A DNA stretch of 64,000 nucleotides, taken from Blasia pusilla. Taxonomy: Eukaryota. Positions 1 to 64,000 of the stretch are shown here, piece by piece; within the stretch, counting starts at the first letter, position 1, and each line of letters begins with the position of its first letter. The translations under genes were made by a program, and so were the position numbers. Below the pieces are notes generated by a model. The model did no database searches. It was not told the origin of the DNA and saw only the letters and a list, made by a program, of their open reading frames with translations. The DNA is taken from contig CM114271.1 of NCBI GenBank assembly GCA_050084515.1, positions 46,066,001-46,130,000 on the forward strand, in the 5' to 3' direction.

Positions 1-3000
1 CCTATTCTTCCTTCAGAGAACCCAATAAAAGCATATTTTATATTATATCTCAAACACCAATAATATAGCAAGAGATTAGATTATGAATTGCTTTTGCAAT
101 ATAGAATATCTTCATTTGTAACATTTTCTTTCACAAATGTTCATCTTTTCTTTTGTCCGTGATTGGATCTAAATTATTTATACCATCCATCTTTGCATAT
201 AATAGCTAGATTTTAATGTATATTTCTATACATGGATCTTAGATCTTGAAGAGATCTAGAAAGAGATTAAAAAATTCTTATAGGAATGTCAAATGAAAGA
301 GTTAAAATATTGAATAATCCTATAAAAGTGAGTATATGAGGATTGTTAAAGAGGAACGAAATTTCATGAAATAAAATGATCTTGGAAGATGATTTTATTG
401 AGGGAACATAAGTTTTAATAAAATAAGGGAAATTTGAATAAAAAATTTAAATTAATCAAAATATATTTGGAGCACAATTTAAACATAAGTTGAAATATTT
501 TCATCTGAAGATAATAAAATTAATAGTTTTTATCAGAAATTGAGAAATAACTATACTATAAGAAATATGCAATAATGTACAAAAATAGTTTTGTGCTTTA
601 TTTAGTTATTTACAACTATGAATCTTTAGAGACAAGTGTATTTATATGAACTTAGCGACTTACATGTATTTGCATCGTATACATTTTATATGTCATGCAT
701 GCATGCAATAAAATTTAAAATTTTGGTCATGTGAAATTAATCTATCGCGATCTCATAAAACACTGAATGGTCACTCTTTTCTATTAATATATATCAAATC
801 ATGATGCAACTCTTGTGATGAATTATGAAAATATTTTCTGAGATTATGTATTTGAATGAGGTAAAATCTTCATGTGAAGAAGTTTTTCTAAATTGCAAAT
901 ATGTTCTAAGATCGTCAATATCATCAATCCCTAACATTACAACATACCCCCAAGAATTCCAATTTTGAAAGGTTTCCAACTTTAAGAGGACCTCATTGAG
1001 TAATAATTGATGCAATTGGAATACCTTTCAACAATTATGAGTGGATGAGAGGGAGGAAATATGTGGCATAAAAAAAAGAATGAACTCTAGTAAATCATTA
1101 AATTTTTTTCTTTGAAGGAACAAGTAAGAAGGTTTTGAGTGACTCTTATTAGAGTTGCTCAAAGCTCTAGAGTTAAGAATTATAGCTTGCTCCATCAAAC
1201 TTGAACTCATCACGGCATTTGGCTGCAAAGGATGATGACAAGTTGGAGGCATATGAATCATGAAAATAAGATCCATCATGGGTAGATTTTCCATTAACAA
1301 GCTTATTCATGGGCAAGCACACATTTTCGTGCTTGCTTCCCCATGTGTCCCTAAGTCGAAACGTAAAAGTGAGTTTGGAAGTCCCAAATTTATTTTGGCA
1401 TGAATGTCCTAGACTAAAAAATGTTTTTGGCATTGAAGGTCACATTCATAGCTTTATGCGAGAAACTATTGATGACATGCTAAAGGAAATGCCACATGCA
1501 TAGCTCTACTTACATTCTTAACAACATTATGCTCAAGGAAATGCATATGTTTAGGCTCCATGGATAAGAATGAGCTCCAAATTGTTCTTGGCGAAAACAT
1601 CCAAATTTGTAATTCAATCACCTATTGAGGCCATTTGAGATGGTGGCCTAATTGATTATCACACATATACGATTGGCAACTCCACTAGTGTGAGACCTAC
1701 TTATATCCAAATCTTGTCACTCTCTTATAATATTCTTTTCAAAGCTTTACAGGCTATTTTAACTCTAGAGCAAAATTTAATTTTTTAGTTGATCAAGCGA
1801 ACACGTGAAAGAGTTAGTGCAAAGATTTTCCACTCGCAGAATTAGGGGTTTAAGCCAATCTCATTACTGTCCCTTCAGACACTCCCCAAATTTTCCTATC
1901 CATCTAGAGTATCCACGTGTCCTCCACACGTCTTCACTCATTAATTTCTCTCCTGTGCCTCTCAAAGGGCCGTAGACTAGTTGCATGATTAAGTCCATCC
2001 ATACAAGGATGCAAATGTTCGTCACCTTTGGTCCTTTGCCAAGCCCAAAAGTCATAGCCCTTTCCAAAGTTGACCCCATTCTACTCTAACTCTTCACAAC
2101 CATTTCATTACATGGACCCTAACTCTCACCCTAGTATTAGGATTTAGCAACCCCAGTATCCCAAATAATAATAATAATAATAATAATAATTATTATTATT
2201 ACCCTCTAAACATTTTTCCCCCATCCAACTCATGTGTCCTCCACAAATATGTAGCAATTAATTTCTTACCCCACACTGCAATTAATTTCTTCATGCAAAC
2301 CGGTTATTATTATCTAAACAGTTTTTATTAGGACTAAATGGTTAACCCTATTTGGTTTTCGTCTCCTAAAATCCTTAATTTTTTGTCGTAGGTTATATTT
2401 GGTTTAGGAAAAACGTTGAGTTTGGGTTAAAGAAAGTCCAGAAATACGGATGATAAGCTGTTAAAAGTGGCGCTTTTCCCTCCCCATTAACTTCCGGAGA
2501 ATATTTTGGAATATTCAGTATCCTCGAGCCCCAAATAGAGCTCCGCTGGAGCCGCATGACTGAGAGAATCTTGGGAATCGAATCCTCGGTGGCCCCCGCC
2601 CTCGTGTGATGTGGACAGCAGGGAGGGCCCACCGGCGGCCAATGGTATCGATCCTCGTCACAGTCCACGTTCGTTGCGAGGCGATGACGAGTCAACATTT
2701 GCGTGAGCTGGAGGCGGGAGTTGTCAAGCCATTGACTGGCGCAGGAAATCCTACATGCAAGGGTCAACAGTGGGGGAAATCCTAAAGCCCGGACCCTAGA
2801 TGAAGGAACGTCCCCCCAACAACGCTGTACATTTATGCGTTTTTTTCGAATAAAATATCAAACAATATAACCAAATTATTATTATTTTTTAAACTAGTAG
2901 TTTTTGTTGTTGTTTCTTCGTTTACACATAGCACTCACTCACTCACTTTACATCCCCATCATGCATCGAAAGTTGTGATTGTGTCCCCCCCACCCCATTC

Positions 3001-3970
3001 CACACACTAACATCATCAACCCAAAGCACAACATTTCTTGCTGCCCCTCCCCTCTCCACCTCCACAAGCAATTCCACCTTGTCGAGTTTCTCCCATGACC
3101 ACCACTCCCAACAGAATTCAACGTCCATTGATTCCCCAGGAGTGAGTGAATTTGGAAAGAAGAACAAGTAGATAATAATAATAATAATAGTGAAAATTTA
3201 ATGGTGCTGCAAAAGTAATGAAGGGATGAGAAAATGCCCCCTCCCCCCCTTTTGGGGTCTACAATCTCCTCTTGCTCACGTTGTCATGCTGTGGAGAGAG
3301 AAATAAAGAGACATGTAATAGAGAAAACGTTGACATTTCTCACGAAGGACCATTGGGAGATGGATGGAAGGAAGGAAGGAAGGTTGATTTAAATGGGATG
3401 GGAATTGTTGTAGTGTTTCGATGCATTTAAGAAGCTTTGGTTGGATGCTCAACTCGGTTGTCAAAAGAATGATCTTGGAAAGGATTTTCTTCGTGAATGG
3501 AATCATCGTTCGTAGAGAAAGTCTCAAAGATCAAGACAACTCTTCATGCCCATTTTCTGCTCGAGAAAGTGCAATCAAAATAATTGCATTTACACGACTT
3601 CTGATGTTATTAAGAACATCCCCTCCCTTTTCACGATGTCATGTTCGACCTAATTAGGGCGTTTAGGAAAATAGGGACGTTGACATCTGTCGACATCATT
3701 ATGTGGTGGAAAATAGGGGCGTTTGTTTCGTTTGTGAGGAATAGTCTCCCAATGCATTCATTCATTCATTCATTTCACTCCTTTTGAGACTCAACTTATT
3801 CCCTATGTCACAAGCCCAAAATGGACACCGAGTGCCCACAAATGTGGTAAAGCCTTTCATTTGCCATAGGAGTGGGGGAGGGAACGTGTGGGGAAACGGA
3901 ATCTGAAACAGGAATGCAAAAGGTGTGGTGGTGGTGAAAGATGAGGGACAAATTTCTTGGTATATGTTAT

Positions 3971-4360
3971 GTATTAGTACATGTTTATAATTTTCACAAT
4001 CACACCAAAAAAGCATTTATAATAGTAAGAATAGTAATCATAATAATAATACATGAAAAGATTATTCCTAAAAAAGGAAAGAAGACCCCCTAGTAGATTT
4101 TACTCTTGGAGAATCTAATGGTTCGGATTTTTTAATGGGTTTATCAAAATGAAATGGGTGGACATGATTGTATTAGTACGTGCTTATAATTTCCACAATT
4201 ACACCCCAAAAATATGTATAGTAATAATCATAATAATAATATATGAAAAGATTATTCAAAAAAAGGAAAGAAGACCCCTAGTAGATTTTAATATGGGAGA
4301 ATCTAATGGTTCAGATTCTCTAATCCGTTCAACAAAATGGAATGTGTGGACGTGATTGTG
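3971..4360. repeat. Tandem duplication, two diverged ~195-bp copies
   Basis: The block ...atgaaaagattattc...aaaaaaggaaagaagacccc(c)tagtagatttta...ggagaatctaatggttc...gtggac(a/g)tgattg occurs at ~3971-4170 and again at ~4171-4360. Confidence 0.85.
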
Positions 4361-5413
4361 GAAACGGGGAATGTGGGGTCAAAGATGCCGTTCCACTTTT
4401 GGTGGAGTTGGGGACTTGGAAGAAAAGAAACAATTATGTATGCATGATTATCACACTAAATGGGGAAATAGTGCTCACCATCATCATCATAACAATTTGT
4501 TGGGTAATATGTATTTCTACTAGAATATGAACATGAAGAAAACCCATTGAATTTGTAAAAAAAATAATTTTAAGATTTTTTTCTTTATGGACTTTCATAT
4601 CCAAGAAGAGTCTTGAGGTCTTAATGGGGCATCTCATTTGGAGGATGTAAATTTTTTGAAAGTCTTGAAAACCCTTCACCGTAAAATAGGGACGGTTTTC
4701 ATTTATTCCGAGGAACTTCAAACTTGATAGATTCTATAATTTGGAGGGCATGTGACTTAAATACACATACACATATGTCTTCAACGTCCGGCCGTAGGAG
4801 ATGAGTGTCCACCTCGGACGGTGCCCCACACCCACGCATGACATTTGACCTTACAAAGAGTTACGACTTCATATGTCTGACCTTAGAACACGTTTTTTGA
4901 TATGCCTTGATAGCATTTTCACAGTTTGGGATGTTGAATGTTGTATTAAGGCTATATTTCTTTTTTTTCTCAATGACTAGAACGAGTCATTGTGTCTATT
5001 TCTTCCAATCAGTCGCTAAATTTTCCTTCCTCCCTTTCAACCATTGAAACATTTTGTACCTTACTTTTTCTTACATCGCACAAGCCATTTAACACAAGTT
5101 TAGAAAGATGACGCCTTAGTTATGGGGGGAGTCCATGTTTGGAGAAACGGGGACCTATTTCTCTAGACATTACTCTAAACAGAGTTTTAACATCCATTAT
5201 AGCAACTGGATTTTGTCCTCTTCAGCGTGATATTATTTTTTAATTATTTTAGATTATGAAATATATAATATTATTAATTCACATCCACACACTTCATCCT
5301 CGGACTTCTCTCTTGCCGGAGAGAAAGGAATAGCCCTAGTAGTTCGAAATAAAAGATTTCCTCCTCTTTCCAACAACTCATACTTTTCTTGTTCTACTTA
5401 CAAAAATTGACAA

Positions 5414-5561
5414 AATGCCTAATACTTTCAGTTTCCCAAACCCCCCTCGTTTTGCTTTGAGCCGCCCTATTAAAAATACACACCATATAATGCCTGATAC
5501 TTTCAGTTTCCCCACTCCCATCGTTTTGGTTTGAGCCGCCCTATTAAAAAATACACATCAT
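5414..5561. repeat. Tandem duplication, two ~74-bp copies
   Basis: aatgcct(a/g)atactttcagtttccc...tcgttttg(c/g)tttgagccgccctattaaaaa...tacaca occurs twice back to back. Confidence 0.9.
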
Positions 5562-8500
5562 TTCTATCTCTAGAATTTGAGCAGGTTGTTCTCATCCTTT
5601 CAAAATAACCAAATTAGCGTTTTAACCTGACGATTATTGGTTGGGATTACGCCGAGTTTCAGTGGTCAGATCCATTCGAAAACGGCAATAGCTCACTCAG
5701 ACTGAGACTCACCCACTGGAGTAGTAGATAAAGAGAATAAACATATATATAGAAAAAGGATGGGAAACCCATCATGATACAAAAGAGGGAGCATGCAGAC
5801 CCAAAAAATAGACCTCAAGAGGTCAAACCGGCCCCAAGGAGAAAGAAGGGGGCATTCCCTAACGACCAAAATCACCAACAACAGAGACAATATCAACAAC
5901 ACCTAGAGAACTATGACTATTACTAAATGGGCCTCTAGCATTGGCGTCTCCAACCACCTGAGTCCGCCGCAGAAGCCCATTTGTCTGGGCACGCTGCAAA
6001 ACTATGGAGACCCGTTGCCTACAATAAAAGATCGCAATGACTAAAGACAATCCATTTTTCGACGGGAGATGATGGACGTAATCCGTAAAAAACGAGTCAA
6101 ACCTCTCCTCCCATCGCCCCGAACATCTCAATGGTTAGAAGATAAATCGTAGTAGTAGAAGGGTGCCATACAAGCACGTGGACGTGCCAACTGGCACACC
6201 GCCGTCCATGGATGGATTATGCACCGCGATCGGGACGGACGCTGACGGACGGACGGACGGCCCGAATTCAACGGCAGCTTGCGACAGACATCCTGTGGAG
6301 GTGAGTCGTGATTCTAACAACGACACCACCCCCACGCACTAACAGATCGTCTCCGGCGCGAGGATTCTCCCGCCGGTGGCGATGGCGACGGATCGCTCGA
6401 GAGCCTGCCCGTCGTTGCGAGCAGGGAAGCCTTCAGAAACGACTCCTTTTCTCAATCAATCAATCCGACCCAAGATGTCCTGCTCACCTGAAGAATGTCA
6501 CAAACTGCGCAATGCGCATTAGGTTCAGCTCCTTCTTCCTCTCTCTCTCTCTCTCTCTCTCTATACTCGTGCAGTGGCGTGAAATCGACATCCACACTTC
6601 TTTTCCGCTTGAGGAGGTGGAATTCGGCGGGTTTTGCGGACTATGGATGGAGGTCGTCTCACGCGCAGCAGCGGAGGAGTGTAGGGATGTGGAATGCGGA
6701 ACTCCTCGAGTCCGCATTGATCCTGGAAGCGTCACAGCGCGCAGCAGCTACAGGGCTTGCAAGGACGCTCGTCTGTGTTTGGACTGTGGAAGGTTTGTGG
6801 ACCACAGAGACCTCGCTGTACTTACCAGACAGAGAGGAAGAATGCTACGCGAGTCCGTGCAGAGCCCGGCGATCGTCGGGCGAGCGCGAAGAGCGGATGA
6901 GAGCCTGAGGCGCAGTAGGGGAGGGGGCAGGGAGTAGATGCTGGAACGAGTGCGGGAGCCACAATCGCCAGGGCTGCGGTGCTGCGAATATAAATAATTT
7001 TGCGATTGTCTGGCAATGATGCTGTCAAATGGCGTTGAGTGTTGGAAGGACTCAGGGAGCAATCCTGTACCGTCGTTGGACGAATGACAGACAGACAGAC
7101 AGATCCAACTTTTTCTTCACGGAAAGAATGTCAGAATCAGTAAGCGCAACCCCGTCGCCACCCTGAGTGCTCAGAGGGCAGCTATCCTATCTCCTGCCTA
7201 GATTCCATCGTCATCTCGGGAATTCGGCGACAATGTGGTGAAGAATTCCAATTTTCCATCATTCGGCGGGGCACCAACGGTTTCCCTTCGAGAGAAGACG
7301 GTCATGTCACGCTCACGACGTCCGTCATTTCGAAACTCCGCAGAGCTAGCCGCCGGAGCACCTACTGGCAACCATAGCTCCTAGACAGAGAGACAGATGC
7401 CTTCGCCCTGCGCCTGGCTCTGGCCTTCGGGCAGTTCATGGATATGTATGTCTCGTTAACCTGGCAATAATTCAGTCTGTTAAGGCTGGAGTCTGAAATG
7501 CCGATCGGACTGCACCTTCTGCAGTGGAGCAGGGAGGGAGGGACCGGACCGGACCGCTTCTCTCCGGCGAGGAGAGAGCGGGCAACTCGTGCTCTCCTCC
7601 GCTCCTCCCCCACGGAATGGAGCCGCATTGGCAAAAAAAAACGCAGTCGGTCAGGTCGGGTCAGGTCAGGTGCGTCCGAGGATCGCAGAATGACGGCGGT
7701 GATTCTCTGGGGAGCGGCATGCGAATTCCGCCGCGTCATACCGAGAAGAGCGATCTCCTCGGTTGCACCGCGAGAGGAGAGAGTGCCACGCGCAGACATT
7801 CGCGTCGGTACTCCGGGGATGGATGGAACTCGAGAAAAAGACACACACACGTCTGTTTTCTCCCCATGTGCACTCTGATCTCGGGAGTTCTGACTCCATT
7901 CCTTCGAGGTCGTTGGCTCATGATCCTCACTTCGAAATCGCTCGTCTCGGATCTTGCTGAAATCGCCTCCCCTTCAAAGCGGGAGAAAACAGAACAACTC
8001 CACCACACGTGTGCTCAAAAGCTAAATTCGGCCCCCACGATCTTCTTGAGTTTTTCCTCTAGATCTGCTTCCCTCTCAAGATTCTCCCCTCCTCCTCCTT
8101 CCCTTTTCGGCCCTAGAAGCATCCTCTTTCCGCCGCACTCCCTATAGGTGCTAGCTTAGCCCTCTGTCAGTGACTTCATCCATCTAGAGGCCGAGGATAT
8201 GAGGATGTCCAGCTCTCGCGGATTGGAAGTCCGCACGCGACCCAGTTCTCACATGGAAATGGGAATGAAACGAGCATGGACTCCGTCGGTATCCCCTCCC
8301 CCTCTGGTGGTGGTTGTCCGGGCGAGTTGAGAGGCGCACCGCCGCAGTGCCGACGAGGGCCGCTTCGTTTCGTTTCGCAGACGGCGCGGAGGCGTGGAAT
8401 TCCGGATGGCGCCGATGACAAGTGTTTCAAGACACGCGATGAGGAATCTGAGAGATCCGGCGGTCGCCCACCATCGGTCGCAGGAGCTGAACCGCAGCGC

Positions 8501-8779
8501 CACCCAAGTGTCCCGACTCCCGCGAGGAGTTGAGAGAAAGGCGGGGGATCGTGGACGGAACTGAATCGAACACGTCTGCGATCCAGCGGTTCAATGATGC
8601 ATGGAGCACACCTCTCCGCTGGAGTGTGTGTGCGGGCACGTGCGGACGGGACTGCTTCGCGGTCGTGCCAACCGCGGAGACCCGACTGCAAAGAGAGAGA
8701 GAGAAAGAAAGAGCACACCAAGCTTCTTGTCGATTTGAGGGTCCACCCTCATTGTGATCACCTCTTTCCTCGGAGACAG

Positions 8780-9010
8780 TCTGTCTTCCTCGAGAAAAAC
8801 TTTCTACGCGTGAGACTTGCAGAGCAGAGGCTTCATGAGAAAATCTCTTATCCTCGAGAGAAACTTTTTCGTGGGTGACTTGAAGAGCAGAGGCTTCATG
8901 AGAAAATCTCTCATCCTCGAGAGAAATTTTTTCGAGTGTGACCTGTACAGCAGAGCCGTCATGAGAAAATCTCTCTTCCTTGAGAGAGAAGCTTTCTTCG
9001 CGTGTCACCA
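8780..9010. repeat. 63-bp tandem repeat (~3.5 units), in-frame 21-aa repeat
   Basis: agcagag(g/c)c(t/g)tcatgagaaaatctct starts at 8823, 8886 and 8949 (period 63). The minus-strand ORF 8427-9011 reads VTLEKISLEDERFSHEASALQ repeats. Confidence 0.9.
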
Positions 9011-10231
9011 CCGACCTGTAGAGCTCGAGAGGTACACTGCTCGTCGCCGAGAGCGTGAGAGTCTCCCAGGACGAAGAGCGGGGGGGATGCCTGTGGCTGA
9101 GGCAGGATGAGAAAAACGGCAGACGTCATTATTGCAGCGATTCCCAAGAGCGAGATCCGCCGCTTTAGGTGGCGAGAAGCATGCGTCATTCGAAGGTACC
9201 CCGGGTACACACGTCGTGTAGTCTGTTAAAAGCGTAAAGGTTCGAAACCCCTGGAGAGCATCAACTGCAGGGCAGGGGGCCGCACGTTGAAGAGGGCCAC
9301 GGAAGCGTGTGGGACATGCGACATTCTCACTCCGCATAACCAGAGTATGCCATTTCAGTCGACTGCCGCAGCTATCCACTGAATGTAGATTCGACTTACG
9401 GTCCCATGCGGTCGTTACTCCATATCCCAAAGCCCTCCTATTGCAGTACCATGAAGTTGTCATCCCATATCTCTTACAGTCTACGATTCCGCAATAAACG
9501 AGTGTTCTGAACCTGGGCAGCAAACGTATAGAAAATATCTTAACAGAAATCGCATACAAAGGATCCTCTCAGCAATCGAATGCACAGGGTGTGCCTGGAG
9601 CTTGAATGAATGCTCCTAATCTCAGCTGCGAGCAATCGCATACCCCTAGAGGGTCCCTGGAGCCTGAATGACTGCTCTAATTTTGGTGTACGGGCACCCG
9701 AGAGAATCTGAGACTCAGCGATAGTATGAGGAGCGGAAGAAGATGGTCATTTCTTACAGTGTACATGTTTACTACTTCAACAGATCGTGACACTGGATCA
9801 ACAACACCTCTCGATCAGAAAAGAAACCGGCAAAAAACAAGGTAATGTATGTAATGGTACAAGGTAATGCCCAAGGTTACAATCCATATACAACTATTTT
9901 CTCAAAGCTGTTACTAGACACAGCTAGTCTTGGCCGATATACAGGTACTCTTCCTGACGCCCAGCTGGTTGCAAGGTTCGGTCACAATTACAGAAACATT
10001 GACACTTAGATCTATAACATTCCTCCCATCAATGAAGGGGTGTATTTATACCTACTATTATCTTAGTCGGCATCACATCTTCTCGATAATCCCCATAATA
10101 CAAGGGATACAAGCACTCATGGAAAAATATCAGCGCTAATACAAGCAGTTAGATCCAGGATAAGGGAAGAAAGAAAGAAGAGCATCCATGCCCCATCCGG
10201 CAGGGATACAGCAGCATGAAGCACGTGCAGT

Positions 10232-13200
10232 TCAAAATCTCCCCAACATCCTTCTTGTACCTACATTAAGAACTGCGGGGACTATAAGCCTCAATCTACC
10301 TATCTTCGTCGCATATTTACCAATTGCCACCTTGTAGCTTGACCGCTCCTTCATCCTCTTCCAATAATCCGCAAGGTGTTGTCGTGTCTGGATCAATTCC
10401 TTACCTCGGTTCAGCTGGTCAATCCGTGCTAGCACAGGTATGAAAACAACATCAGCCATGGAAAAGTCCTGGCCAGCAAGAAACTTAGAGTTTGCCAGCT
10501 CCGATTCTGCAGCATCCAGTAGGCTGATTAGCTGCTCCATGTTTGCAGCTATTGCCTCGATATCTGCACGCTTAGCCTCAAATTCATGCATGCTGTTGAG
10601 CTTGGCATGATACTTTCCAGCCAAGTCAGGGTATTTGGCCATTCTTGCAATCACCACTCGTCTCCTGAATCTGCTAAAAAACTTTAGCAGGCGTTCAGGA
10701 TAGTGAGAAAGAGTAAATGGTTTGGAATCCCAAGAATCTGCTTTTACCAGCCACTCTTGTACTAAATCCCGATTCACCTTATCTCCACCCAGAGTGTTGT
10801 TCACACCGTCGATGTATCTGTAAAACAAATATACAAAATTTGCTGTTGAGGATATCATCATCAAATCACTGAAATGGGCACATGCTTGAAGATCACTAGT
10901 GTAGAAACTACAGCCACAAAACCAGGAATGGGAGGATCATTTATTTTACAAAGACATGAACAGAACCGCGCCATTACTGGACCTGTGTAATTCATCGTGG
11001 TTTATATCTCAGTAGGAAATGCTCACTTTCACAGTTTGGCCATTGAGAGCAACTAGAATCTGATGAGATACAATATAGTGTCCCCTAGAAGGTAGTACCC
11101 AGGATATGGACCCTAGTTCACCAAACCAGGACATGCGGACCTGTCTGTACATTGTTAGACACAAGACTTCATAGAGAGCACTTTGAGAAACAATTGCAAA
11201 CCCTCCACATCAAACACATAACATACCCAAGACTTAATACCCAAGAACTGCAAGGCTTACTCTACATTTCGCCAGAGCATCAGGTGGAAAAGAAGATAAG
11301 AAAATGAAGGAGTCTAAGAGTCAAGAGAGATAACACAACTACCAGAATCTATTTAAAAAAAACACGGCATACCCTGATGACATCAGTTGTAATGCCTTTC
11401 CTTGAGTATACACGACCAGTGCTTACATATACAGAAAACACTTTCAAGTTCAGAAAATCAATCCAACACTTGGAATCCCAGTAACATACTCCTGGTCAGC
11501 ATCTTCATTGACAAGCATCACTTTCAAGATGATATTATAGCTCGAAGTCTGCAACATGATTCAAAAAGAATAATGTATATTAATCTAGAATCAATACTTG
11601 TATATTCATCGTGAAGGATGCCAGTAAGTGTACACGGAGGAGACTAAAACGGGAAGAAAATGGAAGTATTTGCAACAATCCCAGAGAGAAATGTACTCAC
11701 TACCTTCAAGATGAATTCCACACTTTATTTCTTATCAGCAATAGACCTCGCATCCTGAACTCTTGATGATTTGTGTGCCCATTAATCTTGCCAGCCCTTC
11801 AAGGTGAGCAACCGATATCCTCCCCACCTCCCTTTTCTTTAGTAAGAGAGGTGACCCTAACCTCAGCTGAGAGCACCAGAAATGAGAGGTGCAGAAAACG
11901 ATTCTTGTAGGGGTCCAGATTTGGAACAACCGTTCACTCAGGATTCCAAATTTAAGAGGGCTCTTGGTATGCATCTCATGCTTTGATTTTTTCAATACAT
12001 ATCCCAAGCTTTACGTGGAATCAGTACACGTCTTTCCATGCACTAGTGAGGAACTCGGGTGTGTTTCTGGCGGCCTTTTCATTTTGTAAAAGCCAGTGAC
12101 GATGTACTCGCAGAGCACTGTATGGTGCGTCTCGTCTTGTCAATGGACAGACGCAAGAACTTCAGTAGCTGACTTTAAAAGAGTGAAATACTGAAGGCTA
12201 GGATATGGGTCAGATGGCATATAGGTCTTCACAAGCAACCTTGTAACTCCCTCATTCCAAAAAGATGTACTTTTCAGGTTAGTTATCAGTTCGCACTTCT
12301 ACCTCAGGCTAGAAAGTAAATACAAAAATCTGCAGTTGATCATTGATAATATTAAATGGAAGCCAACATATTTCTTTGAAAAATTCCTGTACCATGGAAA
12401 AAAATGGAGAGATCTAAGACCATTTTGGCTACCTGAAACAAGTTGAAGCAGTTATTGAATTTAGGTTTCGTTCATGTTCAGAGGAGAAAGGCTTTCTGGA
12501 ACCTACTGTCCCACAAAAGAAGGGTCATATAGACTACATTTGATATCCAACACTACTCACACTCTCGGGAAGATAAAATCCAGTAAGAGATTGGTTACAA
12601 CCAATACCTCCTCTAATTCTAAATGACCCCAGCTCCTTAGAGATGGCTGAGAATTGGATAAGTTGGGGCTTTGGGGGGTGATGGACTAAATAAACTTTCA
12701 CAAACAAACCATGGAGCAACATTTGGAGATAATTTTTTTAAAGCAAAAAACATGCCAATTTAGAATACAGAACCTGCAAGAAAAGAAGGGAATAGAAATA
12801 GGCATACAAAATTGATTGCCACAGATTCCTCATGTTCATGAACTGTGGACTCTACGGACCTAGAGTCCTCATCTGACGGCCTACAAGCAAGGACCCTGAG
12901 ATTGCGACCAACTTAAATCCATGCACTAGTTAACAAGAGACCAAAATTCCAAGGATATTTTGTACTGTCATGAAGACAGCCTTTGATCATACTGGGTCCA
13001 AAGGTTCTCAGGGATCTCATAGGACCATGAGATGGACCAAGTCTTAACAAGAATCAAGGAATTAAAGAGTACGAAGCTCACCAGCTGCACTGACCAAGGG
13101 TTTGAGGGAAAGACGTACGGCAGGAGGTGCAAGAAGCACCAGAGCCAAGTCACAAGCAATCTGACATAACCAGACCCAGAACAAAGCACCGCATCTCACC

Positions 13201-15479
13201 AACAGAGCCAACAAGGTAACTATGCTCAGCAGAGTCTCACTGACAGGCAGAATATTCATCTCCAAATGGCAAGGGAGACCTCCCTTTAAAGACTGCTTTC
13301 GCAGCATGTGTGTCTTTTCTTCTGGAATAGTAATCCCTGCTGTTCCATTTGGAAGTGCCGCGACAGACCCCCATCATTAGACAGTAGAATTCTCCAACAC
13401 TCTTTCATTTACCAAATGAAAGAGTCCAAATTTGAGTGGTCTTGAGGGGGTTGAATTTAGGTGCAGCAGCAAAACATTCACTTACGTGAGTGTCCCTGAG
13501 ATGACAATTCCCACCGCTTCTTCAACTGTGAAAGCAAAGTACCAGAAGAGGGAAATGCTCCCAGTGCAGTTAAAATAGCACCATTCTTCAGATAACTGGC
13601 CAGTAATAGTGACACATCTCATAGTTCATAGAGCAACAGAACAATGTAAATGACCTTGAGAAAATATGTTCTTAAAGAAAGCTCAGGACAACAGTTCAGA
13701 TTTCCTCTGTAGCTGCAAGGTTGCATTTACCTGCTCCAGGTGTGCTGAGAATTGGTGTTAACAAGGAGAGAACTGAACTGAGTGAGGAAGCGCGCTTGAG
13801 GCATGACAGATTCAAAAGAGTATTTAAGAGATATTGACAGCGGTTCATTAACTCACCCGGAAGAATTTATAATTAGAAGACCTCACGGGGTGTTGGAGAG
13901 CTGCAAAGGCCCCCAAGAAAGAGTGGAAAAATCTGTGTGCAGGAATATGAATGACATGCCTTATTTCGAGAGTTCAGTAAGGCATGAAATAATAGGGATA
14001 AGATCTGCTCATACCATGCACACCGCCACCATCCAATACTGGATAAATTTCTCCAATGTGATAATATGATATGGAGAGGTCAAGACTTTTGTAGTCCAAG
14101 AAAGGACTTCTGTGCTGAGGCAATGCTGGAAATTCAGTTCAATGTTATAAACATCAACAAGAGACTGTGGTCATCCCGCCAAGGTCGTTATAAGAAAATG
14201 TAGGAAGGCCACATGAGTCAAGCTCAACAGTCTAATGCAACAGAAGACCAAACATACACCCTCCAGCCTTCAGCCTTCTTACAGAAATTTAAGTTGTTTC
14301 TGGCTCATTATATTTCTGGGTCTACTTGGAGATTCAGAATACCAATACGGGGATCCATCTATTCTCTTAGTGAATGAATCAATTGAGACTCATCAGGACC
14401 CACGAGGGCTATGAGACGCAAAATTTCTTGGGGTTGGGGAAACCAGACTGGCCCAGATACTCTGCACTGCAAATTGACATAGCTGGCTGAACATCATTAT
14501 TCCATTTTACCAATGAGGAGGGAGGGAAGAAGAGCCTCCCCGCAGACCATCCCATGACTACATGCTGAGTATTAAGACCAGAACCAATAGCTTCCCATTC
14601 TGAGTTGTTAAGTACTAAACAATCAACCATACGCTAAGTTAATTTTGATCTTAACCAGGTGAAATTGAGGATTATTATCAGTGATTAAGAGAGCAGAAGC
14701 ACCTCTAGGGGTGATTACTGACTGAGCCCATAACGCTGAAATTAACAGAAGTTCCCTCTACCACACCTAAGACGTTCATTGATATTGATAAACAAGGAAG
14801 GAAGACCAAGCAGCCAGATCTAGCTCCAGACACAAGCAAAAACCAGAAACAAAGAGCCGGTCATTTAATATCAGCCAGTTCACTAGGAAGTAACCCAACA
14901 ACTTAACCACGTCCAAAAATTCAAGGCAGCAGGAGCAAGTGTTATGGTACATAAACATATTCCTTCAGGAAACAACAACTCATGCATCAAATATTTAATT
15001 AAAAACTCATGCCATGAACAATTATGATTAGTATTGTACACAAAGCTCTTTAAATGTGGGAAAACTGCTAAGTAGAAAATGACAGAAGTGCAGGCGATCA
15101 TTTATTTAGTGGTTGTGAAACTGAAAATTTAAATAAGGCATTCGATTGCACAAGGCTGGAGGTTGCTTGCTATCCCAAGCAAGAGGAGGGAGCATCCTGT
15201 GCCAGTCAGAGAAGTTGCAAATAAATCCATCTAAGTTCTTTGAAGAGCAGGAAGGGGAAGAAGGACTTACTGGAGGATCGGTAGGCTGTCAGTCACAGTT
15301 GAATTGCCATTTATTAGCACGGGAATTGTGCCATTGGGGTTTTGTTGGAAAAACTCTGGATCCAAGTTTCTTGCTTTGATGGGGTTTACACTGATTGGCC
15401 AGTAATCTACTCCCTTCTCCTCAAGGGCAATTCGCACCTTCTGACAGTTAAACGACAGAGGATGGTGATATAGCTGCAT
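10232..15479 (-). CDS. TCHQD: Glutathione S-transferase, TCHQD (tetrachlorohydroquinone dehalogenase-like) class; exons 15479-15271 and 10817-10232; 264 aa
   Basis: N-terminus MQLYHHPLSFNCQKVRIALEEKG...NPNGTIPVL...DSLPILQ|YID. C-terminal FLAGQDFSMADVVFIPVLAR. GTAAGT donor at 15270 and CAG acceptor ending at 10818 join in frame (CA|A = Gln). Total 795 nt including stop. Confidence 0.93.
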
Positions 15480-18127
15480 TGTGGCCCCACTACTTGATTT
15501 ACAGAACTATGACCAGAAAGTAGTAGGAGGAAACAGCATTGTCCGTCACCCAACCTCCAGTCAACCTAAAGAATAGCCTTTGCCCCTTGTGTCCTCTCTT
15601 ATACTTGGCAACCTGAAGATCACTCCTCAGCCTCTCCCTGGAAGCTGTACTTCCAACTGGTATTCCCTGGCCAAGGTTGGTTATATCCTTGTTCAGCAAC
15701 TCTGAATGTTTGGAACAAGCTGTCTCAAATAAGAGTTCAAACCCCAAGGTACCAGTAGTTCCATTTCCTTATCCAACTCCTTTCCCAGGACTCCAAGACT
15801 GTTCGTTTGTAGTGTCCTGCACAAACAACAATAAGGTTTAGTACTCTACAATCCATGCAGAAACTATTTCCATATTTCCAACGCCTTGACATGTGACTAC
15901 AACATCTGCAAATCAGAACGGGGTTGAATGTAAGTAAAAACTATGCAATTCTTTCTTGCCCCAGCTTGTTATCTCTCACCTTTACCAAAGTTAACAATTT
16001 GAACCACAGTTTCCCATGACATTCACAAGCTTCAGCATCATTCTCGCTGTCAGGAGTGGTAAGAAAAAACTCTTCCACTTGAGCTATGGTTGTACTAATA
16101 ATCCAGAGAGAACCTTGGATTATTACCACAACCAGGACATCACCTCGGCTGCAATTTTTACAGCAAACGGCTCTCACAACATGGCTAAAATAAGACAACA
16201 AATGACACGAAAGAATGGCACACTGTAGTAAAGAGAACTGAATTATACACACTCCAGCCCAACAGATAAGAAGGTGAGGGCACTGGACAAAAGGTTAACA
16301 AGGATATTGAGGCAAATGGACATGGATAAAAGTAACTTTAGGCAGTCATCTTAAATTTTGGATAACATCTAAAGATGATGTGAACCCTTCCCGCGAGGCA
16401 GTCCACACTTCCAGCCAACTGGCAATCATTGTAAGACTCCAGCAGACTATGAAAAGGTGTGGCTAACTTGGATATGTGTGTTCAAACAGGACTCATTGTT
16501 CCTCTTTCCTTTTTCTTTCCAATTGAAGGCAAGTACCACTAATATGGTGGGGAGCATTCACTCGAACGCCTGCAACATCTTCTAGACCCAATCAATAGTT
16601 GAGACCAAACAGGAAGCTGATCGGTTACAGTGAACCCAGGACAGCATAAAAGCGTATGCCTGACCTTCAGGCTCGTATTGTACAGTCATCTAGCTCCATG
16701 CATAAATGATCGGCGAATGGCATGATGTCCTTCCAACAAGTGCAAATTGAGTGCCGGACCATGATATTGTCCTCTTTGCCAGGAATTATGTCCAGGGAAT
16801 CACTTCCTAAAGCAAAAATGAAACCTCTTCCCTGGCTAAAATTATTCACAGTGGGAGAACACCAAGACTCCTACAAACAATATAATTCACACCAATAGAA
16901 TAAGGCACCAAAATGGAAAAGTTGAAAAGAGCGTAACGTTGCCTATGTCTGCATGTCTCGTAGAATTGAGAAGAAGTCAAGGGGTCAAAAGTTCGTGAGA
17001 TAAACAGATTACACCAATCTGCACATAAGCATAGGAGTCTAAGATAGGCGACCTCATTTGACAAAGCCCGGTATAAGAACTCTCTATTCTGTGAAAGACG
17101 AATCTCCTTTGACGACGAACCAGACAGAAAATCGCATGGATGAATAGCTTTCGAGCGTAGCTGCAGTCAAGATGGGCTCTAGTACGGTGAAGGGAAAGGG
17201 GAACGGGAGTCTCTTCAGTTAAACGACATATCCTGCAGACCCCTGGAAATAAGATGGAGCAACAAAATCTACACAATCCCGACACAGGTGGGAACTCGTA
17301 GTTTTAATGCTAAGTTCAGCGACTGGGGGACAAAACCCTAGAGGTTTTGCTAAATGTCCTTTAGGTGATCCCAATTTACAAGCGAAGTTCCAAAATCACT
17401 GATTAGAAGCTAGTCGTGTAGAAGTCGATACCTCATCCAAACAGCCTACGGTTGACAGGAAAAGTGGCGTTCCAGAGCAAGTTTAAACCGCGCAATACCA
17501 ACCTTACTCCACGACGAGCCTTCCCGTCTCTTCGGCGATATTAATTGCCGATAAAAGTCCACATGCAAGATGCACGCGAGCATTCTACTGAAACAACCTT
17601 GTCAATATTATCTAAAGCCGGAAGAAAAACGTTAGGACGGGGGGCTGACAGACGACGAGGTGTGTAGTTACCTACGCTCCGGCAGACAAAGCAATCCACG
17701 AAATTGCAGTTCCGGTCTGATCGCCCGTCCGACTGGTGAAACGTCCCGACTGCTCTACGCACACCGCATCTTCAAGACAGGCGCTCATAGACGCCAGAGT
17801 TCCAGTCCGTGCGCTACGATGAGCCCCGTAGACTCATATCCAGCAGGTGGTAATCACGCCTCGCAGAAAGCGCAGCACCATTTGCGTCACCTTCTATGCC
17901 ATGCGAAAACCAGAACCAGTAAACACCTTTGCTGCGTCCTCACACCACCGACAACAACAACAACAACAACCACCACCACCACCACTACTACTACTACATC
18001 CCCGACGGCAGCAGCGCTTCGCCTGAGGCTCGTTGACGTTCCAGACACGGTAGCTTCCAAATCCGATCTCACATTTATGACCCCAGATATGCGGCCTGAA
18101 ACTCAGAAACTCCACACAAACACAGCA

Positions 18128-18167
<40 letters not shown>

Positions 18168-18200
18168 GAAGAGAGCGATAGACGCTTGCGGAAACGAGCA
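15480..18200 (-). other. Probable spliced 5' UTR and CpG-rich upstream region of the TCHQD gene (UTR intron ~17671-15817)
   Basis: Candidate donor CGTAG|GTAACT at 17671 and acceptor tttgtGCAG| at 15817. An in-frame TAG upstream of the ATG excludes an N-terminal extension. A GC-rich island with (CT)n and trinucleotide tracts lies at 17950-18170. Confidence 0.5.
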
Positions 18201-21200
18201 GAGACTATTCGCTGGAGTAGCGCGTACAGGTTGGGAGAGATTAGCAAGGGAGAGGCAGAGGGAGAGGAGAGGAAGCGCGTGCTGCGATGACATCAGAACG
18301 GAATGCTTGCAAGCTTCGCTCCAGTGCTGCCCTGCGACTTTTCCACGCCCCTCCACGCCCCTGTGTCTGCTGCTGCTGCAGAGGACAGACAGCGGAGGTG
18401 ACAGCAACTCACTGCGCCGCTGCGGCAGATTTTCTCGTCTCGAACTGCGTACCGCCTTTTTCTTCTCCGGCTTCTCTCGACTCCATCCCGTCAGTCATTC
18501 CACGGACTACGGAATATTCCTTCTTGCTCATTTCCTGTGTTCCCAGATTCCGCTTTGGGACGATTTCAGAGATTCTCATATTCTGCTTCTCGTTTCGTTT
18601 GCTCTGAGACTTTCCCGACGGCGTCGCTGTGGAGACTCACCGGCGCCAACGCCGGTGGGAATCGCAACAATCACACTCGGGTTTAGCATGAGCCTTAAAT
18701 TCACTTTATCCTGCAATTACTTTTCCCACTAATTTCTTTATTTATTGTCGTCGGCTTTATTTTGGGAATTATGCCTCTCTCTCTATTACACGCTAACTCG
18801 TGATAAATGAGTAAATAAACAACCAATGGATATTATAAACTTATATATAAAATATATAAGTAAATAAACAGCCATTGGTATTATAAACTTATATATAAAA
18901 AGTATTTCTTTGGAATTATGGCTCTGTGTGTTACACGCTTACTCCTGATAAATAAGTAAATAAATAACCAAGGGATGTTAGCAACTTATTATCTAAAAAG
19001 AAGTTCTCTCAAAGAAAATAACTCATAGGTATAGTGCGTCTCTTAATCCAAGAGAAAAACAAGGGAGCACGTACTTCTTCTCTCAACTTTAATCTAAACG
19101 ATAATTTGGCGATAATTTCAAGGTTTTTTTTTACTAACCGGACGCGTATATATGTAGAATTGTAGGCGGGTCCTAACTAGCACTAGTGAATATCAGTATT
19201 ATTTTCATATCTTCTTGTACATAACATGTTGAAGATGCAAAATTAAATTTTGAATCATTTCTTATTTTCAAAGTTATGGAGGTAGACATGTGAAATTGCA
19301 TATAGTTGGTGAAGTTACCCTCCCATAATAATATAGATTGGATTGGTTTTATCCACGTGGTAATTTGCTTCTATGTTTTGTACACATCTAAAAAAAGTCA
19401 AAAAATGTCGTTTATGATATCCAGCATGTTTCGTAATCACATTGTTTATGCATTTACTTGTGGACTAAGTTTGATACATTCAAAGAAATACTCAAGTTTG
19501 TAGTGAGATTGTCATAATGAATGGTATCACTAAGGAGTTGCATATACCCAAAAGCAAATTTGAGTATTCAATTTTATTTCTTATCCTCTACAATTATGGG
19601 CATGTTTCATAGTTGTATTACTAGTAACCTCCCTCCTTCCACTTATCATACATACTAGTGTTTATATGCTCATACAATGCACTAGCCAGAGGGGAGAAGA
19701 TGGAGGCACCCTTGAATCCCTACCCTCTTTGGCCACAGACATACATATCCACATTCTCTTAAAGGAAAGAAAGGAACCCCTCTAGCTTCACCACTCCTCT
19801 CCATAATCCCATGGCTTTCCGCATGGGTGTAGGGCTTGGTAAATTCATCCTTCCCCCAACAACCTCATCCTCCATCCTTATCCTCTACATTTCGGAGAAA
19901 CAAATAGTGTCCATCCCTCCCATGAGAGAAAAATGGTTCATCCCTTCTCGTCATCTCCTTCACTATTCTTTTTCTCCTTCCCTCTTAAAAAAAAAAGGGA
20001 CCATTGGGTTTCATCCCTCTTTGGAGAGGATTTGTTCCTCTTCTAAGGAAAGGAACAAATTGTTCCTACATCCATCTACTTGAGTAGGTGGATGCACGAA
20101 TCGAAAGGGAAGGGATGGAGGCTTCCTTTCCTCTTTGTAGGGATATCGAGGATCCATATCTCCCCACCCCATCCGCGTTCATTCCCTCTTCAAAAGAACA
20201 AAGGAGGATGGAGATAGATCTACTAGTTCCACTTCTTCGTCTTTTAGACATTCTCCTCCTCCCCAACTTGTTTGAGTTATTTTGGCTCTTTCAATCCTCC
20301 TTTTAGTATCTTTAATGGATTTTTATTCCAAGTTTGTTTTATCCAATCGAAAGTTTTAACTTTTCAAATATCTATTCATGACACCATCATACACATGACA
20401 TGATAACATATTTGTGATTTAAATGATAACACAACTAATACATATTCTAATAGTCAACATGGGTCATAAGTAAACAACCAAATAATAACCTCTAAGCTTT
20501 GGTTTTCATTTTTTTTACATGGATTTAGATCTTTCCAAAGGCTTGTAATTGTGGAAGGAGGCAAGAGGCTTTTACTTTGGAGAGGGGAGAATGACTTCTA
20601 ATTTGGGGAGGGAAGAAGGGAGTTATCATTTAACTTGATGAGTTAAGGTCTAATTCAAGAGGGTTTGTTACTGAAATCAAAGAGTGAGATTAGTAAGTTG
20701 CCCATGCAATGCACGGGATCTTACTAATTGTGACTTAGTAAGATCACAACTTACTAATCCCCATTTATTTACGATATGATACGAACATGAGTTAAAGCAA
20801 AAAAGATGAAATAGCAACACCTTGGAATTTTATGCTAATTTTCTCAAATGGGCCTCTCAATAACTCTCTCATTTTACTTCCCCTACTTACAAGCCCCAAA
20901 AGGATTTGAGGCTTTTTCGTTGCTCCATCTCTTAGGATAGACCTTAAATTGGGTCGTATTTACTTTCATAAATTATCAACTGTAGATGTTGAGACTTACT
21001 ATCCCACTCCACTCATTTGTACTTACATTTGTAATTTTGTACTTTGATTTGACACTCATTTGTACTTACATTTGACTAAACTAGTTCTTAGAGGAAGTGG
21101 GGGGGAGTACTTTTAAATATGAAGAGGGAAAGAGTAGATTTATATGTAGAGGGGGGGTGGGGTGTGGAAGTGATTGTTTATTCGGGGAGAGTAGCAGTTA

Positions 21201-24200
21201 CTTCTAATTTAGAAAGTGAGGTCCTTCCAAAAAGTTCAATGGAGTAGAGTACTAATTTAAAACATTCCAATTTGGGTAGATGGGCATGCAACCCCCAAGA
21301 GAATCCAAAGGTTGCGGGGGGATTTTAATGGAATGGGACAAAACATTTGTTTACTTTTCTAATTTCCAAGGATCCTTAAAGGATATGCGTTTCTATGTTG
21401 AGAATACGCCATCCCATACAGCCTTTATAGCATCTTTAATGTTTTTATCACAATTATATTAGGGCTAAATTGGCCTCAAAACCATAATTTCAAAATAAAG
21501 AAATACTATACAAACCAAGTATCCTACCCCATATATTCTTCCTTATCCGGACGAGATTGAACTGGGACCCTAATTATTGTTTCTCACGATCGTACAAGAT
21601 GAATGATGAATCGATCATTCCCTTCTTCTAAATAGGAGTTGTTAAGTAGATTAGGCCAGCAGTAAACGGCGTCGCGAGGCACTAAGTTAAGAACTTAGCC
21701 GGAGGCGCGAGATTACGCACTCCATCTGAACCCCTAATTCTGTCATCCCACGAGCCCAATCACCACAACAACTACGGCGGATCCCGAGACACCCGCCTAT
21801 TTGGCGCCTCTGGGGATCGAGGCCGGGAAGCACGCTGCCGCCGCCCAGGATAAGCGGAGCCGCCTATTTGGCGCCAGAGTGGGTGGAACCCCGATTCTAA
21901 GATGACGATTCAGAAAACCATCCAACTGCTCCTCACTTTTCGGTTCGCTGTTCGGTTGACTTTCTTGGAAGGAAGCGTTCGGTTTCCGTCTCGTGCGCTA
22001 CGGAAGTCGACTCCTCTTTTATCTCCTCTTACTTCTTCCGGAGGTGCGAGTTGCTTTCGAATTCAAATTTTAGTTACCCTCCGGTTGTAATTTTTTTCAT
22101 CGGGTAAGGTGGTAAGATATGGGATACATCATAAAATTTTCATATTAAAATATGCTAAAGATAAATTAATGCATTTAATTTCGTTTGGAAATAATTTCTT
22201 TTCTATTCATTTGAAAATGAGAAGTTATCGGTTTTCTAGTGCCTATCTTTCAGTTGATAAAAGAAAATCATTCATTTGATAAAATTTTCCCCAAAATAGA
22301 GATGAAATTTTGCTGCTCCCAAAAAAATTTGAAAATTAAATATAATATGAAATTTTTATTATTATCTTGAAAAATATTTTTTGTGCTGGTATTATGCTTT
22401 TTCATTTTTTCCCAAAATTTGAATCAAGTTTGCCTCGAAACTAAACTTGAATCTGAATTTTTGTAGCAATTTGTTTGGCATGGACCTCTTAAAAATTATT
22501 TTTAAATTTTCAAATGAGAAAATATAATAAAATAAAGGGAGAATTTGGAACTTTGGAATATTTTATTGGGAAATTTTTATATAATTACTCTTACTAATTT
22601 TTTAATTACAAAATAAATCTAAATTTTTTACTTGGCCTTCATTATACTTTCCTGCTAAATATAGGGTAAAATTCATAAAAATTCCACATTTCACTCATTA
22701 GTTGGTCACCAAGATGAGCTAATGCCCTTAATGGTATGATTAGTTCCCCCCTCCCCCCTCCTTTTTGCTCTAAGGATTTCTTAGAACATACATCCCAAAA
22801 GTCACGCCTTTGGTCTACACATGGTAAAGGAAAATAAATCTATCCAATTGATTGTTGCATCCTATTGCTATTTTAATATAAATCTAAGGATTTGAACGAT
22901 CCTAGCAGTTAGGGTAGTTAGGTTAGTGATACTAGTTTGAACGGTATGGAATAATTTAGTCTAATTTTTTTAAGTTATTATTATTATCATCATCATCATT
23001 TTTATTAAGGCCCTTGAAGTACTCATACTTTTTCTCTCTCCATTTAATCTATCCATGTCCTCCAATCTAGTGTAATCATTAATTTCTCCACCCCCCCTCC
23101 TTTCCCCTCTCCCTTTTTCTCAAAGGACAACAAATTGGTTATAGAATATCCTCTTGGATTTTCAAATTCCTCTTCTTTTGATACATGGCCCCTTCAACCA
23201 ATAGGATCGCTCAAATTTGATTTAAGGGATAGTTTAAGTCCTTGGTCACATGTTTATCATAATGACCCATGCAATCCACGATCATCAATTTTGTCTAAAA
23301 GTTTGATGAGAATAAGAGGAATAGTTTTGAAAAGCGGTTGTGATGAATTGGATGAAGATTTGGAAGAAGCGGTTGGTGTTAGAGAATAAACGAAATTAAT
23401 TGTGGTCGTCTAAAAGAGACCTATGATGGCATTCATAAAAAATTTTAGGAAGTTGTTAATGGGATGATGAAAGCTATTTTCTTAGTCACATTCTGAACTT
23501 TTTTTTAATAGTTTTGGAGGTTTTTAGGATGAATTGGTGTGCTAATGTGGTAACCATGGAAGCATCATGGAATGTAGAAGGGTCTTTTGTCACTCACATT
23601 ACAAATTTTAGTTGTATTTTCATTTATTTATGTTGTTTTAGCTCATTCTCATCATGCTTCTACCCACAAAACCTCACACATTGTGTTTTTTTTTTTAAAA
23701 ATCTTAGGTGCTTTGTCATATCTTAGTTAGCCAAAAAGTAGAGCTCTACCGCATTGACGACATAGAGAGTCAACTTCATTTTCAGGTGTAACTTCATCAT
23801 GAGATGTCAGATGAGGTTGGCGACATGTTCATTGGATTGGGAACATCGTTTCTAAAAAATCCACTATCTTAGTCTTTGTCAGCCAGATGCCTCGTTGACC
23901 GTGTCGTGCGTATACACATCCCTACATAATCCACATCATTGGTCATATCTACACACCACACAACACCGATCTTCCCCAACCTACGGGTAGATCCACACAT
24001 AAATGAAACATACTCACGCATATATATCGGGACCCCACAACAAAATCAAGTGTAGTAAAAATGGCTCACCCGGCCTAAAACTCCACTCATGAATCTAGAT
24101 CGGCATATCAAACTACATCCACCCTCTACTATGAGGGAATCTGGACGCTAGCACCGTAACTCCTACACACCCACGCACGCCTATGCAAGAGAGGCGCTCA

Positions 24201-25339
24201 TAAGGCTCAACATGAGAAAGATGGTTTGAGAAGCCATCCTCCTCACTCTTATACCATTGGGAAGAGCCAAAAGGCTCTTCCCCCAAAAATAGCCCTACCA
24301 ACGGTAACCTGCGTGCACAAGTTACCGGATGAGCGTTGACTCGGTCAACGGGTCACCTGACGGACTAAAACCAAAATAGGGAAATCGCCATAAACGATGT
24401 TCCCTACACAAGAGACCTGCCTCAAACCTCATCCGACATCCCGGAACGAAGTTACACCCAAACAGCCTGTTGACTCTCTATGTCGTCGACGCGATAGAAC
24501 TCTACCTATGTCGAAATAAGATATGACAGTTGTCGTGCACATACACATCACTACACAACCCATATTGTTGGTCACATCTATACACCACAAAAAACCGATA
24601 TTCCCCAACATACAAGTAGATCCACACATAAATGAAACATACTCACGCATATACACTGGGATCTCACAACCTCCCCTCTAGTTGGCAGTTGGGTCCCCCC
24701 AACTTCAGATAGCACACACATATGTATCTGACAAGATCTACTATCTTATATACATCTAGCACCATCGGTGCCCTCATCCCCGTAACATTGCCACACTACA
24801 GCAACCCGCTGTGGTGATCCCTCTGAAGAGATCTAACACTCTCGTACCGTGCTCCAAACATACGCATAGCTCCACGTCTGCCTCATGAGCTCATATGCAC
24901 TCCACGCATCTCAACGTTCGTCCCCAACAACAATAAAGAAGCTCTGTACCATGGGAAGAGACACCCATCCTTGCATGTCTCTCCGTGGGACTATCCGCTA
25001 TGGGAATGTCCTCCGCATGTGTGCTCCTCTCCCCAAACCCTCATGATCATCGAACACCACATGTGAATGTTGCCAATGTGGTCACCGTATCCTCACCTGG
25101 TCAACCACCACTACTCTCTACAAACTGCACCGGTAGATGGCTCACTCATCCATCACCTGATCGCCACCCTGGCCGATAAGAAACCATCTCCTCCCAAAAA
25201 TCCAGAATGAACCCAAGGGGATACAACACTGTACTCCCTACCAACACATCATACAACTCTGCCAGTATCGTAATCTCCCGAGTGCGCACCATTGCACTAT
25301 CTGACTTGTGTTGTGGCTGGAGTTTAACCACCAACTCTT

Positions 25340-26740
25340 TTCAAGTCATGTACTACGTGGGTGATACGCCCCCAATAGAGTTATGTATCTGAAAGGGACA
25401 ACACACTCTGCCTTCTCGGGATATACCGTCAAGAGAGAGAGGTTAGACATTTTCATGGCTTCCTCCATGTTGTTCTGTTGTGAGCGTTTGCCCACTGCTT
25501 TCGTTATGGTATCCACGAATGCTTTCTCATCTTGCTCCCATAGTTCAGGCCCTGCTGGGAGCTTGGAAGCTTGCACAATCTCTTGAACCTTTTTTGTCCA
25601 AGATTTGGCCTGCTTTACGGGTCTTCTTTGGATCCAGGTTTTTCCCATCACCTCTTTAGGATAGCCATGGGAGTCCATTGTCCAGCTGCCTTCGCCATTT
25701 TAACTTGGCAATGTCATGTCTATCCTCCAAGGGTTCCATACCTAGTTCTGATCTCACAGCAACTCGGGTTGTTCGTGATGAGGTTGACATCATACCCCAA
25801 AACACCTTCAACTGTACAACTTCAAGCCTATCCCTTTGTTTGGTGTTGGCATCCCACATTGCTGCCTCGTATTCCAATGAGGGACGAATGGTATGCAAAA
25901 TGACAGAGTGCTTTACTTCTGATGTGATATCCCGGCAGTGTAGGAATCTGGACAGACCGTTCACCTTCTTGTGGCCTTTCTCAGTAGTCTTCTTAATGTA
26001 TGCATCCCACATGCAATCTTTTGAGAATTCTATGCCCAGATAGGTGTATGTAGCCACACGAGGGATCTCTTGTTCGCCCTAGTACCACTGTTGGTCTTGG
26101 TCCTCCTCCTTGCTATTGAAAATCATCACACCGCACTTTAGTACATTTGCCTCCATGCCCCACATGTCACGCCAAATTTTGGTCAGGGAGATCATCTCTT
26201 GGAGTTTCTCTCATGTTTCCTCGAGGCCACCAAAGTCATCAGCAAACATGAGGGCAACAAAAGAGTTGTTGCCCACCCGTATGCCTAGTCCACTATCCTC
26301 CATTTCTTCCAATAGGGAATTCACAAAAATGTTGAAGAGAATGGGGGGAGAGCGGGCATCCTCGAGCCACTCCTTGCTTGATGTCGAATGTCCCACTCTT
26401 TCGGCCATTCACCATAACTCTACTTCTTGTGTTCTGGTACATCTTCTCCACCACCCTCCACATTTTCCCTCTCAGCCCCGCCTTCCACAAGCTATAAGAT
26501 AGCCCGTTACGCCATACAGTGTCGTATGCCTTCTTGAGGTCCAAGAAGAAGCAATAGGTGGGTTTCCCCTCTTTTTTTTACCCTGGATAATCTGACTAAA
26601 GGTGAAGATGTGATCCACGCATCCTCAGGCTTGCCGAAAGCCAGCCTGGCCTTCCTTGATGACACAATTCTCCTCCAGGTACACAGAGATCCTATTGTTG
26701 AGTATACGGCAGGGGAGCTTCCCGACACACTAATCCACAC
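25340..26740 (-). mobile_element. Non-LTR (LINE) retrotransposon ORF2 reverse transcriptase fragment, frameshifted, inserted in the protease of copy 4
   Basis: Translations include QAGFR, FLDLKKAYDTVWR, KQGVARGCPLSP/ILFNIFVN, LMFADDF and YTYLGIEF, which are LINE RT motifs. Confidence 0.9.
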
Positions 26741-27156
26741 CTACCAACCAGGGGAACAACATCGCAAGCTCACTACAGGTTCCAACTACAACAATGGGGT
26801 ACTCGATAGAGGACTCCAACTCATTTAGGAGACTGGTTCTCTGGGAAAGTAAATGCAAGTACAGCATTGCAACATCCTTCTTCTCAACAGTATCTCAATG
26901 CAAACTTGTTAGTGTACACAGCTCCATTTGACATGTTTCCTAAGAACACAACGGAGGTCCATGTCAACTTTAAGATATCTGAACTAAATTTCCAAGAGAG
27001 TGGGTAACACTAAAAAGGTCAAACAGACGATCCTGTGACATGGAATAACATCAAGAGTAATTTTTATATTTTTCATATGGTGATTATTTGCTAGGGAGCC
27101 TTGAAGATCAAATCACAAATTTGAGACTCCGCTGTTGCCTGCTTTGTTTGCCCCAC

Positions 27157-27903
27157 CTACATGAAAAGAGATTGCAACGTCTGCAAGAAACATTGCATGT
27201 TCCAATTGAAAAGGTAATGATGTTCATTATCAATGAGCCCCGAGTTGCAAAATCTACATAATGTGTCATCCCTTTTCTTTTGTGAGAATTTTCCTTTCTC
27301 AATCTCAAGGTCAGTAGAGCCACATTTGCATCTCGCTAATGTATGCCGTAGCTTAGTGGAAATGGGGGCAGAGATGTAAGAGGCTTGCTGCATGGATCTG
27401 CTATCTACTTTATTATCTACTTTATCTGATTGGGATCCCCAATAGACATTACTTACCAGTGCAGCAGCTTTGGGCAATGAATCAAGGCTACTGAATGTGT
27501 TGAACAATTTTGGTGCTACCAGCTTAGCAATATCAACATATGCTCTTGCTCTGTGAGCTATGAATTTTACGCAGGAGACCAAGGAATGACTAGAGGTTTC
27601 ATCCCCATCGTCACACAAGAGATGGTTTTCCCTACTCCATCTAGAGTCTTGCAAAGTAATGTGCAAGTTTGAGCCTTCAAGATCTTCGTATCCTCTCATA
27701 TCCACTGCACTCTTAGGGTATACCCTACTCTGACCATATGGAAGGTATATTGTTGGTATTGACAAGTCATCTTCATGATTGGATTCTATATGATTCAACT
27801 TAGCCACACCCACAACACCCTGGTAATCTGTTGCTTTCTCCTTGAAGTTCTCAATGCTATGGGTAGGGAGATAAAATCCAAGACCAAAATGGTACTCTGA
27901 CAT
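27157..27903 (-). mobile_element. Second LINE remnant: ORF2 C-terminal CCHC zinc-finger region with an unassigned upstream part
   Basis: LRHTLARCKCGSTDLEIEKGKF...LCRFCNSGLIDNEHHYLF matches the C-terminal motif of LINE ORF2. It lies upstream of the RT fragment on the same strand, so it is a separate piece. Confidence 0.65.
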
Positions 27904-28210
27904 AGAACAAGAATATTTGGGAGTGAGTGCTCAAGAAAGCTCATTTTCCACACAAGTTGTGATTGGGGATGATGGTTATAAGGTATAAACAACCTACCTT
28001 CACTACATTCAGTAGCCTTGATTAATTAATTGCCCAAAGCTGATGCACTTGTATGTAATGTTTATTGGGGATCCTAATCATGTAATCAACATATGTAGGA
28101 CAATAAGATGATTCCTATACTGTCAAGGCATCACATCACATGTAAACCGCCTTGTCATTCTTCTTCACTCTGTTGGAATATAAAAAAAGCAGTGGGGGAT
28201 GCCCCATTCA

Positions 28211-28216
<6 letters not shown>

Positions 28217-28302
<86 letters not shown>
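28217..28302. repeat. (CT)n microsatellite
   Basis: Perfect dinucleotide run. Confidence 0.98.
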
Positions 28303-28303
<1 letters not shown>

Positions 28304-31300
28304 GCCTGGTTGGGTTTAAACCCCAAAACTACAAGTCTCAGTAGGCCTGGTATGTTGGGACAACATGTTCTAAAGCACTGCTCTTGGGTAGCTTAACCCC
28401 ATAAACCCAATACCAAACACGTCGCCTTCCCTAACATCAAGGGTTACGCTCCTCGAATCAATTAGGACACGTTGCGGGTGGTACATCATACTTGTGGGAC
28501 TAACCAAGTGAAAAATTCATGCTCGCTTATCCAACAACATCATACCTTGTGTGATCACAACTGGCTTTATCGCTGGCCTAGTTGGCATATCTACCAACTT
28601 TGCCACTGCAGCATGCCATGACTCAGTGGGGGACATCCCAAGCGCATGCTCGAAGGGCAGGTCCACCACCTCCTCAAACGAGAGGCAACCACCTCTCCAC
28701 GCTCACACGACGTGGCGGCCTGCCCAAACACCTGCGTTGGTCCAACTCCCAACATCGCCAACTCCATAGCGGAAAACAACGGAGCATGGCTCATCCTAGT
28801 GGCCACCTCCAACAATGTGGTCTACACTAGCTCCACCTGAGTTGATATAGGAGTTGTCTCTCCAACTACTCGTGACGTTGACACACCTGTCCTACCTGTA
28901 AACACTATTGGTTGTCGAGGCACCATCAACGGTGTATGCAATGCCTCTTACAACGTGAATAACTAGGGAACCCTAGCCTATCGCCCATCGGTCCCCTCCT
29001 ATGGGCCGATCTCCACCCCACCTCTCAATGGCTCGGTCACTCTCGCATCACCCCGAGTCACCACCGCAACAGCCTCAACCTGAGCCGCATTGCACATAAA
29101 CCTTAGCCCCGTATCTTGATATGACGTGGAGGTTGGAGCCACACTAGTTACTCTCAGCTCTGTACCAATCACTCGCTGCATGATTGTTATGGCAGCAATC
29201 CTCTGCTCCAACCGATCAATGTAAGTGAGGAGCAATGCATCATGTGCACGTCCTCCATCTCCCCTGACTGGTGGTGGAACTTTACCGCCAAGATCATCAA
29301 CACCTCAATCTCCTCCAACTCTCTCACCCCACACCCTCTGTCTATCTCTAGACGTATCGCTTGGCGAAGATCAAAACACCTATCCCTAGTGTGACCATAT
29401 CGATGACAATGATCACACTGCAACTATGATAGGGCCATCCTAGGTGGCTCCTGAACATCCGGAGGCACCCTAGGGCCTCTACCATACTCTGGGCAGTCCC
29501 TCTGCCTATGTGGCCCACCACACGTCCAACAAGCCAACCTTGGCCCCTGCTCAGTAACATATGTCAGTACGGGTCATTGCCCTGCTCCTTGGGCCCACCG
29601 TCCCGCTCTCACGGTACTGGTGCACATCGTGGCATCTGTGGGGCCACTCCTACCCGTAGACTCATCAAATCCCGTGCAAATCTCGTGGTCACCACCTACT
29701 CCTCACTCATATTGAGCTCTACCTGCTCAGACAACATCAATGTGGGCTTCGCCATGTGAAGCAACATGGCATCGTGGACTCTCCTCCGTAGCTCATGGTC
29801 CAACACCCCGTACCAATACTGGATTGACTACGCCTCAGTCACTCCATAAGTAGTAATGAATAACAGCCAAGGTGGCTCGCCCCCCTACGCTCTAGGCCTC
29901 TCTCTTCCAGCTTACAATCCCATCCGCGGCTTCATACTCCCGTACGCGTCCGGCTTTGTACACCCCGGAAATTAGTACTCCCATCCGTATTTGTACAACA
30001 TGTCGTGTATATACGACCTAGCTCAAATTTTTGACCTAAAGCTTAAACGGCTACCTAGCCTCCCTTACTTGACAACCCCCCAAAGGCTGCAAGACCTAAA
30101 ATAACTTTCGCTTCTCTCCCAACACACTCACTCGCGACCACCCGCTACCCCACGTCACGCTACACGCTACACTCTGCCGTTGTCCCCCGTCAATCCACAT
30201 CGGCGAAATCTGTGAAAAATAGACGGCACTTCCGCGCACAGCCTCTCGAACATAAAAACAACAAAAAAACATGACACACATGTCTGTAGGGGCTCCCCAT
30301 TGCGGAAGCTCGCTTGCTACCTGCAAACAACGAATTCCACCCGGCCCTTGACATCTTTCTCATGTAAAATCAAGAGTAGTAAAAATGGCTCACCCAGCCT
30401 AAAACTCCACTCATGAATCTACATTGGTATATCAAACCACATCCACCCTTTGCTATGAGGGAATCCGGACGCTAGAACCCTAACTCTCATACACCCGCAC
30501 ACGTTTATGCAAGAGAGGCGCTCCTAAGGCTCAACATGAGAAAGATGGCTTGGGAGAGCCATCCTCCTCACTCTTATGCACATGGGAAGAGCCAAAAGGC
30601 TCTTCCCCAAAAAATAACCCTACCAATGATAACCTGTGTGCACAAGTTACAGGGTGACCATTGACTCGGTCAATGGGTCACTTGACGGACTAAAACCATA
30701 ATAGGGAAATCGCCATAAACAATGTTCCCTACACATCAGACCTACCTCGAACCTCATCCGACATCCCGGGACGAAGTTACACCCAAACAACCCACTCACT
30801 ATCTAAGCCGTCAACGCGATAGAATTCTACCTACGTCGAAATAAGATGTGACAACCAAGTCAATAGTCACCTGATAACCTATGCATGTAGGTTACCATTT
30901 GGAGGCTATTTTTGGGGAAGAGCTATAAGAGAGGGACAACTAGCTTTCCCAAGCCATCTTCCTTATGTTGGACCTAAGGAGTAACCCTCTTATTTTGAGT
31001 GTAGTAGGAACAAGGGTGTTGGCATCCGGATTCCCTCACAGTGGAGGGTGGATATATGCGGCTCAATATGTCAATGTGCATTCGAGAGTGGAGTTGGTTG
31101 TGTGTGCCATTTTTTCTGATTTTGTTGTGTGGTCTCCATGTATATGCATGAGTATATTCCGTTTATAAGTAGATTAGCCCGTGTGTTGTGAGATGTGTGT
31201 TGTATGGTGTGTAGATGTGACCAACAATGTATATGTGGACGATAGGTTACACTCTGAAAAATTGGGGCGTGTTGATCGTCATCCAAAGATGGTCCCTAAA

Positions 31301-31759
31301 CCTTGGTTTTTAATCGTTCTCAACTAGCTAAATGTATCTATGCATCTTTTGCTACTTACAATATTGAGAAAAAATTTCCATGGGAAGCCGCTATTGATGT
31401 GAGTGATAACTACCCCCTAACCATGTTTGTATTGTGTCATCATAGCAAAACCCTCCCTCTTTTTATTCTCTTACTGAATTTTTTTTTCATTCTTTACCTA
31501 CTGCAAGTGAGGTGGGGGGAGAAAGGGGGACAAATGGATCTAGTGGGGAATGGGTGAAGGCCTTCCCTTATCCATGGGTTAGGGACTGGTCCGACTAACC
31601 ATGCCAACATCCCTACAACAGGTCTCATGGTTGGATTTGGGATAGTTCTTATCCCAACATGCATGGGGTTGGGATGTCAAGAGGTTCATATTGATTGATG
31701 ATGGTAGATGATATGTTGAATATAGATGATATTGTGAAGATTGAGGATAAATGAACACG

Positions 31760-33788
<2,029 letters not shown>

Positions 33789-34549
33789 GCTAATAAGTGA
33801 TAAATTCCAATAAGAGAGGTGACAAGAGATAGGAAATAAAATTTCAATAAAATAAGGAAGTAAGATCAAACTTACTCCATACCTCTCTAGTAGTACAAAG
33901 ATTCTAACTTTGTGATCTTCCCTTGCATCTAAACATCCACAGGTTAATCCAAGAGTGGATGACATTGGGTTCGACGAGTATGAGGGTCACTTCCTAAAAC
34001 TAGAGGTGGAGAGCGGGATTCAAACCTTTTCATATAAAGGAATTACTCTCTTAACTATGTCAAAACCTCATATACCTTAGGGATGGAAAATTTATCTTTT
34101 GTTTTCTTGTTTATCCACAACCCATGATTAAATTGATTTTCAATCACAAGTAAAAAAATAACAAGATCTAAAGACGCAGACAATCATTTAGGAATATTGG
34201 AAATAAATAGTCTAGTGGCCCTACATTGATGTTGATGGGCCTACTTTGAAGCGAGAACAATAAATAAAGTACAATAGTATGGGTTTATAAGAATAGTAAT
34301 ATTTTATATTGCAATGTAATGGTAAGTTGTGTGGTTTGAACTTGGTGAACGCGGTCCTTGCTATTTCTAATAAAATACAAATTCGTTGAAAAGGCCAAAT
34401 ACATTACTTTGTAAGTGTTGAATGAGCCTAATATTCAAATCATGACTAAATAGCTTCATTGTTTATGATGAGCTTATGTCTACATCAAGTGGGAACTATT
34501 TTGATCTTTACTTTCTTATGGTCCACTCATGCTCACAATCATGTATAAA

Positions 34550-37500
34550 AGCTATAGGTTAAGAGGGATTACAAGATGGATTGATCATGATGAGATATCT
34601 TGCTATTTCCATCATGGGATGAGTCTCTTTATGTGGTAATGTCCTTCGCTGGATTGGTAGTATTGCCATCCAATATAGGAAGGCAATGCATTTTGCAATT
34701 TGATTAGATCTACGTGATTTACTAGATAGAATACATTATTCAACAAGCAATGCAATACTTTAAAAAACAAACTTATCTCAAAAATTACACTAGCAACCAT
34801 ATGATTAAATATTTGAAACCACATACAATATTGTTGAGAACTAAAGAATGAAACTTCAATAGTTCAAACTTAGTTCAATCCAATAAGATTGAAAGTAAAG
34901 TTCATCAACATCATAATGAATTTTTAAGAACTTGTGCACAAGTCTATTATTATTGATGGTTGAACCGAGTCTTGAATGAAGTAATTATTGGAGAAAAAAA
35001 TCTTGTGAAAATAACACTAAGCATGGATGTTCACTGAATTGATACCCCATAGCCAACCATGGTAATTGTAGGTTCCACTCCCTTACATGTCCTTAGTGCA
35101 AGTCATACTTGTGTAATCCTCTTTTCATAACATGTACTACTATCTCCTCTGACCCATCTGGTTGAGAATGATCCTTGGATACATTGCAATGATCTATCAA
35201 CGCTTGACCACACAAGATCTGAAAATTTACTTTAAAATTGATACCTTTGTCACTTAATATTTTCATTGGTGTACCTCAATGACTTAATCTACGATCTATA
35301 AACATGTAAGATGCTCCCTTGCTCGTGTTGTTCATGAGTGCCACTAACTCAATCCTCTTGGAAAAATGCTCCATTATGAACAATACGTATCTATGACGAT
35401 ACCTTATCAAAGGAAACTATCATGTGAAGTATAGACTCCACTTATAGCCAAATCCCATAAACAAAAGGATGCAATTATGGATTGGGAGTATTGAAGGATG
35501 CTCATATTAAATCACACCATACATCTAGCCATAAATTGTTGAACATTGGTGTACATGCCATACCACCAATAATGAACGTAGAGGAAGCTATGAGTATGAT
35601 ATAATCCAAAATATCCCAACTCCTTATTGGCATGTTACACAATATCTTCTTGATATGAAGGACGAGTAAAATATGCCATCCACATTCTACCATCCATACA
35701 TCCTTCCACATTAATCTTTTGGATTAATGCATCATTCCACATTAATCTCTTTAATTAGAATCCAATCTGATTCTCTAGCCAAAGTTGCATATGATCAAAG
35801 TCTGTGTCCATGGACTTACGTCCAACCTATAAAAGGACTTATCCATATAGGCCCCATCTCCCCTACTTTCTCGCCTCTATGATCCGCACTTTCTCGTTTC
35901 TTCCTCCCTCCACCTCTATCTAAATCCTAAATCCCCGCCTGGCCTCCCACCACGAGTTATAAATATGGGCCCCACCTCTTGCAATCCATGTCCATGGACA
36001 TATCCAAACTTGTACGTCCATATCCGTCCTATGGATGATTTTTTGTTTTTCTGCAACCATATCCTTAACACTCACTTTACTCACCATGATGCCACTACGT
36101 AGGTACTTAAAAACCTTCTTATTGACATGAATATTGCAATTAACCAAAGCATATTCAATGAACTCTTGACCTAAAGACTAACCATGTGATCCCTCTATGG
36201 GATTTGTTTTCATGTTGTTGACTTGATATAATCCATCAACACATAAAAGGAGATCCGTATCAACCTAACACCATCTCGTTATCACCCTCTCCCTCTCTAT
36301 ATATGCCATCAAGCTCTTGTCACGTCATTCAAACTCAAACATGGGTTGCAACTCAACCCATCAGCATCCCGGTTCAATTGACATGACATATAAACCACAT
36401 CAAAATTGAAAACTCTTGTAGTAATAGAACCCACTTGGCAAGCTTTCTTGCAACTTGGTAAGACTCTATCAACCATCTAAATAGCTTATAATGAATAACG
36501 AGCATGAGGAATTTTCCAAATAAATGGCAATTGAAAGGTGACATAATAATTATAGCCAAACATTCTCCCTCAAGCATAGGATTTGTACCTCACCTCTATA
36601 ACTTTTTTTAATCAACTCGTATAAGCAATAATGAACTCCGAGTGCTAATGATTTCTACGAAGTATAACCATTCCAATAGCCAACATACTCCAATCCACAT
36701 GTAATAGGAATGGAAGACCCTCAATAGATCTCTGCAAAATGGGCAAGGACGTCAACATATCCTTGAAATCTTGGTACTTTTTCTTTTAATTATCTCCCCA
36801 ATGCCACACCTAATAAAATCTCTTCAACAAGGTCAAAGACTTTGCGATTATATTAAAATCCTTTAAATATCGTCGATAGAGTTTGCTAGTCTTAAGAATG
36901 CTTATGTTCGACTCACATCTATAGAATATGGAATACATGTTATATCCTCTATCTTTGTCTTTTGAACACCTAACCAACCAAGTTATATGGTGTTCCCTAC
37001 TTACTCAATATGATCCAACAAGAATTTGCACTTGTCTAGATGTAGCATTAGTCCATGTAACTTCAATCAAAGAAATACCACTTCCAAGTATTGCTAAACT
37101 TCGTCAATCATGGAACTGAAGATGATATTATCATTTATGTAACGCCACACATATTCCAAAAAATTTAGAATCCTATCCATGAACCTTGTGAGCTCTATAA
37201 GGGTGTTTTTTGAACCAAATGGTAAGAATCGTCATTAGTGCTAACAATCTCCATGGATATCCCACTATGACCTCTAGCATCATGCTCTATATTAGAAAAA
37301 ATAAACATATGTTACTTTGGTTATCTTAAGCCTTACATCATCTACTTAAACTATACGTCTTAGGAAGTCCATGGGTATCTATCTCTCTTTGTCTCATCTT
37401 TATTCAATGCCCCAACAATCTCCATGGGCAATGGGCTAACCCACGGGGGTGACAAAATAAATGACACTCGGATACATTGCTTCTCAACTAAACCCATCTT

Positions 37501-38030
37501 GACAATCCATGCAAGATAGTTTAAGTCCATCGCTTGACCCAACTCATATCTTCGAGGTAGCTTTGACACATATGGGATATCCATAGAAAAACCAATTGCT
37601 TACTATTGGTCATCCATGGTAGGCTCCTGCAATCCTTATGTTTGGTTATCTCATACATGCATGGTCATTCCTATTGAAGGGATGGGATGCTAGAAAACTA
37701 ACAAATGCAAGTTATGTTGCCCTAAAATCCCCCATTTTACTGGCTATAACCAATGGTGGTAAATCATCATGACTTAACACTTGAGAATGTTGCCTCAAAT
37801 CCAAGATAAAATCCAATATTAAGTGAGTTGTTGTTTGAACTCCACCATAAGCTCGCTCCAATACCTAAGATGGTAGAAGGTTTATCCATCACAATCATAG
37901 ATGATGTGCACACTATTTGATAAACTAATCGCCTAGCTTATGGCATAATCAAACTCCTACCATGTTCAGCCTCACCAACTCCATTTGGTTGAGCCTTAAA
38001 GTCCACAAATGGCTCCTTGTGCACATTTTG
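34550..38030 (-). mobile_element. Highly decayed DNMT-RT-RNaseH-integrase pol of the same lineage (copy 2)
   Basis: From 37909 downward: AHHL*L*WINLLPS*VLERAY (DNMT motif VIII), V*DNQT*GLQEPTMDDQ**AIGF (IX), LGQAMDLNYLAWI (X). RT YIND ~37140. RNase H EGECLA...KLAKWVLLLQEF 36577-36374. Integrase YKWSLYF...RYVLFIMEHFSKRIELVA ~35455-35340. Confidence 0.8.
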
Positions 38031-39989
38031 ACTCTCAATTAATGTGGTGTCAAGAAATTTTGAGAAATTTATAATTGATCAGGAAATAGGGAAGAAATTA
38101 CGAGGTATAGTGGAGAAGTCTTTAAGAATGAGGAAAGTAAAATAAACAAAAAAAGGGGTTTTCTTTTTTAAGAGGCTTTGTATTGGGAAGAAAAAAATAA
38201 AAAATGTTTATCTATGAGAATTAAACAACTAATGGGGAAAATATAAGGATGTATTTGGCAAGGACCAAAAATCAATAAAGAACAAGTTACATGGAGATAA
38301 AGGCATGTTATAGTCTTTGTGAAGATTATCTAATGTGGGAAGTAAGAAGAATGTATACAAAGACAAAGGAGGATTTTTGCAAAGAGTGAATGTGAAGACA
38401 AAGGCATGTGATGAGGGTCTTTGCAAAAACATCCTTCACAAAGACAATACTGGAAAGTAGAGATTAAGGTACGTGGCAAAGACTCTTTGTATGGAGGTTG
38501 TGTGAGGTACTTCATAGAAGTACTTTGTAAAGATAATTCGTGAGGATTGTGCAACATGCAAGGAGCAAGGATATTTAACGAGGACTCATAAGAGAACCTA
38601 TTTCAAAGACAATGTACAAAGACACTTTTATGGGGAAAATTTGTTGAAGAAACTTTAACAAAGTAATTTGAGGAAGTTGGGTAGTTAACAAAGAAGATTA
38701 GTTAGAACACTTAGAGCTATATGGCTGCACGAACCTTGGGAAGTGATATTCTATGAAGGTAGTAAGAGAGTAGATAAATCGAGATTATTGAGCTAGATAA
38801 AGAATAAAAAATGACGTAGTTAGTCATTTTGGATCTTCGAGATAGGACCATAGGAAGAGATGCTTAAGATCTCAACCTAATATGTAATCGGAAACTTGTA
38901 TAAATAGGAAGCCTCAGAAGAAGATGGGGTTTTATTATATATTAGTAAGGTAATGTTGTCAAAATGACTACACACTTGCAGCTAAAGGGATTGTAATATG
39001 TAATCAATGAGTTCTCTTATGTCCTTTATGAAAAATAAATATCACATCCATGCCACAAGGATGAAGGGGGGAGTCAACCAATATTTTGATTAGGCAACCT
39101 CAATATGTGGATTCAAGTGCTTTGAATCAATGGGGAATTTTACATGAGTGGTTCAACAATTTTTTTTTTCGACAATGAGTAACATGTGTTGACATATTGA
39201 GTTTTGATACCAAGAGGAGCATCTATATTCAATTGAAGAAAGTAACTTGTGTAGACCTTGCTTATTATCTTTGCCTTGATATAGAATATTTGGAGCTCAC
39301 GTAAGAGGATGTATTAAAGAGAAATAGAAACCAATAAATTAAAATTTATGATTTGATTTTATAGTTATCTTAGAGAAGTGTTGCAATTTAATTATTCATA
39401 TGGGAACCAACCTCTTTTTTCAACCATGTTGATGCAACTCACGACGATTAATTGACCCTCTTGGGGAAAAAAAAATACTCAATGATTATAAGTATTGAAT
39501 TTGGAAGTAAGTGATACATTACACTTAATAACTTTGACCTCGAGCCCGTATGACGTTCTACCTAGCATAGATTCATTAATTTTCTACTACATATATACCT
39601 TATTAATCTCGCCATTGTGTACTTTGACTCATGCATCTATGCACCACTCTATCGCAAGTGTACTTTATTGTGGGATGTACTTGTGTTAGACATGCACTTG
39701 AAAGCTATACATATGGATTATCAGAGCTTGTTCTTGACGGCTATGACCAATATACTTCTAGCACGGTGTCGAAGCCTCATGAATCCACCACCATGGTTGC
39801 TTGCCGATTTCCTAAAACCTGCTTAGTAGGCCTCATTCAAGGCCCTCGCATGCATGTTGACTTCACACACATACTTTGATTCTCCCATTACCATGCATTC
39901 ATTCTTGATGTCAATGCATGGCTTATCCTTGTGTAACCACACCGCAACAACATATATCCTTTTTACTTGACAACGCTACACCTAGGTAG

Positions 39990-40029
<40 letters not shown>

Positions 40030-40275
40030 CATTCTCTAGTTGTTCCTTATCATTCAACAACGCTATTTGAGTGCTTCACCAAAGCATTGCTCCATGGAGT
40101 TCTGCAATTACCCTACGTTAGTTGGCCACCATAAAAAAGTTATGAAAAATGTGTGGAGCTTCCATTCAAAATCTTCCAAATGGAAAATAAAAAAACCTTC
40201 ATGTCAAAATCTGTTCACTAGGCTCTCCTACTGGGATACTCACATAGATACTACTGATTCCGCGTTGTCTTTTTC

Positions 40276-40749
40276 CATCTTTCTAATGTATAACTGAAGT
40301 AAAATTGGCATACAAGGTCAAATTCAACTTTGAATCTACATATAATCATCAAGCCAACAATATGCACCCTCAACCATGAGGAAGGATGGATGTTAACCCT
40401 CAAGATCCTACCAAAACCTAAAAAGGATGAATATTCCATAAGCTCAATATGAGAGCCATCTCCTCATCTTTTATACCCTTGAGAAGAGCCAAAATAGGTC
40501 TTCCCCAAAAAATAGGCCTAAATGATAAAGTGCGCCCATGGGCTATTAGGTGATCGTCTATTTGGTTAACATGTCAGCTTGCCTGAAATAGAAAAATAAA
40601 CGGCTTATTAGAAACAACGATCCCAACACGACAAAATTATAGCAAATATCATCCAATTATTGAAGACAAAGCTATACTTCAACAACCCATTGACTCCCTA
40701 CAGCGTTGACTCAATAGAACTCTACCTATCGGACAACTATGATGTGATA
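40276..40749 (-). mobile_element. Diverged 5' repeat A plus PBS (family A); possibly the 5' end of copy 2
   Basis: Colinear with 30366-30853 (gaagagccaaaa...tcttccccaaaaaata; atagaactctacctat...gatgtgata). It adjoins catctttctaatgt (40276-40289), the same PBS as 30352-30365. Confidence 0.75.
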
Positions 40750-42236
40750 AGGACACTGAGGTACGCTTTCTGCATATTACATCTACGTCTTTGTAAGTTT
40801 GGAGTTTAGAACCTCAGATAGATTTTTCCCATCTTGTAAGTTTGCAAGTAGTAGTCTTGCAAATTCGTTATTCACTATAGGGATCCGACACAAAATAGGA
40901 ATAAGTTACAATAGAAGTCTGAAAAGTATTTCTTATAGAGACTAAAGTTATTGATGACAAAAATAACAAAGATTCAAAAAAAATCTAACGTCATTGTAGA
41001 CATTTGGTCTTATTGTTTATTTTGCAAGTTGATTGAGAATCTTAATTTGGGAAAGAGTGTGAAGAGTTATTGCAATTGTTGTGTATGGTTATGAAAGCTT
41101 GTCATTTTGGGCTATGTAGGACTAAATCCTTCTACCATTCCTAATAACATCCTCATGATAATTAGAGAAGTTGAGAGTTGGAGTAAAATTTATTGATCAT
41201 TCTACAAATATGCAAGGTGCAATAAATATGCAAGTGATAAATAATTGAGTCATATAAGCTCTTTCATAGTATGGTCAACTACTAAAACGTCCATAAGGGT
41301 CAATTGACCCAAATTTCTTACATTTGATCTGCATGGAATTGTAAACAACATCATGTAAGTCATGACATGGATGAAAGCCTTTCTTAATATTACTAGGCAT
41401 TTTGCCTCAATTGTATATCCCTAAGAGTTGTATGTCATAATTGAATATCCTAACATAGAAGGCAATATACAATTCACAAACTTGTTAGTACCGCTATTAT
41501 TGAGTACTTACAAAAAATATGTGAACCTTTACTCTGTGGCCATTTTAGGGTTATGGTTAAATTTGTTCGTGAAGCTAACTATAACTATGAAGAATTTAAC
41601 TACAACTACCTTCACGAACAAATTTTGATAGACAAACTTGCATAAAATACATATGTTGCCATTTGTTGCATTTCTTAACGGAAGAAAAAGCTCCAAATTG
41701 ACCGAGAGTCAATTTTGGGGAAAAAAATATTTGGCATTGTGAAACAGAAGTAATATCTATGATAATTGAAGGTGTTATAGTCTCCTAAATTAGAGCAAGA
41801 GTTTTCTCAGTAAATATGGGATAAACATACTTGATATTTTGTTCATCACTTTTCCAATATGGACTATAACCCCAACGCTTTGCTTTGCACGAATTGTGAA
41901 TGGTATTCCAAATTATTAACATATTGAATAATTCCTCCATATAGAAATTCATGGAGATAAGTCCATTTTTACGACTAGAGAGAAAATATGTTTTGTTTCA
42001 GTTCAAGATATACTTGACCATATTAAAATATTATAATAGAATTCATAGTGTGATGTATTGGGTTGTAGTTAGTGAACGAGGTAATCTACGTGTCTTTTAT
42101 ATATATATACCCTCCAACTGAATCCAAACCTACTTTTTTTTAAATATATGTGAACATCCTAGTAACTTATGGGATAGGAATGATCGTCTATGACTATAAA
42201 TTTAACAAGGATAGACGTAGACTATGGAAACTAATC

Positions 42237-42240
<4 letters not shown>

Positions 42241-42320
<80 letters not shown>
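42241..42320. repeat. (GA)n microsatellite
   Basis: Perfect dinucleotide run. Confidence 0.98.
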
Positions 42321-42323
<3 letters not shown>

Positions 42324-43818
42324 TGAGAGATTGTATTCATTAAGTATTGCTTGTTGTAGCCTTGCAACTATAGACCCTGCGCCCTGGTTGGAGAGAGCTT
42401 TTCTTATTGAAGAACTTCTCCTACATGTGTGTAGATGTCATGAGTGAGTATGATGTTGTGTGTTCTTGTGTGCATAATAATGACAATGATTCATGTTGTG
42501 TAGGGATATGTATGCGTTGGACAAAGAAGAATAGGGTGATTCATTCATCCAAGTGCACTATTGGAGTATAATTACTTACAAGTCATGCACACAAACCACT
42601 AATGCAAACCTCAAACGATTAGTCTAGATATGTTTACAATGGAAATCGCATGAAAAGGAGAAAGGAAGAATGATACAAGCGATAACGTTCGAGCAATTCA
42701 TGAGCGATGCATATCACTAGTCGGTGCTCTCGGTACAAAAGATGTGAAGAAGGAGGTAGATACAAAATAGGTCGAGAATGCAAATGGAAGAAAAAGACAC
42801 ATTACAAAGGCGAGGAGAGCTAGCTTTTGTAATTGCATGGAATCCTCAACAATGCAATCCACGATGCATATGATTGAAAAAGGTGTCTCCTCCTGATGAG
42901 ATCCGACGGTGGCGACATGACTACAACTTCTTGCTACTGAGGTGGACTTTCTACTAGAGCCCCATGCACAAGAATTGTATGTGTGGCATGCTTTGCCACC
43001 TCAACGAAAAACTTCGGGGAGTAGTTGAGGCCAAAAAAATGAAATCGGTAAACTCATGAAAGATTAGGGAATGTCCTAAAAAGTCCCCAAAACTACCCAA
43101 AACTACATATACCAAACCAAAGCTTTGGTATATGTTCATGTTTGGAAAAGTCCCACGTGAGAGATAGGAGAAAGTCGAAATGCACGTGTTCCACGGAAGG
43201 AATATAGGGTTAATGGGTCTTACTCCCCAAAAGAGGGAAGTTCGTTTGCTACATTTTGTTTATTCCCCGTCCGTAAGCCCTCTCCCGCCGTTGGGAGGTG
43301 ATCCCGTCCCCCGTACAGGCGGGGCCGTAAAAAAAGAGAGACACGAAAAGAAAGAGAAAGAAAATAATAAAAGCTGTGGGTCCCTCGGAGACGAGGAGTG
43401 AGGACCATCAGCACGTGATGTAGCGGCATCTGCCCCCTTTATGACAGAGCCTCGGAGACCGCATGTTGAATGCTGGCCATGGCCATGGCATGGCATGATG
43501 TTGTTTTAGATCCCTCCTGGAATCCATGACCAAGTGATCATTCGGGTCGGGCACCGGCAAAAGCGCCCCTGAAACCGCGGACCGCGACGATCCTCCCGTT
43601 GGTAGTTGGGCCACTGGTCAAGAATCCATCCACTTTCGGAGAGTGGATGGATGCGAAATATGTTGGCACGGAAGTGGTGCCACGCGAACAAGATTCGAGC
43701 CAGAGCTCTGCGGAGTTTGAATGCGTGCCGTAGGAGTTCAGAGCAGCAGTTCCACTTCTGGCGAGAGGAGGGGGGGTTTAGGGTTCATGACAGTGCTGGG
43801 AGGATTCAGGGAGCGGGT

Positions 43819-46800
43819 ATGCACAGAGCAACTGCAGCAGGAGGCGGAGGTCTCGGGGTTGCTCGGTGCTCGGAAGGATGGCTTCGGAATGCCGCGGGAG
43901 GAGGAGGTTTTGATGTTGCTTGCTGCTTGAGAAGATGGCCTCGGAATGCCGCAGGTTTTCTTCCATCGCAGGTATAATTGCTCTACAGGCGGAGCGATTT
44001 CTTTAGCTGCAATGAGATCCAAGTGTGAGTGTGAGTGGGTGAGGGTGGCGAACTGCGGTAGGATTTGAGGAATTGTTTGCTCCAGGTTAAGGCCGTGAAC
44101 TTTGTCGCCATGCGTCTGGGTGCGTTCGCGCTTGGTTTTTGTATGCGTCATGAGTTGTGGAGAAGTAGAATTTCTCGCGGAAGGTGGTGCATGGGTGGCA
44201 CGGAAATATGGGACGTGTCCGACCGGATCGGATTCGCTGCACTTCAACTTCATGAGAGTGGAACCCACTGGTGAACTGACGCGCGGTAGAATTGTTTCTG
44301 CGCTTTCTTGTGCCGTCGCTCGATAGTGGGAGGGAGAGGGGAAGCTTGCTGTTCGACTTTTTCAGCGTCAGGAGTATCTGAAGTATCTTCCGAAGCATTT
44401 ATGGCTTTTCTTTTCTGTATGGTAGTTCGTGGGGAGAAATCACGAATTGCGGCGTGCCAACTAGCGATCGATATGTGTTCGGTCACCGAATCTGACGGCG
44501 TCGAGGTTATTTCTTGCAGAATTGTAGGAGATTTACGACGTTGAAAGCATCGCGAGCAATCATCAGTCAGAATACCGGAGTATGCTGGGAGAGCCCGACT
44601 TCTCTAATTGGTTCGCTTAGCAATATTTTTACTGAGGTGTCGTTCCCTTGTCTTTATGCCATCGTCCTTGGTAGATTGCCGGTACTGTGAAGTTTGAGAA
44701 CGAACTTGAAGGGTACTTTTGTCGGCCTCCACTGAATGTAAAGTGTTTTCTTGCAAGTTTCTGTCATGTGTCGAGCTTCATGTGCCCCATAGATCTCTCA
44801 CATCGATAGTTGGTTGTAGGGTCAGGCCATAATTTCCCACGAATCAGCGAGGAGCAGAGAAGGTCGTTTCCTGAAAAAACGGGTTAATCTGAGTAGGTCT
44901 GCAATCAATCAGGTGGGCTCAAGAGCTCCCCAAATCATCCTCGTAATGGTCTTGGTGGTATCTCAACTTTGTCTCAGGGAGACTCATTTTTATCCTTTTG
45001 CTTCTAAGGCCAGTTGTCGAGCTGGCTCTGAGCGAGTTGTGTATTGAACTTGCATTGGTAACCGAATCTGCTTGCCATAAATCAGTTTCAATCTCTTACA
45101 AGTTGGATTTCCTTAGGACTTCTTGCCCTACATATGAATTCTCACCCACCCCCAGCGTTTGTTACAATTGCAATTGCCATGAAAATAAGACCGTCCATCC
45201 GAACACTAGGTCCCTTTGCTTACGGGAACCCTGTTTGTCTGTCTGTCTGTCAGTAGATTATGAACTTGCTCTTCAATCTCATAAGCATTTTACAATCCAG
45301 GGTGGAGAACATGACTCTCTTGTCACAGACGATCGGGCAGATGGGGAGATGGGGGTCATTGCTTCAGCTGATGCACAGGAAACACCTAGAATGGAATCCA
45401 TGCCCTTGAAAGCTCTGGTTCCAAAGTTGGAACCAGGTGACCCAGTGACAAGGTATGGAGGGATAGGGAAAGGGTTTATTATTTCATTAGATCAGGCAGG
45501 TTTCTTTTTAAGAGTGAAGTGGAAGATATTTTCAGATGCGCAGCTTGTGGAGAGTTTGGAAAATAGGCTCAATGCATCCATCGCAGTTTCGGCTATCACG
45601 GCTCTATACTTCATCAACACTAAGAAAATGTCGCAACGAAAATATTCATACAGGCTTGTTTGTCTACCCGTACAGTGCCGTGCTCACATGTTCCCTTCGG
45701 AAAATTGTGTTACTGCAGGGTTGGACAGAATATCACCGCTGGATATTTTATTGTGGCAGTTGGTGCACTGCTCTGGTTGGACTCTTCTCTATGGTGGATT
45801 GTTCAACAGCCCCTTGCCTCTTACTATCTCACTTTACCGTTTCTTTTATCTGCTGCAGTGACTGGCATTGTGGGCTACTTTTGTGTACCTGTACTCAAAA
45901 AATTAAAAGCAGATCAAGTGTTCCGTAGAGAGGGCCCAGCTGCACACTTACTCAAGTCTGGAACACCAACAATGGGAGGAATGTTTTTTGTACCAGTGGG
46001 TGTGGCAATTGCTTGGTTATTCACCCAGGTCGATTCTATTGAAGTCCATGGAGTGATTACAGTGACACTTGTCTATGCTGGGATAGGTTTACTCGATGAT
46101 GCCCTTACTCTCTGGCGCAGACACAACTATGGGCTCCCAGGATGGATCAAGCTCATGTTGCAGGTGACATTCCCTGAACGATAACTCATGAATCCAGATA
46201 TGCCATAATTACCTGTGTGTGCTTTTCATTTTCTTGTCCATGATCCTCACATGTGGATAGCGTACAGGTTGCTGCGGGTACTATATTTTCTCTTTGGCTC
46301 GAGACTGCCAACTTGCCATTGAGGTTGGTTAATTTCCTTGTAGGCATGCATGTCAGTATGGCCACAGTAAGGCTATGAAGAAAGCATTGACAAGAATCTC
46401 CTCAGACAAGTAGTAATCTGTCAATCAAGCAGAATGTGGTTGAAAGAACATGGATCGAGAAGATGATACCTACACAGCTAGACCCAATGTCATGTGAAGC
46501 ATTCATAATTAATGTCAAGGAGTCTGATAACACAACAAGGGCAGATAGATTACGAGTGCTTGAGAACAAATTAGTGTGAATGGTAACTTACTGGGTTGTG
46601 TTACTTCAAATGTGCAGAAGGAATATATTATCTCTACCCGCACCTTTCGAACCCCTTCAATTGGGCAGATGGTATCTACCATTGACAGCATTCTGTTGTG
46701 CAGCCATGAGCAATGGTGTTAATCTGACTGATGGGCTTGACGGACTTGCTGGAGGCACTGCTGCAGCTGCGTTCCTCAGCATGGCTGTTGCTGTGCTACC

Positions 46801-48295
46801 CAACTATCCGGGTATGAAAGGGATTCAAGTGCTTTCCATTGCAAGATGTTGCCTATCAAGTATTTGTCTACAGCTCCTTGTGGAGCTGTAGACAAATACT
46901 TGATGCTCACACTTCTTATTTTCTCTTGAGATGTAAATGTCACCATGATGCCCAATATTCTGCTGTGTTTCAATCTGACCAGAGGAAAACGTGAGTCCTT
47001 ACTTCGAAGAGATTGGATTCATTACTCCCTTTGACAACCCTCAAACTTGACTTCACTTACCAACTCCCACTAATTTAGATATTTCGCAACCTAAACTCTG
47101 GTACTTGTGGGTATTTCCAACTGCCACTCTCATTGCTTCTTCAGGTTCCTTGAAATGTATGAGTGAAAATCAATTTGAGCTAGTGGAGTGACACATGTTC
47201 TTGGTGGTAGATACTTGTCATGGACCAAGGTCTACAGGAGAAGGTACTGGTAGTTAACATCCAGTTTTCTAGCATTTTGTGGGGGAAGAGAAAATTGAGA
47301 TACAGATGGAAGTTGAATCAATTGTGGACTATTAACATTTTTTTAACTGTGCAGCGCTTGGTGTGTTTGGATCATCAATGGCTGGAGCGTGTTTCGGGTT
47401 CCTTGTGCACAACAGATACAAAGCAAAAGTATTCATGGGTGATACAGGATCCTTGGCCTTAGGCGGCGCACTAGCAGCTATGGCAGGATGCTCAGGCCTA
47501 TTTCTTCCGCTCTTAATTGCGTCAGGGTTGTTTGTTCTTGAAACTATTTCAGTAATGGGCCAGGTATACTCTCTCTCCATCTATTCTCTTTCTGTATCGG
47601 GCAAACTAATTGTACTCAGGGAAACTATTGTACTCACTAATTGGACCCCAACCCAGTCCAGCACAACCTTCCCGAACTTGAGATGATGGGAATGTGTAGT
47701 GAACCATCTGACAGCAATCTGCTTTCTCAGACTGCTTAGTAACAGCCCAAAAGGGAGTGAGCGTCAGTGGCCAGAGGTAGAGGCTCTGGGCCCCGGCGTT
47801 CTCATGAGCCTAAGAGTTTGACGCATAAATATGAACATGTCAACACTTTTGTGGAGTCTGATGACCATAAAATCAGTTGTACTCTTACCTTTATCCCGCT
47901 TGAGGAGCTAGCTCAAATTTTGCCCAAGAACTCGGAACAGCTGTGGGAGGCAGCGAACAGGTTTTCGAAAAATATTCAGATTTGAATCGCAAATCTCTGT
48001 TGTAGGCCCAAGGGAACCTCTTGTCATGATGTGGTTGAAATTCTTCCTTACTGGCAGGTACACTCTTGAAAATGTTTCCCCTCTTTGTGTATTGGTGCAG
48101 GTGTTCTATTTCAAGCTCACCAAAAGCTTGTATGGACAAGGTCGTCGTTGGCTTCGAATGGCACCTTTCCATCATCATCTGGAGTTCCTGGGCATGAAAG
48201 AACCTAGTATAACATCCGCAGCCTATGCGGTAGGGTCGGCCTTGGCTGTGCTGGCAGCGTACATCGGCCTCTCGTGCGCGAAAGTTCAATTTTAA
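43819..48295 (+). CDS. MraY: Phospho-N-acetylmuramoyl-pentapeptide transferase (plastid MraY / translocase I). Confident exons: 45719-46163, 46268-46323, 46618-46811, 47355-47563, 48101-48295. Tentative N-terminal exons: 43819(or 43651)-43971, 44520-44579, 44820-44912, 45301-45452
   Basis: MraY motifs [53 protein letters not shown] and MAPFHHHLE. All listed exons have GT-AG borders with compatible phases. The N-terminal exons rest on splice sites and phase only. Confidence 0.92.
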
Positions 48296-49319
48296 CATAC
48301 AAGGCAGTAACTGCGGAAGGATGATTATATGAAGTGTAAAAAGTGTCGAGGCCTTGGAGTCATGGAATCATCGAATCTACTTAGGCATTGATGGGCGCTA
48401 CTGGTGAAGCAGTCGTGACAGTAGACCTAGCAGTCAATCTCTCGAGCCATGGGATGGGCGAGAAATGGACGAGGTGCTATGAAGAAAAGTAACGAGAACT
48501 GATAGCGACCTAAAGAACGCGTGGGGATGTGCGCAAATCTGGGAGCTCAATTTGACTTGGTGTCCAATGGTTTCTCTTGTCCAAGGTGACAGAGGAATTA
48601 CATGGCCACGCCAGGTACGAATGTGTAGGGCCATGTGGTCGGTTCTCCCCACACCAGTGTGACGGTGATTCATGTCTTCCTGTAACCTAAGATTTTGGAG
48701 TTACTAAAGTAAACTACTTTCATATGTTCGCATTATTTGTGTTCCACTCCACGACCTACCACCTCTGATTGGGGTGGATCCATGAATTATTTGCCGCGAT
48801 CTCCTCAGATGATTCCTCTCGGATTCTCCTACAGCCAATGCAAACTTCGGAAGAGGCGGTGCGATTGGCTCAGCCGCAGCCCCTCTGTTACAAGGATGTA
48901 GATTCTCGTGGCAGTCTGCTGTCTCCAGGGAAAGCGTGAAGCGAAATGATTGCTTGTACCGCCCCTGCGAAGAAACAACGGGGCCCGCGGAAGCCCTCAC
49001 GAAGAACAGCAAACCACTCCGGAACACTGACTTCTTGTGGGCTTTTAAAAGGCGACCATCTGAAGTGGTCTCGCCCGGTGACCCACCTGAGCGATGTCGT
49101 GCGGATAAAGGCTAAAGGCTAGAAGAAGCTGACAAATCTATTATTTACTCGGAGTCTCGGATCTGTGGAGAGCTTATCGGTGCCTTCTGCCTGTTCGAGG
49201 TCTGCACATTTCGGTCCACTTGTCTGCGGACGGTTCCATAAGCTCAGCAGAGGCTCAGACTGAAGGTACGTACTAGGAACCATTAAGGGGCGGCTTCTTC
49301 GAGGTCTGCTGTACAGGAG

Positions 49320-49600
49320 TAGCCCTCAAAACACTGCGGCAAAGCAGTAGCGCTTAAAATCACCGCTGCAAGTTCTGGTCTTCAAAATCGCCGCGGCAAA
49401 GTTGCAGCCATCAAAATCGCTGCAGACGTAGTCCTCGAAATCACTGCTGCGAAGTTGCATACCTCAAATTCACTGCTGCGCAGTCGTAGACTTCAACATC
49501 ACCGCTGCATGTTTGTGTTCCTCGAAATCACTGCCGCGGAGTGGTAGCGGTTAAAACCACTCCTGGAAAGTAGCAGCGGTCAAATCACTGCAGCTGAGGA
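49320..49600. repeat. Degenerate ~26-30-bp tandem repeat (~10 units)
   Basis: Recurring aaatcac(t/c)gc(t/g)gc...agt.g.ag..ctc units. Confidence 0.8.
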
Positions 49601-49707
49601 CTTCAAGTTTGGGAACTTGTGTAGAGCGGAAATCGCCTCAGAGGTCAGCGCGACGCTGTAAACGAGCTTTGTAAGGATAGGAAGTCGGGAACGATCATGA
49701 CTCGGTG

Positions 49708-50295
49708 CCGGAGCGGTAGGCGTAGGAAGAAGCGGCCGAGACGCCACACAGCCATGGCTGAGAGAAGGAACTCGACTTCGAGAGCACTAGAAATTCTCTG
49801 AAACAATCAGAGAGGATTCGATAGCGTTGGACACCACCACAATCCGCGGCAGCCGCGGCAAGACTCAAATTAGGTTTGCAAAGATGGGAAGTCGCATCTT
49901 CCTATCTTTGCAAATCTAATTTGAGCTCGGAATCGGGCCTCAGGGCAGGAGCGGAGCGGTAGGCATAGGGAGAATCGGCCGAGCCGTTACAGCTATCGCA
50001 AAGAGAAGAAAAGAAACACGACTACGAGTGGAGCACAACTTCTCTGAGACGACCGTAGATGATTCGATGGCGTCTGAAACACCACCACAATCCGCCGCAA
50101 GATTCACATTCAGGTAGTAGGCAGTCGGGAAGAGAGAATCACGACTCACTGCCGCAGGGGTTGTTGAAAAGCGAGGGAGGGGAGAAACGGCCATGGCTGA
50201 GAGAAGAAACTCGACTCGGAGTGCACTAAAAACTCTCCGACCCAACCAGAGAGCATTCCATGGCGTCGCACACCGCCACGGTCCGCAGTCGCCGT
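49708..50295. repeat. Three diverged ~105-150-bp direct repeats at ~230-240-bp spacing
   Basis: cggagcggtaggc(g/a)tagg...gccatggctgagagaag...actcgact...gcac...attc(g/c)at(a/g)gcgt...cacc(a/g)ccac..tccgc at ~49708, ~49952 and ~50188 (the third is 5'-truncated). Confidence 0.75.
49864..49925. ncRNA. 28-bp stem / 6-nt loop hairpin (candidate miRNA or hairpin siRNA precursor)
   Basis: CTCAAATTAGGTTTGCAAAGATGGGAAG - TCGCAT - CTTCCTATCTTTGCAAATCTAATTTGAG. The two non-Watson-Crick pairs are G-U on the + strand. The hairpin is certain; its function is unproven. Confidence 0.35.
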
Positions 50296-52339
50296 GCGAG
50301 CTTCCCAAGCTCACACGCCTCTATTCTCCTCAGAGGCCCTCCAACTCCATAGCTCCGCATCTCACGCGTTTCCCGGCGGTCCAGCGCCGCACTCCGAGCT
50401 CTGTTTGCCTGGAATGTGGGGCGGCGACGACTGTCCCGTCGCAGATACGCCGTGTCGCGCGGAAGGGGACAGGGGCGCCCGCGCACTTTCCGCTGTTCCG
50501 GAACACCGTCGATCGCAGATGCTTATCATCTGACGTCTCTCGTTTCCCGGCGATTGTTTTTGGCTTTCTTCCGTCTTTTACGGGCCCTCTCCGTCATAGA
50601 AGGCAGTGAAAGAGGTCTATATCAGTGTCCGGGGAGAACCGGGGTTACGTGTTCAGTTGGCCATAAGAATTTGAGAATTTCCGATTCGGTTCGTCACTTA
50701 TCGGCAAAAAACGGAGGGTTTAGGGACGGTGTCCTTTGAATTCGTATCTGTTCAGCCGGCTGGGATGACGAAAACTTCAAAAATTGTCGCTCGGTTTTGT
50801 AGAGACCGGTAATGTACTGGTTGTCACGAAAAAACTCCCCACACCCTGGTCTATATGGTAATAGAGGAGCCGTTTTCAAATGTTGCCAAGGGAAAATTTA
50901 TGGAGAATTTATCGGGTATCTTTGAATCTTGCATGGGTAGGGCGACGCGTGGCATGGGTAGGGGGCATTAAATAACGGGGTGTTCAGGATTAGGTCGTTT
51001 GAATCATGCATGAGTAGGGCAACAGTCATCACCCTAAGTAATGGGGCGGTCAGGGTTAGGGACCATGGAGTGGACCATGCATCGCACGGTCTCCTCATGG
51101 GTTTTAGCTAGTAGGTCTTAAAAGGGGAGTTTGTAAGGTTTTTGATTTCAAATTACAATAAGTAGGATTCATTTTAATTATCTATGTAATTGAAAAAGGA
51201 TGAGGTTACACAAAACCTCTCAAAGGTTTCTCATGGTGTTGACACATGCCACTTTAAGAGATGAAGTTCAACTAAGAGGATTAAATTAAATGAAGAAGGG
51301 AAATGAATGTCGGAGCTTTTTAAAATTTGAAATCACACGTGTATAGACTAGGTAGTAGATTTTAACATAGTCTTTCTTCAATCACCCATTGTCTATACGG
51401 TTAGAATGTCGTTTGTTGGTTTACTTTCATCCTAAGGCTTGTGCTCTCAAATCTTAAGAACTTTTTTTCCCATTCGCTTTCTTCTTAGTTGAATTTTATT
51501 TGGTTTCACTTGTTGGGATGATTATGTTTATATATGTGTTACCAAATTTCCGATATTTACATTAAAATGGAATATTAAGAAAGTCATTTCCAGCATTCGA
51601 TATCTTTTACATCTGAATGCAATCTAAATAAATCAAACTTATCTTCAAAGAATGCCTCGGTGAAGATGTTGACCAAATTTTTTATATCTCGTCATATATA
51701 TAAGGTCCATGTCATTTGCTAAGACCCTCTCTCAAACGATCCGATATTGTACCTAAATGAGTTTTTTCCTCGTATGAAACACTTGATTCTTTTGTTAATG
51801 AGTGTTATTAATATGATTTGCATGTATGAAAGCTAACTTTAAACATTGGTTGCCTATATCTACAAGATAGTTTTTTAACCCAACTTATTCACATTTAGTC
51901 ATGGTTGATTCTTCTGAATCAACTTCTGTTTTCGGCAAGGAAATAGTTGGTTATTACTTTAGTGCCCAACTTACTAAAACACTTCCAAATCTGAATACAT
52001 ACATGAAAGTAGATCTTTTATCAAAGGTGCTCCTTGCCCAATCCAGAGCAATATATTATTGTAGCCATAAAGATTCAGTTGATGAATGACAAAATTTGAA
52101 TGGACTTGTAAACTTCTTATACCTTAAGATCTACCTCATTAGATCCAGATGAGGTTTTTGGGGCCGATTGCATAAACCGACTCATTAATCCAATAAAAAA
52201 GAAGAAGATATAGACCTGCGATAGTCAATTAGATCAAGATTCCAACCACAACACAATATATGTTGGGATCTCATTATCTTTATCTACTTTAAACTTCAAA
52301 CTTTGGTCCAATTGCATGGGAATTGACATGCGAAGACAT

Positions 52340-55300
52340 ATAAGTAGGTCTTTGTGTGTAGAGGTATCTATATGTGAGGCATAAAAAGACGGTAAGATGA
52401 GTCTCACTTCGAACAATGATCCACTTGAGGAAGTATTTCCTCATATCTTACCAATGTCAACAACGCAAGATTACGAGATTTCCTTGTCCAACGACATGTT
52501 GTTGTTGGGGGACGTAGGGCCTAGATCGGATGGGTACCAGTCATTTATTCATTGTAAGTTTTCTATGTTAGGGTTGGTCAAGTGCTAAATAGGGTGGGGG
52601 GGGGGGGGGGGGGGGAGGAATTTGGCGTATGTGGGGGCTTGGGAGACCCTAGGTTTGAATTCTTTAGGGATATGGTGGAGATCTTATGACATCCGCAAGA
52701 GCACTAGACTAATTCTCCACACACATTCTAGAGAATGTCCTAATTTTGGGTGAATCTTAGTTTAGGGTGATGATGAAAGTACATCATGTTCGTGCATGAT
52801 TGGACCAATAGTATTGTTGGATGCAATGAGTGTGGGATTGCGCCCGCATTTTTGCTCCTCTAGTGGACAAACTTGATGCCACATAAGGTGTTCAGGAGAG
52901 TCTATGCAATAGTGGAGCAAAACTCTTAAATGTTTGTGAATTCGATTTTGGATCATGGATGTCGATCATAAGCAATGAAGTAAGATGGTCAACCCCCCTC
53001 GAGTGTGATCAATATAGTTGGTATGCGACAAGCAACACTCTCCACACTGGTGAATTTCCCTACCTCTAATGCTTACAAGGAGGGTGGTTATGGTTTGATT
53101 TGGGATGATAAAGTGCAATGGATGGTGGAGCCCAATGTTGATGAGTGAGAGAGCATGATGAAAATTTTCCATAAGAGTGACAATAATGTTGTTATTGAGA
53201 AAAGAGTCTCGACCCCATATCCTCGGTTAAGCTGTGGATCGAAATTGCAATATATATATTATCACTCTAGGAGTGGCTAGCAACTTCAAATGCAATTGAG
53301 GCATGTTACCTCTCAGGAACTTGTGAGCCCTATGCCTAACAAGATGGAAAAGACAATAGCTAGGGGCAAGGCAAGAGGAGATCCATGGATCAAAGGTAAT
53401 CAAGAGAGACACCCTTGAACTTCTTGGGATATGATGTAGGTACGCTGAGACATGAGAATTATGACACTTGGTACCATGCAAGATTTTAATCACTTAAGTA
53501 TATCGAGAGGAGAGACATCTAAGTTGGTTGCACGAGAAGAGTAGAGTACTAGTGATAATGAAGGGGTTGCATAATAACTATTAACCCTATGTTGGAGAAA
53601 ACTATTGCATTCTTGATGGAAATATGGGAGCCAAAGTTTGGGCCTAAGTTGACATAAGGAGAGCGACACTGGGTACATTGGTCCATCAGGAGTCAACCAA
53701 GGATATGTTGAAGCAACCAAGGATCCACATTGAGTTGTCAAGTGACATATTGATCTTCCGATAGTACATGAAATGAGATGGACATGGCTATGATTTAGAG
53801 CAAGAGTAAGAGTTTAGTTGAGGTAGACGTAGTGGAGATGTTGTACGGAGAGTATACCTAGGCTATTGTCATGCCCATAACGAAGGATGTGCTATACAAT
53901 TGATGTATAGGTAGATGTGTGGAGACTATCAACCTATCAATTGAAAGACAAAATCTAACTTGTATACGATGTCCATGCTAGAGGAGGTCTTTGATGCCAT
54001 TGGGTATGTAAGGGTCTTTAGATCATTAGATCTATAGTTGGATACCTTCAGGTGCCTACAAGGGTGGAGGATAGACGGAAGATGATATTTGGTCACAGGA
54101 AGGATTGATTATACCAATGGCGATTCTTATCATTTTGATTAAATAACACCTCGGTAGAGTTTCAGAGAGTCATGGTGGAAATCTTACAAGATTTCGATTT
54201 TTCCAAATGTTATATTGATATTATTGTAGACTTTATTACCATGGGTGAGAAGCATGAGCGACACCTTGCGGAGATGTTCTAACAATTATACTTACATAAG
54301 CTAAAGCGATATCTAAGCAATTGCAATTTCTTCTATGCCTAGATTGAGTACTTGGTTCATACAATAAAATAATGTGAACTTGATATTCAACATACAAAGC
54401 TAAGGGCTATCTCACGTATTCTGCGCCCTACAAATGTGAGTCAAGTTTGTGCATTCATGGGATTAGAAAATTTCTATTGATGATATGTTAGGGTGAATTC
54501 AACACGATTGTGAAGCTTTTGACCTTATTGTAAAATATGGACCATAAATGGTAGTGGGAGGATGATCATAATAGAGCATTTCAATTCCTTAAGGATTGAT
54601 GAATGTCAAAATACACACGGCTTGGAGTATATTGGAACTTAGAGCGGTGCTCATCAAACATGAGGATAGAGAGTTTGTATTGGATTGCACTAGCCGCTCA
54701 AAGAATCTTGTAGAGGAAAAGTACAACTCGTATGAGGGAGAACTCTTGGAGGAAATATGAGCGGTTGTGCATTTCAAGAGTTACTTTTTTGTTAACCCCT
54801 TTACCCTCATCATTTATCATCAACCATTGAAATGGTCGATGAAGTCTGACAAGCTTAGAGGGAAGCTTCAAAGGTGGGCATTATTGTTACATGAGTATGA
54901 TTTCCATGTGGTACATCAACCTAGAAGACTCAATCAAGAGGTGGATGGTTTTAGTTGTAACTCATGCCAGTGTTAGCTATTGGAGCTCATTGTATGGGCA
55001 TGGTAGGAATATGAGGAGATGGTTCTTGGTTGGCATACATCTACCTATTTAGTTTTATTGGCCATGGAGAACCATAAGACCTTGATTGTAATGACAAGGT
55101 CGAATGGAGAGTTCGAGGTTGGTGAGGAGGTGACATGTGGCCTAGATACCCGAGAGGATGGATTAGTCTTAGAGTACCTACATATTGGTAGCATATATGG
55201 CATGCACAATGGGTTCCAAAGAGCGGAATTGGATCCTCTAGCAAGCTAGATGGTTTAAGTGGGAGGGGGTTTATGTTTTGTGAGTTTGGGAGGATTGTAG

Positions 55301-55600
55301 AGTACGAGTGGTGCCTTATCCATTATTTAGAGCTTGATTGGTTTAGTATACCTACAAGGAATTGGGGCATTTTGGAGTGAGGTGGACATATAGGTTGCTC
55401 AAAGTTCATTATTAATGAATTACTTTTGTTTAATGCTCTCACTATTGATCATGGATTTATGCCACCGAAGGAGTTTGGATTTTATGGCCTTTATCATTGA
55501 TGGAGTAGCATGATCAATATGTACTAATAATTGTCGAGGACTTCTCGATGTGGATTGAGTTGGTTGCATTTCCCAACAAGGCGTGTGAGTGAGTAGCATA
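52340..55600 (+). mobile_element. Decayed DNMT-RT-RNaseH-integrase pol of the same lineage (copy 3)
   Basis: RYLYV (motif II) ~52365, FLC*GWSS (IV) ~52560, HILENV (VI) ~52725, L*WTNLMPH (VIII) ~52860, GLIWDDKVQWMVEPNVDE (IX) ~53095, ILG*AVDRNC (X) ~53220. RT CGDYQPIN and YIDI 53920-54225. RNase H 54700-54960. Integrase start ~55350-55580. Confidence 0.85.
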
Positions 55601-58600
55601 TGCACTCTTGGACTAAGTGTCAAGTCAATATGACACAATAGTAAAAGTGCATTGAAAAATCATTTAATGTTCATAATGAGGGTAAAAATTTGCTATAGTA
55701 CATGAGAGTCTGAACAAATGATGTAGGATTGATGCTCAATATTAGCACTTGATGAGCGTAGGAGTACGTTAGCCTTTCCTCTTCCAAACCCCATTTATAT
55801 TGATATATTTGAGGAAATGCATATGGGAAGAAAGATGAGGATTGATAGAATGGTTCTTACTGACGTATCAATTAGATCATTCGTCACTTGAAACACTTGG
55901 TCTCGTGCATGGAAAAGGGTATATACATCTTTCATATGCTTGATGGTGAGGTATTCCCATCTTGTGTGTGTTGACACGTGACATCCAAACCATGTATTAA
56001 GACATGAATCATGAAAGGATAGTCCAAGAAGTCTAGAATGCACACCATGAAAAATAGGGATGCATACTTACAAAAGAGGAAGTTTTGACTCATTCGGCCT
56101 TGATCACAAACAATGCAAGGAATCAATATTTTCTTCATTTTTGATAAAAATCATCCCACTATTCCAAAAATCCCTTGGCCAACCACTTAAGTGAGTGTTG
56201 CATGTGATTCTTCATTTGTTGCATCAGAGTTGAAGGGAATTTTGATTTACAAGGAAAAAACCTAAGTTCTTGTGATGGGTCATGTCAAATAAAGGTTGAT
56301 GGAGAAAAGATAAAGAAGTTTGGAGATCAAAAAAATTGGCGAGAGCAATGGGTCAAACGTTTCATACTCATCTGAAATTTGAAATCGAACATAAGATATA
56401 GTATCACAAAAGTAAGAATGTGGATTATTAAGATTACTTGGAAATAAAATATCCAAGACACAAAGCTCGACTTTTTGAATCGCACAGATAAGAAATATTT
56501 CGTAAGTAAGATTGAGAAGTTTATTTCAATTTGTGAGTAACAAAATCCTCAAAGCCAATATTCCCACTTAAGGATAAAAAATAAACACAAGTTTGTTGGA
56601 ATAACATTGTAATACGATCATTAGAAAATCTTTGATGCCTAAAGATATATAACCATGCAAGATCTTACAAATAAAATACTATCCTTTTACTAGTATGAAA
56701 AGAAGAGTCACAATATACAACCCCTAGTTAAAGGTATCAAAACTAGTGTGAAGATGTTATAATGGGGACGTGGAAGAGCACAACAAGGTATAGATCAATC
56801 TCCTCCATTATATAAAAGGTTGATATATGTTGCAATTTTAGATTTTGATATAGATAGAATAAGGAGAGTCGTCTTCTAATATTGTGGAAGGTGCCTATCT
56901 ATGGGAGCAGACACTTAGAAGAATAGAAGAAGAAGTGATTTCTTGTCCATGAGAAACCTACTTGGCTTATGGAACCTTCCACATACGTGATCTTGACATC
57001 GCATCCAACAAACACCTTCACATTTAGATTTCAAACATTTATATTTGGAGTTCCCACATATATGAAAGGCACAAGGTGCAATCTCTCGAACATGGACCAT
57101 CCACGTTCTATATTGCTGTATGGTCGAGACCGCCCTCCATTGTCCAAGGGGAGAGTTGATCAAGGGACCTGTCATAACTTTTTAGGATAGATTGGAGAGA
57201 TCTGGTAGAGTGACTTTGCGAGTAGAGGAGGACAAGCTCAAGAGGTCTAGGATGACCTGTTGAGGTCATGGGAAACTTGAGAGAGCAAGTTTTCCCTTTG
57301 TTTCGGCTTCATTTGGAACCATATAGACAAACTTACTATTTTGGGTAAGTTTCTATGTTTGGTATAGTTAACTTTCCACTTTTGGAAGTGGCCCTTGACC
57401 CACTACAACAGGTCAAGAGCCAAGGAGGTGACCTGCGAGTGTAGGTTACGGAGGAGAGAGCTTGGGAGAGGGAAGGGGGTACACCTCAAGGAGAGAGAGC
57501 TTGAGAGCTCATTCTCTCTTTGTTGAACTTCTTGGCATGAGGCGGAAGAGCTATGGTCTTGCTTGCCTTGTGAGTGTAATCCAAGCCTCTCATTAGGAGA
57601 GTGGTTTTGGGTTGACATTGAGAGAGACATGTGAGAGTGCACACATTTGAGAGTAATGGTGTTGAGAGAAATTGGATCTACTTGATTTACAAAGAGAGAA
57701 TGAGTGAGTGAGAGAGCTTCATGGGGGAGCTCGATGGCCACTCGCTGGTTTTTCAGGTTGGGGATCGTATACCGCGTTCAGCGGTTCATGGGAGTGCTAA
57801 CCGGAGCAAGAGACGCTTAATTTTGATGTTTCTTTTGCCGATTTTTCGTGTGGAAGAGTGGAGCACGGAAGCGCTGCCCAAATTTTTATAGGGATTGAGT
57901 ATGGGGGTGGGTTGCCCCATGCCGGTGCTCTCAAGAGCACCGTGTAGCTTGCTAATTTGTATTTTCACAAGTTTTAGATTTTTGTTAGAAGGAATCAGCG
58001 TGGAAGCGCTGTCAAATTTTGCATAGGAGAAAGAGACGTTGGGTTGCACAACAGTCCCCCTCAGTTTTTGGTGGAAAAGAAAATGGAAAAAGGGTCATAG
58101 ATCGGAAAGTGGTGTACGCTGCTGAAGAAACAATGCACAATTTGGAGATTGGAGCACGGAGTTATGATCATTTTTGTTGGGCTGCCATATCCACCGTTCC
58201 AAGGTGTGAGTGAAATTTCGAAATTTTTGGGTAGAAATTCTCTCTTGAGAGGTAGAAAAAAATTCAATTTACTTGGTGGATAGTTCAATTGAATTCAGCT
58301 ATTTGGAGGTAGGGTGAGTAGATCCCATTTTAGGGGGGTGTTGACCCTCAATCTTAGGAGGGATTTGTGGTAAGGTATTCAATTTGCAGACTTGTCAAGA
58401 GGGGGTTGTCAAGTAAGGAAAGATAGTGGAGATCCAATTTTCCCGGGGGTTCTTCTAAAATTAAATTAAATTATGGCGGGGGACAACAACTGTCCTACCA
58501 CGTCCTAGCTGACTATCTCGGAGACGCGCAAACCGGTTGTGCACTTGCTACCGCCGTTGTATGTTCTGTGGTCCGTTGACGCTTCAGGGCCGCTATCCGG

Positions 58601-61590
58601 TTGTCAGACCTCCTAATGTCGAAACAATATTGAGCCGTCGTGCAGCCGTGTGCAGCTCTGTCTGACCCTATGTTACTACCGCCCGTAGAGCCGGGCATTT
58701 GAATCTCTGTCTCAGACCGCCGCGACTGCCTGTGTTCGCAGCCGGCCGTTTGCATTTTTGGATTGATGGGGTGGTAGTGTTTTTTCCGCTTTGTTATGCC
58801 GTGATTTGTAGCCGTTCGAGGAAAATGGAGTATCGTGCCGTGACGCCCCTAGCCACAATGGGCCGTCGATTGCCACGCCGAGCCACTTGTGGCTGCACCA
58901 CACCGTCTTGATCGCCGAGCCGCACCATCACTGAAGAGCAGAGTGTGTATTGCTGTTGAGGAGGGTATGCGCTGAGAGCCGCACCCTATTATCGAGTGCC
59001 GTGCTGTTTGTAACCATTCGAGTCGCGAGTGGCGCACCGTACCGCTCGACCCGCACCGCACATCAAGGAGATTTGAGCATCGTCAGTACCAAAGGAGTAC
59101 GATTTGCTGCTTGGAGGAGTTGTCTTCACGACCGAGTTGGGGTCAAGGTTTTTTAGTTGCTGAGGCGTGACATCGACACTTATTGTTATGTTACCCATTC
59201 TGGTCTTTTGCCCTGCACGTGTTAGGGATTTTCGGGTATTGGGCAGTTATTTGGGATATTGGGTTTCGTGCTGATGTTGAGAGCATCATTGATGTATTGG
59301 TTAGGGGATATAGACCTGTGTTGGACATCGAGAATTGAGGGTGTGTCCTATCAATAAGATGATAGGACAGTAGACGATTTTCCGCACCACCCCGCTTGTT
59401 GCCGCACAATACACGTCTCAGTGAGAGAGTGTAGATTGAGTGCCGCATGTTGGATTGAGTGATTGAATGATTACTCGCGAGATTGGGAGTGATCGTATGA
59501 GAGGGGCACAAGAGTCATCATGGCGTTCTTTTGGGACTTTGAGAGGCGAGGTGGTGGATCTTAGAGTAGCTCTAGAGGGTTTACCCGGAGTGGTGCGAGG
59601 TTTTGAGAGTCTCCATGTGAGAAACCACCTCGATCTCCAGCTGTGTCGTCTTCAGACAAGGGGGAGAGTGTAGAGGAGTGTGCTAGTGATCCACCACACA
59701 CATTGAGTGGTCCTACCAGTTGGGTGTACGAGATGGATGACCGGGATAGAAGACCGCGTAGGTTTTCGAGTGCTATAGGCACTATAGATTTAGACCATTT
59801 CATTGCGGATTTTAGGAGTTGGTGTGACTCACAACAGGCTAGGAACTCAAGAGAGTTCAACCCATTTACAACATGGAATGGAATGTTCTAACATTTAGAG
59901 GGGGCATCCATGGACGATTACCATGAGTTCTCGTAGAGATATGCTCATGAGATTGAGGCCTGGAGACTCTACTATGACCCACACTATGTGTCATGGACTG
60001 ATCCGTTTCCAGATGAGGAGAAGGAGTAAGGAGAGGGTTCCTCCACCAGTGATGTTGTAGGAGGGATGACTCGCACTAGAGCAATTACATCGTCCAGTCG
60101 AGTTCGTCCTAGTTTCAACCCCCTTGGTTGAGTTCTTCACTGAGTTGAGGGCGAGTTACGAGGGGGTACGGACGGAGAGGTTACGGAGCATCCATGACTT
60201 CCAGAGGCGTCCGGGTGAGAGTTTGCGTGAGGCCTACACTCGCTTGCGCCGGTTGATTAACGTCACTCAGGGGGTGACAGAGGCTCAAGCTCTCCAGTCA
60301 TGGTACACGATGCTGGACAAGACCCTACGAACACGGGAACGGGAAGGGGTGCTTCTTATGAACACCTCCCCTACGTTGAGAGATGTTTTTAGGACTGCCG
60401 AGAACATTGAGTGCAACATGGCGGAGGGGACCGTAGCCACCATGGGTTGTGGGCAAGAGCAGTCACAATTGTGTGCACCACCAATGCAACAACATGGATT
60501 CCGAGATAGGTCTGTGGCACCACGAGCCCAGGGAGGATACCAGGAGGCCGTGCCATAGAGACCTGTGCCTTCATATGTAGCTCAACAACAGCCGCCTACT
60601 ATTACTTGTTGGTCATGTTGTGGAGCCCATCATCAACGCGATTGCATTCGTCAGGGTCATGGACGCGTGCCTCAGCATGGAGGAGGAGATGGTGTTGCAC
60701 TAGGAGGTTATTAGTGTGACTATTGTCAGAGGTACGATCATAAATGCGCCAAGTGTTTCAGCTTGTACCCTGAGTTACGTTCGGACTGAGGGCTAGAGAG
60801 GGCACCAAAGCAAATTTCCAGTCGGGGTGGGCCTAGAGGTCGTGCACCAGGTGGTCTCGTTGGGGGATGAGGAGTTGGATTTGCCCGAGGGGATGGTGGA
60901 GTTGCCCATGGAGGAGGTAGAGTCCCACCACCTAGACCCGTCAAGGGAGATGCCGGGCGTGAGGTTGGGATGGCTGCTAAGATCTTGCAGCTACAACAAC
61001 AGATTGCCCCTATGGCATTGAGGTTACCCGATGCCGGATCTGTGGCATCGACATCTTATGGAGCCGTTAGACGTATGGAGGATCTTGGTTGGATGTGCGA
61101 GGTTGCCCAGATGGAGGCCACCGCAATTGTTACCGTGGAGCAATCGTAGAGTTGGATCTAGAGCGAGGGGAAGCCATAAAACAAACCAGGCTTCCTCAAT
61201 CCTTCACGTTGTCCGAGGCAATGAGGACCCCATCGATGGGTCCTGATCAGAGTTCTCAGAGACTTGGTGATGTGTTGGTGTGCAGGCACATAGGGCGATG
61301 GAAGAAGCAAGTGCGATGACTCCTATTCCTGATGCTCATGAGGAACATGTGTCGAGCACGTTGTTGGGGGCGGCCATCGTTGTGTCCCGCGCTCTTTTAT
61401 TTTTTGCTTCCGATGTTATGACGTTGGGAGGTACGCCCGCCGAGGTTTTCCGGCCGGCCGCTATGCTGTGTGAGCATGGAGTTGGAGTTCCTACATCATG
61501 TTCAGAGGTGATTGCAGAGGAGGTGATGGAGCTTGGAGCTTATGCTCAAGTCGTCCACGTCAGATTCATGGCAGGCTACGGCTAGTAGGA

Positions 61591-62199
61591 TGGCAAAGCC
61601 CGAAGCCCAAAGCATTACGGAGACTTGTAGACCAAATGGCTCTACGGGTCAGCCACTTTATCCAAGAGGGCCCTGCCAATAGTACGGGACTCTGGTGGTA
61701 TAACCCGATCGGCAACATAAGTAGTAAGTAGGTGACTCAGCCCAGGACATGAAAAAAAAGCCTTCTTTGGTAAAGCCAAAGCAATTTTCCTCGAGTTTTC
61801 AAGGCCCCTTAACAACAGTCAAAACCTCACCCAAAGATAACGTTGAAAAAAATCCGTCGACCGTAGCCGACACAACTAAAACCCTATGAATTGAAATTCC
61901 ATTCAAAATTTAGATTTTTCGTTCTGTTCGAGAGTTTCGAGTTTCTTCAAAATTTCGCGTGCGGCTCTTGACGGCCCCGTATTCCACTGCCCACCTACTT
62001 CTCTTATGCTTGCAATAGGGCCAAATGGATAAGCCTTATCCATTATTGATAATATTAATATAAAAATATTATTATTATTTCCTGATATCTCCGTCACATT
62101 TGCGATAATTTGTCACCGTTGCGCATTTCGGTCCCCGGGAACTAGCCTCTCTGGCCGTTCAGTTTCTTTTTCTATGAAGTCAAGGTCGAAGGAGCTCTA
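61591..62199. mobile_element. ~610-bp nested insertion, possibly an unrelated solo LTR, with 5-bp TSD TAGGA
   Basis: Composition differs from the flanking gag/pol. TAGGA at 61586-61590 and 62200-62204. Ends are TG...TA rather than TG...CA. Internal AT-rich TATA-like block. Confidence 0.5.
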
Positions 62200-63152
62200 T
62201 AGGATCCCCAGGTACGGTTTGTAGAGCTGTATCCTAGATCTTGAGCCCCATTGACATAACTATGGGTGACCTAACAATCATAGCATAAATATCTACGATG
62301 GGATAAGCAAAGATGCCCGCTACACCCGCGATAGAGCGTGCCATGGCTTCGCTTGGTGTTGTGTTGCTGGAAAACGGGGGAGAGGTCTTCCACTTGGTGA
62401 GTCCACGAGGTAGGGGTTTTAGTCCGCAACGCGTCTTGTTGGATTAAGGAACGCAACCCCTGATGTTGGGGAAAGCGGTTTCAGAGGATTGGGCTTGACG
62501 AGAGCCAATATGGAGCGTTGTCCATCTTGGATACATACATCCTTGGATGGAGCGAGTACCACACAATATATCACATGAGAGGAGGTCATGGTGAGGATTC
62601 GGCTAGGACATGCTACAGATGAGTCAGTGGTACAAGCCAAGGCGATAGTGACTCATGCAGAGTCCTACGACGTCTTTGTTGGTGGAGCAGTGTTTGTACC
62701 CGATGGGGTTTTCATTGGATTACTGGGATGAGGCAGCGTCCTATAGACCAGTATGGCAGTCCGGTGATGGACGTCTTTGTTCATTACCAGTTTGATTCAC
62801 ATGTGCTGTGATCGAGCAACGGCCAGGAGAGCTGACGACCTTAGCAGCATTTAGCAGCGCCATCACTTGGCCTAGTGATTCGATTGAGGGACATGTTCAT
62901 GCAGAGGATACTCCCATTCTTGACATTTCTATGGAGAGGAGTGTCATGGTCGCTACATCATTCCATGGAGGAGAGGTGCCGCTTTGGGGTCCGATTGAGG
63001 AGCTTCAACGCTTAGCCACTGAGCATGTGCAGACCGCGTGGAGCGAGACGTTTGCACGAGAGCGTGACGGGTCAGAGGAACCCGAGGTAGCCGAGAGTGC
63101 TATGATGACGCCCTTGGATACCACACCCATTATGTGGTGCGTTCCAGAGGAG

Positions 63153-64000
63153 GATATTCGTGTGCTTGATCTCTTTGGCGGGATTAGCACTAGTGTAGCT
63201 ACTGTTTTGCAGGCTGGAGTACGCGTGCAACAATACATATATGTGGAGATTGATGATGTTGCAAGGCGCGCTGCACTTCACCATGTGGCATTTTTTTTTC
63301 CCGACTTTTTGTTTGCGTCCACTTTCCAAGGATACCAAAGTTCCCTACCAAGGGATATTGCATTGTTGGGGGCGTAGGACTTGGAGCGGGTAGAGACCGT
63401 AGACTTGGTCATTGCTCGTTGGCCGTGTCAGGGCCAATCGAGTGTTGGACAAGGTAGTAGGTTAGCTGACACTTGGTCTAGGTTATTTTGGGAAATGATG
63501 CGGATTTTACGACACTTGCAGGAGCATTGGTCCCGTTCTCCAACATATATTATGGAGAATGTGCCGATCTTGGGAGATTCAAGGTCACGGGTGGTGACGA
63601 GTGCACATCAGGTGCATGCATGGATCAACTCAGCAATATTTTTGGATGTGGCAAGTGTAGATTCTAGAGCACACCGCTCGCGTCTTTGGTGGACCAACTT
63701 GGTGCCACACGAGGTATTGCGGAGGGCATATCCGCGGGTGGAGCGCCCCTCCTAGTTGTTGGTGGATTCCATATTAGATCCCGTCCGTTGATCACAGGCA
63801 GTGAGGCACCATGATCGATCTTTGTTGACTGTGGTCAATAGGATTGGCATGCCACGGGCAAACTTCCCCATGTTGTGAGTTTTCCCGCTTCCTATACATT
63901 CAAGGAGGTTGCGTTTGGCTTGGTTTGGGATTACCAGGTAGAGCAATTGGTGGAGCCCAATGCCGATGAGCAAGAGCAAGTGATGGGATTCCCCACAGAA
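63153..64000 (+). pseudogene. C5 DNA cytosine methyltransferase domain (DNMT3-like) inside the retrotransposon pol
   Basis: Ordered motifs: I (DIRVLDLFGGI), II (YIYVEID), IV (DLVIARWPCQ, Cys codon 63426), VI (YIMENV 63555), VIII (RAHRSRLWWTNL), IX (EPNADEQEQVMGFP at the window end). In-frame stops at 63375, 63753 and 63789 and a frameshift near 63880. Confidence 0.93.

Follow-up and report, generated by a model that had tools for sequence, protein, structure and literature searches.

Split direct repeats in a gypsy-type retrotransposon of Blasia pusilla and its possible integration from circular or end-joined cDNA

Repeat organization of the element

The analysed window of Blasia pusilla DNA (64,000 nt; GCA_050084515.1, CM114271.1, 46,066,001-46,130,000, forward strand) carries on its minus strand an element, at 23902-30853, with the organization A1-PBS-internal-PPT-B1-AC-A2-B2 (repeat search, blastn and direct reading). 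This copy is probably best read as a non-autonomous member of a gypsy-type lineage with a DDE integrase, which would have integrated from circular or end-joined cDNA. The repeats are:

30366..30853, minus strand: A1, 5'-terminal repeat of 488 bp, starting with TGTCACATC (repeat search, blastn, direct reading)
24531..24670, minus strand: B1, internal B copy of 140 bp, with its GTTGTG start immediately after the PPT
24529..24530, minus strand: spacer AC, 2 nt, separating the last bases of B1 (..CGACA) from the first of A2 (TGTCA..) (direct reading)
24042..24528, minus strand: A2, 487-bp repeat, starting with TGTCATATC and ending with CTTGATTTT (repeat search, blastn)
23902..24041, minus strand: B2, 3'-terminal 140-bp repeat, ending in CGCACGACA

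Based on repeat search and blastn, A1 and A2 are 88.5% identical over 488 nt and B1 and B2 85% over 140 nt, which gives a repeat divergence within the element of 11-15%. The junctions, read directly (a slash marks the joint), are GATTTT/ACATGAG between A1 and the internal region, AGAGGGGAG/GTTGTG between the internal region and B1, CGACA-AC-TGTCA between B1 and A2, and GATTTT/GTTGTG between A2 and B2. The outer ends of the element are TGTCA...CGACA. A first-pass annotation had proposed the split A...B-A-B repeats with these sizes, the A2/B2 joint and the recurrence of the outer ends, abutted, inside the element, all of which were recovered here. An identical direct LTR pair is absent, the 5' end consisting of A only and the 3' end of B-AC-A-B, while the A1...B1A2B2 order of split direct repeats, a hallmark of the DIRS order, is displayed both by this element and by metagenome locus L007. 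The element is an old, broken copy that arose by one clean insertion event, the target being a related A-B repeat of greater age, referred to as H.

Insertion site and target-site duplications

The host repeat and the duplications delimiting the element are:

23714..23901, plus strand: left half of H, an older solo A-B repeat (blastn, alignment to A2-B2)
30854..31250, plus strand: right half of H, carrying the uninterrupted A/B junction; its 3' end (~31250) was placed by eye
23898..23901, unstranded: target-site duplication (TSD) copy 1, ACCG on the plus strand (H halves aligned to A2-B2)
30854..30857, unstranded: TSD copy 2, ACCA (H halves aligned to A2-B2)

H is 66-77% identical to A and B, which are contiguous in it (TGATTTT/GTTGTG near 31117-31124), so that the joint previously reported from a solo repeat near 31120 is indeed the one found at A2/B2. 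The two halves of H overlap by exactly 4 nt on A2-B2, and ACCG/ACCA (three of four positions identical, one later mismatch) is therefore a true 4-bp duplication, as first annotated. All four insertions with both borders readable have 4-bp duplications, the others being:

H: GCTT/GGTT, 3/4 positions, end judged by eye
32436-33070, solo A-B repeat in the window: CACC/CACC, 4/4
Metagenome locus L005: ATTA/ATTA, 4/4

The TG...CA ends with a 4-6 bp TSD that are a hallmark of Ty3/gypsy elements are thus present (TGTCA...CGACA; ACCG/ACCA, CACC/CACC, ATTA/ATTA), and insertion without a TSD, a hallmark of the DIRS order, was found in none of these four. The 4 nt flanking the element are absent from its internal B1/A2 junction.

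Priming signals

Candidate signals for reverse transcription adjoin the repeats:

30352..30365, minus strand: predicted self-priming PBS ACATGAGAAAGATG, directly after A1, with a 14-nt complement in A
30547-30534, minus strand: PBS complement within A1, with CATAAG 31 nt upstream, starting at 30578
24223-24210, minus strand: PBS complement within A2, with TATAAG starting at 24253
24671..24679, minus strand: polypurine tract (PPT) AGAGGGGAG, adjoining B1 (direct reading)

From the first base after A1, the PBS is complementary at 14 of 14 nt to A positions 307-320 (position-anchored chance about 2e-6), and a TATA-like box (TATAAG/CATAAG) is located 30-31 nt upstream of this complement. The position of the PBS is as first annotated, and its type could be refined: a tRNA-type site was set aside, the PBS being complementary to a site inside A, and it looks like a Tf1-type self-priming site. 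The minimum-energy fold of the element RNA pairs the predicted 5' end with the PBS (z -4.4). In a related copy in the window (copy 1, A at 57170-57688), the sequence differs but 57508-57523 and 57689-57704 are complementary at all 16 of 16 nt, and its RNA fold likewise pairs the 5' end with the PBS (z -3.5); at the sequence level, this pairing kept with changed letters is covariation between two families (14 and 16 nt). The CATAAG at 30578 likely marks a transcription start inside A, RNA depth over the element (at most 10) being too low to place it. L005 and L003 showed no self-priming complement of at least 11 nt, and L007 showed none of at least 9 nt beside A1.

The PPT adjoins B1 as had been reported, and relatives carry AGGGGGGCG at the corresponding position before their B. 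A PPT is located immediately 5' of B in this element, L007, L009 and L005; for L004, conservation in the alignment does not extend 5' of B. The Ty3/gypsy hallmark of a PBS after the 5' LTR and a PPT before the 3' LTR is thus seen here, the PBS adjoining A1 and the PPT adjoining B1, and the LTR that they define is B-AC-A, which differs from the bounds of the integrated copy.

Coding content of this copy

The internal region is composed of two family parts separated by foreign sequence:

28402..30351, minus strand: 5' part of the internal region, with gag and a protease active-site remnant
25428..28401, minus strand: nested LINE debris, ~3 kb, foreign to the family (protein similarity, WGS reads)
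24680..25427, minus strand: 3' part of the family internal region, holding the protease C-terminal ORF 25149-25340

The 5' part encodes a gag with two CCHC knuckles (29573-29190, minus strand; zf-CCHC weak, E 0.016) and the protease remnant VLIDSRS (Asp codon 28459-28457), for which relatives have VLLDSGA, and aligns by tblastn to residues 246-304, 496-596 and 624-694 of relative P0221. A segment at ~29860-30174 is private to this copy, with a WGS read depth of ~3-6 in 29904-30174 versus 400-700 elsewhere. ORF 25149-25340 corresponds to the C-terminal part of an aspartic protease (YDVLVG...LDFWEE), and matched 49 of 65 candidate relatives at E of at most 0.1 (50-73% identical, weakest 2.6e-6). 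The protease region is 47-49% identical to relatives P0221 and P0201 (tblastn), and Pfam gives a weak Asp_protease_2 match over the corresponding stretch of P0221 and P0212. Nothing of the relatives' methyltransferase, RT, RNase H or integrase follows this ORF.

The LINE debris, 63% identical to Ectocarpus APE+RVT_1 proteins, includes an RT remnant at 26729-~25470 and a (GA)n run near 28200-28300. It comprises at least two LINE fragments, because the LINE C-terminal zinc-finger region (ORF 27160-27930) lies upstream of the LINE RT. RNA reads pile up only on these LINE parts, and 132 WGS reads connect 25401 to 28402 with ~20 nt between, showing that the LINE part is skipped in other copies.

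Pfam detected no rve, RNase H or Phage_integrase among the 59 minus-strand ORF pieces of at least 30 aa in the element; the sole non-marginal match was the LINE-type RVT_1 (1.6e-09), the others being the zinc knuckle (E 0.016) and six families at E of at least 0.02. This copy is non-autonomous, its coding part being restricted to gag and an aspartic-protease remnant. Its initial description as a DDE-integrase element consequently applies to the lineage, whose members encode rve and Integrase_H2C2, and not to the copy itself.

Relatives and integrase lineage

The closest protein relatives display the order gag-protease-C5 DNA methyltransferase, and the relatives matched by the protease ORF extend into gag-CCHC, protease and DNA_methylase. 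The methyltransferase domain (PF00145, 42 bits versus a cut-off of 22 in the closest protein relatives) is deleted in this copy, and was also found in window copies 1, 3 and 4 and in 10 of 11 loci, L011 aligning only upstream of the domain (tblastn). More complete relatives, namely window copy 3 and metagenome loci L003, L005, L007 and L009, add RT, gypsy-type RNase H, Integrase_H2C2 with rve, and a PHD finger. The metagenome loci gave matches to RVT_1, RT_RNaseH, Integrase_H2C2 and PHD, and to rve at 1.6e-12 and 8.5e-13, each passing the cut-off; RT, gypsy-type RNase H and rve integrase were found in order by Pfam in L003 and L009 and by tblastn in L005 and L007. Window copy 3 encodes methyltransferase, RT-RNase H and integrase at 37909-35042 (tblastn; Pol part from RT to integrase at 37261-35042), with an integrase 49% identical to that of L009 (E 9e-43). 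The link of this copy to rve runs via relatives at 33-57% amino acid identity, and, judged from this gag-protease homology, the element is probably a member of a Ty3/gypsy-type retrotransposon lineage with a DDE (rve) integrase.

Phage_integrase (PF00589) was found neither in the 59 element ORF pieces, the 106 window ORFs and the 105 window-copy ORFs, nor in 88 ORFs of L005, L007 and L009, nor in the Pfam scans of loci L001, L003-L007 and L009. In agreement with the initial claim, relatives encode a DDE integrase, and no tyrosine recombinase appeared in these scans. Ordinary identical LTR pairs, which like a tyrosine recombinase had been set in advance as evidence against the proposal, occurred in none of the seven distinct relative insertions with a readable end.

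A distant relative (L007/L008/L010, 33% amino acid identity) has the same A1, PPT, B1 and A2/B2 layout, with a spacer of ~17-19 nt in L007 versus 2 nt here; in L007 the pol block is displaced behind B2, and there is no TSD. L005 is an A-X-B form for which both ends are seen, together with a perfect TSD, and the 3' end of L005, L009 and L004 is B, without A2-B2. The ends of L003/L009 are inverted repeats, TGTCATG...CATGACA, which would abut within the LTR.

The window contains only one full copy of the element's family; the family is high-copy in this genome (read depth 400-700 versus ~0 on unique flanks). WGS depth reaches 965 over the A1/internal joint at 30365, and an A end is joined to a B start in 197 WGS reads; the WGS joints listed include neither internal/A nor B/internal. 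Depth ratios for A : internal : B are ~2.3 : 1 : 1.5, the B value being a rough estimate from mixed bins. The A/internal and A/B junctions are thus common across the family.

Proposed route of integration and alternatives

The RNA would start inside A, ~30 nt past the TATA-like box, and its first 14 nt would fold back onto the PBS directly after A1, as in Tf1-type self-priming, while plus-strand synthesis would be primed at the PPT directly before B1. A PBS beside A1 and a PPT beside B1 therefore predict the cDNA B-AC-A-internal-B-AC-A with B-AC-A as its LTR. The insertions are bounded at TGTCA of A and GACA of B, i.e. at a junction inside this LTR, and the provirus would thus be a circular permutation of the predicted cDNA. 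The A2/B2 joint would represent the joining of U5 to U3, last base to first base, after the cDNA ends had been joined, whether as a 2-LTR circle or as a multimer joined end to end. At one of the abutted GACA-AC-TGTC junctions, integrase would then cut both strands after CA, leaving 2-nt 5' overhangs that resemble a processed retroviral end, and insert the cut molecule with a 4-bp stagger; AC would be lost at the cut junction and retained at the other. Only A-X-B-A-B copies would retain the terminal redundancy for another round, the A-X-B and A-B forms being dead on arrival or deletion products. Since L005, L009 and L004 would be non-replicating under this model, they would have to have been dead on arrival or to have arisen by B x B deletion. 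That the whole gypsy-type DDE-integrase lineage has att sites inside the LTR and uses a joined-end molecule as its obligatory substrate, in an IS3/IS30-like manner, has in our view an even chance of being correct.

It is possible, although unlikely, that the same integrase acts without a circle, either by using att sites inside the LTRs of linear or multimeric cDNA, or with the A/B joint arising from RT template switching or cDNA recombination. A closed circle is required by nothing in the data, the split repeats would restore the ends in the way suggested for DIRS elements, and internal-site cutting of a linear B-A-X-B-A molecule would give directly the A-X-B form seen in L005 and, as judged from their 3' ends, in L009 and L004. 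However, no B follows the right-hand A of such a molecule, so that A2/B2 still needs end joining; the A/B joint falls exactly at the PBS/PPT-defined ends in two families; and A-X-B copies lack terminal redundancy for a next round.

Loss from this copy of the recombinase of a Ngaro/PAT/TOC-like tyrosine-recombinase retrotransposon is highly improbable, even though, in the parts of the literature consulted, the textbook Ngaro element combines the split layout with solo A-B repeats (PMC8547959, PMC4157794) and tyrosine-recombinase elements are described as numerous in certain genomes of protists and algae (PMC12477816). The protein relatives encode rve and Integrase_H2C2 and no Phage_integrase, the element has a protease remnant, the flanking 4 nt are missing from the B1/A2 junction, and all four readable insertions have a 4-bp TSD, recombinase insertion being described in the part of the source consulted as leaving none (PMC3266345). 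A one-off event (rearrangement of an ordinary LTR element, an element beside a solo LTR, or a LINE-style template jump joining two RNAs), to which the single full copy in the window and the LINE reverse-transcriptase fragments might point, can practically be dismissed given the frequent A/internal (depth 965) and A/B joints in family reads, the nested LINE part that the 132 reads skip, the single TSD enclosing the whole unit, and the same layout in L007 and, in the portion of the report consulted, in Klebsormidium (PMC5890265).

Comparison with known systems

The figure legend describing KnitGypsy-Dnmt3 of Klebsormidium nitens gives it a DIRS repeat structure with Gypsy-typical domains (de Mendoza et al. 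2018, Nat Commun 9:1341, Fig. 4c legend, PMC5890265), and a split-repeat layout on a DNMT-bearing Gypsy element is thus already on record. Compared by description, the likeness extends to A-coding-B-A-B repeats and, in the relatives of this copy, to a Gypsy-type Pol enclosing a C5 DNA methyltransferase; a C-terminal PHD finger is a feature of the relatives found here, and the text covered of that account has no PBS/PPT analysis, TSDs or mechanism. With Ngaro, PAT and TOC1 the element shares the A1-[ORFs]-B1A2B2 order, scattered solo A-B repeats and an internal B/A that equals the junction of the two ends. Those elements differ in having a tyrosine recombinase and no TSD described, in contrast to the rve of the relatives, the 4-bp TSDs, the TG...CA ends, the protease and the PBS and PPT at the repeat borders found here.

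Tf1 has ordinary identical LTRs with att sites at the LTR ends, whereas here the att sites would lie inside the predicted LTR. The likeness to Tf1/sushi and Tcn1 lies in the lack of a tRNA-type PBS and in a predicted transcript start that is complementary to a PBS after U5; self-priming of Ty3/gypsy elements is summarised, as far as consulted, in PMC6317226. For the joined-end substrate, IS3/IS30/IS911 and retroviral 2-LTR circles offer a mechanistic analogy only and imply no membership. The DDE enzymes of IS3, IS30 and IS911 act on abutted ends with a spacer of a few bp in a circular molecule. Foamy-virus and HIV-1 integrases are described, in the portions consulted, as cleaving 2-LTR circle junctions (PMC1180852, PMC1905944). 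In retroviruses, however, the circle is a side product and not an obligatory substrate, and the IS elements involve no reverse transcription.

Implications

If true, the proposed route would contradict the general principle that integration of LTR elements and retroviruses proceeds from the ends of a linear cDNA, and the 'dead-end' LTR-LTR circle junction would become a working att site. It would also explain the DIRS-like look of a Gypsy-type element, and would make the lineage a natural system for testing integrase cleavage of junctions. LTR finders that expect two identical terminal repeats would mis-annotate this lineage, as would classifiers that equate split repeats with tyrosine recombinases. 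The cytosine methyltransferase and PHD finger of the lineage may furthermore have a bearing on the interplay between retroelements and host chromatin.

Repeat layout and insertion of the element

The element, an old gypsy-type retrotransposon copy on the minus strand (23902-30853), is organized in the order A1 - internal - B1 - AC - A2 - B2, where A and B are split direct repeats with identities of 88.5% between A1 and A2 (488 nt) and 85% between B1 and B2 (140 nt), as determined with a repeat finder and blastn.

Components of the element and its host repeat
30853-30366, minus strand, repeat A1 (repeat finder and blastn)
30365-24671, minus strand, internal region, between A1 and B1
24670-24531, minus strand, repeat B1 (repeat finder and blastn)
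24528-24042, minus strand, repeat A2 (repeat finder and blastn)
24041-23902, minus strand, repeat B2 (repeat finder and blastn)
23714-23901 and 30854-~31250, opposite orientation to the element, host repeat H, an older related repeat with A and B contiguous

Read directly from the sequence, A1 meets the internal region at GATTTT/ACATGAG, the internal region meets B1 at AGAGGGGAG/GTTGTG, B1 and A2 are joined as CGACA-AC-TGTCA, A2 abuts B2 at GATTTT/GTTGTG, and the outer ends are TGTCA...CGACA. The split-repeat layout and all five border sequences proposed in the first-pass annotation were thus recovered, as was its target-site duplication (TSD) ACCG/ACCA: once aligned to A2-B2, the two halves of H overlap by 4 nt, so that ACCG/ACCA represents a true 4-bp TSD in which one position changed later. 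The A...B-A-B unit was inserted in its entirety, as one piece.

Coding content and nested LINE fragments

A Pfam scan of 59 minus-strand ORF pieces of the element (at least 30 aa, stop-to-stop) returned an RVT_1 match (E 1.6e-09), a weak zinc knuckle (E 0.016) and six more marginal families (E 0.02 or worse), and no integrase core (rve), RNase H or Phage_integrase. The earlier designation as a DDE-integrase element therefore does not hold for this copy and applies to its lineage, rve being found at two metagenome loci encoding relatives, L003 and L009. The reverse transcriptase (RT) of the element is of LINE type, being 63% identical to Ectocarpus proteins that combine an APE endonuclease with RVT_1. 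On a profile of five such proteins, 26729-~25470 maps to the RT and a 257-aa ORF (27160-27930) to the C-terminal region, which here sits upstream of the RT, so that at least two LINE fragments are present. For the 140-aa RT-thumb ORF, 0 of 80 candidates proved to be homologues.

Among WGS reads that carry the same species label and were mapped at 80% likeness, 132 joined 25401 directly to 28402 with ~20 nt between. Within the region, strong RNA-seq coverage is restricted to the LINE fragments (25428-28401), RNA reads being confined to the LINE parts of the element (depth 100-300 versus ≤10 elsewhere). Since reads skip it and RNA is limited to it, this ~3-kb block is a nested insertion missing from other family members; the LINE family to which it belongs is apparently transcribed from some place in this genome. 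The element is not itself a whole LINE with A as 5' UTR and B as 3' UTR, as the LINE pieces are non-collinear and skipped by family reads, and the gag-protease is retrovirus-like. A brown-alga Ngaro element, suggested by the Ectocarpus affinity of the RT, is rejected on rve, TSDs and protease.

Five of the six largest WGS read loose ends, which resembled structural breaks, proved by eye to be alignment breaks at indels of diverged copies; the sixth, at 29859, marks a ~315-bp segment of the gag leader (29860-30174, read depth 3-6 versus 400-700 around) that is private to this copy, through insertion or replacement. Long microsatellites, (GA)n at 28200-28300 and (GT)n at 33640-33750, lie beside or within element debris.

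The family proteins were recognized through the ORF at 25149-25340, for which 49 of 65 candidates were relatives at E ≤0.1 (50-73% identity, weakest E 2.6e-6), all from JGI/IMG. The longer relatives encode a gag with two CCHC knuckles (zf-CCHC, 1e-05), followed by an aspartic protease (VLLDSGA...YDVLVG...LDFWEE; Asp_protease_2 and gag-asp_proteas under the Pfam cut-off) and a C5 DNA methyltransferase (DNA_methylase, scoring 42 bits where the cut-off is 22).

Coding regions of the element, located by tblastn with these relatives
29863-28693, minus strand, gag
28615-28403, minus strand, protease N-terminal part
25427-25119, minus strand, protease C-terminal part

The two protease parts map either side of the LINE block, which therefore interrupts the protease, and the element ends ~0.45 kb past it. 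This copy is a gag-protease-only derivative and, by read continuity, so is much of its family. Neither protease ORF gave a meaningful match among PDB sequences; in the ESM Atlas, retropepsin clusters rank second and lower behind the first match of the 64-aa ORF, at scores ≤0.92 and with a low recognition value, which makes them a lead only.

An integrase-bearing lineage in the window and in metagenomes

Three further degenerate superfamily copies (copies 1, 3 and 4) lie within the window, none with terminal repeats detectable inside it.

Superfamily copies, located by tblastn
59763-60780, plus strand, copy 1 gag
62253-63997, plus strand, copy 1 protease-methyltransferase, continuing past the window end
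37909-37456, minus strand, copy 3 methyltransferase
37261-36239, minus strand, copy 3 RT-RNase H
35595-35042, minus strand, copy 3 integrase, 49% identical to the L009 integrase (E 9e-43)
52864-53190, plus strand, copy 4 methyltransferase
53619-55382, plus strand, copy 4 RT-RNase H
55488-55649, plus strand, copy 4 integrase piece

Pfam detected Integrase_H2C2 and RT_RNaseH in copy 3. Relatives are encoded at eleven metagenome loci, with RVT_1, RT_RNaseH, Integrase_H2C2 and rve followed by a PHD finger; rve exceeds the cut-off in L003 (1.6e-12) and L009 (8.5e-13). The earlier expectation of rve without a tyrosine recombinase agrees with these relatives, as 88 ORFs of L005, L009 and L007 contained rve and no Phage_integrase match. 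Judged by its predicted domains, this is a gypsy-type lineage bearing a DDE integrase. A nucleotide pattern based on the A end had 0 matches in the metagenome contigs, and neither the integrase nor the protease-methyltransferase alignment found relatives when viral contigs were scanned. The PHD finger (PF00628, 1.5e-10) lies after the integrase core in L009 (6482-7126), L005 (14689-15321) and the window (31996-32457), a chromatin-reader fusion that accompanies the methyltransferase in this lineage.

A solo A-B repeat belonging to the copy-1 family (32436-33070, minus strand), with the perfect TSD CACC, is inserted in the PHD/3' region of another, plus-strand element fragment.

Plus-strand fragment hosting the solo A-B repeat
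31710-31838, plus strand, integrase C-terminus
31996-32457, plus strand, PHD
33183-33302, plus strand, 3' region

Elements of this lineage repeatedly land in one another. Elsewhere in the window, ORFs of at least 85 aa match GST_C, Glycos_transf_4/MraY and a ZIP transporter, so that host genes are interspersed with nested retroelements; ZIP-like ORFs (33609-33986, minus strand) occupy the expected place of the copy 3 3' end. On the unique flanks (23400-23670 and 31259-31500), ~2 Gb of WGS sequence sampled under the same species label gave about zero depth, reflecting either a very large genome or a different locus in the sequenced individual. An ~817-bp repeat, U (L005 11014-11833, L003 3188-4003; starting CAACCCCAC... 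and ending ...GCGCGTCA), sits in the L005 methyltransferase with a ~7-bp duplication (TTTCCTA); it was rejected as an A-B repeat of this lineage, being an unrelated mobile element in the same organism as L005.

Reverse-transcription signals and insertion ends

The first 14 nt after A1 (30365-30352), the primer-binding site (PBS), are fully complementary to A positions 307-320, with a position-anchored chance of ~2e-6, and TATAAG (A2) or CATAAG (A1) is located 30-31 nt upstream of the complementary site. Copy 1, whose A (57170-57688) differs in sequence, has a perfect 16-nt complement of 57508-57523 at 57689-57704; the pairing is maintained despite the changed sequence. Both RNAs are predicted to fold with the 5' end on the PBS (z -4.4 for the element and -3.5 for copy 1), and together the PBS and its complement form a putative self-priming arrangement of the type described for Tf1 (PMC6317226). 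In L005 and L003 no such complement reaches 11 nt, and in L007 none of at least 9 nt lies beside A1.

The polypurine tract (PPT) lies directly 5' of B in the element, L007, L009 and L005; in L004 the alignment upstream of B is not conserved. In the standard strand-transfer scheme, PBS and PPT set the cDNA ends, and from their positions the cDNA would be B-AC-A - internal - B-AC-A. The insertions are bounded instead by TGTCA (A start) and GACA (B end), which in L003 and L009 form a perfect 7-nt inverted repeat (TGTCATG...CATGACA), and 4-bp TSDs were present in all four insertions with both borders readable.

Target-site duplications
Element, ACCG/ACCA, 3 of 4 positions identical, from H halves aligned to A2-B2
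H, GCTT/GGTT, 3 of 4 positions identical, H end judged by eye
Solo A-B repeat 32436-33070, minus strand, CACC/CACC
L005, ATTA/ATTA

At the A2-B2 junction, in the element as in L007, the last base ahead of the PBS is coupled to the first base behind the PPT. Given these bounds and this joint, the genomic copies are circularly permuted relative to the cDNA and include its end-to-end joint. WGS depth is 965 across the A1-internal border (481 of these reads with one extra base), 197 reads run directly from the A end into a B start, and no joint from internal to A or from B to internal is among the read joints listed. Depth of A, internal and B is in a ratio of ~2.3 : 1 : 1.5, the B value being rough, from mixed bins.

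With X as the internal region, the A-X-B-A-B form is found in L007, L008 and L010 (one locus in three assemblies), A-X-B in L005 (both ends) and in L009 and L004 (3' ends), and solo A-B twice in the window. Ordinary LTR pairs, which the first-pass annotation had weighed against its own reading, were absent among the relative forms seen. L007 departs in its 17-19-nt spacer, lack of a TSD and RT-to-PHD block displaced behind B2. This block (12943-16177, also in L008 and L010) spans RT residue 54 through PHD residue 150, and exactly RT residue 53 through PHD residue 166 is missing from the element ahead of it; the two adjacent blocks are swapped identically in the three assemblies.

Proposed mechanism and comparison with known systems

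The layout is real, and the mechanism offered for it is a proposal. Its best reading is a joined-end cDNA cut by integrase at the internal junction. The cDNA ends would be joined in a 2-LTR circle or end-joined multimer, and integrase would nick after CA on both strands at one GACA-AC-TGTC junction, the 2-bp spacer leaving 2-nt 5' overhangs that resemble processed retroviral ends; integration with a 4-bp stagger would follow. Copies of A-X-B form could arise from single-LTR circles, internal cutting of linear cDNA or B x B deletion, and A-B solos from A x A deletion. Foamy-virus and HIV-1 integrase have been described as cleaving LTR-LTR junctions (PMC1180852, PMC1905944).

Split repeats are described as a hallmark of Ngaro/PAT/TOC elements (PMC8547959, PMC4157794), and DIRS1 insertion as occurring without duplication (PMC3266345). 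The element shares the split repeats with Ngaro/PAT/TOC but is set outside that group by recombinase and TSD. The nearest record is KnitGypsy-Dnmt3, a DNMT-bearing Gypsy element of Klebsormidium nitens with DIRS-like repeats and Gypsy-like domains according to a figure legend (Fig. 4c, PMC5890265). A full-text search, with most subscription journals outside its coverage, found this element named only in that paper, and literature of the same coverage yielded no other description of Gypsy combined with split direct repeats, integrase and PHD. What seems to be new here is the PBS/PPT logic along with the TSDs, the covariation of the self-priming site and the inferred att sites inside the LTR.

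Follow-up and report, generated by a model that had tools for sequence, protein, structure and literature searches.

Four decayed Ty3/gypsy retrotransposon insertions in Blasia pusilla, probably bearing a Dnmt3-like cytosine methyltransferase between protease and RT

Is the DNA methyltransferase (DNMT) domain that recurs among retrotransposon remains in the genome of Blasia pusilla a fixed part of an old lineage, or the trace of a single gene capture? The window analysed here is a stretch of 64,000 nucleotides (contig CM114271.1, positions 46,066,001 to 46,130,000), in which an earlier note had recognized four copies and favored the first answer. The best explanation of this locus is, with high probability, that Ty3/gypsy LTR retrotransposons inserted here four times independently, all four insertions now being dead, and that they had a Dnmt3-like C5 cytosine methyltransferase standing in the polyprotein between protease (PR) and RT. 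All four decayed fragments carry a partial DNMT at this same site (PR, then DNMT, then RT), as had been claimed. Copy 1 (59763-64000, plus strand) provides the N-terminal half of the arrangement.

59763-61525, plus strand: copy 1 gag (tblastn to Marchantia P0005)
from 62313, plus strand: copy 1 PR region (tblastn to P0005)
~63150 to the window end, plus strand: copy 1 DNMT, cut before motif X (tblastn, PF00145, motifs)
63165-63185, plus strand: DNMT motif LDLFGGI
63420-63434, plus strand: DNMT motif WPCQG
63552-63566, plus strand: DNMT motif MENVP
63669-63692, plus strand: DNMT motif AHRSRLWW

Together, the gag, PR and DNMT of copy 1 align with residues 14-1164 of P0005 (tblastn, E 3e-128), and positions 63378-63752 match Pfam PF00145 at 38.6 bits (cut-off 22). 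The window gag scores 17.3 bits against Pfam, under the cut-off of 24.1, yet aligns with the gag of P0005. The C-terminal half of the arrangement is found in copies 2 and 3.

34991-37980 (37980 approximate), minus strand: copy 2, 5'-truncated inside DNMT
37909-37354, minus strand: copy 2 DNMT motifs VIII-X (P0005 residues 1055-1243, tblastn E 1e-24)
37249-36303, minus strand: copy 2 RT-RH
35712-34991, minus strand: copy 2 integrase
52335-55649 (start approximate), plus strand: copy 3, 5'-truncated right after DNMT motif I
52347-53433, plus strand: copy 3 DNMT (P0005 residues 901-1243, tblastn E 4e-25)
53619-54492, plus strand: copy 3 RT (tblastn to relatives)
54608-54967, plus strand: copy 3 RNase H (tblastn; PF17917 at 54761-54973)
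55215-55649, plus strand: copy 3 integrase (tblastn)

Both copies thus read as previously described, copy 2 from motifs VIII-X and copy 3 from the DNMT portion after motif I, each continuing into RT, RNase H (RH) and integrase (INT), with the integrase after RT as in Ty3/gypsy elements. The alignments between copies on which the earlier note had staked its reading were recovered: by tblastx, copy 1 matches copy 2 (63669-63860 against 37909-37718, E 2.5e-10) and copy 3 (E 9e-25), copies 2 and 3 match each other (E 1e-7), and 52660-53151 aligns with 63483-63976 at the nucleotide level (blastn, 66.7% identity, E 7e-28).

Copy 4 is a whole insertion with termini of its own, and was reconstructed as follows.

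23906-30853, minus strand: copy 4, whole insertion, termini 5' TGTCAC ... CACGACA 3'
30366-30853, minus strand: repeat A1, the 5' terminal repeat (88.5% identity with A2; K2P 0.124, 487 sites)
28402-29869, minus strand: gag (tblastn, P0005 residues 181-639)
25428-28401, minus strand: nested LINE-like insertion, with an RT piece at 26296-26577
25427-24999, minus strand: PR (tblastn)
24842-24816, minus strand: DNMT motif I (RVLDLFRGI), preceded by a linker and collinear with the copy 1 linker
24531-24670, minus strand: repeat b1 (84% identity with b2), preceded by the purine tract AGAGGGGAG
24042-24528, minus strand: repeat A2, the pair of A1
23906-24041, minus strand: repeat b2, which forms the 3' end of copy 4
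23714-23905, plus strand: left piece of an older A+b terminal repeat, the first ~190 bp of A (73% to the reverse complement of 24338-24528)
30854-31230, plus strand: right piece of the same older unit, the remaining A and then b (68% to the reverse complement of 23933-24345)

A 4-bp target duplication (TGGT/CGGT) is likely. The two flanking pieces belong to an older A+b terminal repeat in the opposite orientation, which copy 4 split when it inserted. Internally, coding similarity stops at ~24760, with a deletion after DNMT motif I. The nested RT piece at 26296-26577 matches RVT_1 (E 1.6e-9) and, among solved structures, LINE-1 ORF2p best (E 2e-8), and gave no tblastn match with the RT of the DNMT-bearing gypsy family. 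The claim that PR is followed here by motif I is accepted because of the motif's position, which follows the copy 1 linker collinearly; the match itself is weak (16 amino acids at 62% identity, with E 0.003 although the search space was small), and the DNMT portion of P0005 gave no tblastn match at this site.

The four copies are counted as separate insertions since their DNMT parts overlap or their strand order excludes a single element; for copy 4, the termini and target duplication described above point the same way. The order gag-PR-DNMT-RT-RH-INT proposed from the window was borne out not only by these copies but also by Marchantia, Calypogeia and Sphagnum gene models and two metagenome elements, L015, a near-intact copy with just two stops, and L038. 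These liverworts and Sphagnum are the closest relatives, accounting for 14 (Marchantia), one (Calypogeia) and one (Sphagnum) of the 20 protein matches. In the relatives, PF00078, PF17917/17919, PF17921 and PF00665 follow in sequence, the Pol order of Ty3/gypsy, and zf-CCHC and Asp_protease were found in P0041, P0021 and the L015 ORF1. A tyrosine-recombinase element of the DIRS/Ngaro kind was rejected, as the relatives carry rve and Integrase_H2C2 domains and no PF00589 match stands among the domains listed. Another reading, to which we give a negligible probability, is that host DNMT3 pseudogenes merely adjoin retrotransposon debris; the window copies are indeed fragmentary, three of the four lacking both ends, but this reading is refuted by P0041, whose 2188 amino acids run in a single frame from gag-PR-DNMT through RT-RH-INT, by L015, and by L038, a full repeat-bounded element with a perfect AAGG target duplication and the DNMT inside.

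The assignment of the domain to Dnmt3 is one of best match, by sequence and by predicted fold, among solved methyltransferases. In the sequence comparison with solved structures, each of the top 25 is a DNMT3A, 3B or 3C (E 1.7e-8 to 2.3e-5), followed at a distance by HaeIII (1e-3) and DRM2 (0.31). An AF2 model reaches pLDDT >90 over residues 305-645, and among its Foldseek matches listed to rank 50 all are DNMT3A/3B/3C, most with TM(target) of 0.76-0.84. Alignment to DNMT3A chains gives the unpermuted motif order I-IV-VI-VIII-IX-X, with key residues FxG, PC, ENV and RxR. Intact relatives conserve F-x-G (motif I), C-Q (IV), E-N (VI) and A-H-R (VIII), and the columns F321, G323, C408, Q409, E451, N452, A489, H490 and R491 are invariant in 12/12 and 9/9 sequences. 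Motif IV itself reads WPCQ, or WECQ in one clade, where the aligned DNMT3A chains have SPCN. Bacterial enzymes and DNMT1 typically have the PCQ form, which matches the HaeIII and HhaI entries in the solved-structure list; a feature-based Atlas search likewise tied two phage-rich DNA methylase clusters with a streptophyte cluster (0.96). It is nevertheless a slim prospect that the domain descends from a C5 methylase of bacteria or viruses and not from a eukaryotic Dnmt3, given that DNMT3A/B/C outscore HaeIII by about five orders of magnitude, that the fold matches listed to rank 50 of the predicted model are DNMT3 throughout, and that DNMT3A aligns both in motif VIII (HRxRxxW) and over the target-recognition region, which is short.

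Retention of the domain in an old and abundant lineage, as opposed to a one-off capture, is supported by the constant domain order, by abundance, by trees and by pN/pS. Searched with a profile, a set of 1.84 billion representatives returned 17100, 3406 and 598 clusters at E<=1e-3, 1e-10 and 1e-30, respectively, with every one of the best 150 matches at E<=4e-79. The DNMT tree (170 rows) unites every row that has DNMT before RT with three window copies in a single set of 43 (support 97). The RT-RH tree (109 rows) divides in the same way, with 13 rows in the corresponding set (support 99), so that the two trees agree on the main A|B split; the clustering of the three window copies with one another may reflect long-branch or decay attraction. 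This agreement, the single placement of the domain in all four copies and all liverwort relatives, and the shared linker, stop context and repeat termini make it very unlikely that distinct gypsy lineages each took up a host DNMT3 with no common ancestral acquisition, even though the wider family has two placements (PR-DNMT-RT and RH-DNMT-INT) and retrotransposons in other groups gained DNMTs several times, according to the portions of PMC5890265 available to us.

Between window copies, pN/pS is 0.42-0.66 for the DNMT, with bootstrap limits <1, and 0.63 for RT-RH, against 0.75-1.13 in shifted-frame controls; these codons were chosen via protein alignment, which lowers pN, and synonymous sites are saturated (pS 0.64-0.84). 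Across 43 deep pairs of metagenome copies, the DNMT has a pN/pS of 0.45, and RT-RH one of 0.24. The DNMT is under purifying selection, as the RT is, though under weaker constraint than the RT in the deep pairs. That weaker constraint would fit a domain kept for something other than DNA methylation, such as binding, a structural role or the methylation of RNA. We consider this unlikely, since residues in the catalytic motifs (I, IV, VI, VIII) do not vary among 12 diverse members and the modeled fold superposes on DNA-bound DNMT3 catalytic domains.

In-frame stops and frame changes indicate that all four window copies are dead, and with no intact copy the window gives no sign of activity in the Blasia genome. 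Copy 1 is the least decayed (GC 50%, CpG o/e 0.72; in-frame stops in 16/961 aligned codons), copy 4 is intermediate (CpG o/e 0.60; 15/517), and copies 3 (GC 40.5%, CpG o/e 0.42; 25/531) and 2 (GC 37.5%, CpG o/e 0.40; 22/414) are the most decayed, the CpG ranking tracking the stop densities. The copies share only 28-44% amino acid identity over aligned codons, for which "subfamilies", the term used earlier, is too close a label. The further claim of at least two terminal-repeat subfamilies did not hold up well: the second would consist of a ~490-bp unit near copies 3 and 2 (57180-57667 and 33061-32588), for which no 5' partner was found, and it is doubtful because the two units are 79% alike whereas the coding parts of copies 2 and 3 have no DNA-level similarity.

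In complete elements the order is A-internal-PPT-b-A-b; their ends are TG...CA, and 4 bp of the target are duplicated. The split direct repeats (A-internal-b-A-b) were found in copy 4 and in L038, and are unlike two plain LTRs while retaining these ends and duplications. Two other loci with repeat pairs, L010 and L031, showed no b unit, and L002 ends at a contig edge.

A second feature of the relatives is a stop codon at a fixed site. The DNMT ends ORF1 (gag-PR-DNMT) and is followed by an in-frame UAG/UAA-CAA-CYN and then RT-RH-INT; at least 26 of 37 loci have the stop at this site with RT in the same frame, the context TAG/TAA CAA CYN is present in 25/27, and Marchantia ORF1 models terminate there. 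Copy 3 retains a remnant.

53572-53580, plus strand: copy 3 stop remnant, TAA TAA CTA (relatives TAG CAA CTA/CCC)

UAG also stands ahead of the polymerase in gammaretroviruses, which make Pol by readthrough of a gag-UAG-pol stop. From its context, we propose that Gag-PR-DNMT would be made in bulk and that occasional readthrough would yield the RT-RH-INT extension. The tobamovirus leaky UAG (type I), with the TMV context CAR YYA after UAG as given in the part of PMC2754532 available, is alike in its in-frame UAG, CAA, two pyrimidines and a bulk product upstream of the polymerase. It differs in the sixth base, which is chiefly C and not A in the retrotransposons (22/25), and in that their upstream product ends in a DNA methyltransferase.

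The nearest described system is KnitGypsy-Dnmt3 of Klebsormidium nitens, presented in the available portions of de Mendoza et al. 2018 (PMC5890265) as a gypsy element with DIRS-like repeats, A-coding-B-A-B. By that description it shares with the Blasia family a non-rearranged Dnmt3-type DNMT in a Ty3/gypsy polyprotein, purifying selection and a streptophyte host, and with copy 4 and L038 the repeat layout; the likeness is by description only, as no Klebsormidium proteins were among the named matches of our protein and profile searches. The hosts differ, being land plants (liverworts, Sphagnum) here and a charophyte there, and those portions of the paper contain no mention of a stop after the DNMT. 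They give Ka/Ks <0.2 for the K. nitens DNMT, a stronger constraint than the values found here for window copies and deep pairs. SymbioDIRS-Dnmt3 and SymbioLINE-Dnmt of Symbiodinium, as covered there, are also retrotransposons with a DNMT under purifying selection, the DIRS form again with A-coding-B-A-B, but are DIRS (tyrosine recombinase) or LINE elements, whereas the Blasia-type family has a DDE integrase (PF00665, PF17921). Chlorophyte and metagenomic gypsy elements, e.g., 'pol' of Scenedesmus sp. PABB004 and CEUSTIGMA_g2191 of Chlamydomonas eustigma, have the order RT-RH-DNMT-INT-PHD. The chlorophyte elements resemble the Blasia family in a closely related DNMT (best 150 profile matches, E<=1e-79) and gypsy RT-RH-INT, and differ in that their DNMT lies between RNase H and integrase rather than between protease and RT, on the opposite side of the tree split; the C-terminal PHD finger also occurs in several clade-A members, e.g., P0021. 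The liverwort and moss elements are thus a further member of an already described kind, gypsy elements with a Dnmt3-like DNMT, and no literature report of such a family in land plants was found.

The methyltransferase may be active and act on the element's own new cDNA or on integrated copies, whereby a new copy would gain a host-like or self-chosen methylation state; a similar self-methylation role has been proposed for the dinoflagellate and Klebsormidium elements (PMC5890265, in the portions available). In the broadest reading, which we put forward tentatively and hold to be possible rather than probable, an undescribed gypsy clade, large and old, resides in land plants (liverworts as well as at least one moss), makes abundant Gag-PR-DNMT ahead of a tobamovirus-type leaky stop, and has A-internal-b-A-b termini. 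It and the chlorophyte RH-DNMT-INT-PHD elements would then make up a single lineage of the same age as the green plants, with a DNMT that was gained a single time and afterwards shifted to another place in the polyprotein. The A-internal-b-A-b layout is what would result if the junction of two LTRs were opened at a ...CA|TG... site inside it, and the substrate of integration would in that case be an unusual one. If this is true, such termini would imply integration from circular or otherwise non-standard cDNA.

Mapping by tblastn with the proteins of relatives placed four Ty3/gypsy fragments in the window, each carrying part of a C5 cytosine methyltransferase (DNMT) domain, as the earlier note had claimed:

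59763-64000, plus strand: copy 1, with gag, protease (PR) and DNMT, running past the window end
~37980 to 34991, minus strand: copy 2, beginning inside the DNMT, with motifs VIII-X (37909-37354), reverse transcriptase and RNase H (RT-RH), and integrase (INT)
~52335 to 55649, plus strand: copy 3, beginning directly after motif I, with DNMT (to 53433), RT, RNase H and integrase
29869-28402 (gag), 25427-24999 (PR) and 24842-24816 (RVLDLFRGI, motif I), minus strand: copy 4, with gag and PR mapped by tblastn

The motif I site of copy 4 gave no tblastn match and is a weak match alone (E 0.003); the call carries weight because of its position, the linker before RVLDLFRGI being collinear with the linker of copy 1. 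The DNMT regions of the other three copies align significantly with one another (copies 1 and 2, E 2.5e-10; copies 2 and 3, E 1e-7; copies 1 and 3, E 9e-25 in protein comparison and E 7e-28, with 66.7% identity, in DNA comparison), and the claim of the earlier note thus withstands the alignment check that it had set. As the DNMT parts overlap or stand in the wrong strand order, and copy 4 is bounded by termini of its own, the copies are not fragments of a single element. All four are dead, each carrying 15-25 in-frame stops besides several frame changes, and their unequal decay fits the different ages proposed for them (CpG observed/expected 0.72 in copy 1, 0.60 in copy 4, 0.40 in copy 2 and 0.42 in copy 3; GC ~50-52% in copies 1 and 4 versus 37-41% in copies 2 and 3). 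Sensitive blastn found no 5' LTR for copies 2 and 3, which are therefore treated as 5'-truncated.

The window is eukaryotic, with 32-56% GC, abundant transposon debris and no reading frame longer than 304 codons. A Pfam scan of 121 stop-to-stop pieces drawn from four regions detected the C-5 cytosine DNA methylase family (PF00145) at 63378-63752 (+), with 38.6 bits against a cut-off of 22, an RNase H piece exceeding its cut-off at 54761-54973 (+), two RNase H pieces slightly below cut-offs at 36377-36589 and 36648-36785 (-), and an RT piece at 26296-26577 (-). The best match of this RT piece is to LINE-1 ORF2p structures, and it lies in a nested 3-kb LINE-like fragment that separates gag from PR in copy 4 (25428-28401, -); a 257-codon open frame in this fragment (27160-27930) is without a match in Pfam or PDB. 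A fifth gypsy fragment (31803-32448, +) consists of the C-terminal part of an integrase with no DNMT attached. Two host genes were also observed, both in regions of low CpG observed/expected (0.34-0.36): an MraY-like glycosyl transferase family 4 gene with introns (44947-47683, +; PF00953, MraY signature), flanked by the truncated 5' ends of copy 2 and copy 3, and a glutathione S-transferase gene (10235-15506, -; GST_N exon 15270-15506, GST_C exon 10235-10936). A simple dinucleotide-type repeat occurs at four sites (18111-18182, 28210-28304, 39991-40039 and 42235-42336), with many staggered self-matches of 90-100% identity. Three diverged tandem units of 72-75% identity (49678-50294, +) have a 162-codon open frame without family match directly downstream (50121-50606).

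In order to find relatives, positions 62796-63752 were translated with the sole TAG as X and used as a query. Of the 20 longer proteins matched, 14 were gene models of Marchantia polymorpha, four were unnamed, and one each came from Sphagnum fallax and Calypogeia fissa, the last with 55% identity. These matches point to a bryophyte host, in all likelihood a liverwort different from Marchantia and Calypogeia. A profile built from nine members and searched against 1.84 billion representatives matched 17100 sequences at E<=1e-3, 3406 at 1e-10 and 598 at 1e-30; the best 150 all had E<=4e-79 across the DNMT part. Reading the domain order of these 150 by segments of the family protein P0021, with a Pfam check on five, revealed two architectures. 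Type A, PR-DNMT-RT-RH-INT, is that of the window, the liverworts and the clades of P0021 and P0041. Type B, RT-RH-DNMT-INT-PHD, is commoner, with examples in Scenedesmus sp. PABB004 and Chlamydomonas eustigma, and its full order was read in 33 of the 150. The PHD finger at the type B C-terminus occupies the position of the chromodomain in chromoviruses. Gypsy polyproteins from green algae and metagenomes, a large set that includes P0064, P0257, P0202 and P0031, carry a related DNMT after RNase H and before integrase, and the fifth gypsy fragment of the window is closest to one of these, the green-algal type B element P0031 (42%).

A FastTree phylogeny of 170 DNMT rows placed all type A rows and the three usable window copies in one 43-row set (support 97); a liverwort set of 15 rows that includes the window copies had support 100. 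The RT-RH tree of 109 rows gave the same split, with 11 type A rows and window copies 2 and 3 together at support 99. Both are quick trees without an outgroup, and the grouping of the window copies with each other may be an artefact, given their long branches.

The type of methyltransferase was assessed by comparing a Marchantia reference protein of the family with all solved structures. The 25 best distinct sequences were all DNMT3A, 3B or 3C (E 1.7e-8 to 2.3e-5), followed at a distance by M.HaeIII (E 1e-3) and DRM2 (E 0.31), and DNMT1 was absent among matches at E<=1. The alignment to DNMT3 passes through the motifs in normal order. The Calypogeia protein, modelled with AlphaFold from a 55-row alignment, has pLDDT >90 over residues 305-645, and all Foldseek matches listed to rank 50 were DNMT3A, 3B or 3C, most with TM(target) 0.76-0.84 and E ~1e-17. 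Invariant across 12 diverse family members are F and G of motif I, C-Q of IV, E-N of VI and A-H-R of VIII, and copy 1 retains LDLFGGI, WPCQG, MENVP and AHRSRLWW. A Dnmt3 origin of the element methyltransferase is well supported, though not proven, by this sequence and fold comparison with solved structures.

Selection was measured as pN/pS on codons anchored to a reference protein, by a method that favours conserved stretches and at saturated synonymous sites, so that the following values show constraint and not its exact strength:

pN/pS between window copies, with bootstrap limits and codons compared
DNMT, copies 1-3: 0.66 (0.56-0.78), 252 codons
DNMT, copies 1-2: 0.42 (0.33-0.54), 87 codons
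DNMT, copies 2-3: 0.64 (0.54-0.77), 155 codons
RT-RH, copies 2-3: 0.63 (0.53-0.75), 234 codons
gag, copies 1-4: 0.55 (0.46-0.65), 241 codons

With the frame of the DNMT and RT-RH pairs shifted by 1 or 2 bases, pN/pS was 0.75-1.13, and the third codon position was least conserved in the true frame only. Amino-acid identity between copies is just 28-44%, which indicates that they represent lineages that split long ago. In addition, 80 metagenome loci were collected, of which 52 were liverwort-like and 23 of these had good cover of both domains. Across 248 metagenome pairs the median pN/pS was 0.56 for the DNMT and 0.47 for RT-RH; the 43 deep pairs (pS >0.4, all involving locus L015 or L037) gave 0.45 and 0.24. 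The DNMT is under purifying selection, between window copies and in metagenome pairs alike, and this selection is looser than that on the RT. Together with the 598 matches at 1e-30 and the congruent split of the DNMT and RT-RH trees, this supports the earlier proposal that the domain was retained in the lineage and was not a one-off capture.

Two additions of the present analysis are the second architecture, in green algae, and an in-frame stop. Marchantia ORF1-type models stop at one homologous place, ~35 residues past the DNMT, and in at least 26 of the 37 metagenome loci with both flanks present there is a stop at that place, with RT resuming in the same frame 51 (or 36 or 48) bases later. 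The stop, TAG or TAA, is followed by CAA and CYN in 25 of 27 contexts, and copy 3 has a decayed form, GCA TAA TAA CTA (53569-53580). Most copies share five of six bases with the tobamovirus readthrough context described in PMC2754532, CAR YYA after UAG. Gag-PR-DNMT would then be the main product, with RT-RH-INT made through readthrough of the stop. Other clades (P0041, P0022-P0027) have a single unbroken frame. Locus L015 (321-6809, +) holds a near-intact liverwort-type copy with gag-PR, DNMT and RT-RH-INT in one frame and just two TAG codons. The second is the conserved stop; the first, directly upstream of the DNMT, could have arisen by mutation or could serve as a second site of recoding.

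A further addition is a set of split terminal repeats, which the earlier note had missed. In copy 4, all on the minus strand, these are:

30853-30366: unit A1, followed by the internal part and a purine tract
24670-24531: unit b1, after the purine tract
24528-24042: unit A2
24041 to ~23906: unit b2

A1 and A2 are 88.5% identical (K2P 0.124), and b1 and b2 84%. Copy 4 sits within an older A+b unit of opposite orientation, split into 23714-23905 and 30854-31230, two pieces that overlap by a few bases; it ends TGTCAC...CACGACA and is flanked by TGGT/CGGT. The split older unit, its end overlap, and these ends and flanks assign b2 to the inserted copy. The layout recurs at metagenome locus L038, a complete element of 9.1 kb (A 342 bp, 92% identity; b 113 bp, 94%) that has a purine tract before b1, ends TGTCATG...CACGACA and a perfect AAGG duplication. 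No b unit was seen in two other loci with a repeat pair, L010 and L031; a further locus, L002, is cut at the contig end. On the contig of a distant (38%) relative, L056 (1-10138), two direct repeats of 3.58 kb, 99.9% identical, surround ~3 kb, which reflects a tandem arrangement of very recent date or else the assembly itself.

A-coding-B-A-B is given as the DIRS layout by de Mendoza et al. (2018; PMC5890265), where a legend assigns it also to the Klebsormidium gypsy element, as in copy 4 and L038. The elements here have this DIRS-like layout, yet their integrase is of the DDE type. The b/A junction reads ...GACA-NN-TGTC..., and the layout is what a tandem pair of (b+A) units would give if opened there, which suggests a possible integration substrate. 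A search for a tRNA-Met primer-binding motif gave three matches with two mismatches each, against five expected by chance.

The earlier assignment of the copies to at least two terminal-repeat subfamilies is right only in part, as the ~490-bp unit R near copies 2 and 3 (57180-57667, +; 32588-33061, -; 33388-33641, +; 76-79% identity) is not accepted as their LTR. The occurrences near copies 2 and 3 (57180-57667 and 32588-33061) are 79% alike, while the coding parts of these copies lack similarity at the DNA level, and no 5' partner of the unit was found. Two occurrences of the unit form an inverted pair adjoining copy 2, and its similarity exceeds that between the coding parts of the neighbouring copies.

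Retrotransposon-borne DNMTs have so far been described in dinoflagellates, a single charophyte alga and a small number of further algae: DIRS and LINE elements of Symbiodinium and a Klebsormidium gypsy element carry them (PMC5890265), and a 2026 preprint describes Cymbomonas and Euglena elements with a DNMT. A 2025 paper, citing the 2018 work, places DNMT3 within retrotransposons "in streptophytes", and one opinion paper describes such transposons as missing from land plants such as tracheophytes; the table of the 2018 survey (PMC5890265) includes Physcomitrella and not Marchantia. In openly accessible full-text articles, no description of a retrotransposon-borne DNMT from a liverwort, moss or any land plant was found. 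No Klebsormidium relative was named among the sequence-search matches, which is not evidence of absence, since word-based searches were limited and only 10 clusters were named.

A retrotransposon with its own cytosine methyltransferase reverses the usual picture of a host methylating its transposons. The many Marchantia models of this kind, annotated as "DNA (cytosine-5)-methyltransferase" or "hypothetical", are transposon genes and not host DNMTs. Marchantia is a model amenable to genetics, for which methylome data exist, and its many copies would allow direct tests of the enzyme's use to the element, of disturbance of the host methylome, and of the working of the repeat layout and the in-frame stop.

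What the first reader, a model, noticed from the sequence alone, without database searches (positions are those of the whole stretch)
40276..57704. Three independent 5' ends have repeat A followed directly by the PBS, while solo repeats are A+B
Seen: at 30853-30352, 40749-40276 and 57170-57704, repeat A runs straight into the PBS with no B before or after it. The two solo repeats (23714-31244 and 32436-33070) both end in B and have 4-bp flanking duplications. Inference: A1 x A2 recombination in an A..B-A-B element gives exactly a solo A-B. The asymmetry is therefore a lineage property across two subfamilies, not a deletion in one copy.
Basis: partly seen in the sequence, partly recalled or inferred. 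Interest (0 to 1): 0.7.

Follow-up and report, generated by a model that had tools for sequence, protein, structure and literature searches.

The report
Gypsy retrotransposon with permuted terminal repeats
An abundant plant jumping gene carries its end repeats in a shuffled order, apparently because its DNA copy is joined end to end and inserted by a cut inside one repeat, a route ordinary retroviruses and LTR elements do not normally take.

Summary
The three ends belong to an abundant Ty3/Gypsy family (gag-DNMT-RT-RNaseH-integrase-PHD; 4-bp target duplications; no tyrosine recombinase found) laid out as A-PBS-internal-PPT-B-nn-A-B. In 60 A-anchored genomic loci, 0 of 31 A-PBS ends have B beside them. 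One exception appears among 60 B-anchored loci. The layout was noted once for KnitGypsy-Dnmt3 of Klebsormidium (PMC5890265, figure legend), without a mechanism. What this analysis adds: (1) the PBS is not tRNA-type but pairs with a 14-16 nt stretch inside A, as in Tf1 self-priming; (2) the A/B joint abuts the primer-defined and PPT-defined cDNA ends, carries primer or PPT remnants (32 of 100 listed joints) and shows no lineage signal. Best model: the true LTR is B-nn-A, the cDNA ends are joined, and integrase opens the internal CA-nn-TG site next to the PBS, giving a permuted two-LTR circle. Structure is about 97% certain, mechanism about 60%. No circle or cleavage was observed, and why only one of two identical sites is used is unexplained.

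The parts
30366..30853 (-). Family-1 5' repeat A1 (U3-R-U5 part of the inferred LTR), starts TG, left end of the element
   Evidence: 88.5% to A2; 4-bp duplication with one mismatch around 30853-23902
30534..30547 (-). Self-primer site in A1, about 31 nt after a TATA-like box, complementary to the PBS
30352..30365 (-). Family-1 PBS (self-priming type, does not begin with TGG)
24915..29537 (-). Decayed internal region: gag-side and pre-DNMT pieces only, no DNMT/RT/RNaseH/integrase match (non-autonomous), with foreign inserts
   Evidence: tblastn
24671..24681 (-). Polypurine tract directly before B1
24531..24670 (-). B1 (2 nt + TG ... CA)
24529..24530 (-). 2-nt spacer of the internal CA-nn-TG junction (here AC)
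24042..24528 (-). A2
23902..24041 (-). B2, joined to the end of A2; right end of the element (CA)
23714..31244 (+). Older solo A-B repeat (23714-23901 plus 30854-31244), split by the family-1 element
32436..33070 (-). Family-2 solo A-B with exact 4-bp duplication, inserted in the integrase/PHD tail of another copy (31755-33652, plus)
40276..40749 (-). Old third-subfamily 5' A (40749-40290) plus PBS (40289-40276); primer site partly deleted
34991..37909 (-). Decayed DNMT-RT-RNaseH-integrase, probably of the 40749 element; 3' end missing
57170..57688 (+). Family-2 5' repeat A1
57508..57523 (+). Family-2 self-primer site
57689..57704 (+). Family-2 PBS
59499..64000 (+). Decayed gag region (weak Retrotrans_gag match, E 0.0055, below Pfam cut-off), linker and C5 DNA methyltransferase; RT, integrase and the B-A-B end follow beyond the window

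Best explanation
A self-primed Ty3/Gypsy retrotransposon whose true LTR is B-nn-A and which integrates as a circular permutation of its two-LTR cDNA. Steps: (1) RNA starts in A1 about 30 nt after a TATA-like box, and its first bases pair with the PBS and prime minus-strand synthesis, as in Tf1 [pairing shown, use inferred]. (2) Ordinary strand transfers and PPT priming give linear (B-nn-A)-PBS-internal-PPT-(B-nn-A) [inferred; one uncut left end seen]. (3) The primer-defined right end is joined to the PPT-defined left end, making the A/B joint anew each cycle [joint anatomy shown, joining inferred; it may precede integration or be host repair just after it]. (4) The DDE integrase cuts after CA on both strands of the internal CA-nn-TG site next to the PBS. 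This gives two retrovirus-like ends with 2-nt overhangs, inserted with a 4-bp duplication as A-PBS-internal-PPT-B-nn-A-B [ends and duplications shown, cut inferred]. One-LTR circles or a second cut would give A-internal-B and solo A-B. The PBS-side site may be preferred because it is double-stranded first, while the other copy is displaced as single strand until the plus strand has crossed about 9 kb [speculation].
For: Domain order RT-RNaseH-integrase (H2C2, rve)-PHD, best solved relative Ty3 Gag-Pol. 4-bp duplications in 11 of 13 RT-anchored elements with both ends, 6 exact. Primer/PBS pairing at least 12 of 14 nt in 21 of 24 family-1 sites and at least 14 of 16 nt in 19 of 19 family-2 sites, with different but mutually complementary sequences in the two families. 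The A/B joint equals A up to the PBS plus B from the base after the PPT. Of the first 100 of 954 genomic joints, 68 are exact, 27 +A, 2 +AC, 1 +ACAA (nested starts of the PBS), 1 +G (last PPT base) and 1 +AG (my count). Longer PBS or PPT remnants occur in L134, L020, L014. The +A state has no lineage signal (9 changes vs 9.05 shuffled), while 10 of 13 polymorphic B2 columns do (p<=0.006). B2 is closer to its own B1 than to others (family 2: 4.7% vs 8.2%, n=32; family 1: 10.8% vs 12.8%, n=30; p=0.0001). Truncated right ends are joined to B with duplications intact: E169, L124 and L142 at B's first base, E187 from about B base 15. HIV integrase can cleave a palindromic 2-LTR junction and 2-LTR circles can seed integration (abstracts of PMC1905944, PMC4372172).
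Against: No circle, free cDNA end or cleavage was observed; all evidence comes from decayed genomic copies. Symmetry predicts A-B-A-PBS-internal-B forms, and 0 of 100 listed joints are followed by A/PBS, so an extra, unproven asymmetry rule is needed. No compensatory primer/PBS changes within a family, and the primer was sought with the family's own PBS complement. Minimum-energy folds show the pairing in only 15 of 22 and 10 of 19 leaders. RNA reads showed no start at the predicted place. The tree is weakly resolved (6 of 29 branches starred). Two of 13 elements lack a duplication. The spacer varies (AC 44, GT 20, GC 15, AT 11, other 10 of 100 listed) without lineage signal, which simple templated copying does not predict.
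Confidence: 0.6

Rival explanations
1. Template jump instead of ligation: the finished plus strand jumps from the right end onto the 3' end of the minus strand, copies B (and on into A), and integrase then trims both ends at CA-nn-TG sites. Same LTR logic, no closed circle.
For: The B side of the joint is nearly always exact while the A side is more variable; truncated right ends meet the exact B start. End-to-end jumping by reverse transcriptases is recalled, not checked.
Against: PPT remnants at the joint (L014, L005; +G and +AG) and some joints that lose the start of B (L020, E187) look like two-sided end-joining, though a jump onto a mis-cut end could also give them.
Confidence: 0.2
2. PAT/Ngaro-like templated regeneration: the RNA runs into B2, the B1/A2 junction serves as template for both termini, and the A/B joint is simply inherited.
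For: The same A1-B1-A2-B2 layout defines PAT, Ngaro and VIPER (passages of PMC4157794, PMC7192593). RNA reads span the B/A junction (32-70 loose-end reads per run in three runs).
Against: No tyrosine recombinase in 19 open stretches of one copy; integrase and 4-bp duplications are present; a conserved PBS and PPT define the joint exactly; joint variants ignore lineage.
Confidence: 0.12
3. The layout arises after insertion, by deletion of 5' B, nesting or unequal recombination of ordinary LTR elements.
For: The region is heavily nested and decayed. A-internal-B and solo A-B forms could come from B1 x B2 and A1 x A2 recombination.
Against: The target duplication abuts the TG of A1 and the CA of B2 in 11 of 13 elements, including copies with 96-99% A1/A2 identity. 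No ordinary B-A...B-A element was seen among 20 RT-anchored copies.
Confidence: 0.03

Closest known systems
KnitGypsy-Dnmt3 of Klebsormidium nitens (PMC5890265; section 9 with the Fig. 4 legend read, other passages seen, supplements searched for four terms)
   Same: Gypsy domain set with a C5 methyltransferase in Pol; repeats arranged 'the same as a DIRS', i.e. A-coding-B-A-B.
   Different: Here in a land-plant-type genome at thousands of copies. The text I saw gives no PBS, PPT, target duplication, PHD or mechanism. Common descent with it was not tested directly; a K. nitens RT was found at 39% identity.
PAT / Ngaro / VIPER tyrosine-recombinase retrotransposons (passages of PMC4157794, PMC7192593)
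   Same: Split direct repeats A1-B1-A2-B2; an internal junction that copies the joined termini; a circular intermediate is proposed for the related DIRS-1.
   Different: DDE integrase instead of a tyrosine recombinase; TG...CA ends, 4-bp duplications, PBS and PPT.
Tf1/sushi group and plant Tcn1 elements, self-primed Ty3/Gypsy (passages of PMC4600332, PMC6317226)
   Same: PBS directly after U5, complementary to the inferred 5' end of the element's own RNA.
   Different: Those have two ordinary LTRs and, for Tcn1, a chromodomain; here split repeats, a PHD finger and a methyltransferase.
Retroviral 2-LTR circle junction cleavage, HIV-1 (abstracts of PMC1905944, PMC4372172); IS3-family transposon circles (recalled, no call)
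   Same: A retroviral-type DDE enzyme opens abutted ends (CA-spacer-TG) in continuous DNA; with spacer GC the site here is a perfect 10-bp palindrome.
   Different: In HIV it is a side route at the true end-to-end joint. Here the att site lies inside the LTR and appears to be the main route, while the real end-to-end joint stays in the integrated copy.

Membership tests
Ty3/Gypsy LTR retrotransposon | Pol order RT-RNaseH-integrase with DDE (rve) core | tested here: met
   best solved relative Ty3-G Gag-Pol, E 2.6e-58
Ty3/Gypsy LTR retrotransposon | TG...CA ends and 4-5 bp target duplication | tested here: met
   11 of 13 elements with both ends; window copies
Ty3/Gypsy LTR retrotransposon | PBS after the 5' repeat and PPT before the 3' repeat | tested here: met
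Ty3/Gypsy LTR retrotransposon | Two identical direct LTRs at the two ends | tested here: not met
   0 of 20 RT-anchored copies; ends are A and B-nn-A-B, B, or truncated+B
Ty3/Gypsy LTR retrotransposon | Aspartic protease domain | tested here: inconclusive
   no Pfam protease match in the stretches scanned; a Closterium relative carries PF13650/PF13975
DIRS order (PAT/Ngaro) | Tyrosine recombinase | tested here: not met
   none in 19 of the open stretches of 70 aa or more listed for L173/L174; shorter and some antisense stretches were not scanned
DIRS order (PAT/Ngaro) | Split direct repeats A1-B1-A2-B2 | tested here: met
DIRS order (PAT/Ngaro) | No integrase-type target duplication (recalled) | tested here: not met
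   4-bp duplications present
Streptophyte Gypsy-DNMT3 (KnitGypsy-Dnmt3 type) | C5 methyltransferase upstream of RT in a Gypsy element with DIRS-like repeats | tested here: met
   PF00145; DNMT match in 19 of 20 RT-anchored copies
Streptophyte Gypsy-DNMT3 (KnitGypsy-Dnmt3 type) | Methyltransferase in the DNMT3 clade and RT monophyletic with KnitGypsy-Dnmt3 | not tested
   no identified KnitGypsy-Dnmt3 sequence in hand; relatives named from Marchantia, Calypogeia, Sphagnum, Closterium, Mesostigma-coded and Klebsormidium records
Tf1/sushi self-primed elements | PBS complementary to a site just after the promoter in the 5' LTR | tested here: met
Tf1/sushi self-primed elements | RNA 5' end at the primer and RNase H cut | tested here: inconclusive
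   no start signal at the predicted place in three RNA runs; cleavage not testable
Tf1/sushi self-primed elements | Chromodomain after integrase (Tcn1) | tested here: not met
   PHD finger instead

The most novel reading that the evidence does not exclude
A streptophyte-wide Gypsy lineage has moved its integrase attachment sites from the cDNA ends to a palindromic site inside the LTR, so integration normally proceeds by joining the ends and opening a circle junction: the abandoned 'two-LTR circle as precursor' route running as the main pathway. The same logic might explain split direct repeats in tyrosine-recombinase elements, and the hypervariable spacer may be a scar of integrase or methyltransferase action that protects the second site.
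Probability: 0.5. Interest if true: 0.85.

Novelty: new variant of a known kind. Interest (0 to 1): 0.63.

Why it matters
If right, a retroviral-type integrase routinely uses an internal junction of a joined cDNA, which revives a long-debated integration route and gives a testable origin for split direct repeats. Practically, tools that look for paired LTRs would miss or misdate a family with thousands of copies in this genome (16,170 RT candidates) and relatives in Marchantia. It also extends methyltransferase-carrying Gypsy elements, described from an alga, into land-plant genomes.

Tried and rejected
tRNA priming: the PBS lacks the TGG start and matches an internal site instead; no tRNA gene in the window; genome tRNAs were not compared. 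DIRS membership: rejected (no recombinase found, duplications present). A family difference in the share of A-internal-B forms (9 of 30 vs 1 of 30 B-anchored loci) did not hold in the RT-anchored set (5 of 20), so I dropped it as evidence. Age of A-internal-B against B-A-B copies: terminal branches 0.039 vs 0.034, not informative. The RT tree was star-like (1 of 17 branches starred), so its label tests say nothing. The first control label lay in the tree's own columns; I replaced it with B2 columns. Within-family primer/PBS covariation: none. Third-subfamily loci were too diverged for a full tally; the ones readable fit the same forms. Sequencing-run search: no RNA holder listed. Literature: searches found no paper giving this layout in land plants or this mechanism; one search was swamped by unrelated hits; subscription journals and Repbase are not covered, and bioRxiv supplements were not seen. 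Earlier scan notes for this genome and by sequence: none.
Full report
Check of the observation. A self-comparison of the window and direct reading confirm the three 5' ends. Each is a repeat A of about 460-520 bp followed at once by a 14-16 nt site at 30365-30352, 40289-40276 and 57689-57704. No same-strand B lies within 400 nt of any of them. The element 30853-23902 (minus) reads A1-PBS-internal-PPT-B1-AC-A2-B2 with a 4-bp duplication (one mismatch) and sits inside the older solo A-B 23714-31244. The solo 33070-32436 has an exact duplication. The 40749 copy has lost its 3' end and part of its primer site. The 57170 element continues beyond the window, is interrupted by a complete nested copy with an exact 4-bp duplication, and ends in B-A-B.

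What it is. The internal region encodes a gag-like part (weak match), a C5 cytosine methyltransferase, RT, RNase H, an H2C2/rve integrase and a PHD finger; the best solved relative is Ty3 Gag-Pol. No tyrosine recombinase was found in the 19 open stretches scanned from one copy. The genome is 390 Mb, with 16,170 RT candidates. Named relatives come from Calypogeia (72% RT identity over 74% of the query), Marchantia, Sphagnum, Klebsormidium and Closterium, so the host is probably a bryophyte (inference).

Genome-wide census. My classification of 60 A-anchored loci (top BLAST hits, three of them the window's own): 31 A-PBS ends, none with adjacent B; 18 PPT-B-A(-B) ends; 8 solo A-B; 3 unresolved. 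Of 60 B-anchored loci (some overlap earlier loci): 34 in B-A-B, 10 PPT-B-flank, 12 A-B, 1 lone B, and 3 odd forms: B-A(1-41)-B (L124), B-gc-B (L142) and flank-B-gt-A-PBS (L152). Of 20 RT-anchored elements (the 19 best of 149 non-self hits plus one with a long frame), 13 end in B-A-B, 5 in PPT-B and 2 in a truncated interior joined to B. The 5' A was reached in 13, never preceded by B. Duplications: 6 exact, 5 with one mismatch, 2 absent. For 9 family-1 PPT-B ends, the 5' A was found in 5: duplication exact in 1, one mismatch in 2, two transitions in 2. On C1 to 38 Mb, 12 of 54 listed B-nn-A junctions are followed by the A/B joint and 0 by A/PBS, and 0 of 100 joints are followed by A/PBS (exact patterns, so detection is partial).

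The PBS. It does not start with TGG. It is complementary to a site inside A, 164-185 nt upstream and about 30 nt after a TATA-like box: at least 12 of 14 pairs in 21 of 24 family-1 sites (primer not found in 2) and at least 14 of 16 in 19 of 19 family-2 sites (these sets include a few aberrant right ends). The two families differ in sequence yet each stays complementary. This matches the Tf1/Tj1 self-priming arrangement (passages of PMC4600332; predicted for plant Tcn1 and TAR in passages of PMC6317226). Against: no compensatory changes within families, and minimum-energy folds show the pairing in 15 of 22 and 10 of 19 leaders. Stranded RNA reads from three runs with the same species label lie mostly in sense on A and the leader (885-1255 reads each, mostly under 90% identity) and some run from B into A, but they show no start at the predicted place.

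The two junctions. The A/B joint is A up to the base before the PBS, joined to B from the base after the PPT: the two ends that standard reverse transcription would give if the LTR were B-nn-A. Among local copies (my classification) family 2 has 27 exact, 17 +A, 1 +AC, 1 long PBS remnant and 5 other of 51. Family 1 has 31 exact, 2 +A, 1 +G, 1 PPT remnant, 1 PBS remnant, 3 +T and 7 other of 46. Genome-wide, the first 100 of 954 matches are 68 exact and 32 with insertions, all of them starts of the PBS and/or the last PPT base (the pattern cannot see deletions). The +A state is scattered over a tree of 32 copies (9 changes for 29 labelled rows, 9.05 shuffled), whereas 10 of 13 polymorphic B2 columns follow lineage, and B2 resembles its own B1. 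So B2 behaves as a fresh copy of B1 and the joint as remade each cycle. The B1/A2 junction is CA, two bases, TG. A cut after CA on each strand would give two standard processed ends with 2-nt overhangs (follows from retroviral integrase chemistry, recalled).

Mechanism. I commit to a permuted two-LTR intermediate (0.6): self-primed reverse transcription gives (B-nn-A)-PBS-internal-PPT-(B-nn-A); the ends are joined; integrase opens the PBS-side CA-nn-TG site. Shown: layout, ends, duplications, pairing potential, joint anatomy. Inferred: priming, joining, cleavage. Copies consistent with failed cycles: truncated right ends joined to B with duplications intact (E169, L124, L142 at B's first base; E187 from about base 15) and one uncut left end (L152). 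HIV integrase can cut a palindromic 2-LTR junction and such circles can seed integration (abstracts only). Unexplained: the mirror form A-B-A-PBS...B was never seen, and the spacer varies (AC 44, GT 20, GC 15, AT 11, other 10 of the first 100 of 380, my count). The two spacer positions are associated (p=0.0005), GT exceeds a 21% background decay, and there is no lineage signal. Rivals: a template jump without a circle (0.2), PAT/Ngaro-like templated ends (0.12), post-insertion rearrangement (0.03).

Comparison and novelty. The layout is that of PAT/Ngaro elements (passages of PMC4157794, PMC7192593), and a Gypsy with it is on record: KnitGypsy-Dnmt3 (section 9 of PMC5890265). 'Streptophyte Gypsy-DNMT3' elements are cited in passages of a 2026 preprint (10.64898/2026.05.21.726589) and DNMT3-bearing retrotransposons in passages of PMC12344493, without structure. 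It fails DIRS membership and the paired-LTR test of ordinary Gypsy elements but works with Gypsy enzymes. My nine literature searches found no description in land plants and no mechanism; the library is incomplete. Two earlier unchecked notes of this scan on other genomes read similar elements the same way; I had reached my reading before seeing them, and they are not support. Verdict: real, a new variant of a known kind, interest 0.63.

Noticed in passing
window 24529-24530; genome-wide B-nn-A junctions: The 2-nt spacer is hypervariable (AC, GT, GC, AT) at similar rates in both families and without lineage signal; GC makes a perfect 10-bp palindrome, and AC and GT each change the base directly after a CA.
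   Followed up: partly
L010, L065, L030, L140: Aberrant right ends where A is followed by a copy of the primer site, in L010 and L065 as fold-backs that join exactly at the primer's 3' end; possible fossils of self-priming.
   Followed up: partly
L152:1501-2489: Left end that keeps B-gt-A-PBS, then is joined to an inverted copy; the only uncut left end seen.
   Followed up: partly
L167/L168 (E167): Right end reads partial A-B-A-B, i.e. two A/B joints in tandem, with the target duplication intact.
   Followed up: no
window about 25400-26730, minus: By eye, a decayed LINE-type reverse transcriptase fragment inside the family-1 element; not confirmed by a tool.
   Followed up: no
window 52639-55649, plus: A further old DNMT-RT-RNaseH-integrase copy, about 66% identical to family 2, ends not mapped.
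   Followed up: partly
window 31755-33652, plus: Integrase/PHD tail, B and partial A of another family-2-like copy, ending at a (TG)n run; copies often sit inside one another.
   Followed up: partly
window 58045-58075 and 58395-58420: Leader motifs: one resembles the reverse complement of the PPT-B start, another is shared between families 1 and 2 (30070-30095); function untested.
   Followed up: no
window 10232-10936 minus; 45624-46184 plus; L032:9212-9841 minus: Host gene pieces: glutathione S-transferase C-terminal domain, MraY signature, choline/ethanolamine kinase.
   Followed up: partly
P0002, P0004-P0012, P0021, P0029: Marchantia polymorpha proteins annotated as hypothetical carry the same methyltransferase, some fused to RT/RNase H, so the lineage is in a model liverwort.
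   Followed up: partly

Follow-up and report, generated by a model that had tools for sequence, protein, structure and literature searches.

Does a Ty3/gypsy retrotransposon of a land plant carry its own DNA cytosine methyltransferase (DNMT)? The question arises at the right-hand end of the 64-kb stretch of DNA analysed here (the window), where a sequence-only reading had described motifs of such an enzyme downstream of gag and protease (PR) and proposed that it precedes the reverse transcriptase (RT). Hosts hold transposons in check chiefly by cytosine methylation, so a transposon with its own de novo methyltransferase reverses the usual picture. Very likely, a decayed Ty3/gypsy copy, called copy 1 below, occupies 59733-64000 with its 5' two-thirds (gag, protease, DNMT); its family carries a DNMT3-class DNMT between PR and RT and is of the same kind as KnitGypsy-Dnmt3 of Klebsormidium. 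The host is most likely a liverwort. Five observations are set out below: the domain order, the DNMT3 class, the kinship to elements of liverworts, mosses and streptophyte algae, the high copy number and the sense transcription.

Setting of the window

The land-plant setting was borne out by two host genes of the window, compared through word-limited searches, which match liverworts best, as does the element itself. Indeed, the TCHQD GST gene shows 70% identity to Marchantia, 53% to Sphagnum and 42-45% to angiosperms, and the MraY exon shows 59% to Marchantia and Riccia, 52% to Mesotaenium and 47-50% to angiosperms. In a MraY tree of 10 rows the window stands beside the liverworts, at an open fork. 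The nearest Protein Atlas cluster is eukaryotic with Streptophyta commonest, which is a lead only. Rfam gave 0 matches over the entire window and Pfam gave no family in six frames of the GC-rich block 6000-9600.

Organisation and decay of copy 1

The features of copy 1 are as follows.

59733-60777, plus strand: gag (capsid-like part), with 5 stops in the aligned frames and one frame change
60607-60645 and 60715-60756, plus strand: two CCHC zinc knuckles, read from the translation; relatives have PF00098 at the same place
61134-61525, plus strand: region joining gag to protease, with homology to P0205 residues 454-573
61595-62310, no strand: 716-bp insertion, private to copy 1 or to a minority of copies
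62313-62795, plus strand: aspartic protease, with two frame changes inside; relatives have PF13650/PF13975 at this position
62430-62456, plus strand: protease active site, with D-x-G at 62442-62450, the middle codon being a stop (62445-47)
62796-63161, plus strand: protease-DNMT linker, without a Pfam match; its conservation extends to liverwort proteins and to copy 4
63162-64000, plus strand: DNMT3-class C5 cytosine methyltransferase (C5-MTase) domain, motifs I-IX; the window ends before motif X
63162-63191, plus strand: C5-MTase motif I
63234-63254, plus strand: C5-MTase motif II
63417-63440, plus strand: C5-MTase motif IV, W-P-C-Q with the catalytic Cys
63549-63563, plus strand: C5-MTase motif VI, E-N-V
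63669-63701, plus strand: C5-MTase motif VIII, R-x-R-L-W-W-x-N-L
63974-63997, plus strand: C5-MTase motif IX
63375-77, 63753-55 and 63789-91, plus strand: in-frame stops inside the DNMT
near 63866, plus strand: frame change inside the DNMT

Residues 14-1164 of the Marchantia protein P0205 (1278 aa) are colinear with positions 59763-63997 of the window, the PR-DNMT part matching at E 3e-128. The gag of copy 1 is 43-44% identical to P0205 residues 14-354 (tblastn) and shows a weak match to PF03732 (E 0.0056). Across the 716-bp insertion the P0205 alignment skips merely 22 residues, and the joint 61594-62311 is carried by 271 whole-genome reads and also by some RNA reads. The start coordinate that the sequence-only reading had given, 62433, falls within the protease active site.

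Over 59763-63997 there are 16 stops in the aligned frames and at least five frame changes, of which three stops and one frame change lie in the DNMT. Copy 1 is a dead pseudogene and encodes nothing. Its RT, RNase H (RH), integrase (INT) and 3' end lie outside the window. A direct-repeat search and self-BLAST found no LTR of copy 1, and a motif scan for its primer-binding site gave 3 matches against 5.05 expected by chance. The read-depth profile over copy 1, together with a loose end at 60125 (389 reads), suggests that sibling copies differ upstream of gag.

The methyltransferase domain and its class

PF00145 matches the open reading frame 63378-63752 at 38.6 bits (E 1.1e-9, gathering score 22), which answers the Pfam check proposed with the first reading. 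When the three plus-strand frames of 58000-64000 were read through with X at stops, it was the sole Pfam match, at 34.6 bits. Furthermore, motifs I, II, IV, VI, VIII and IX, described beforehand as lying downstream of gag and protease in an intronless stretch, were all located in canonical order and are colinear with DNMT3A. Motif X lies beyond the window end for copy 1 and is present in the liverwort relatives. Given that a single 541-residue HSP to the Marchantia protein spans PR through DNMT, this part of copy 1 is without introns. The catalytic Cys had been called intact, and W-P-C-Q is indeed present, but it stands in a pseudogene whose DNMT holds stops and a frame change. The residue preceding W-P-C-Q is R in copy 1 compared to G in 94 of 102 relatives.

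The class of the enzyme was examined by sequence, profile and fold. With phmmer against PDB sequences, the best 29 of 34 matches are DNMT3A, DNMT3B or DNMT3C, DNMT3A reaching E 1.7e-8 and the next class 0.013. A profile search gave E 1.5e-22 for DNMT3A, 1.6e-12 to 9.7e-10 for DRM, about 2e-8 for HaeIII/HhaI and 1e-6 for DNMT2, while DNMT1 had no profile match at E 0.01 or better. Profile positions 4-241 align with DNMT3A residues 4-217 in colinear, non-permuted order, whereas DRM aligns solely through profile positions 5-133 at its residues 229-351, which are its permuted C-terminal part. The fold comparison was run on a natural relative, Calypogeia fissa P0203, and not on the broken window copy. 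In the predicted P0203 structure the DNMT domain has a pLDDT of about 80-97, and the 33 Foldseek rows listed from the top 50 ranks are all DNMT3A/B/C, the best with E 3.1e-18 and a target-normalised TM of 0.81-0.83 against DNMT3A. The element's domain is thus of DNMT3 class and is not permuted like DRM. Motif VIII had been likened beforehand to "DNMT3/DRM" enzymes; the DNMT3 likeness of the domain holds in sequence, in profile and in the fold of the relative.

Among 104 relatives the catalytic Cys is kept in 100 of 102 and the Q in 98 of 102; in ENV the E is kept in 104/104 and the N in 95/104, and the two R-x-R arginines in 97/102 and 99/101. The proteins of the liverwort relatives keep motifs I to X, with the catalytic residues in all those that cover them. 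Since these residues are kept in 95-100% of the 104 relatives, the DNMT of unbroken members is very probably an active methyltransferase, as judged from conservation.

Other copies in the window and domain order

In total the window holds four decayed copies, copy 1 and the three listed here.

Copy 2, 52308-53433, plus strand: DNMT remnant of an older, low-copy lineage
Copy 2, 53915-55649, plus strand: RT-RNase H-integrase, downstream of the DNMT remnant; RT 53915-54590, RNase H 54608-55132, integrase 55218-55649 (Pfam RVT_1 and RT_RNaseH; tblastn of P0015 and P0210)
Copy 3, 37354-37909, minus strand: DNMT remnant, region of motifs VIII to X
Copy 3, 35006-37225, minus strand: RT-RNase H-integrase, downstream of the DNMT remnant; RT 37225-36893, RNase H 36902-36407, integrase 35664-35006
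Copy 4, 24042-30853, minus strand: element flanked by 487-bp direct repeats (24042-24528 and 30366-30853, 89% alike)
Copy 4, 29863-28402, minus strand: gag
Copy 4, about 26577-26028: nested LINE-like RT
Copy 4, 25436-24807, minus strand: protease and linker with DNMT motif I; the element stops short of the remaining DNMT and pol

Copy 4 is the only one of the four with flanking direct repeats. Gag-PR-DNMT is found in copies 1 and 4, and DNMT-RT-RH-INT on one strand in copies 2 and 3. Copies 1 and 2, each interrupted by stops and frame changes, share 66.7% identity over 504 bp. Moreover, the natural full-length polyproteins P0015 and P0167 display CCHC-PR-DNMT-RT-RH-INT in one open reading frame. 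A position of the DNMT consistently between protease and RT, and its membership of the polyprotein, had both been claimed: all four window copies fit gag-PR-DNMT-RT-RH-INT, and the single reading frames of P0015 and P0167 carry the enzyme at that same place. These results support a Ty3/gypsy pol that carries the DNMT between PR and RT as an integral part of the family. As to the Ty3/gypsy hallmarks, copy 1 has the CCHC knuckles and the D-stop-G remnant, and integrase comes last in copies 2 and 3 as well as in P0015, P0167 and P0210. CpG observed/expected is 0.73-0.75 in copy 1, 0.40 in copies 2 and 3 and 0.49 in the host gene, giving no clear signal of self-methylation.

Copy number and transcription

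Raw-read runs under the same species label were compared at an 88% threshold with one decayed reference, window positions 44001-64000. Over copy 1 the whole-genome reads reach a depth of 132-842, compared to about 0.42 over the single-copy host gene, with 561 and 187 in the DNMT bins. This corresponds to roughly 300-2000 diverged copies of the family. Out of 32587 whole-genome reads on 44001-64000, 190 are at least 99% alike to the window, 30997 are below 95% and 24898 fit only partially. Given that few reads are closely alike and that most fit partially or fall below 95%, the copy number is rough and the family may be old.

In the three RNA runs, the DNMT bin 62677-63343 has depths of 16.8, 17.5 and 22.3 in the mate orientation of the host gene (plus strand) and of 2.8, 0.4 and 1.3 in the opposite one. 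The family is transcribed in sense, with a tiny RNA depth per copy that could be read-through. Some RNA reads have the joint 61594-62311, and these come from copies other than copy 1.

Proposed mechanism and alternative explanations

In unbroken members, the DNMT would be translated as part of Gag-Pol and would thereby enter the virus-like particle with RT and integrase, where it could methylate the new cDNA of the element or its fresh insertion, so that the copy would arrive already marked. Such methylation of the element's own cDNA or insertion is a possibility that we put forward tentatively, by analogy with the own-copy marking that de Mendoza et al. 2018 propose for SymbioDIRS-Dnmt3 (PMC5890265). 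A wider reading, which we regard as rather unlikely when taken as a whole, would make Gypsy-DNMT3 an old streptophyte lineage that runs from charophyte algae to bryophytes, with about a thousand liverwort copies and a DNMT3 that is active de novo in the particle, marks its own cDNA or insertion site and perhaps adds to the host methylome.

Against these proposals stands, as a somewhat unlikely reading, that only a fossil is seen: the family would be extinct in this genome, with all copies relics and the DNMT functionless here, and transcripts would stem from read-through or from dead copies. Indeed, all four window copies are broken, likeness to the window stretch is below 95% for 30997 of the 32587 whole-genome reads, and A/T in the window faces G/C in the reads at 466 places compared to 245 in reverse, as expected for deamination of old methylated copies. 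However, young copies of sister subfamilies would escape an 88% threshold with one decayed reference, sense RNA appears in all three RNA runs, and annotation gives the Marchantia and Calypogeia relatives long open frames that hold all motifs. It is unlikely, though less so than the two readings discussed at the end of this section, that the DNMT is active in trans or otherwise, methylating host DNA or rival elements, limiting the element's own transcription or methylating RNA rather than element cDNA. For SymbioLINE-Dnmt, RNA methylation is brought up by de Mendoza et al. 2018 (PMC5890265), who call the role of each family unclear and describe the K. nitens copies as themselves CHG/CHH-methylated and silent. 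On the other hand, sequence and fold point to the DNA enzyme DNMT3, not to DNMT2 or DNMT6, and the Gag-Pol position favours action within the particle, without discriminating between targets. The fold may also have been kept as a non-catalytic module, binding nucleic acid or serving as a structural spacer of Pol, but this is highly improbable: 95-100% of the 104 relatives retain the Cys, ENV and R-x-R, as does every liverwort protein in which these positions are covered. Finally, nested insertions are common here (the LINE-like RT in copy 4, the 716-bp insertion in copy 1), which could suggest that a gypsy copy once received a retrocopy or fragment of a host DNMT3, foreign to the element itself. 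Such a chance chimera is barely credible: four insertions of diverged lineages share the domain order, which also recurs in proteins of Marchantia, Calypogeia, Sphagnum, Closterium and Klebsormidium, and the read depth of the DNMT matches its flanks at hundreds of times the baseline. It would need a DNMT absent from most genomic copies and is refuted in practice.

Novelty and significance

Literature searches gave no account of a land-plant retrotransposon that bears a DNMT, and no paper in the library searched names the Marchantia, Calypogeia and Sphagnum models. A 2025 MBE paper and a 2026 preprint cite only the 2018 streptophyte case in this respect, although the supplementary tables of these papers may list bryophyte copies. 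The family is better represented in public data than the sequence-only reading assumed, since unbroken homologues are already annotated there as hypothetical proteins in these three genera. The sole described case of the green lineage is the low-copy Klebsormidium family, and the same design is now found in a land plant, where it has reached hundreds to thousands of copies and where family transcripts are present. The unbroken and unremarked homologues of Marchantia polymorpha, Calypogeia and Sphagnum offer a tractable system (transformable, with published methylomes). Should the wider reading of an old streptophyte lineage with an active DNMT3 be true, the question of transposon-borne DNMTs would become approachable in the genetic model Marchantia polymorpha. 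Moreover, counts of DNMT3 genes in bryophyte genomes may include transposon copies.

Comparison with known systems

The closest named relatives of copy 1 are Calypogeia fissa P0203, Marchantia polymorpha Mp_4g09160 (P0205) and four MARPO models, followed by Sphagnum fallax P0221, and the DNMT identity to copy 1 is 57-60% for the liverwort proteins and 42% for the moss. From gag through PR and linker to DNMT, P0205 and copy 1 align in the same order, and all motifs are kept in these hypothetical proteins. Their gene models are open, in contrast to the broken window copy. The same domain order is shared by the Marchantia, Calypogeia, Sphagnum, Closterium and Klebsormidium proteins.

The Klebsormidium precedent, which had been cited beforehand, is real. 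KnitGypsy-Dnmt3 of Klebsormidium nitens is described in PMC5890265 as an intronless, non-permuted DNMT3-type domain in a Ty3/gypsy Pol, with a DIRS-like repeat arrangement and a DNMT Ka/Ks under 0.2 among K. nitens copies. It shares the domain order (P0136 with CCHC-PR-DNMT, P0210 with DNMT-RT-RH-INT) and the key catalytic residues, P0210 being 29% identical to copy 1 over 414 residues (E 5e-28). It differs by its "fewer copies" (same source) compared to hundreds to thousands here, by its host, a green alga, where the present host looks like a liverwort with a genome of several Gb by read depth, and by a sequence identity of only about 30%, the unnamed Marchantia, Calypogeia and Sphagnum proteins being closer.

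Other gypsy elements, such as the Scenedesmus sp. "pol" P0048, also carry a C5 methyltransferase with its catalytic residues kept, but at another Pol position, between RNase H and integrase. This RH-DNMT-INT arrangement occurs in 38 of the top 150 relatives. In an unrooted DNMT tree built from query matches only, without a host DNMT3 outgroup, all 37 RH-DNMT-INT rows form one group, inside which fall none of the 13 PR-DNMT-RT rows nor the window; the K. nitens elements lie outside it as well. SymbioDIRS-Dnmt3 and SymbioLINE-Dnmt are likewise retrotransposon-borne C5 methyltransferases with catalytic residues kept, but DIRS and LINE are other element classes. Symbiodinium elements were expressed in 2018 in yeast, an organism that lacks 5mC.

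With regard to host enzymes, DRM2 and NtDRM have a related catalytic domain, visible in the DRM profile matches given above, but DRM is circularly permuted and the element's domain is not. DNMT3A, DNMT3B and DNMT3C give the best match in both sequence and fold, with the motif order colinear and motif VIII of the form R-x-R-x-(aromatic)-W-x-N-L. Unlike these host DNMT3 enzymes, the element's enzyme is without PWWP/ADD reader domains and without introns, is embedded in a polyprotein and shows about 23% identity to human DNMT3A in the P0203 fold alignment.

Copy 1 and its methyltransferase domain

Copy 1 (59733-64000), one of the four decayed Ty3/gypsy insertions in the window, encodes a C5 cytosine methyltransferase (DNMT) in a frame opening at 62796. 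The sequence-only reading had placed a DNMT-bearing gypsy copy at 62433-64000, and the Pfam search it called for gave a PF00145 match at 63378-63752, above the gathering score (38.6 vs 22 bits). This was the sole Pfam family in 58000-64000 when the three plus frames were searched with stops read as X. The DNMT motifs run in the canonical order from I to IX. The finding is thus real and was correctly read, except that the copy is a pseudogene.

Parts of copy 1
from 59733, plus strand: gag (weak PF03732, E 0.0056)
60607-60645 and 60715-60756, plus strand: two CCHC knuckles
62430-62456, plus strand: aspartic protease (PR) active site, inside which the coordinates of the sequence-only reading start, upstream of the DNMT on the same strand
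63162-63191, plus strand: DNMT motif I
63234-63254, plus strand: DNMT motif II
63417-63440, plus strand: DNMT motif IV, with the catalytic Cys
63549-63563, plus strand: DNMT motif VI
63669-63701, plus strand: DNMT motif VIII
63974-63997, plus strand: DNMT motif IX, with motif X past the window end

In the protease D-x-G, a stop takes the place of the middle codon. The DNMT is interrupted by three stops (63375-77, 63753-55 and 63789-91) and, near 63866, by a frame change. In all, 16 stops within the aligned frames and at least 5 frame changes were counted over 59763-63997; copy 1 is a dead pseudogene. The linker of ~120 residues from PR to DNMT matches no Pfam family, and neither of the reader domains PWWP and ADD was found alongside the DNMT. 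Furthermore, copy 1 carries a 716-bp insertion (61595-62310, 43% GC) which, since 271 whole-genome reads bridge 61594 to 62311, is missing from most sibling copies. Just 5' of copy 1, 57341-58007 is made of very high-copy short repeats (whole-genome depth ~1356 against a 0.42 baseline) with sharp loose ends at 57386, 57562, 57618 and 57834 and a strong RNA signal.

The methyltransferase as part of the element

Whether the DNMT belongs to the element was judged from three sources: the window, public protein sequences and raw reads. The four insertions belong to related but diverged lineages.

Layout of the four copies
copy 1, plus strand: gag-PR-DNMT
copy 2, plus strand: DNMT remnant at 52308-53433, with reverse transcriptase (RT) downstream at 53915-54590, RNase H (RH) at 54608-55132 and integrase (INT) at 55218-55649
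copy 3, minus strand: DNMT remnant at 37909-37354, then RT, RNase H and integrase down to 35006
copy 4, minus strand, 24042-30853: flanking 487-bp direct repeats, 89% alike

Copy 4 has gag and a nested LINE-like RT, followed in a single frame by PR, the linker and DNMT motif I, and then ends short. The order gag-PR-DNMT-RT-RH-INT fits all four copies. The nested LINE-like element lies at 26028-27930 (minus strand; RVT_1, 32 bits, at ~26577-26028), with a 257-aa open frame at 27157-27930 (minus) upstream of its RVT_1. A further gypsy element is represented by a lone C-terminal piece of integrase at 31758-32190 (plus), which matches the full-length relative P0015 and the Klebsormidium nitens protein P0210.

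Whole-genome reads carrying the same species label, counted from 88% likeness, cover copy 1 at a depth of 132-842, compared to ~0.42 over a single-copy host gene (44-49 kb). With 561 and 187 in its two bins, the DNMT is repeated as much as its flanks. This corresponds to roughly 300-2000 copies, a rough figure as 24898 of 32587 mapped reads fit only partly and 30997 are less than 95% alike. In the read table for 44001-64000, window A or T against read G or C (A>G 246, T>C 220) is about twice as frequent as the reverse (G>A 128, C>T 117), which fits C-to-T decay of old copies.

Expression and host genes

Strand was read in three stranded RNA runs against the plus-strand MraY gene, which is covered almost solely by pairs with the first mate on the minus strand. 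The element bin 62677-63343 gave 16.8, 17.5 and 22.3 in the MraY-like orientation and 2.8, 0.4 and 1.3 in the opposite one; hence the family is transcribed in sense. The 61594-62311 joint also turns up in some RNA reads, which must therefore come from copies other than copy 1. These transcripts are very low per copy and may be read-through.

Host genes in the window
about 10235-10936, minus strand: TCHQD glutathione S-transferase exon, with the compared stretch at 10235-10783
44500-48700, plus strand: MraY-like phospho-N-acetylmuramoyl-pentapeptide transferase gene, with an exon at 45717-46157

The TCHQD exon shares 70% identity with Marchantia polymorpha, 53% with Sphagnum and 42-45% with angiosperms, and is the strongest sign of a liverwort host; for the MraY exon the figures are 59% with Marchantia and Riccia, 52% with Mesotaenium and 47-50% with angiosperms. 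Both genes and the element itself match liverworts best, in agreement with the land-plant origin stated earlier, and the host is most likely a liverwort other than Marchantia; a small MraY tree gave no resolved placement for the window gene. All three RNA runs show expression of the MraY-like gene, whose transcripts have nine GT..AG joints; these include alternatives at 46158/46160 and a minor 45792-46086 joint. The gene's single-copy depth (~0.42 over 44001-49336; 1966 million letters) gives a genome of ~4-5 Gb, very roughly, from ~14 reads. Elsewhere, 6000-9600 is a GC-rich block (52-56% GC; whole window 43%). Both of its strands hold open frames of 187-232 aa, and no Pfam family matches in six frames.

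Enzyme class

Against solved structures the window DNMT found DNMT3A, 3B and 3C first (E 1.7e-8; next class 0.013). With a profile built from 14 sequences, DNMT3A scored 1.5e-22 and aligned colinearly over positions 4-241, whereas the permuted DRM was matched (1.6e-12) through its C-terminal half only. Bacterial HaeIII and HhaI followed at ~2e-8 and DNMT2 at ~1e-6; DNMT1 gave no match to this profile at E <=0.01. Structure was predicted for a natural Calypogeia relative in place of the broken window copy. Its DNMT domain has a pLDDT of ~80-97, and the top Foldseek matches listed are, without exception, DNMT3 catalytic domains (E 3e-18, target-normalised TM 0.81-0.83). The DNMT3-like nature proposed from the sequence is thus borne out by all three comparisons. 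Across 104 aligned relatives, the catalytic Cys is kept in 100/102 and the following Q in 98/102, the E of ENV in 104/104 and its N in 95/104, and the R-x-R arginines in 97/102 and 99/101. Motifs I through X are all kept in the liverwort proteins.

Relatives and layouts

A full HMMER search of 1.84 billion representative sequences returned 1237 proteins at E <=0.001 and 293 at <=1e-10. The best 150 of the 1237 were classed by BLAST against the P0015 domains: in 13 the DNMT is preceded by PR or CCHC or followed by RT, in 38 it lies between RNase H and integrase, 98 consist of a DNMT piece alone and one is ambiguous. In P0015 and P0167, CCHC-PR-DNMT-RT-RH-INT runs in single open frames (Pfam), the order of the four window copies; together with the read depth, this upholds the claim that the DNMT is integral between PR and RT. 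Gypsy polyproteins with the DNMT between RNase H and integrase (P0014, P0026, P0048 and others) form the larger class; one is from Scenedesmus, and some carry a PHD finger.

Searching longer proteins with a profile yielded 24 matches at E <=1e-15, the best from Calypogeia fissa (60% identity). Five are Marchantia polymorpha models (47-57%), including Mp_4g09160 (P0205), whose residues 14-1164 are colinear with copy 1; further matches are from Sphagnum fallax (42%), Klebsormidium, Mesostigma and Closterium (twelve proteins). Some Closterium matches join PF00145 with a copia-type RT (PF07727). Cluster look-ups named an organism for 8 of 30 relatives (Closterium 5, Klebsormidium, Spirogloea and Scenedesmus 1 each).

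The DNMT tree comprised the window and 104 of the 150 best relatives, the other 46 being left out because their coverage was short. One 61-row group takes in all 37 RH-DNMT-INT rows and excludes all 13 PR-DNMT-RT rows. P0004 (PR-DNMT) and a Spirogloea protein share a 9-row clade (support 95) with the window. Being unrooted and without host DNMT3, the tree is uninformative on the number of captures.

Possible function

The layout, enzyme class, conservation, abundance and transcripts of the family are shown by the data. Judging by the conserved residues, unbroken members are probably catalytically active. Their DNMT would be translated as part of Gag-Pol and, being part of it, would enter the particle together with RT and integrase, where it could methylate the new cDNA or a fresh insertion. 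This target is proposed tentatively; the same idea was advanced by de Mendoza et al. for SymbioDIRS-Dnmt3 (PMC5890265).

Four rival readings were weighed. That the family is a mere fossil in this genome is somewhat unlikely; all four window copies are broken and the transcripts may be read-through, but sense RNA is present in all three runs. Action in trans or on RNA seems less probable still. A non-catalytic module is improbable beside a catalytic Cys kept in nearly every relative, and a chance chimera is hardly credible beside four copies and two open relatives of one order.

Comparison with known systems

A full-text literature search found no report of a land-plant DNMT-bearing retrotransposon, although supplements, which lay outside the search, may list some, and no paper naming the Marchantia polymorpha models of the family. 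In the accessible text of a 2025 MBE paper and a 2026 preprint, retrotransposon DNMT3s are mentioned solely by citing the Klebsormidium work. With open homologues in the model Marchantia, function could be tested there. The precedent cited from Klebsormidium is confirmed, as the Gypsy-DNMT3 kind is described there (PMC5890265). The Klebsormidium proteins P0136 (CCHC-PR-DNMT) and P0210 (DNMT-RT-RH-INT) are laid out like the window copies, so the published KnitGypsy-Dnmt3 shares the layout of the window element. The window family extends Gypsy-DNMT3 to land plants and shows it at high copy number in one of them.
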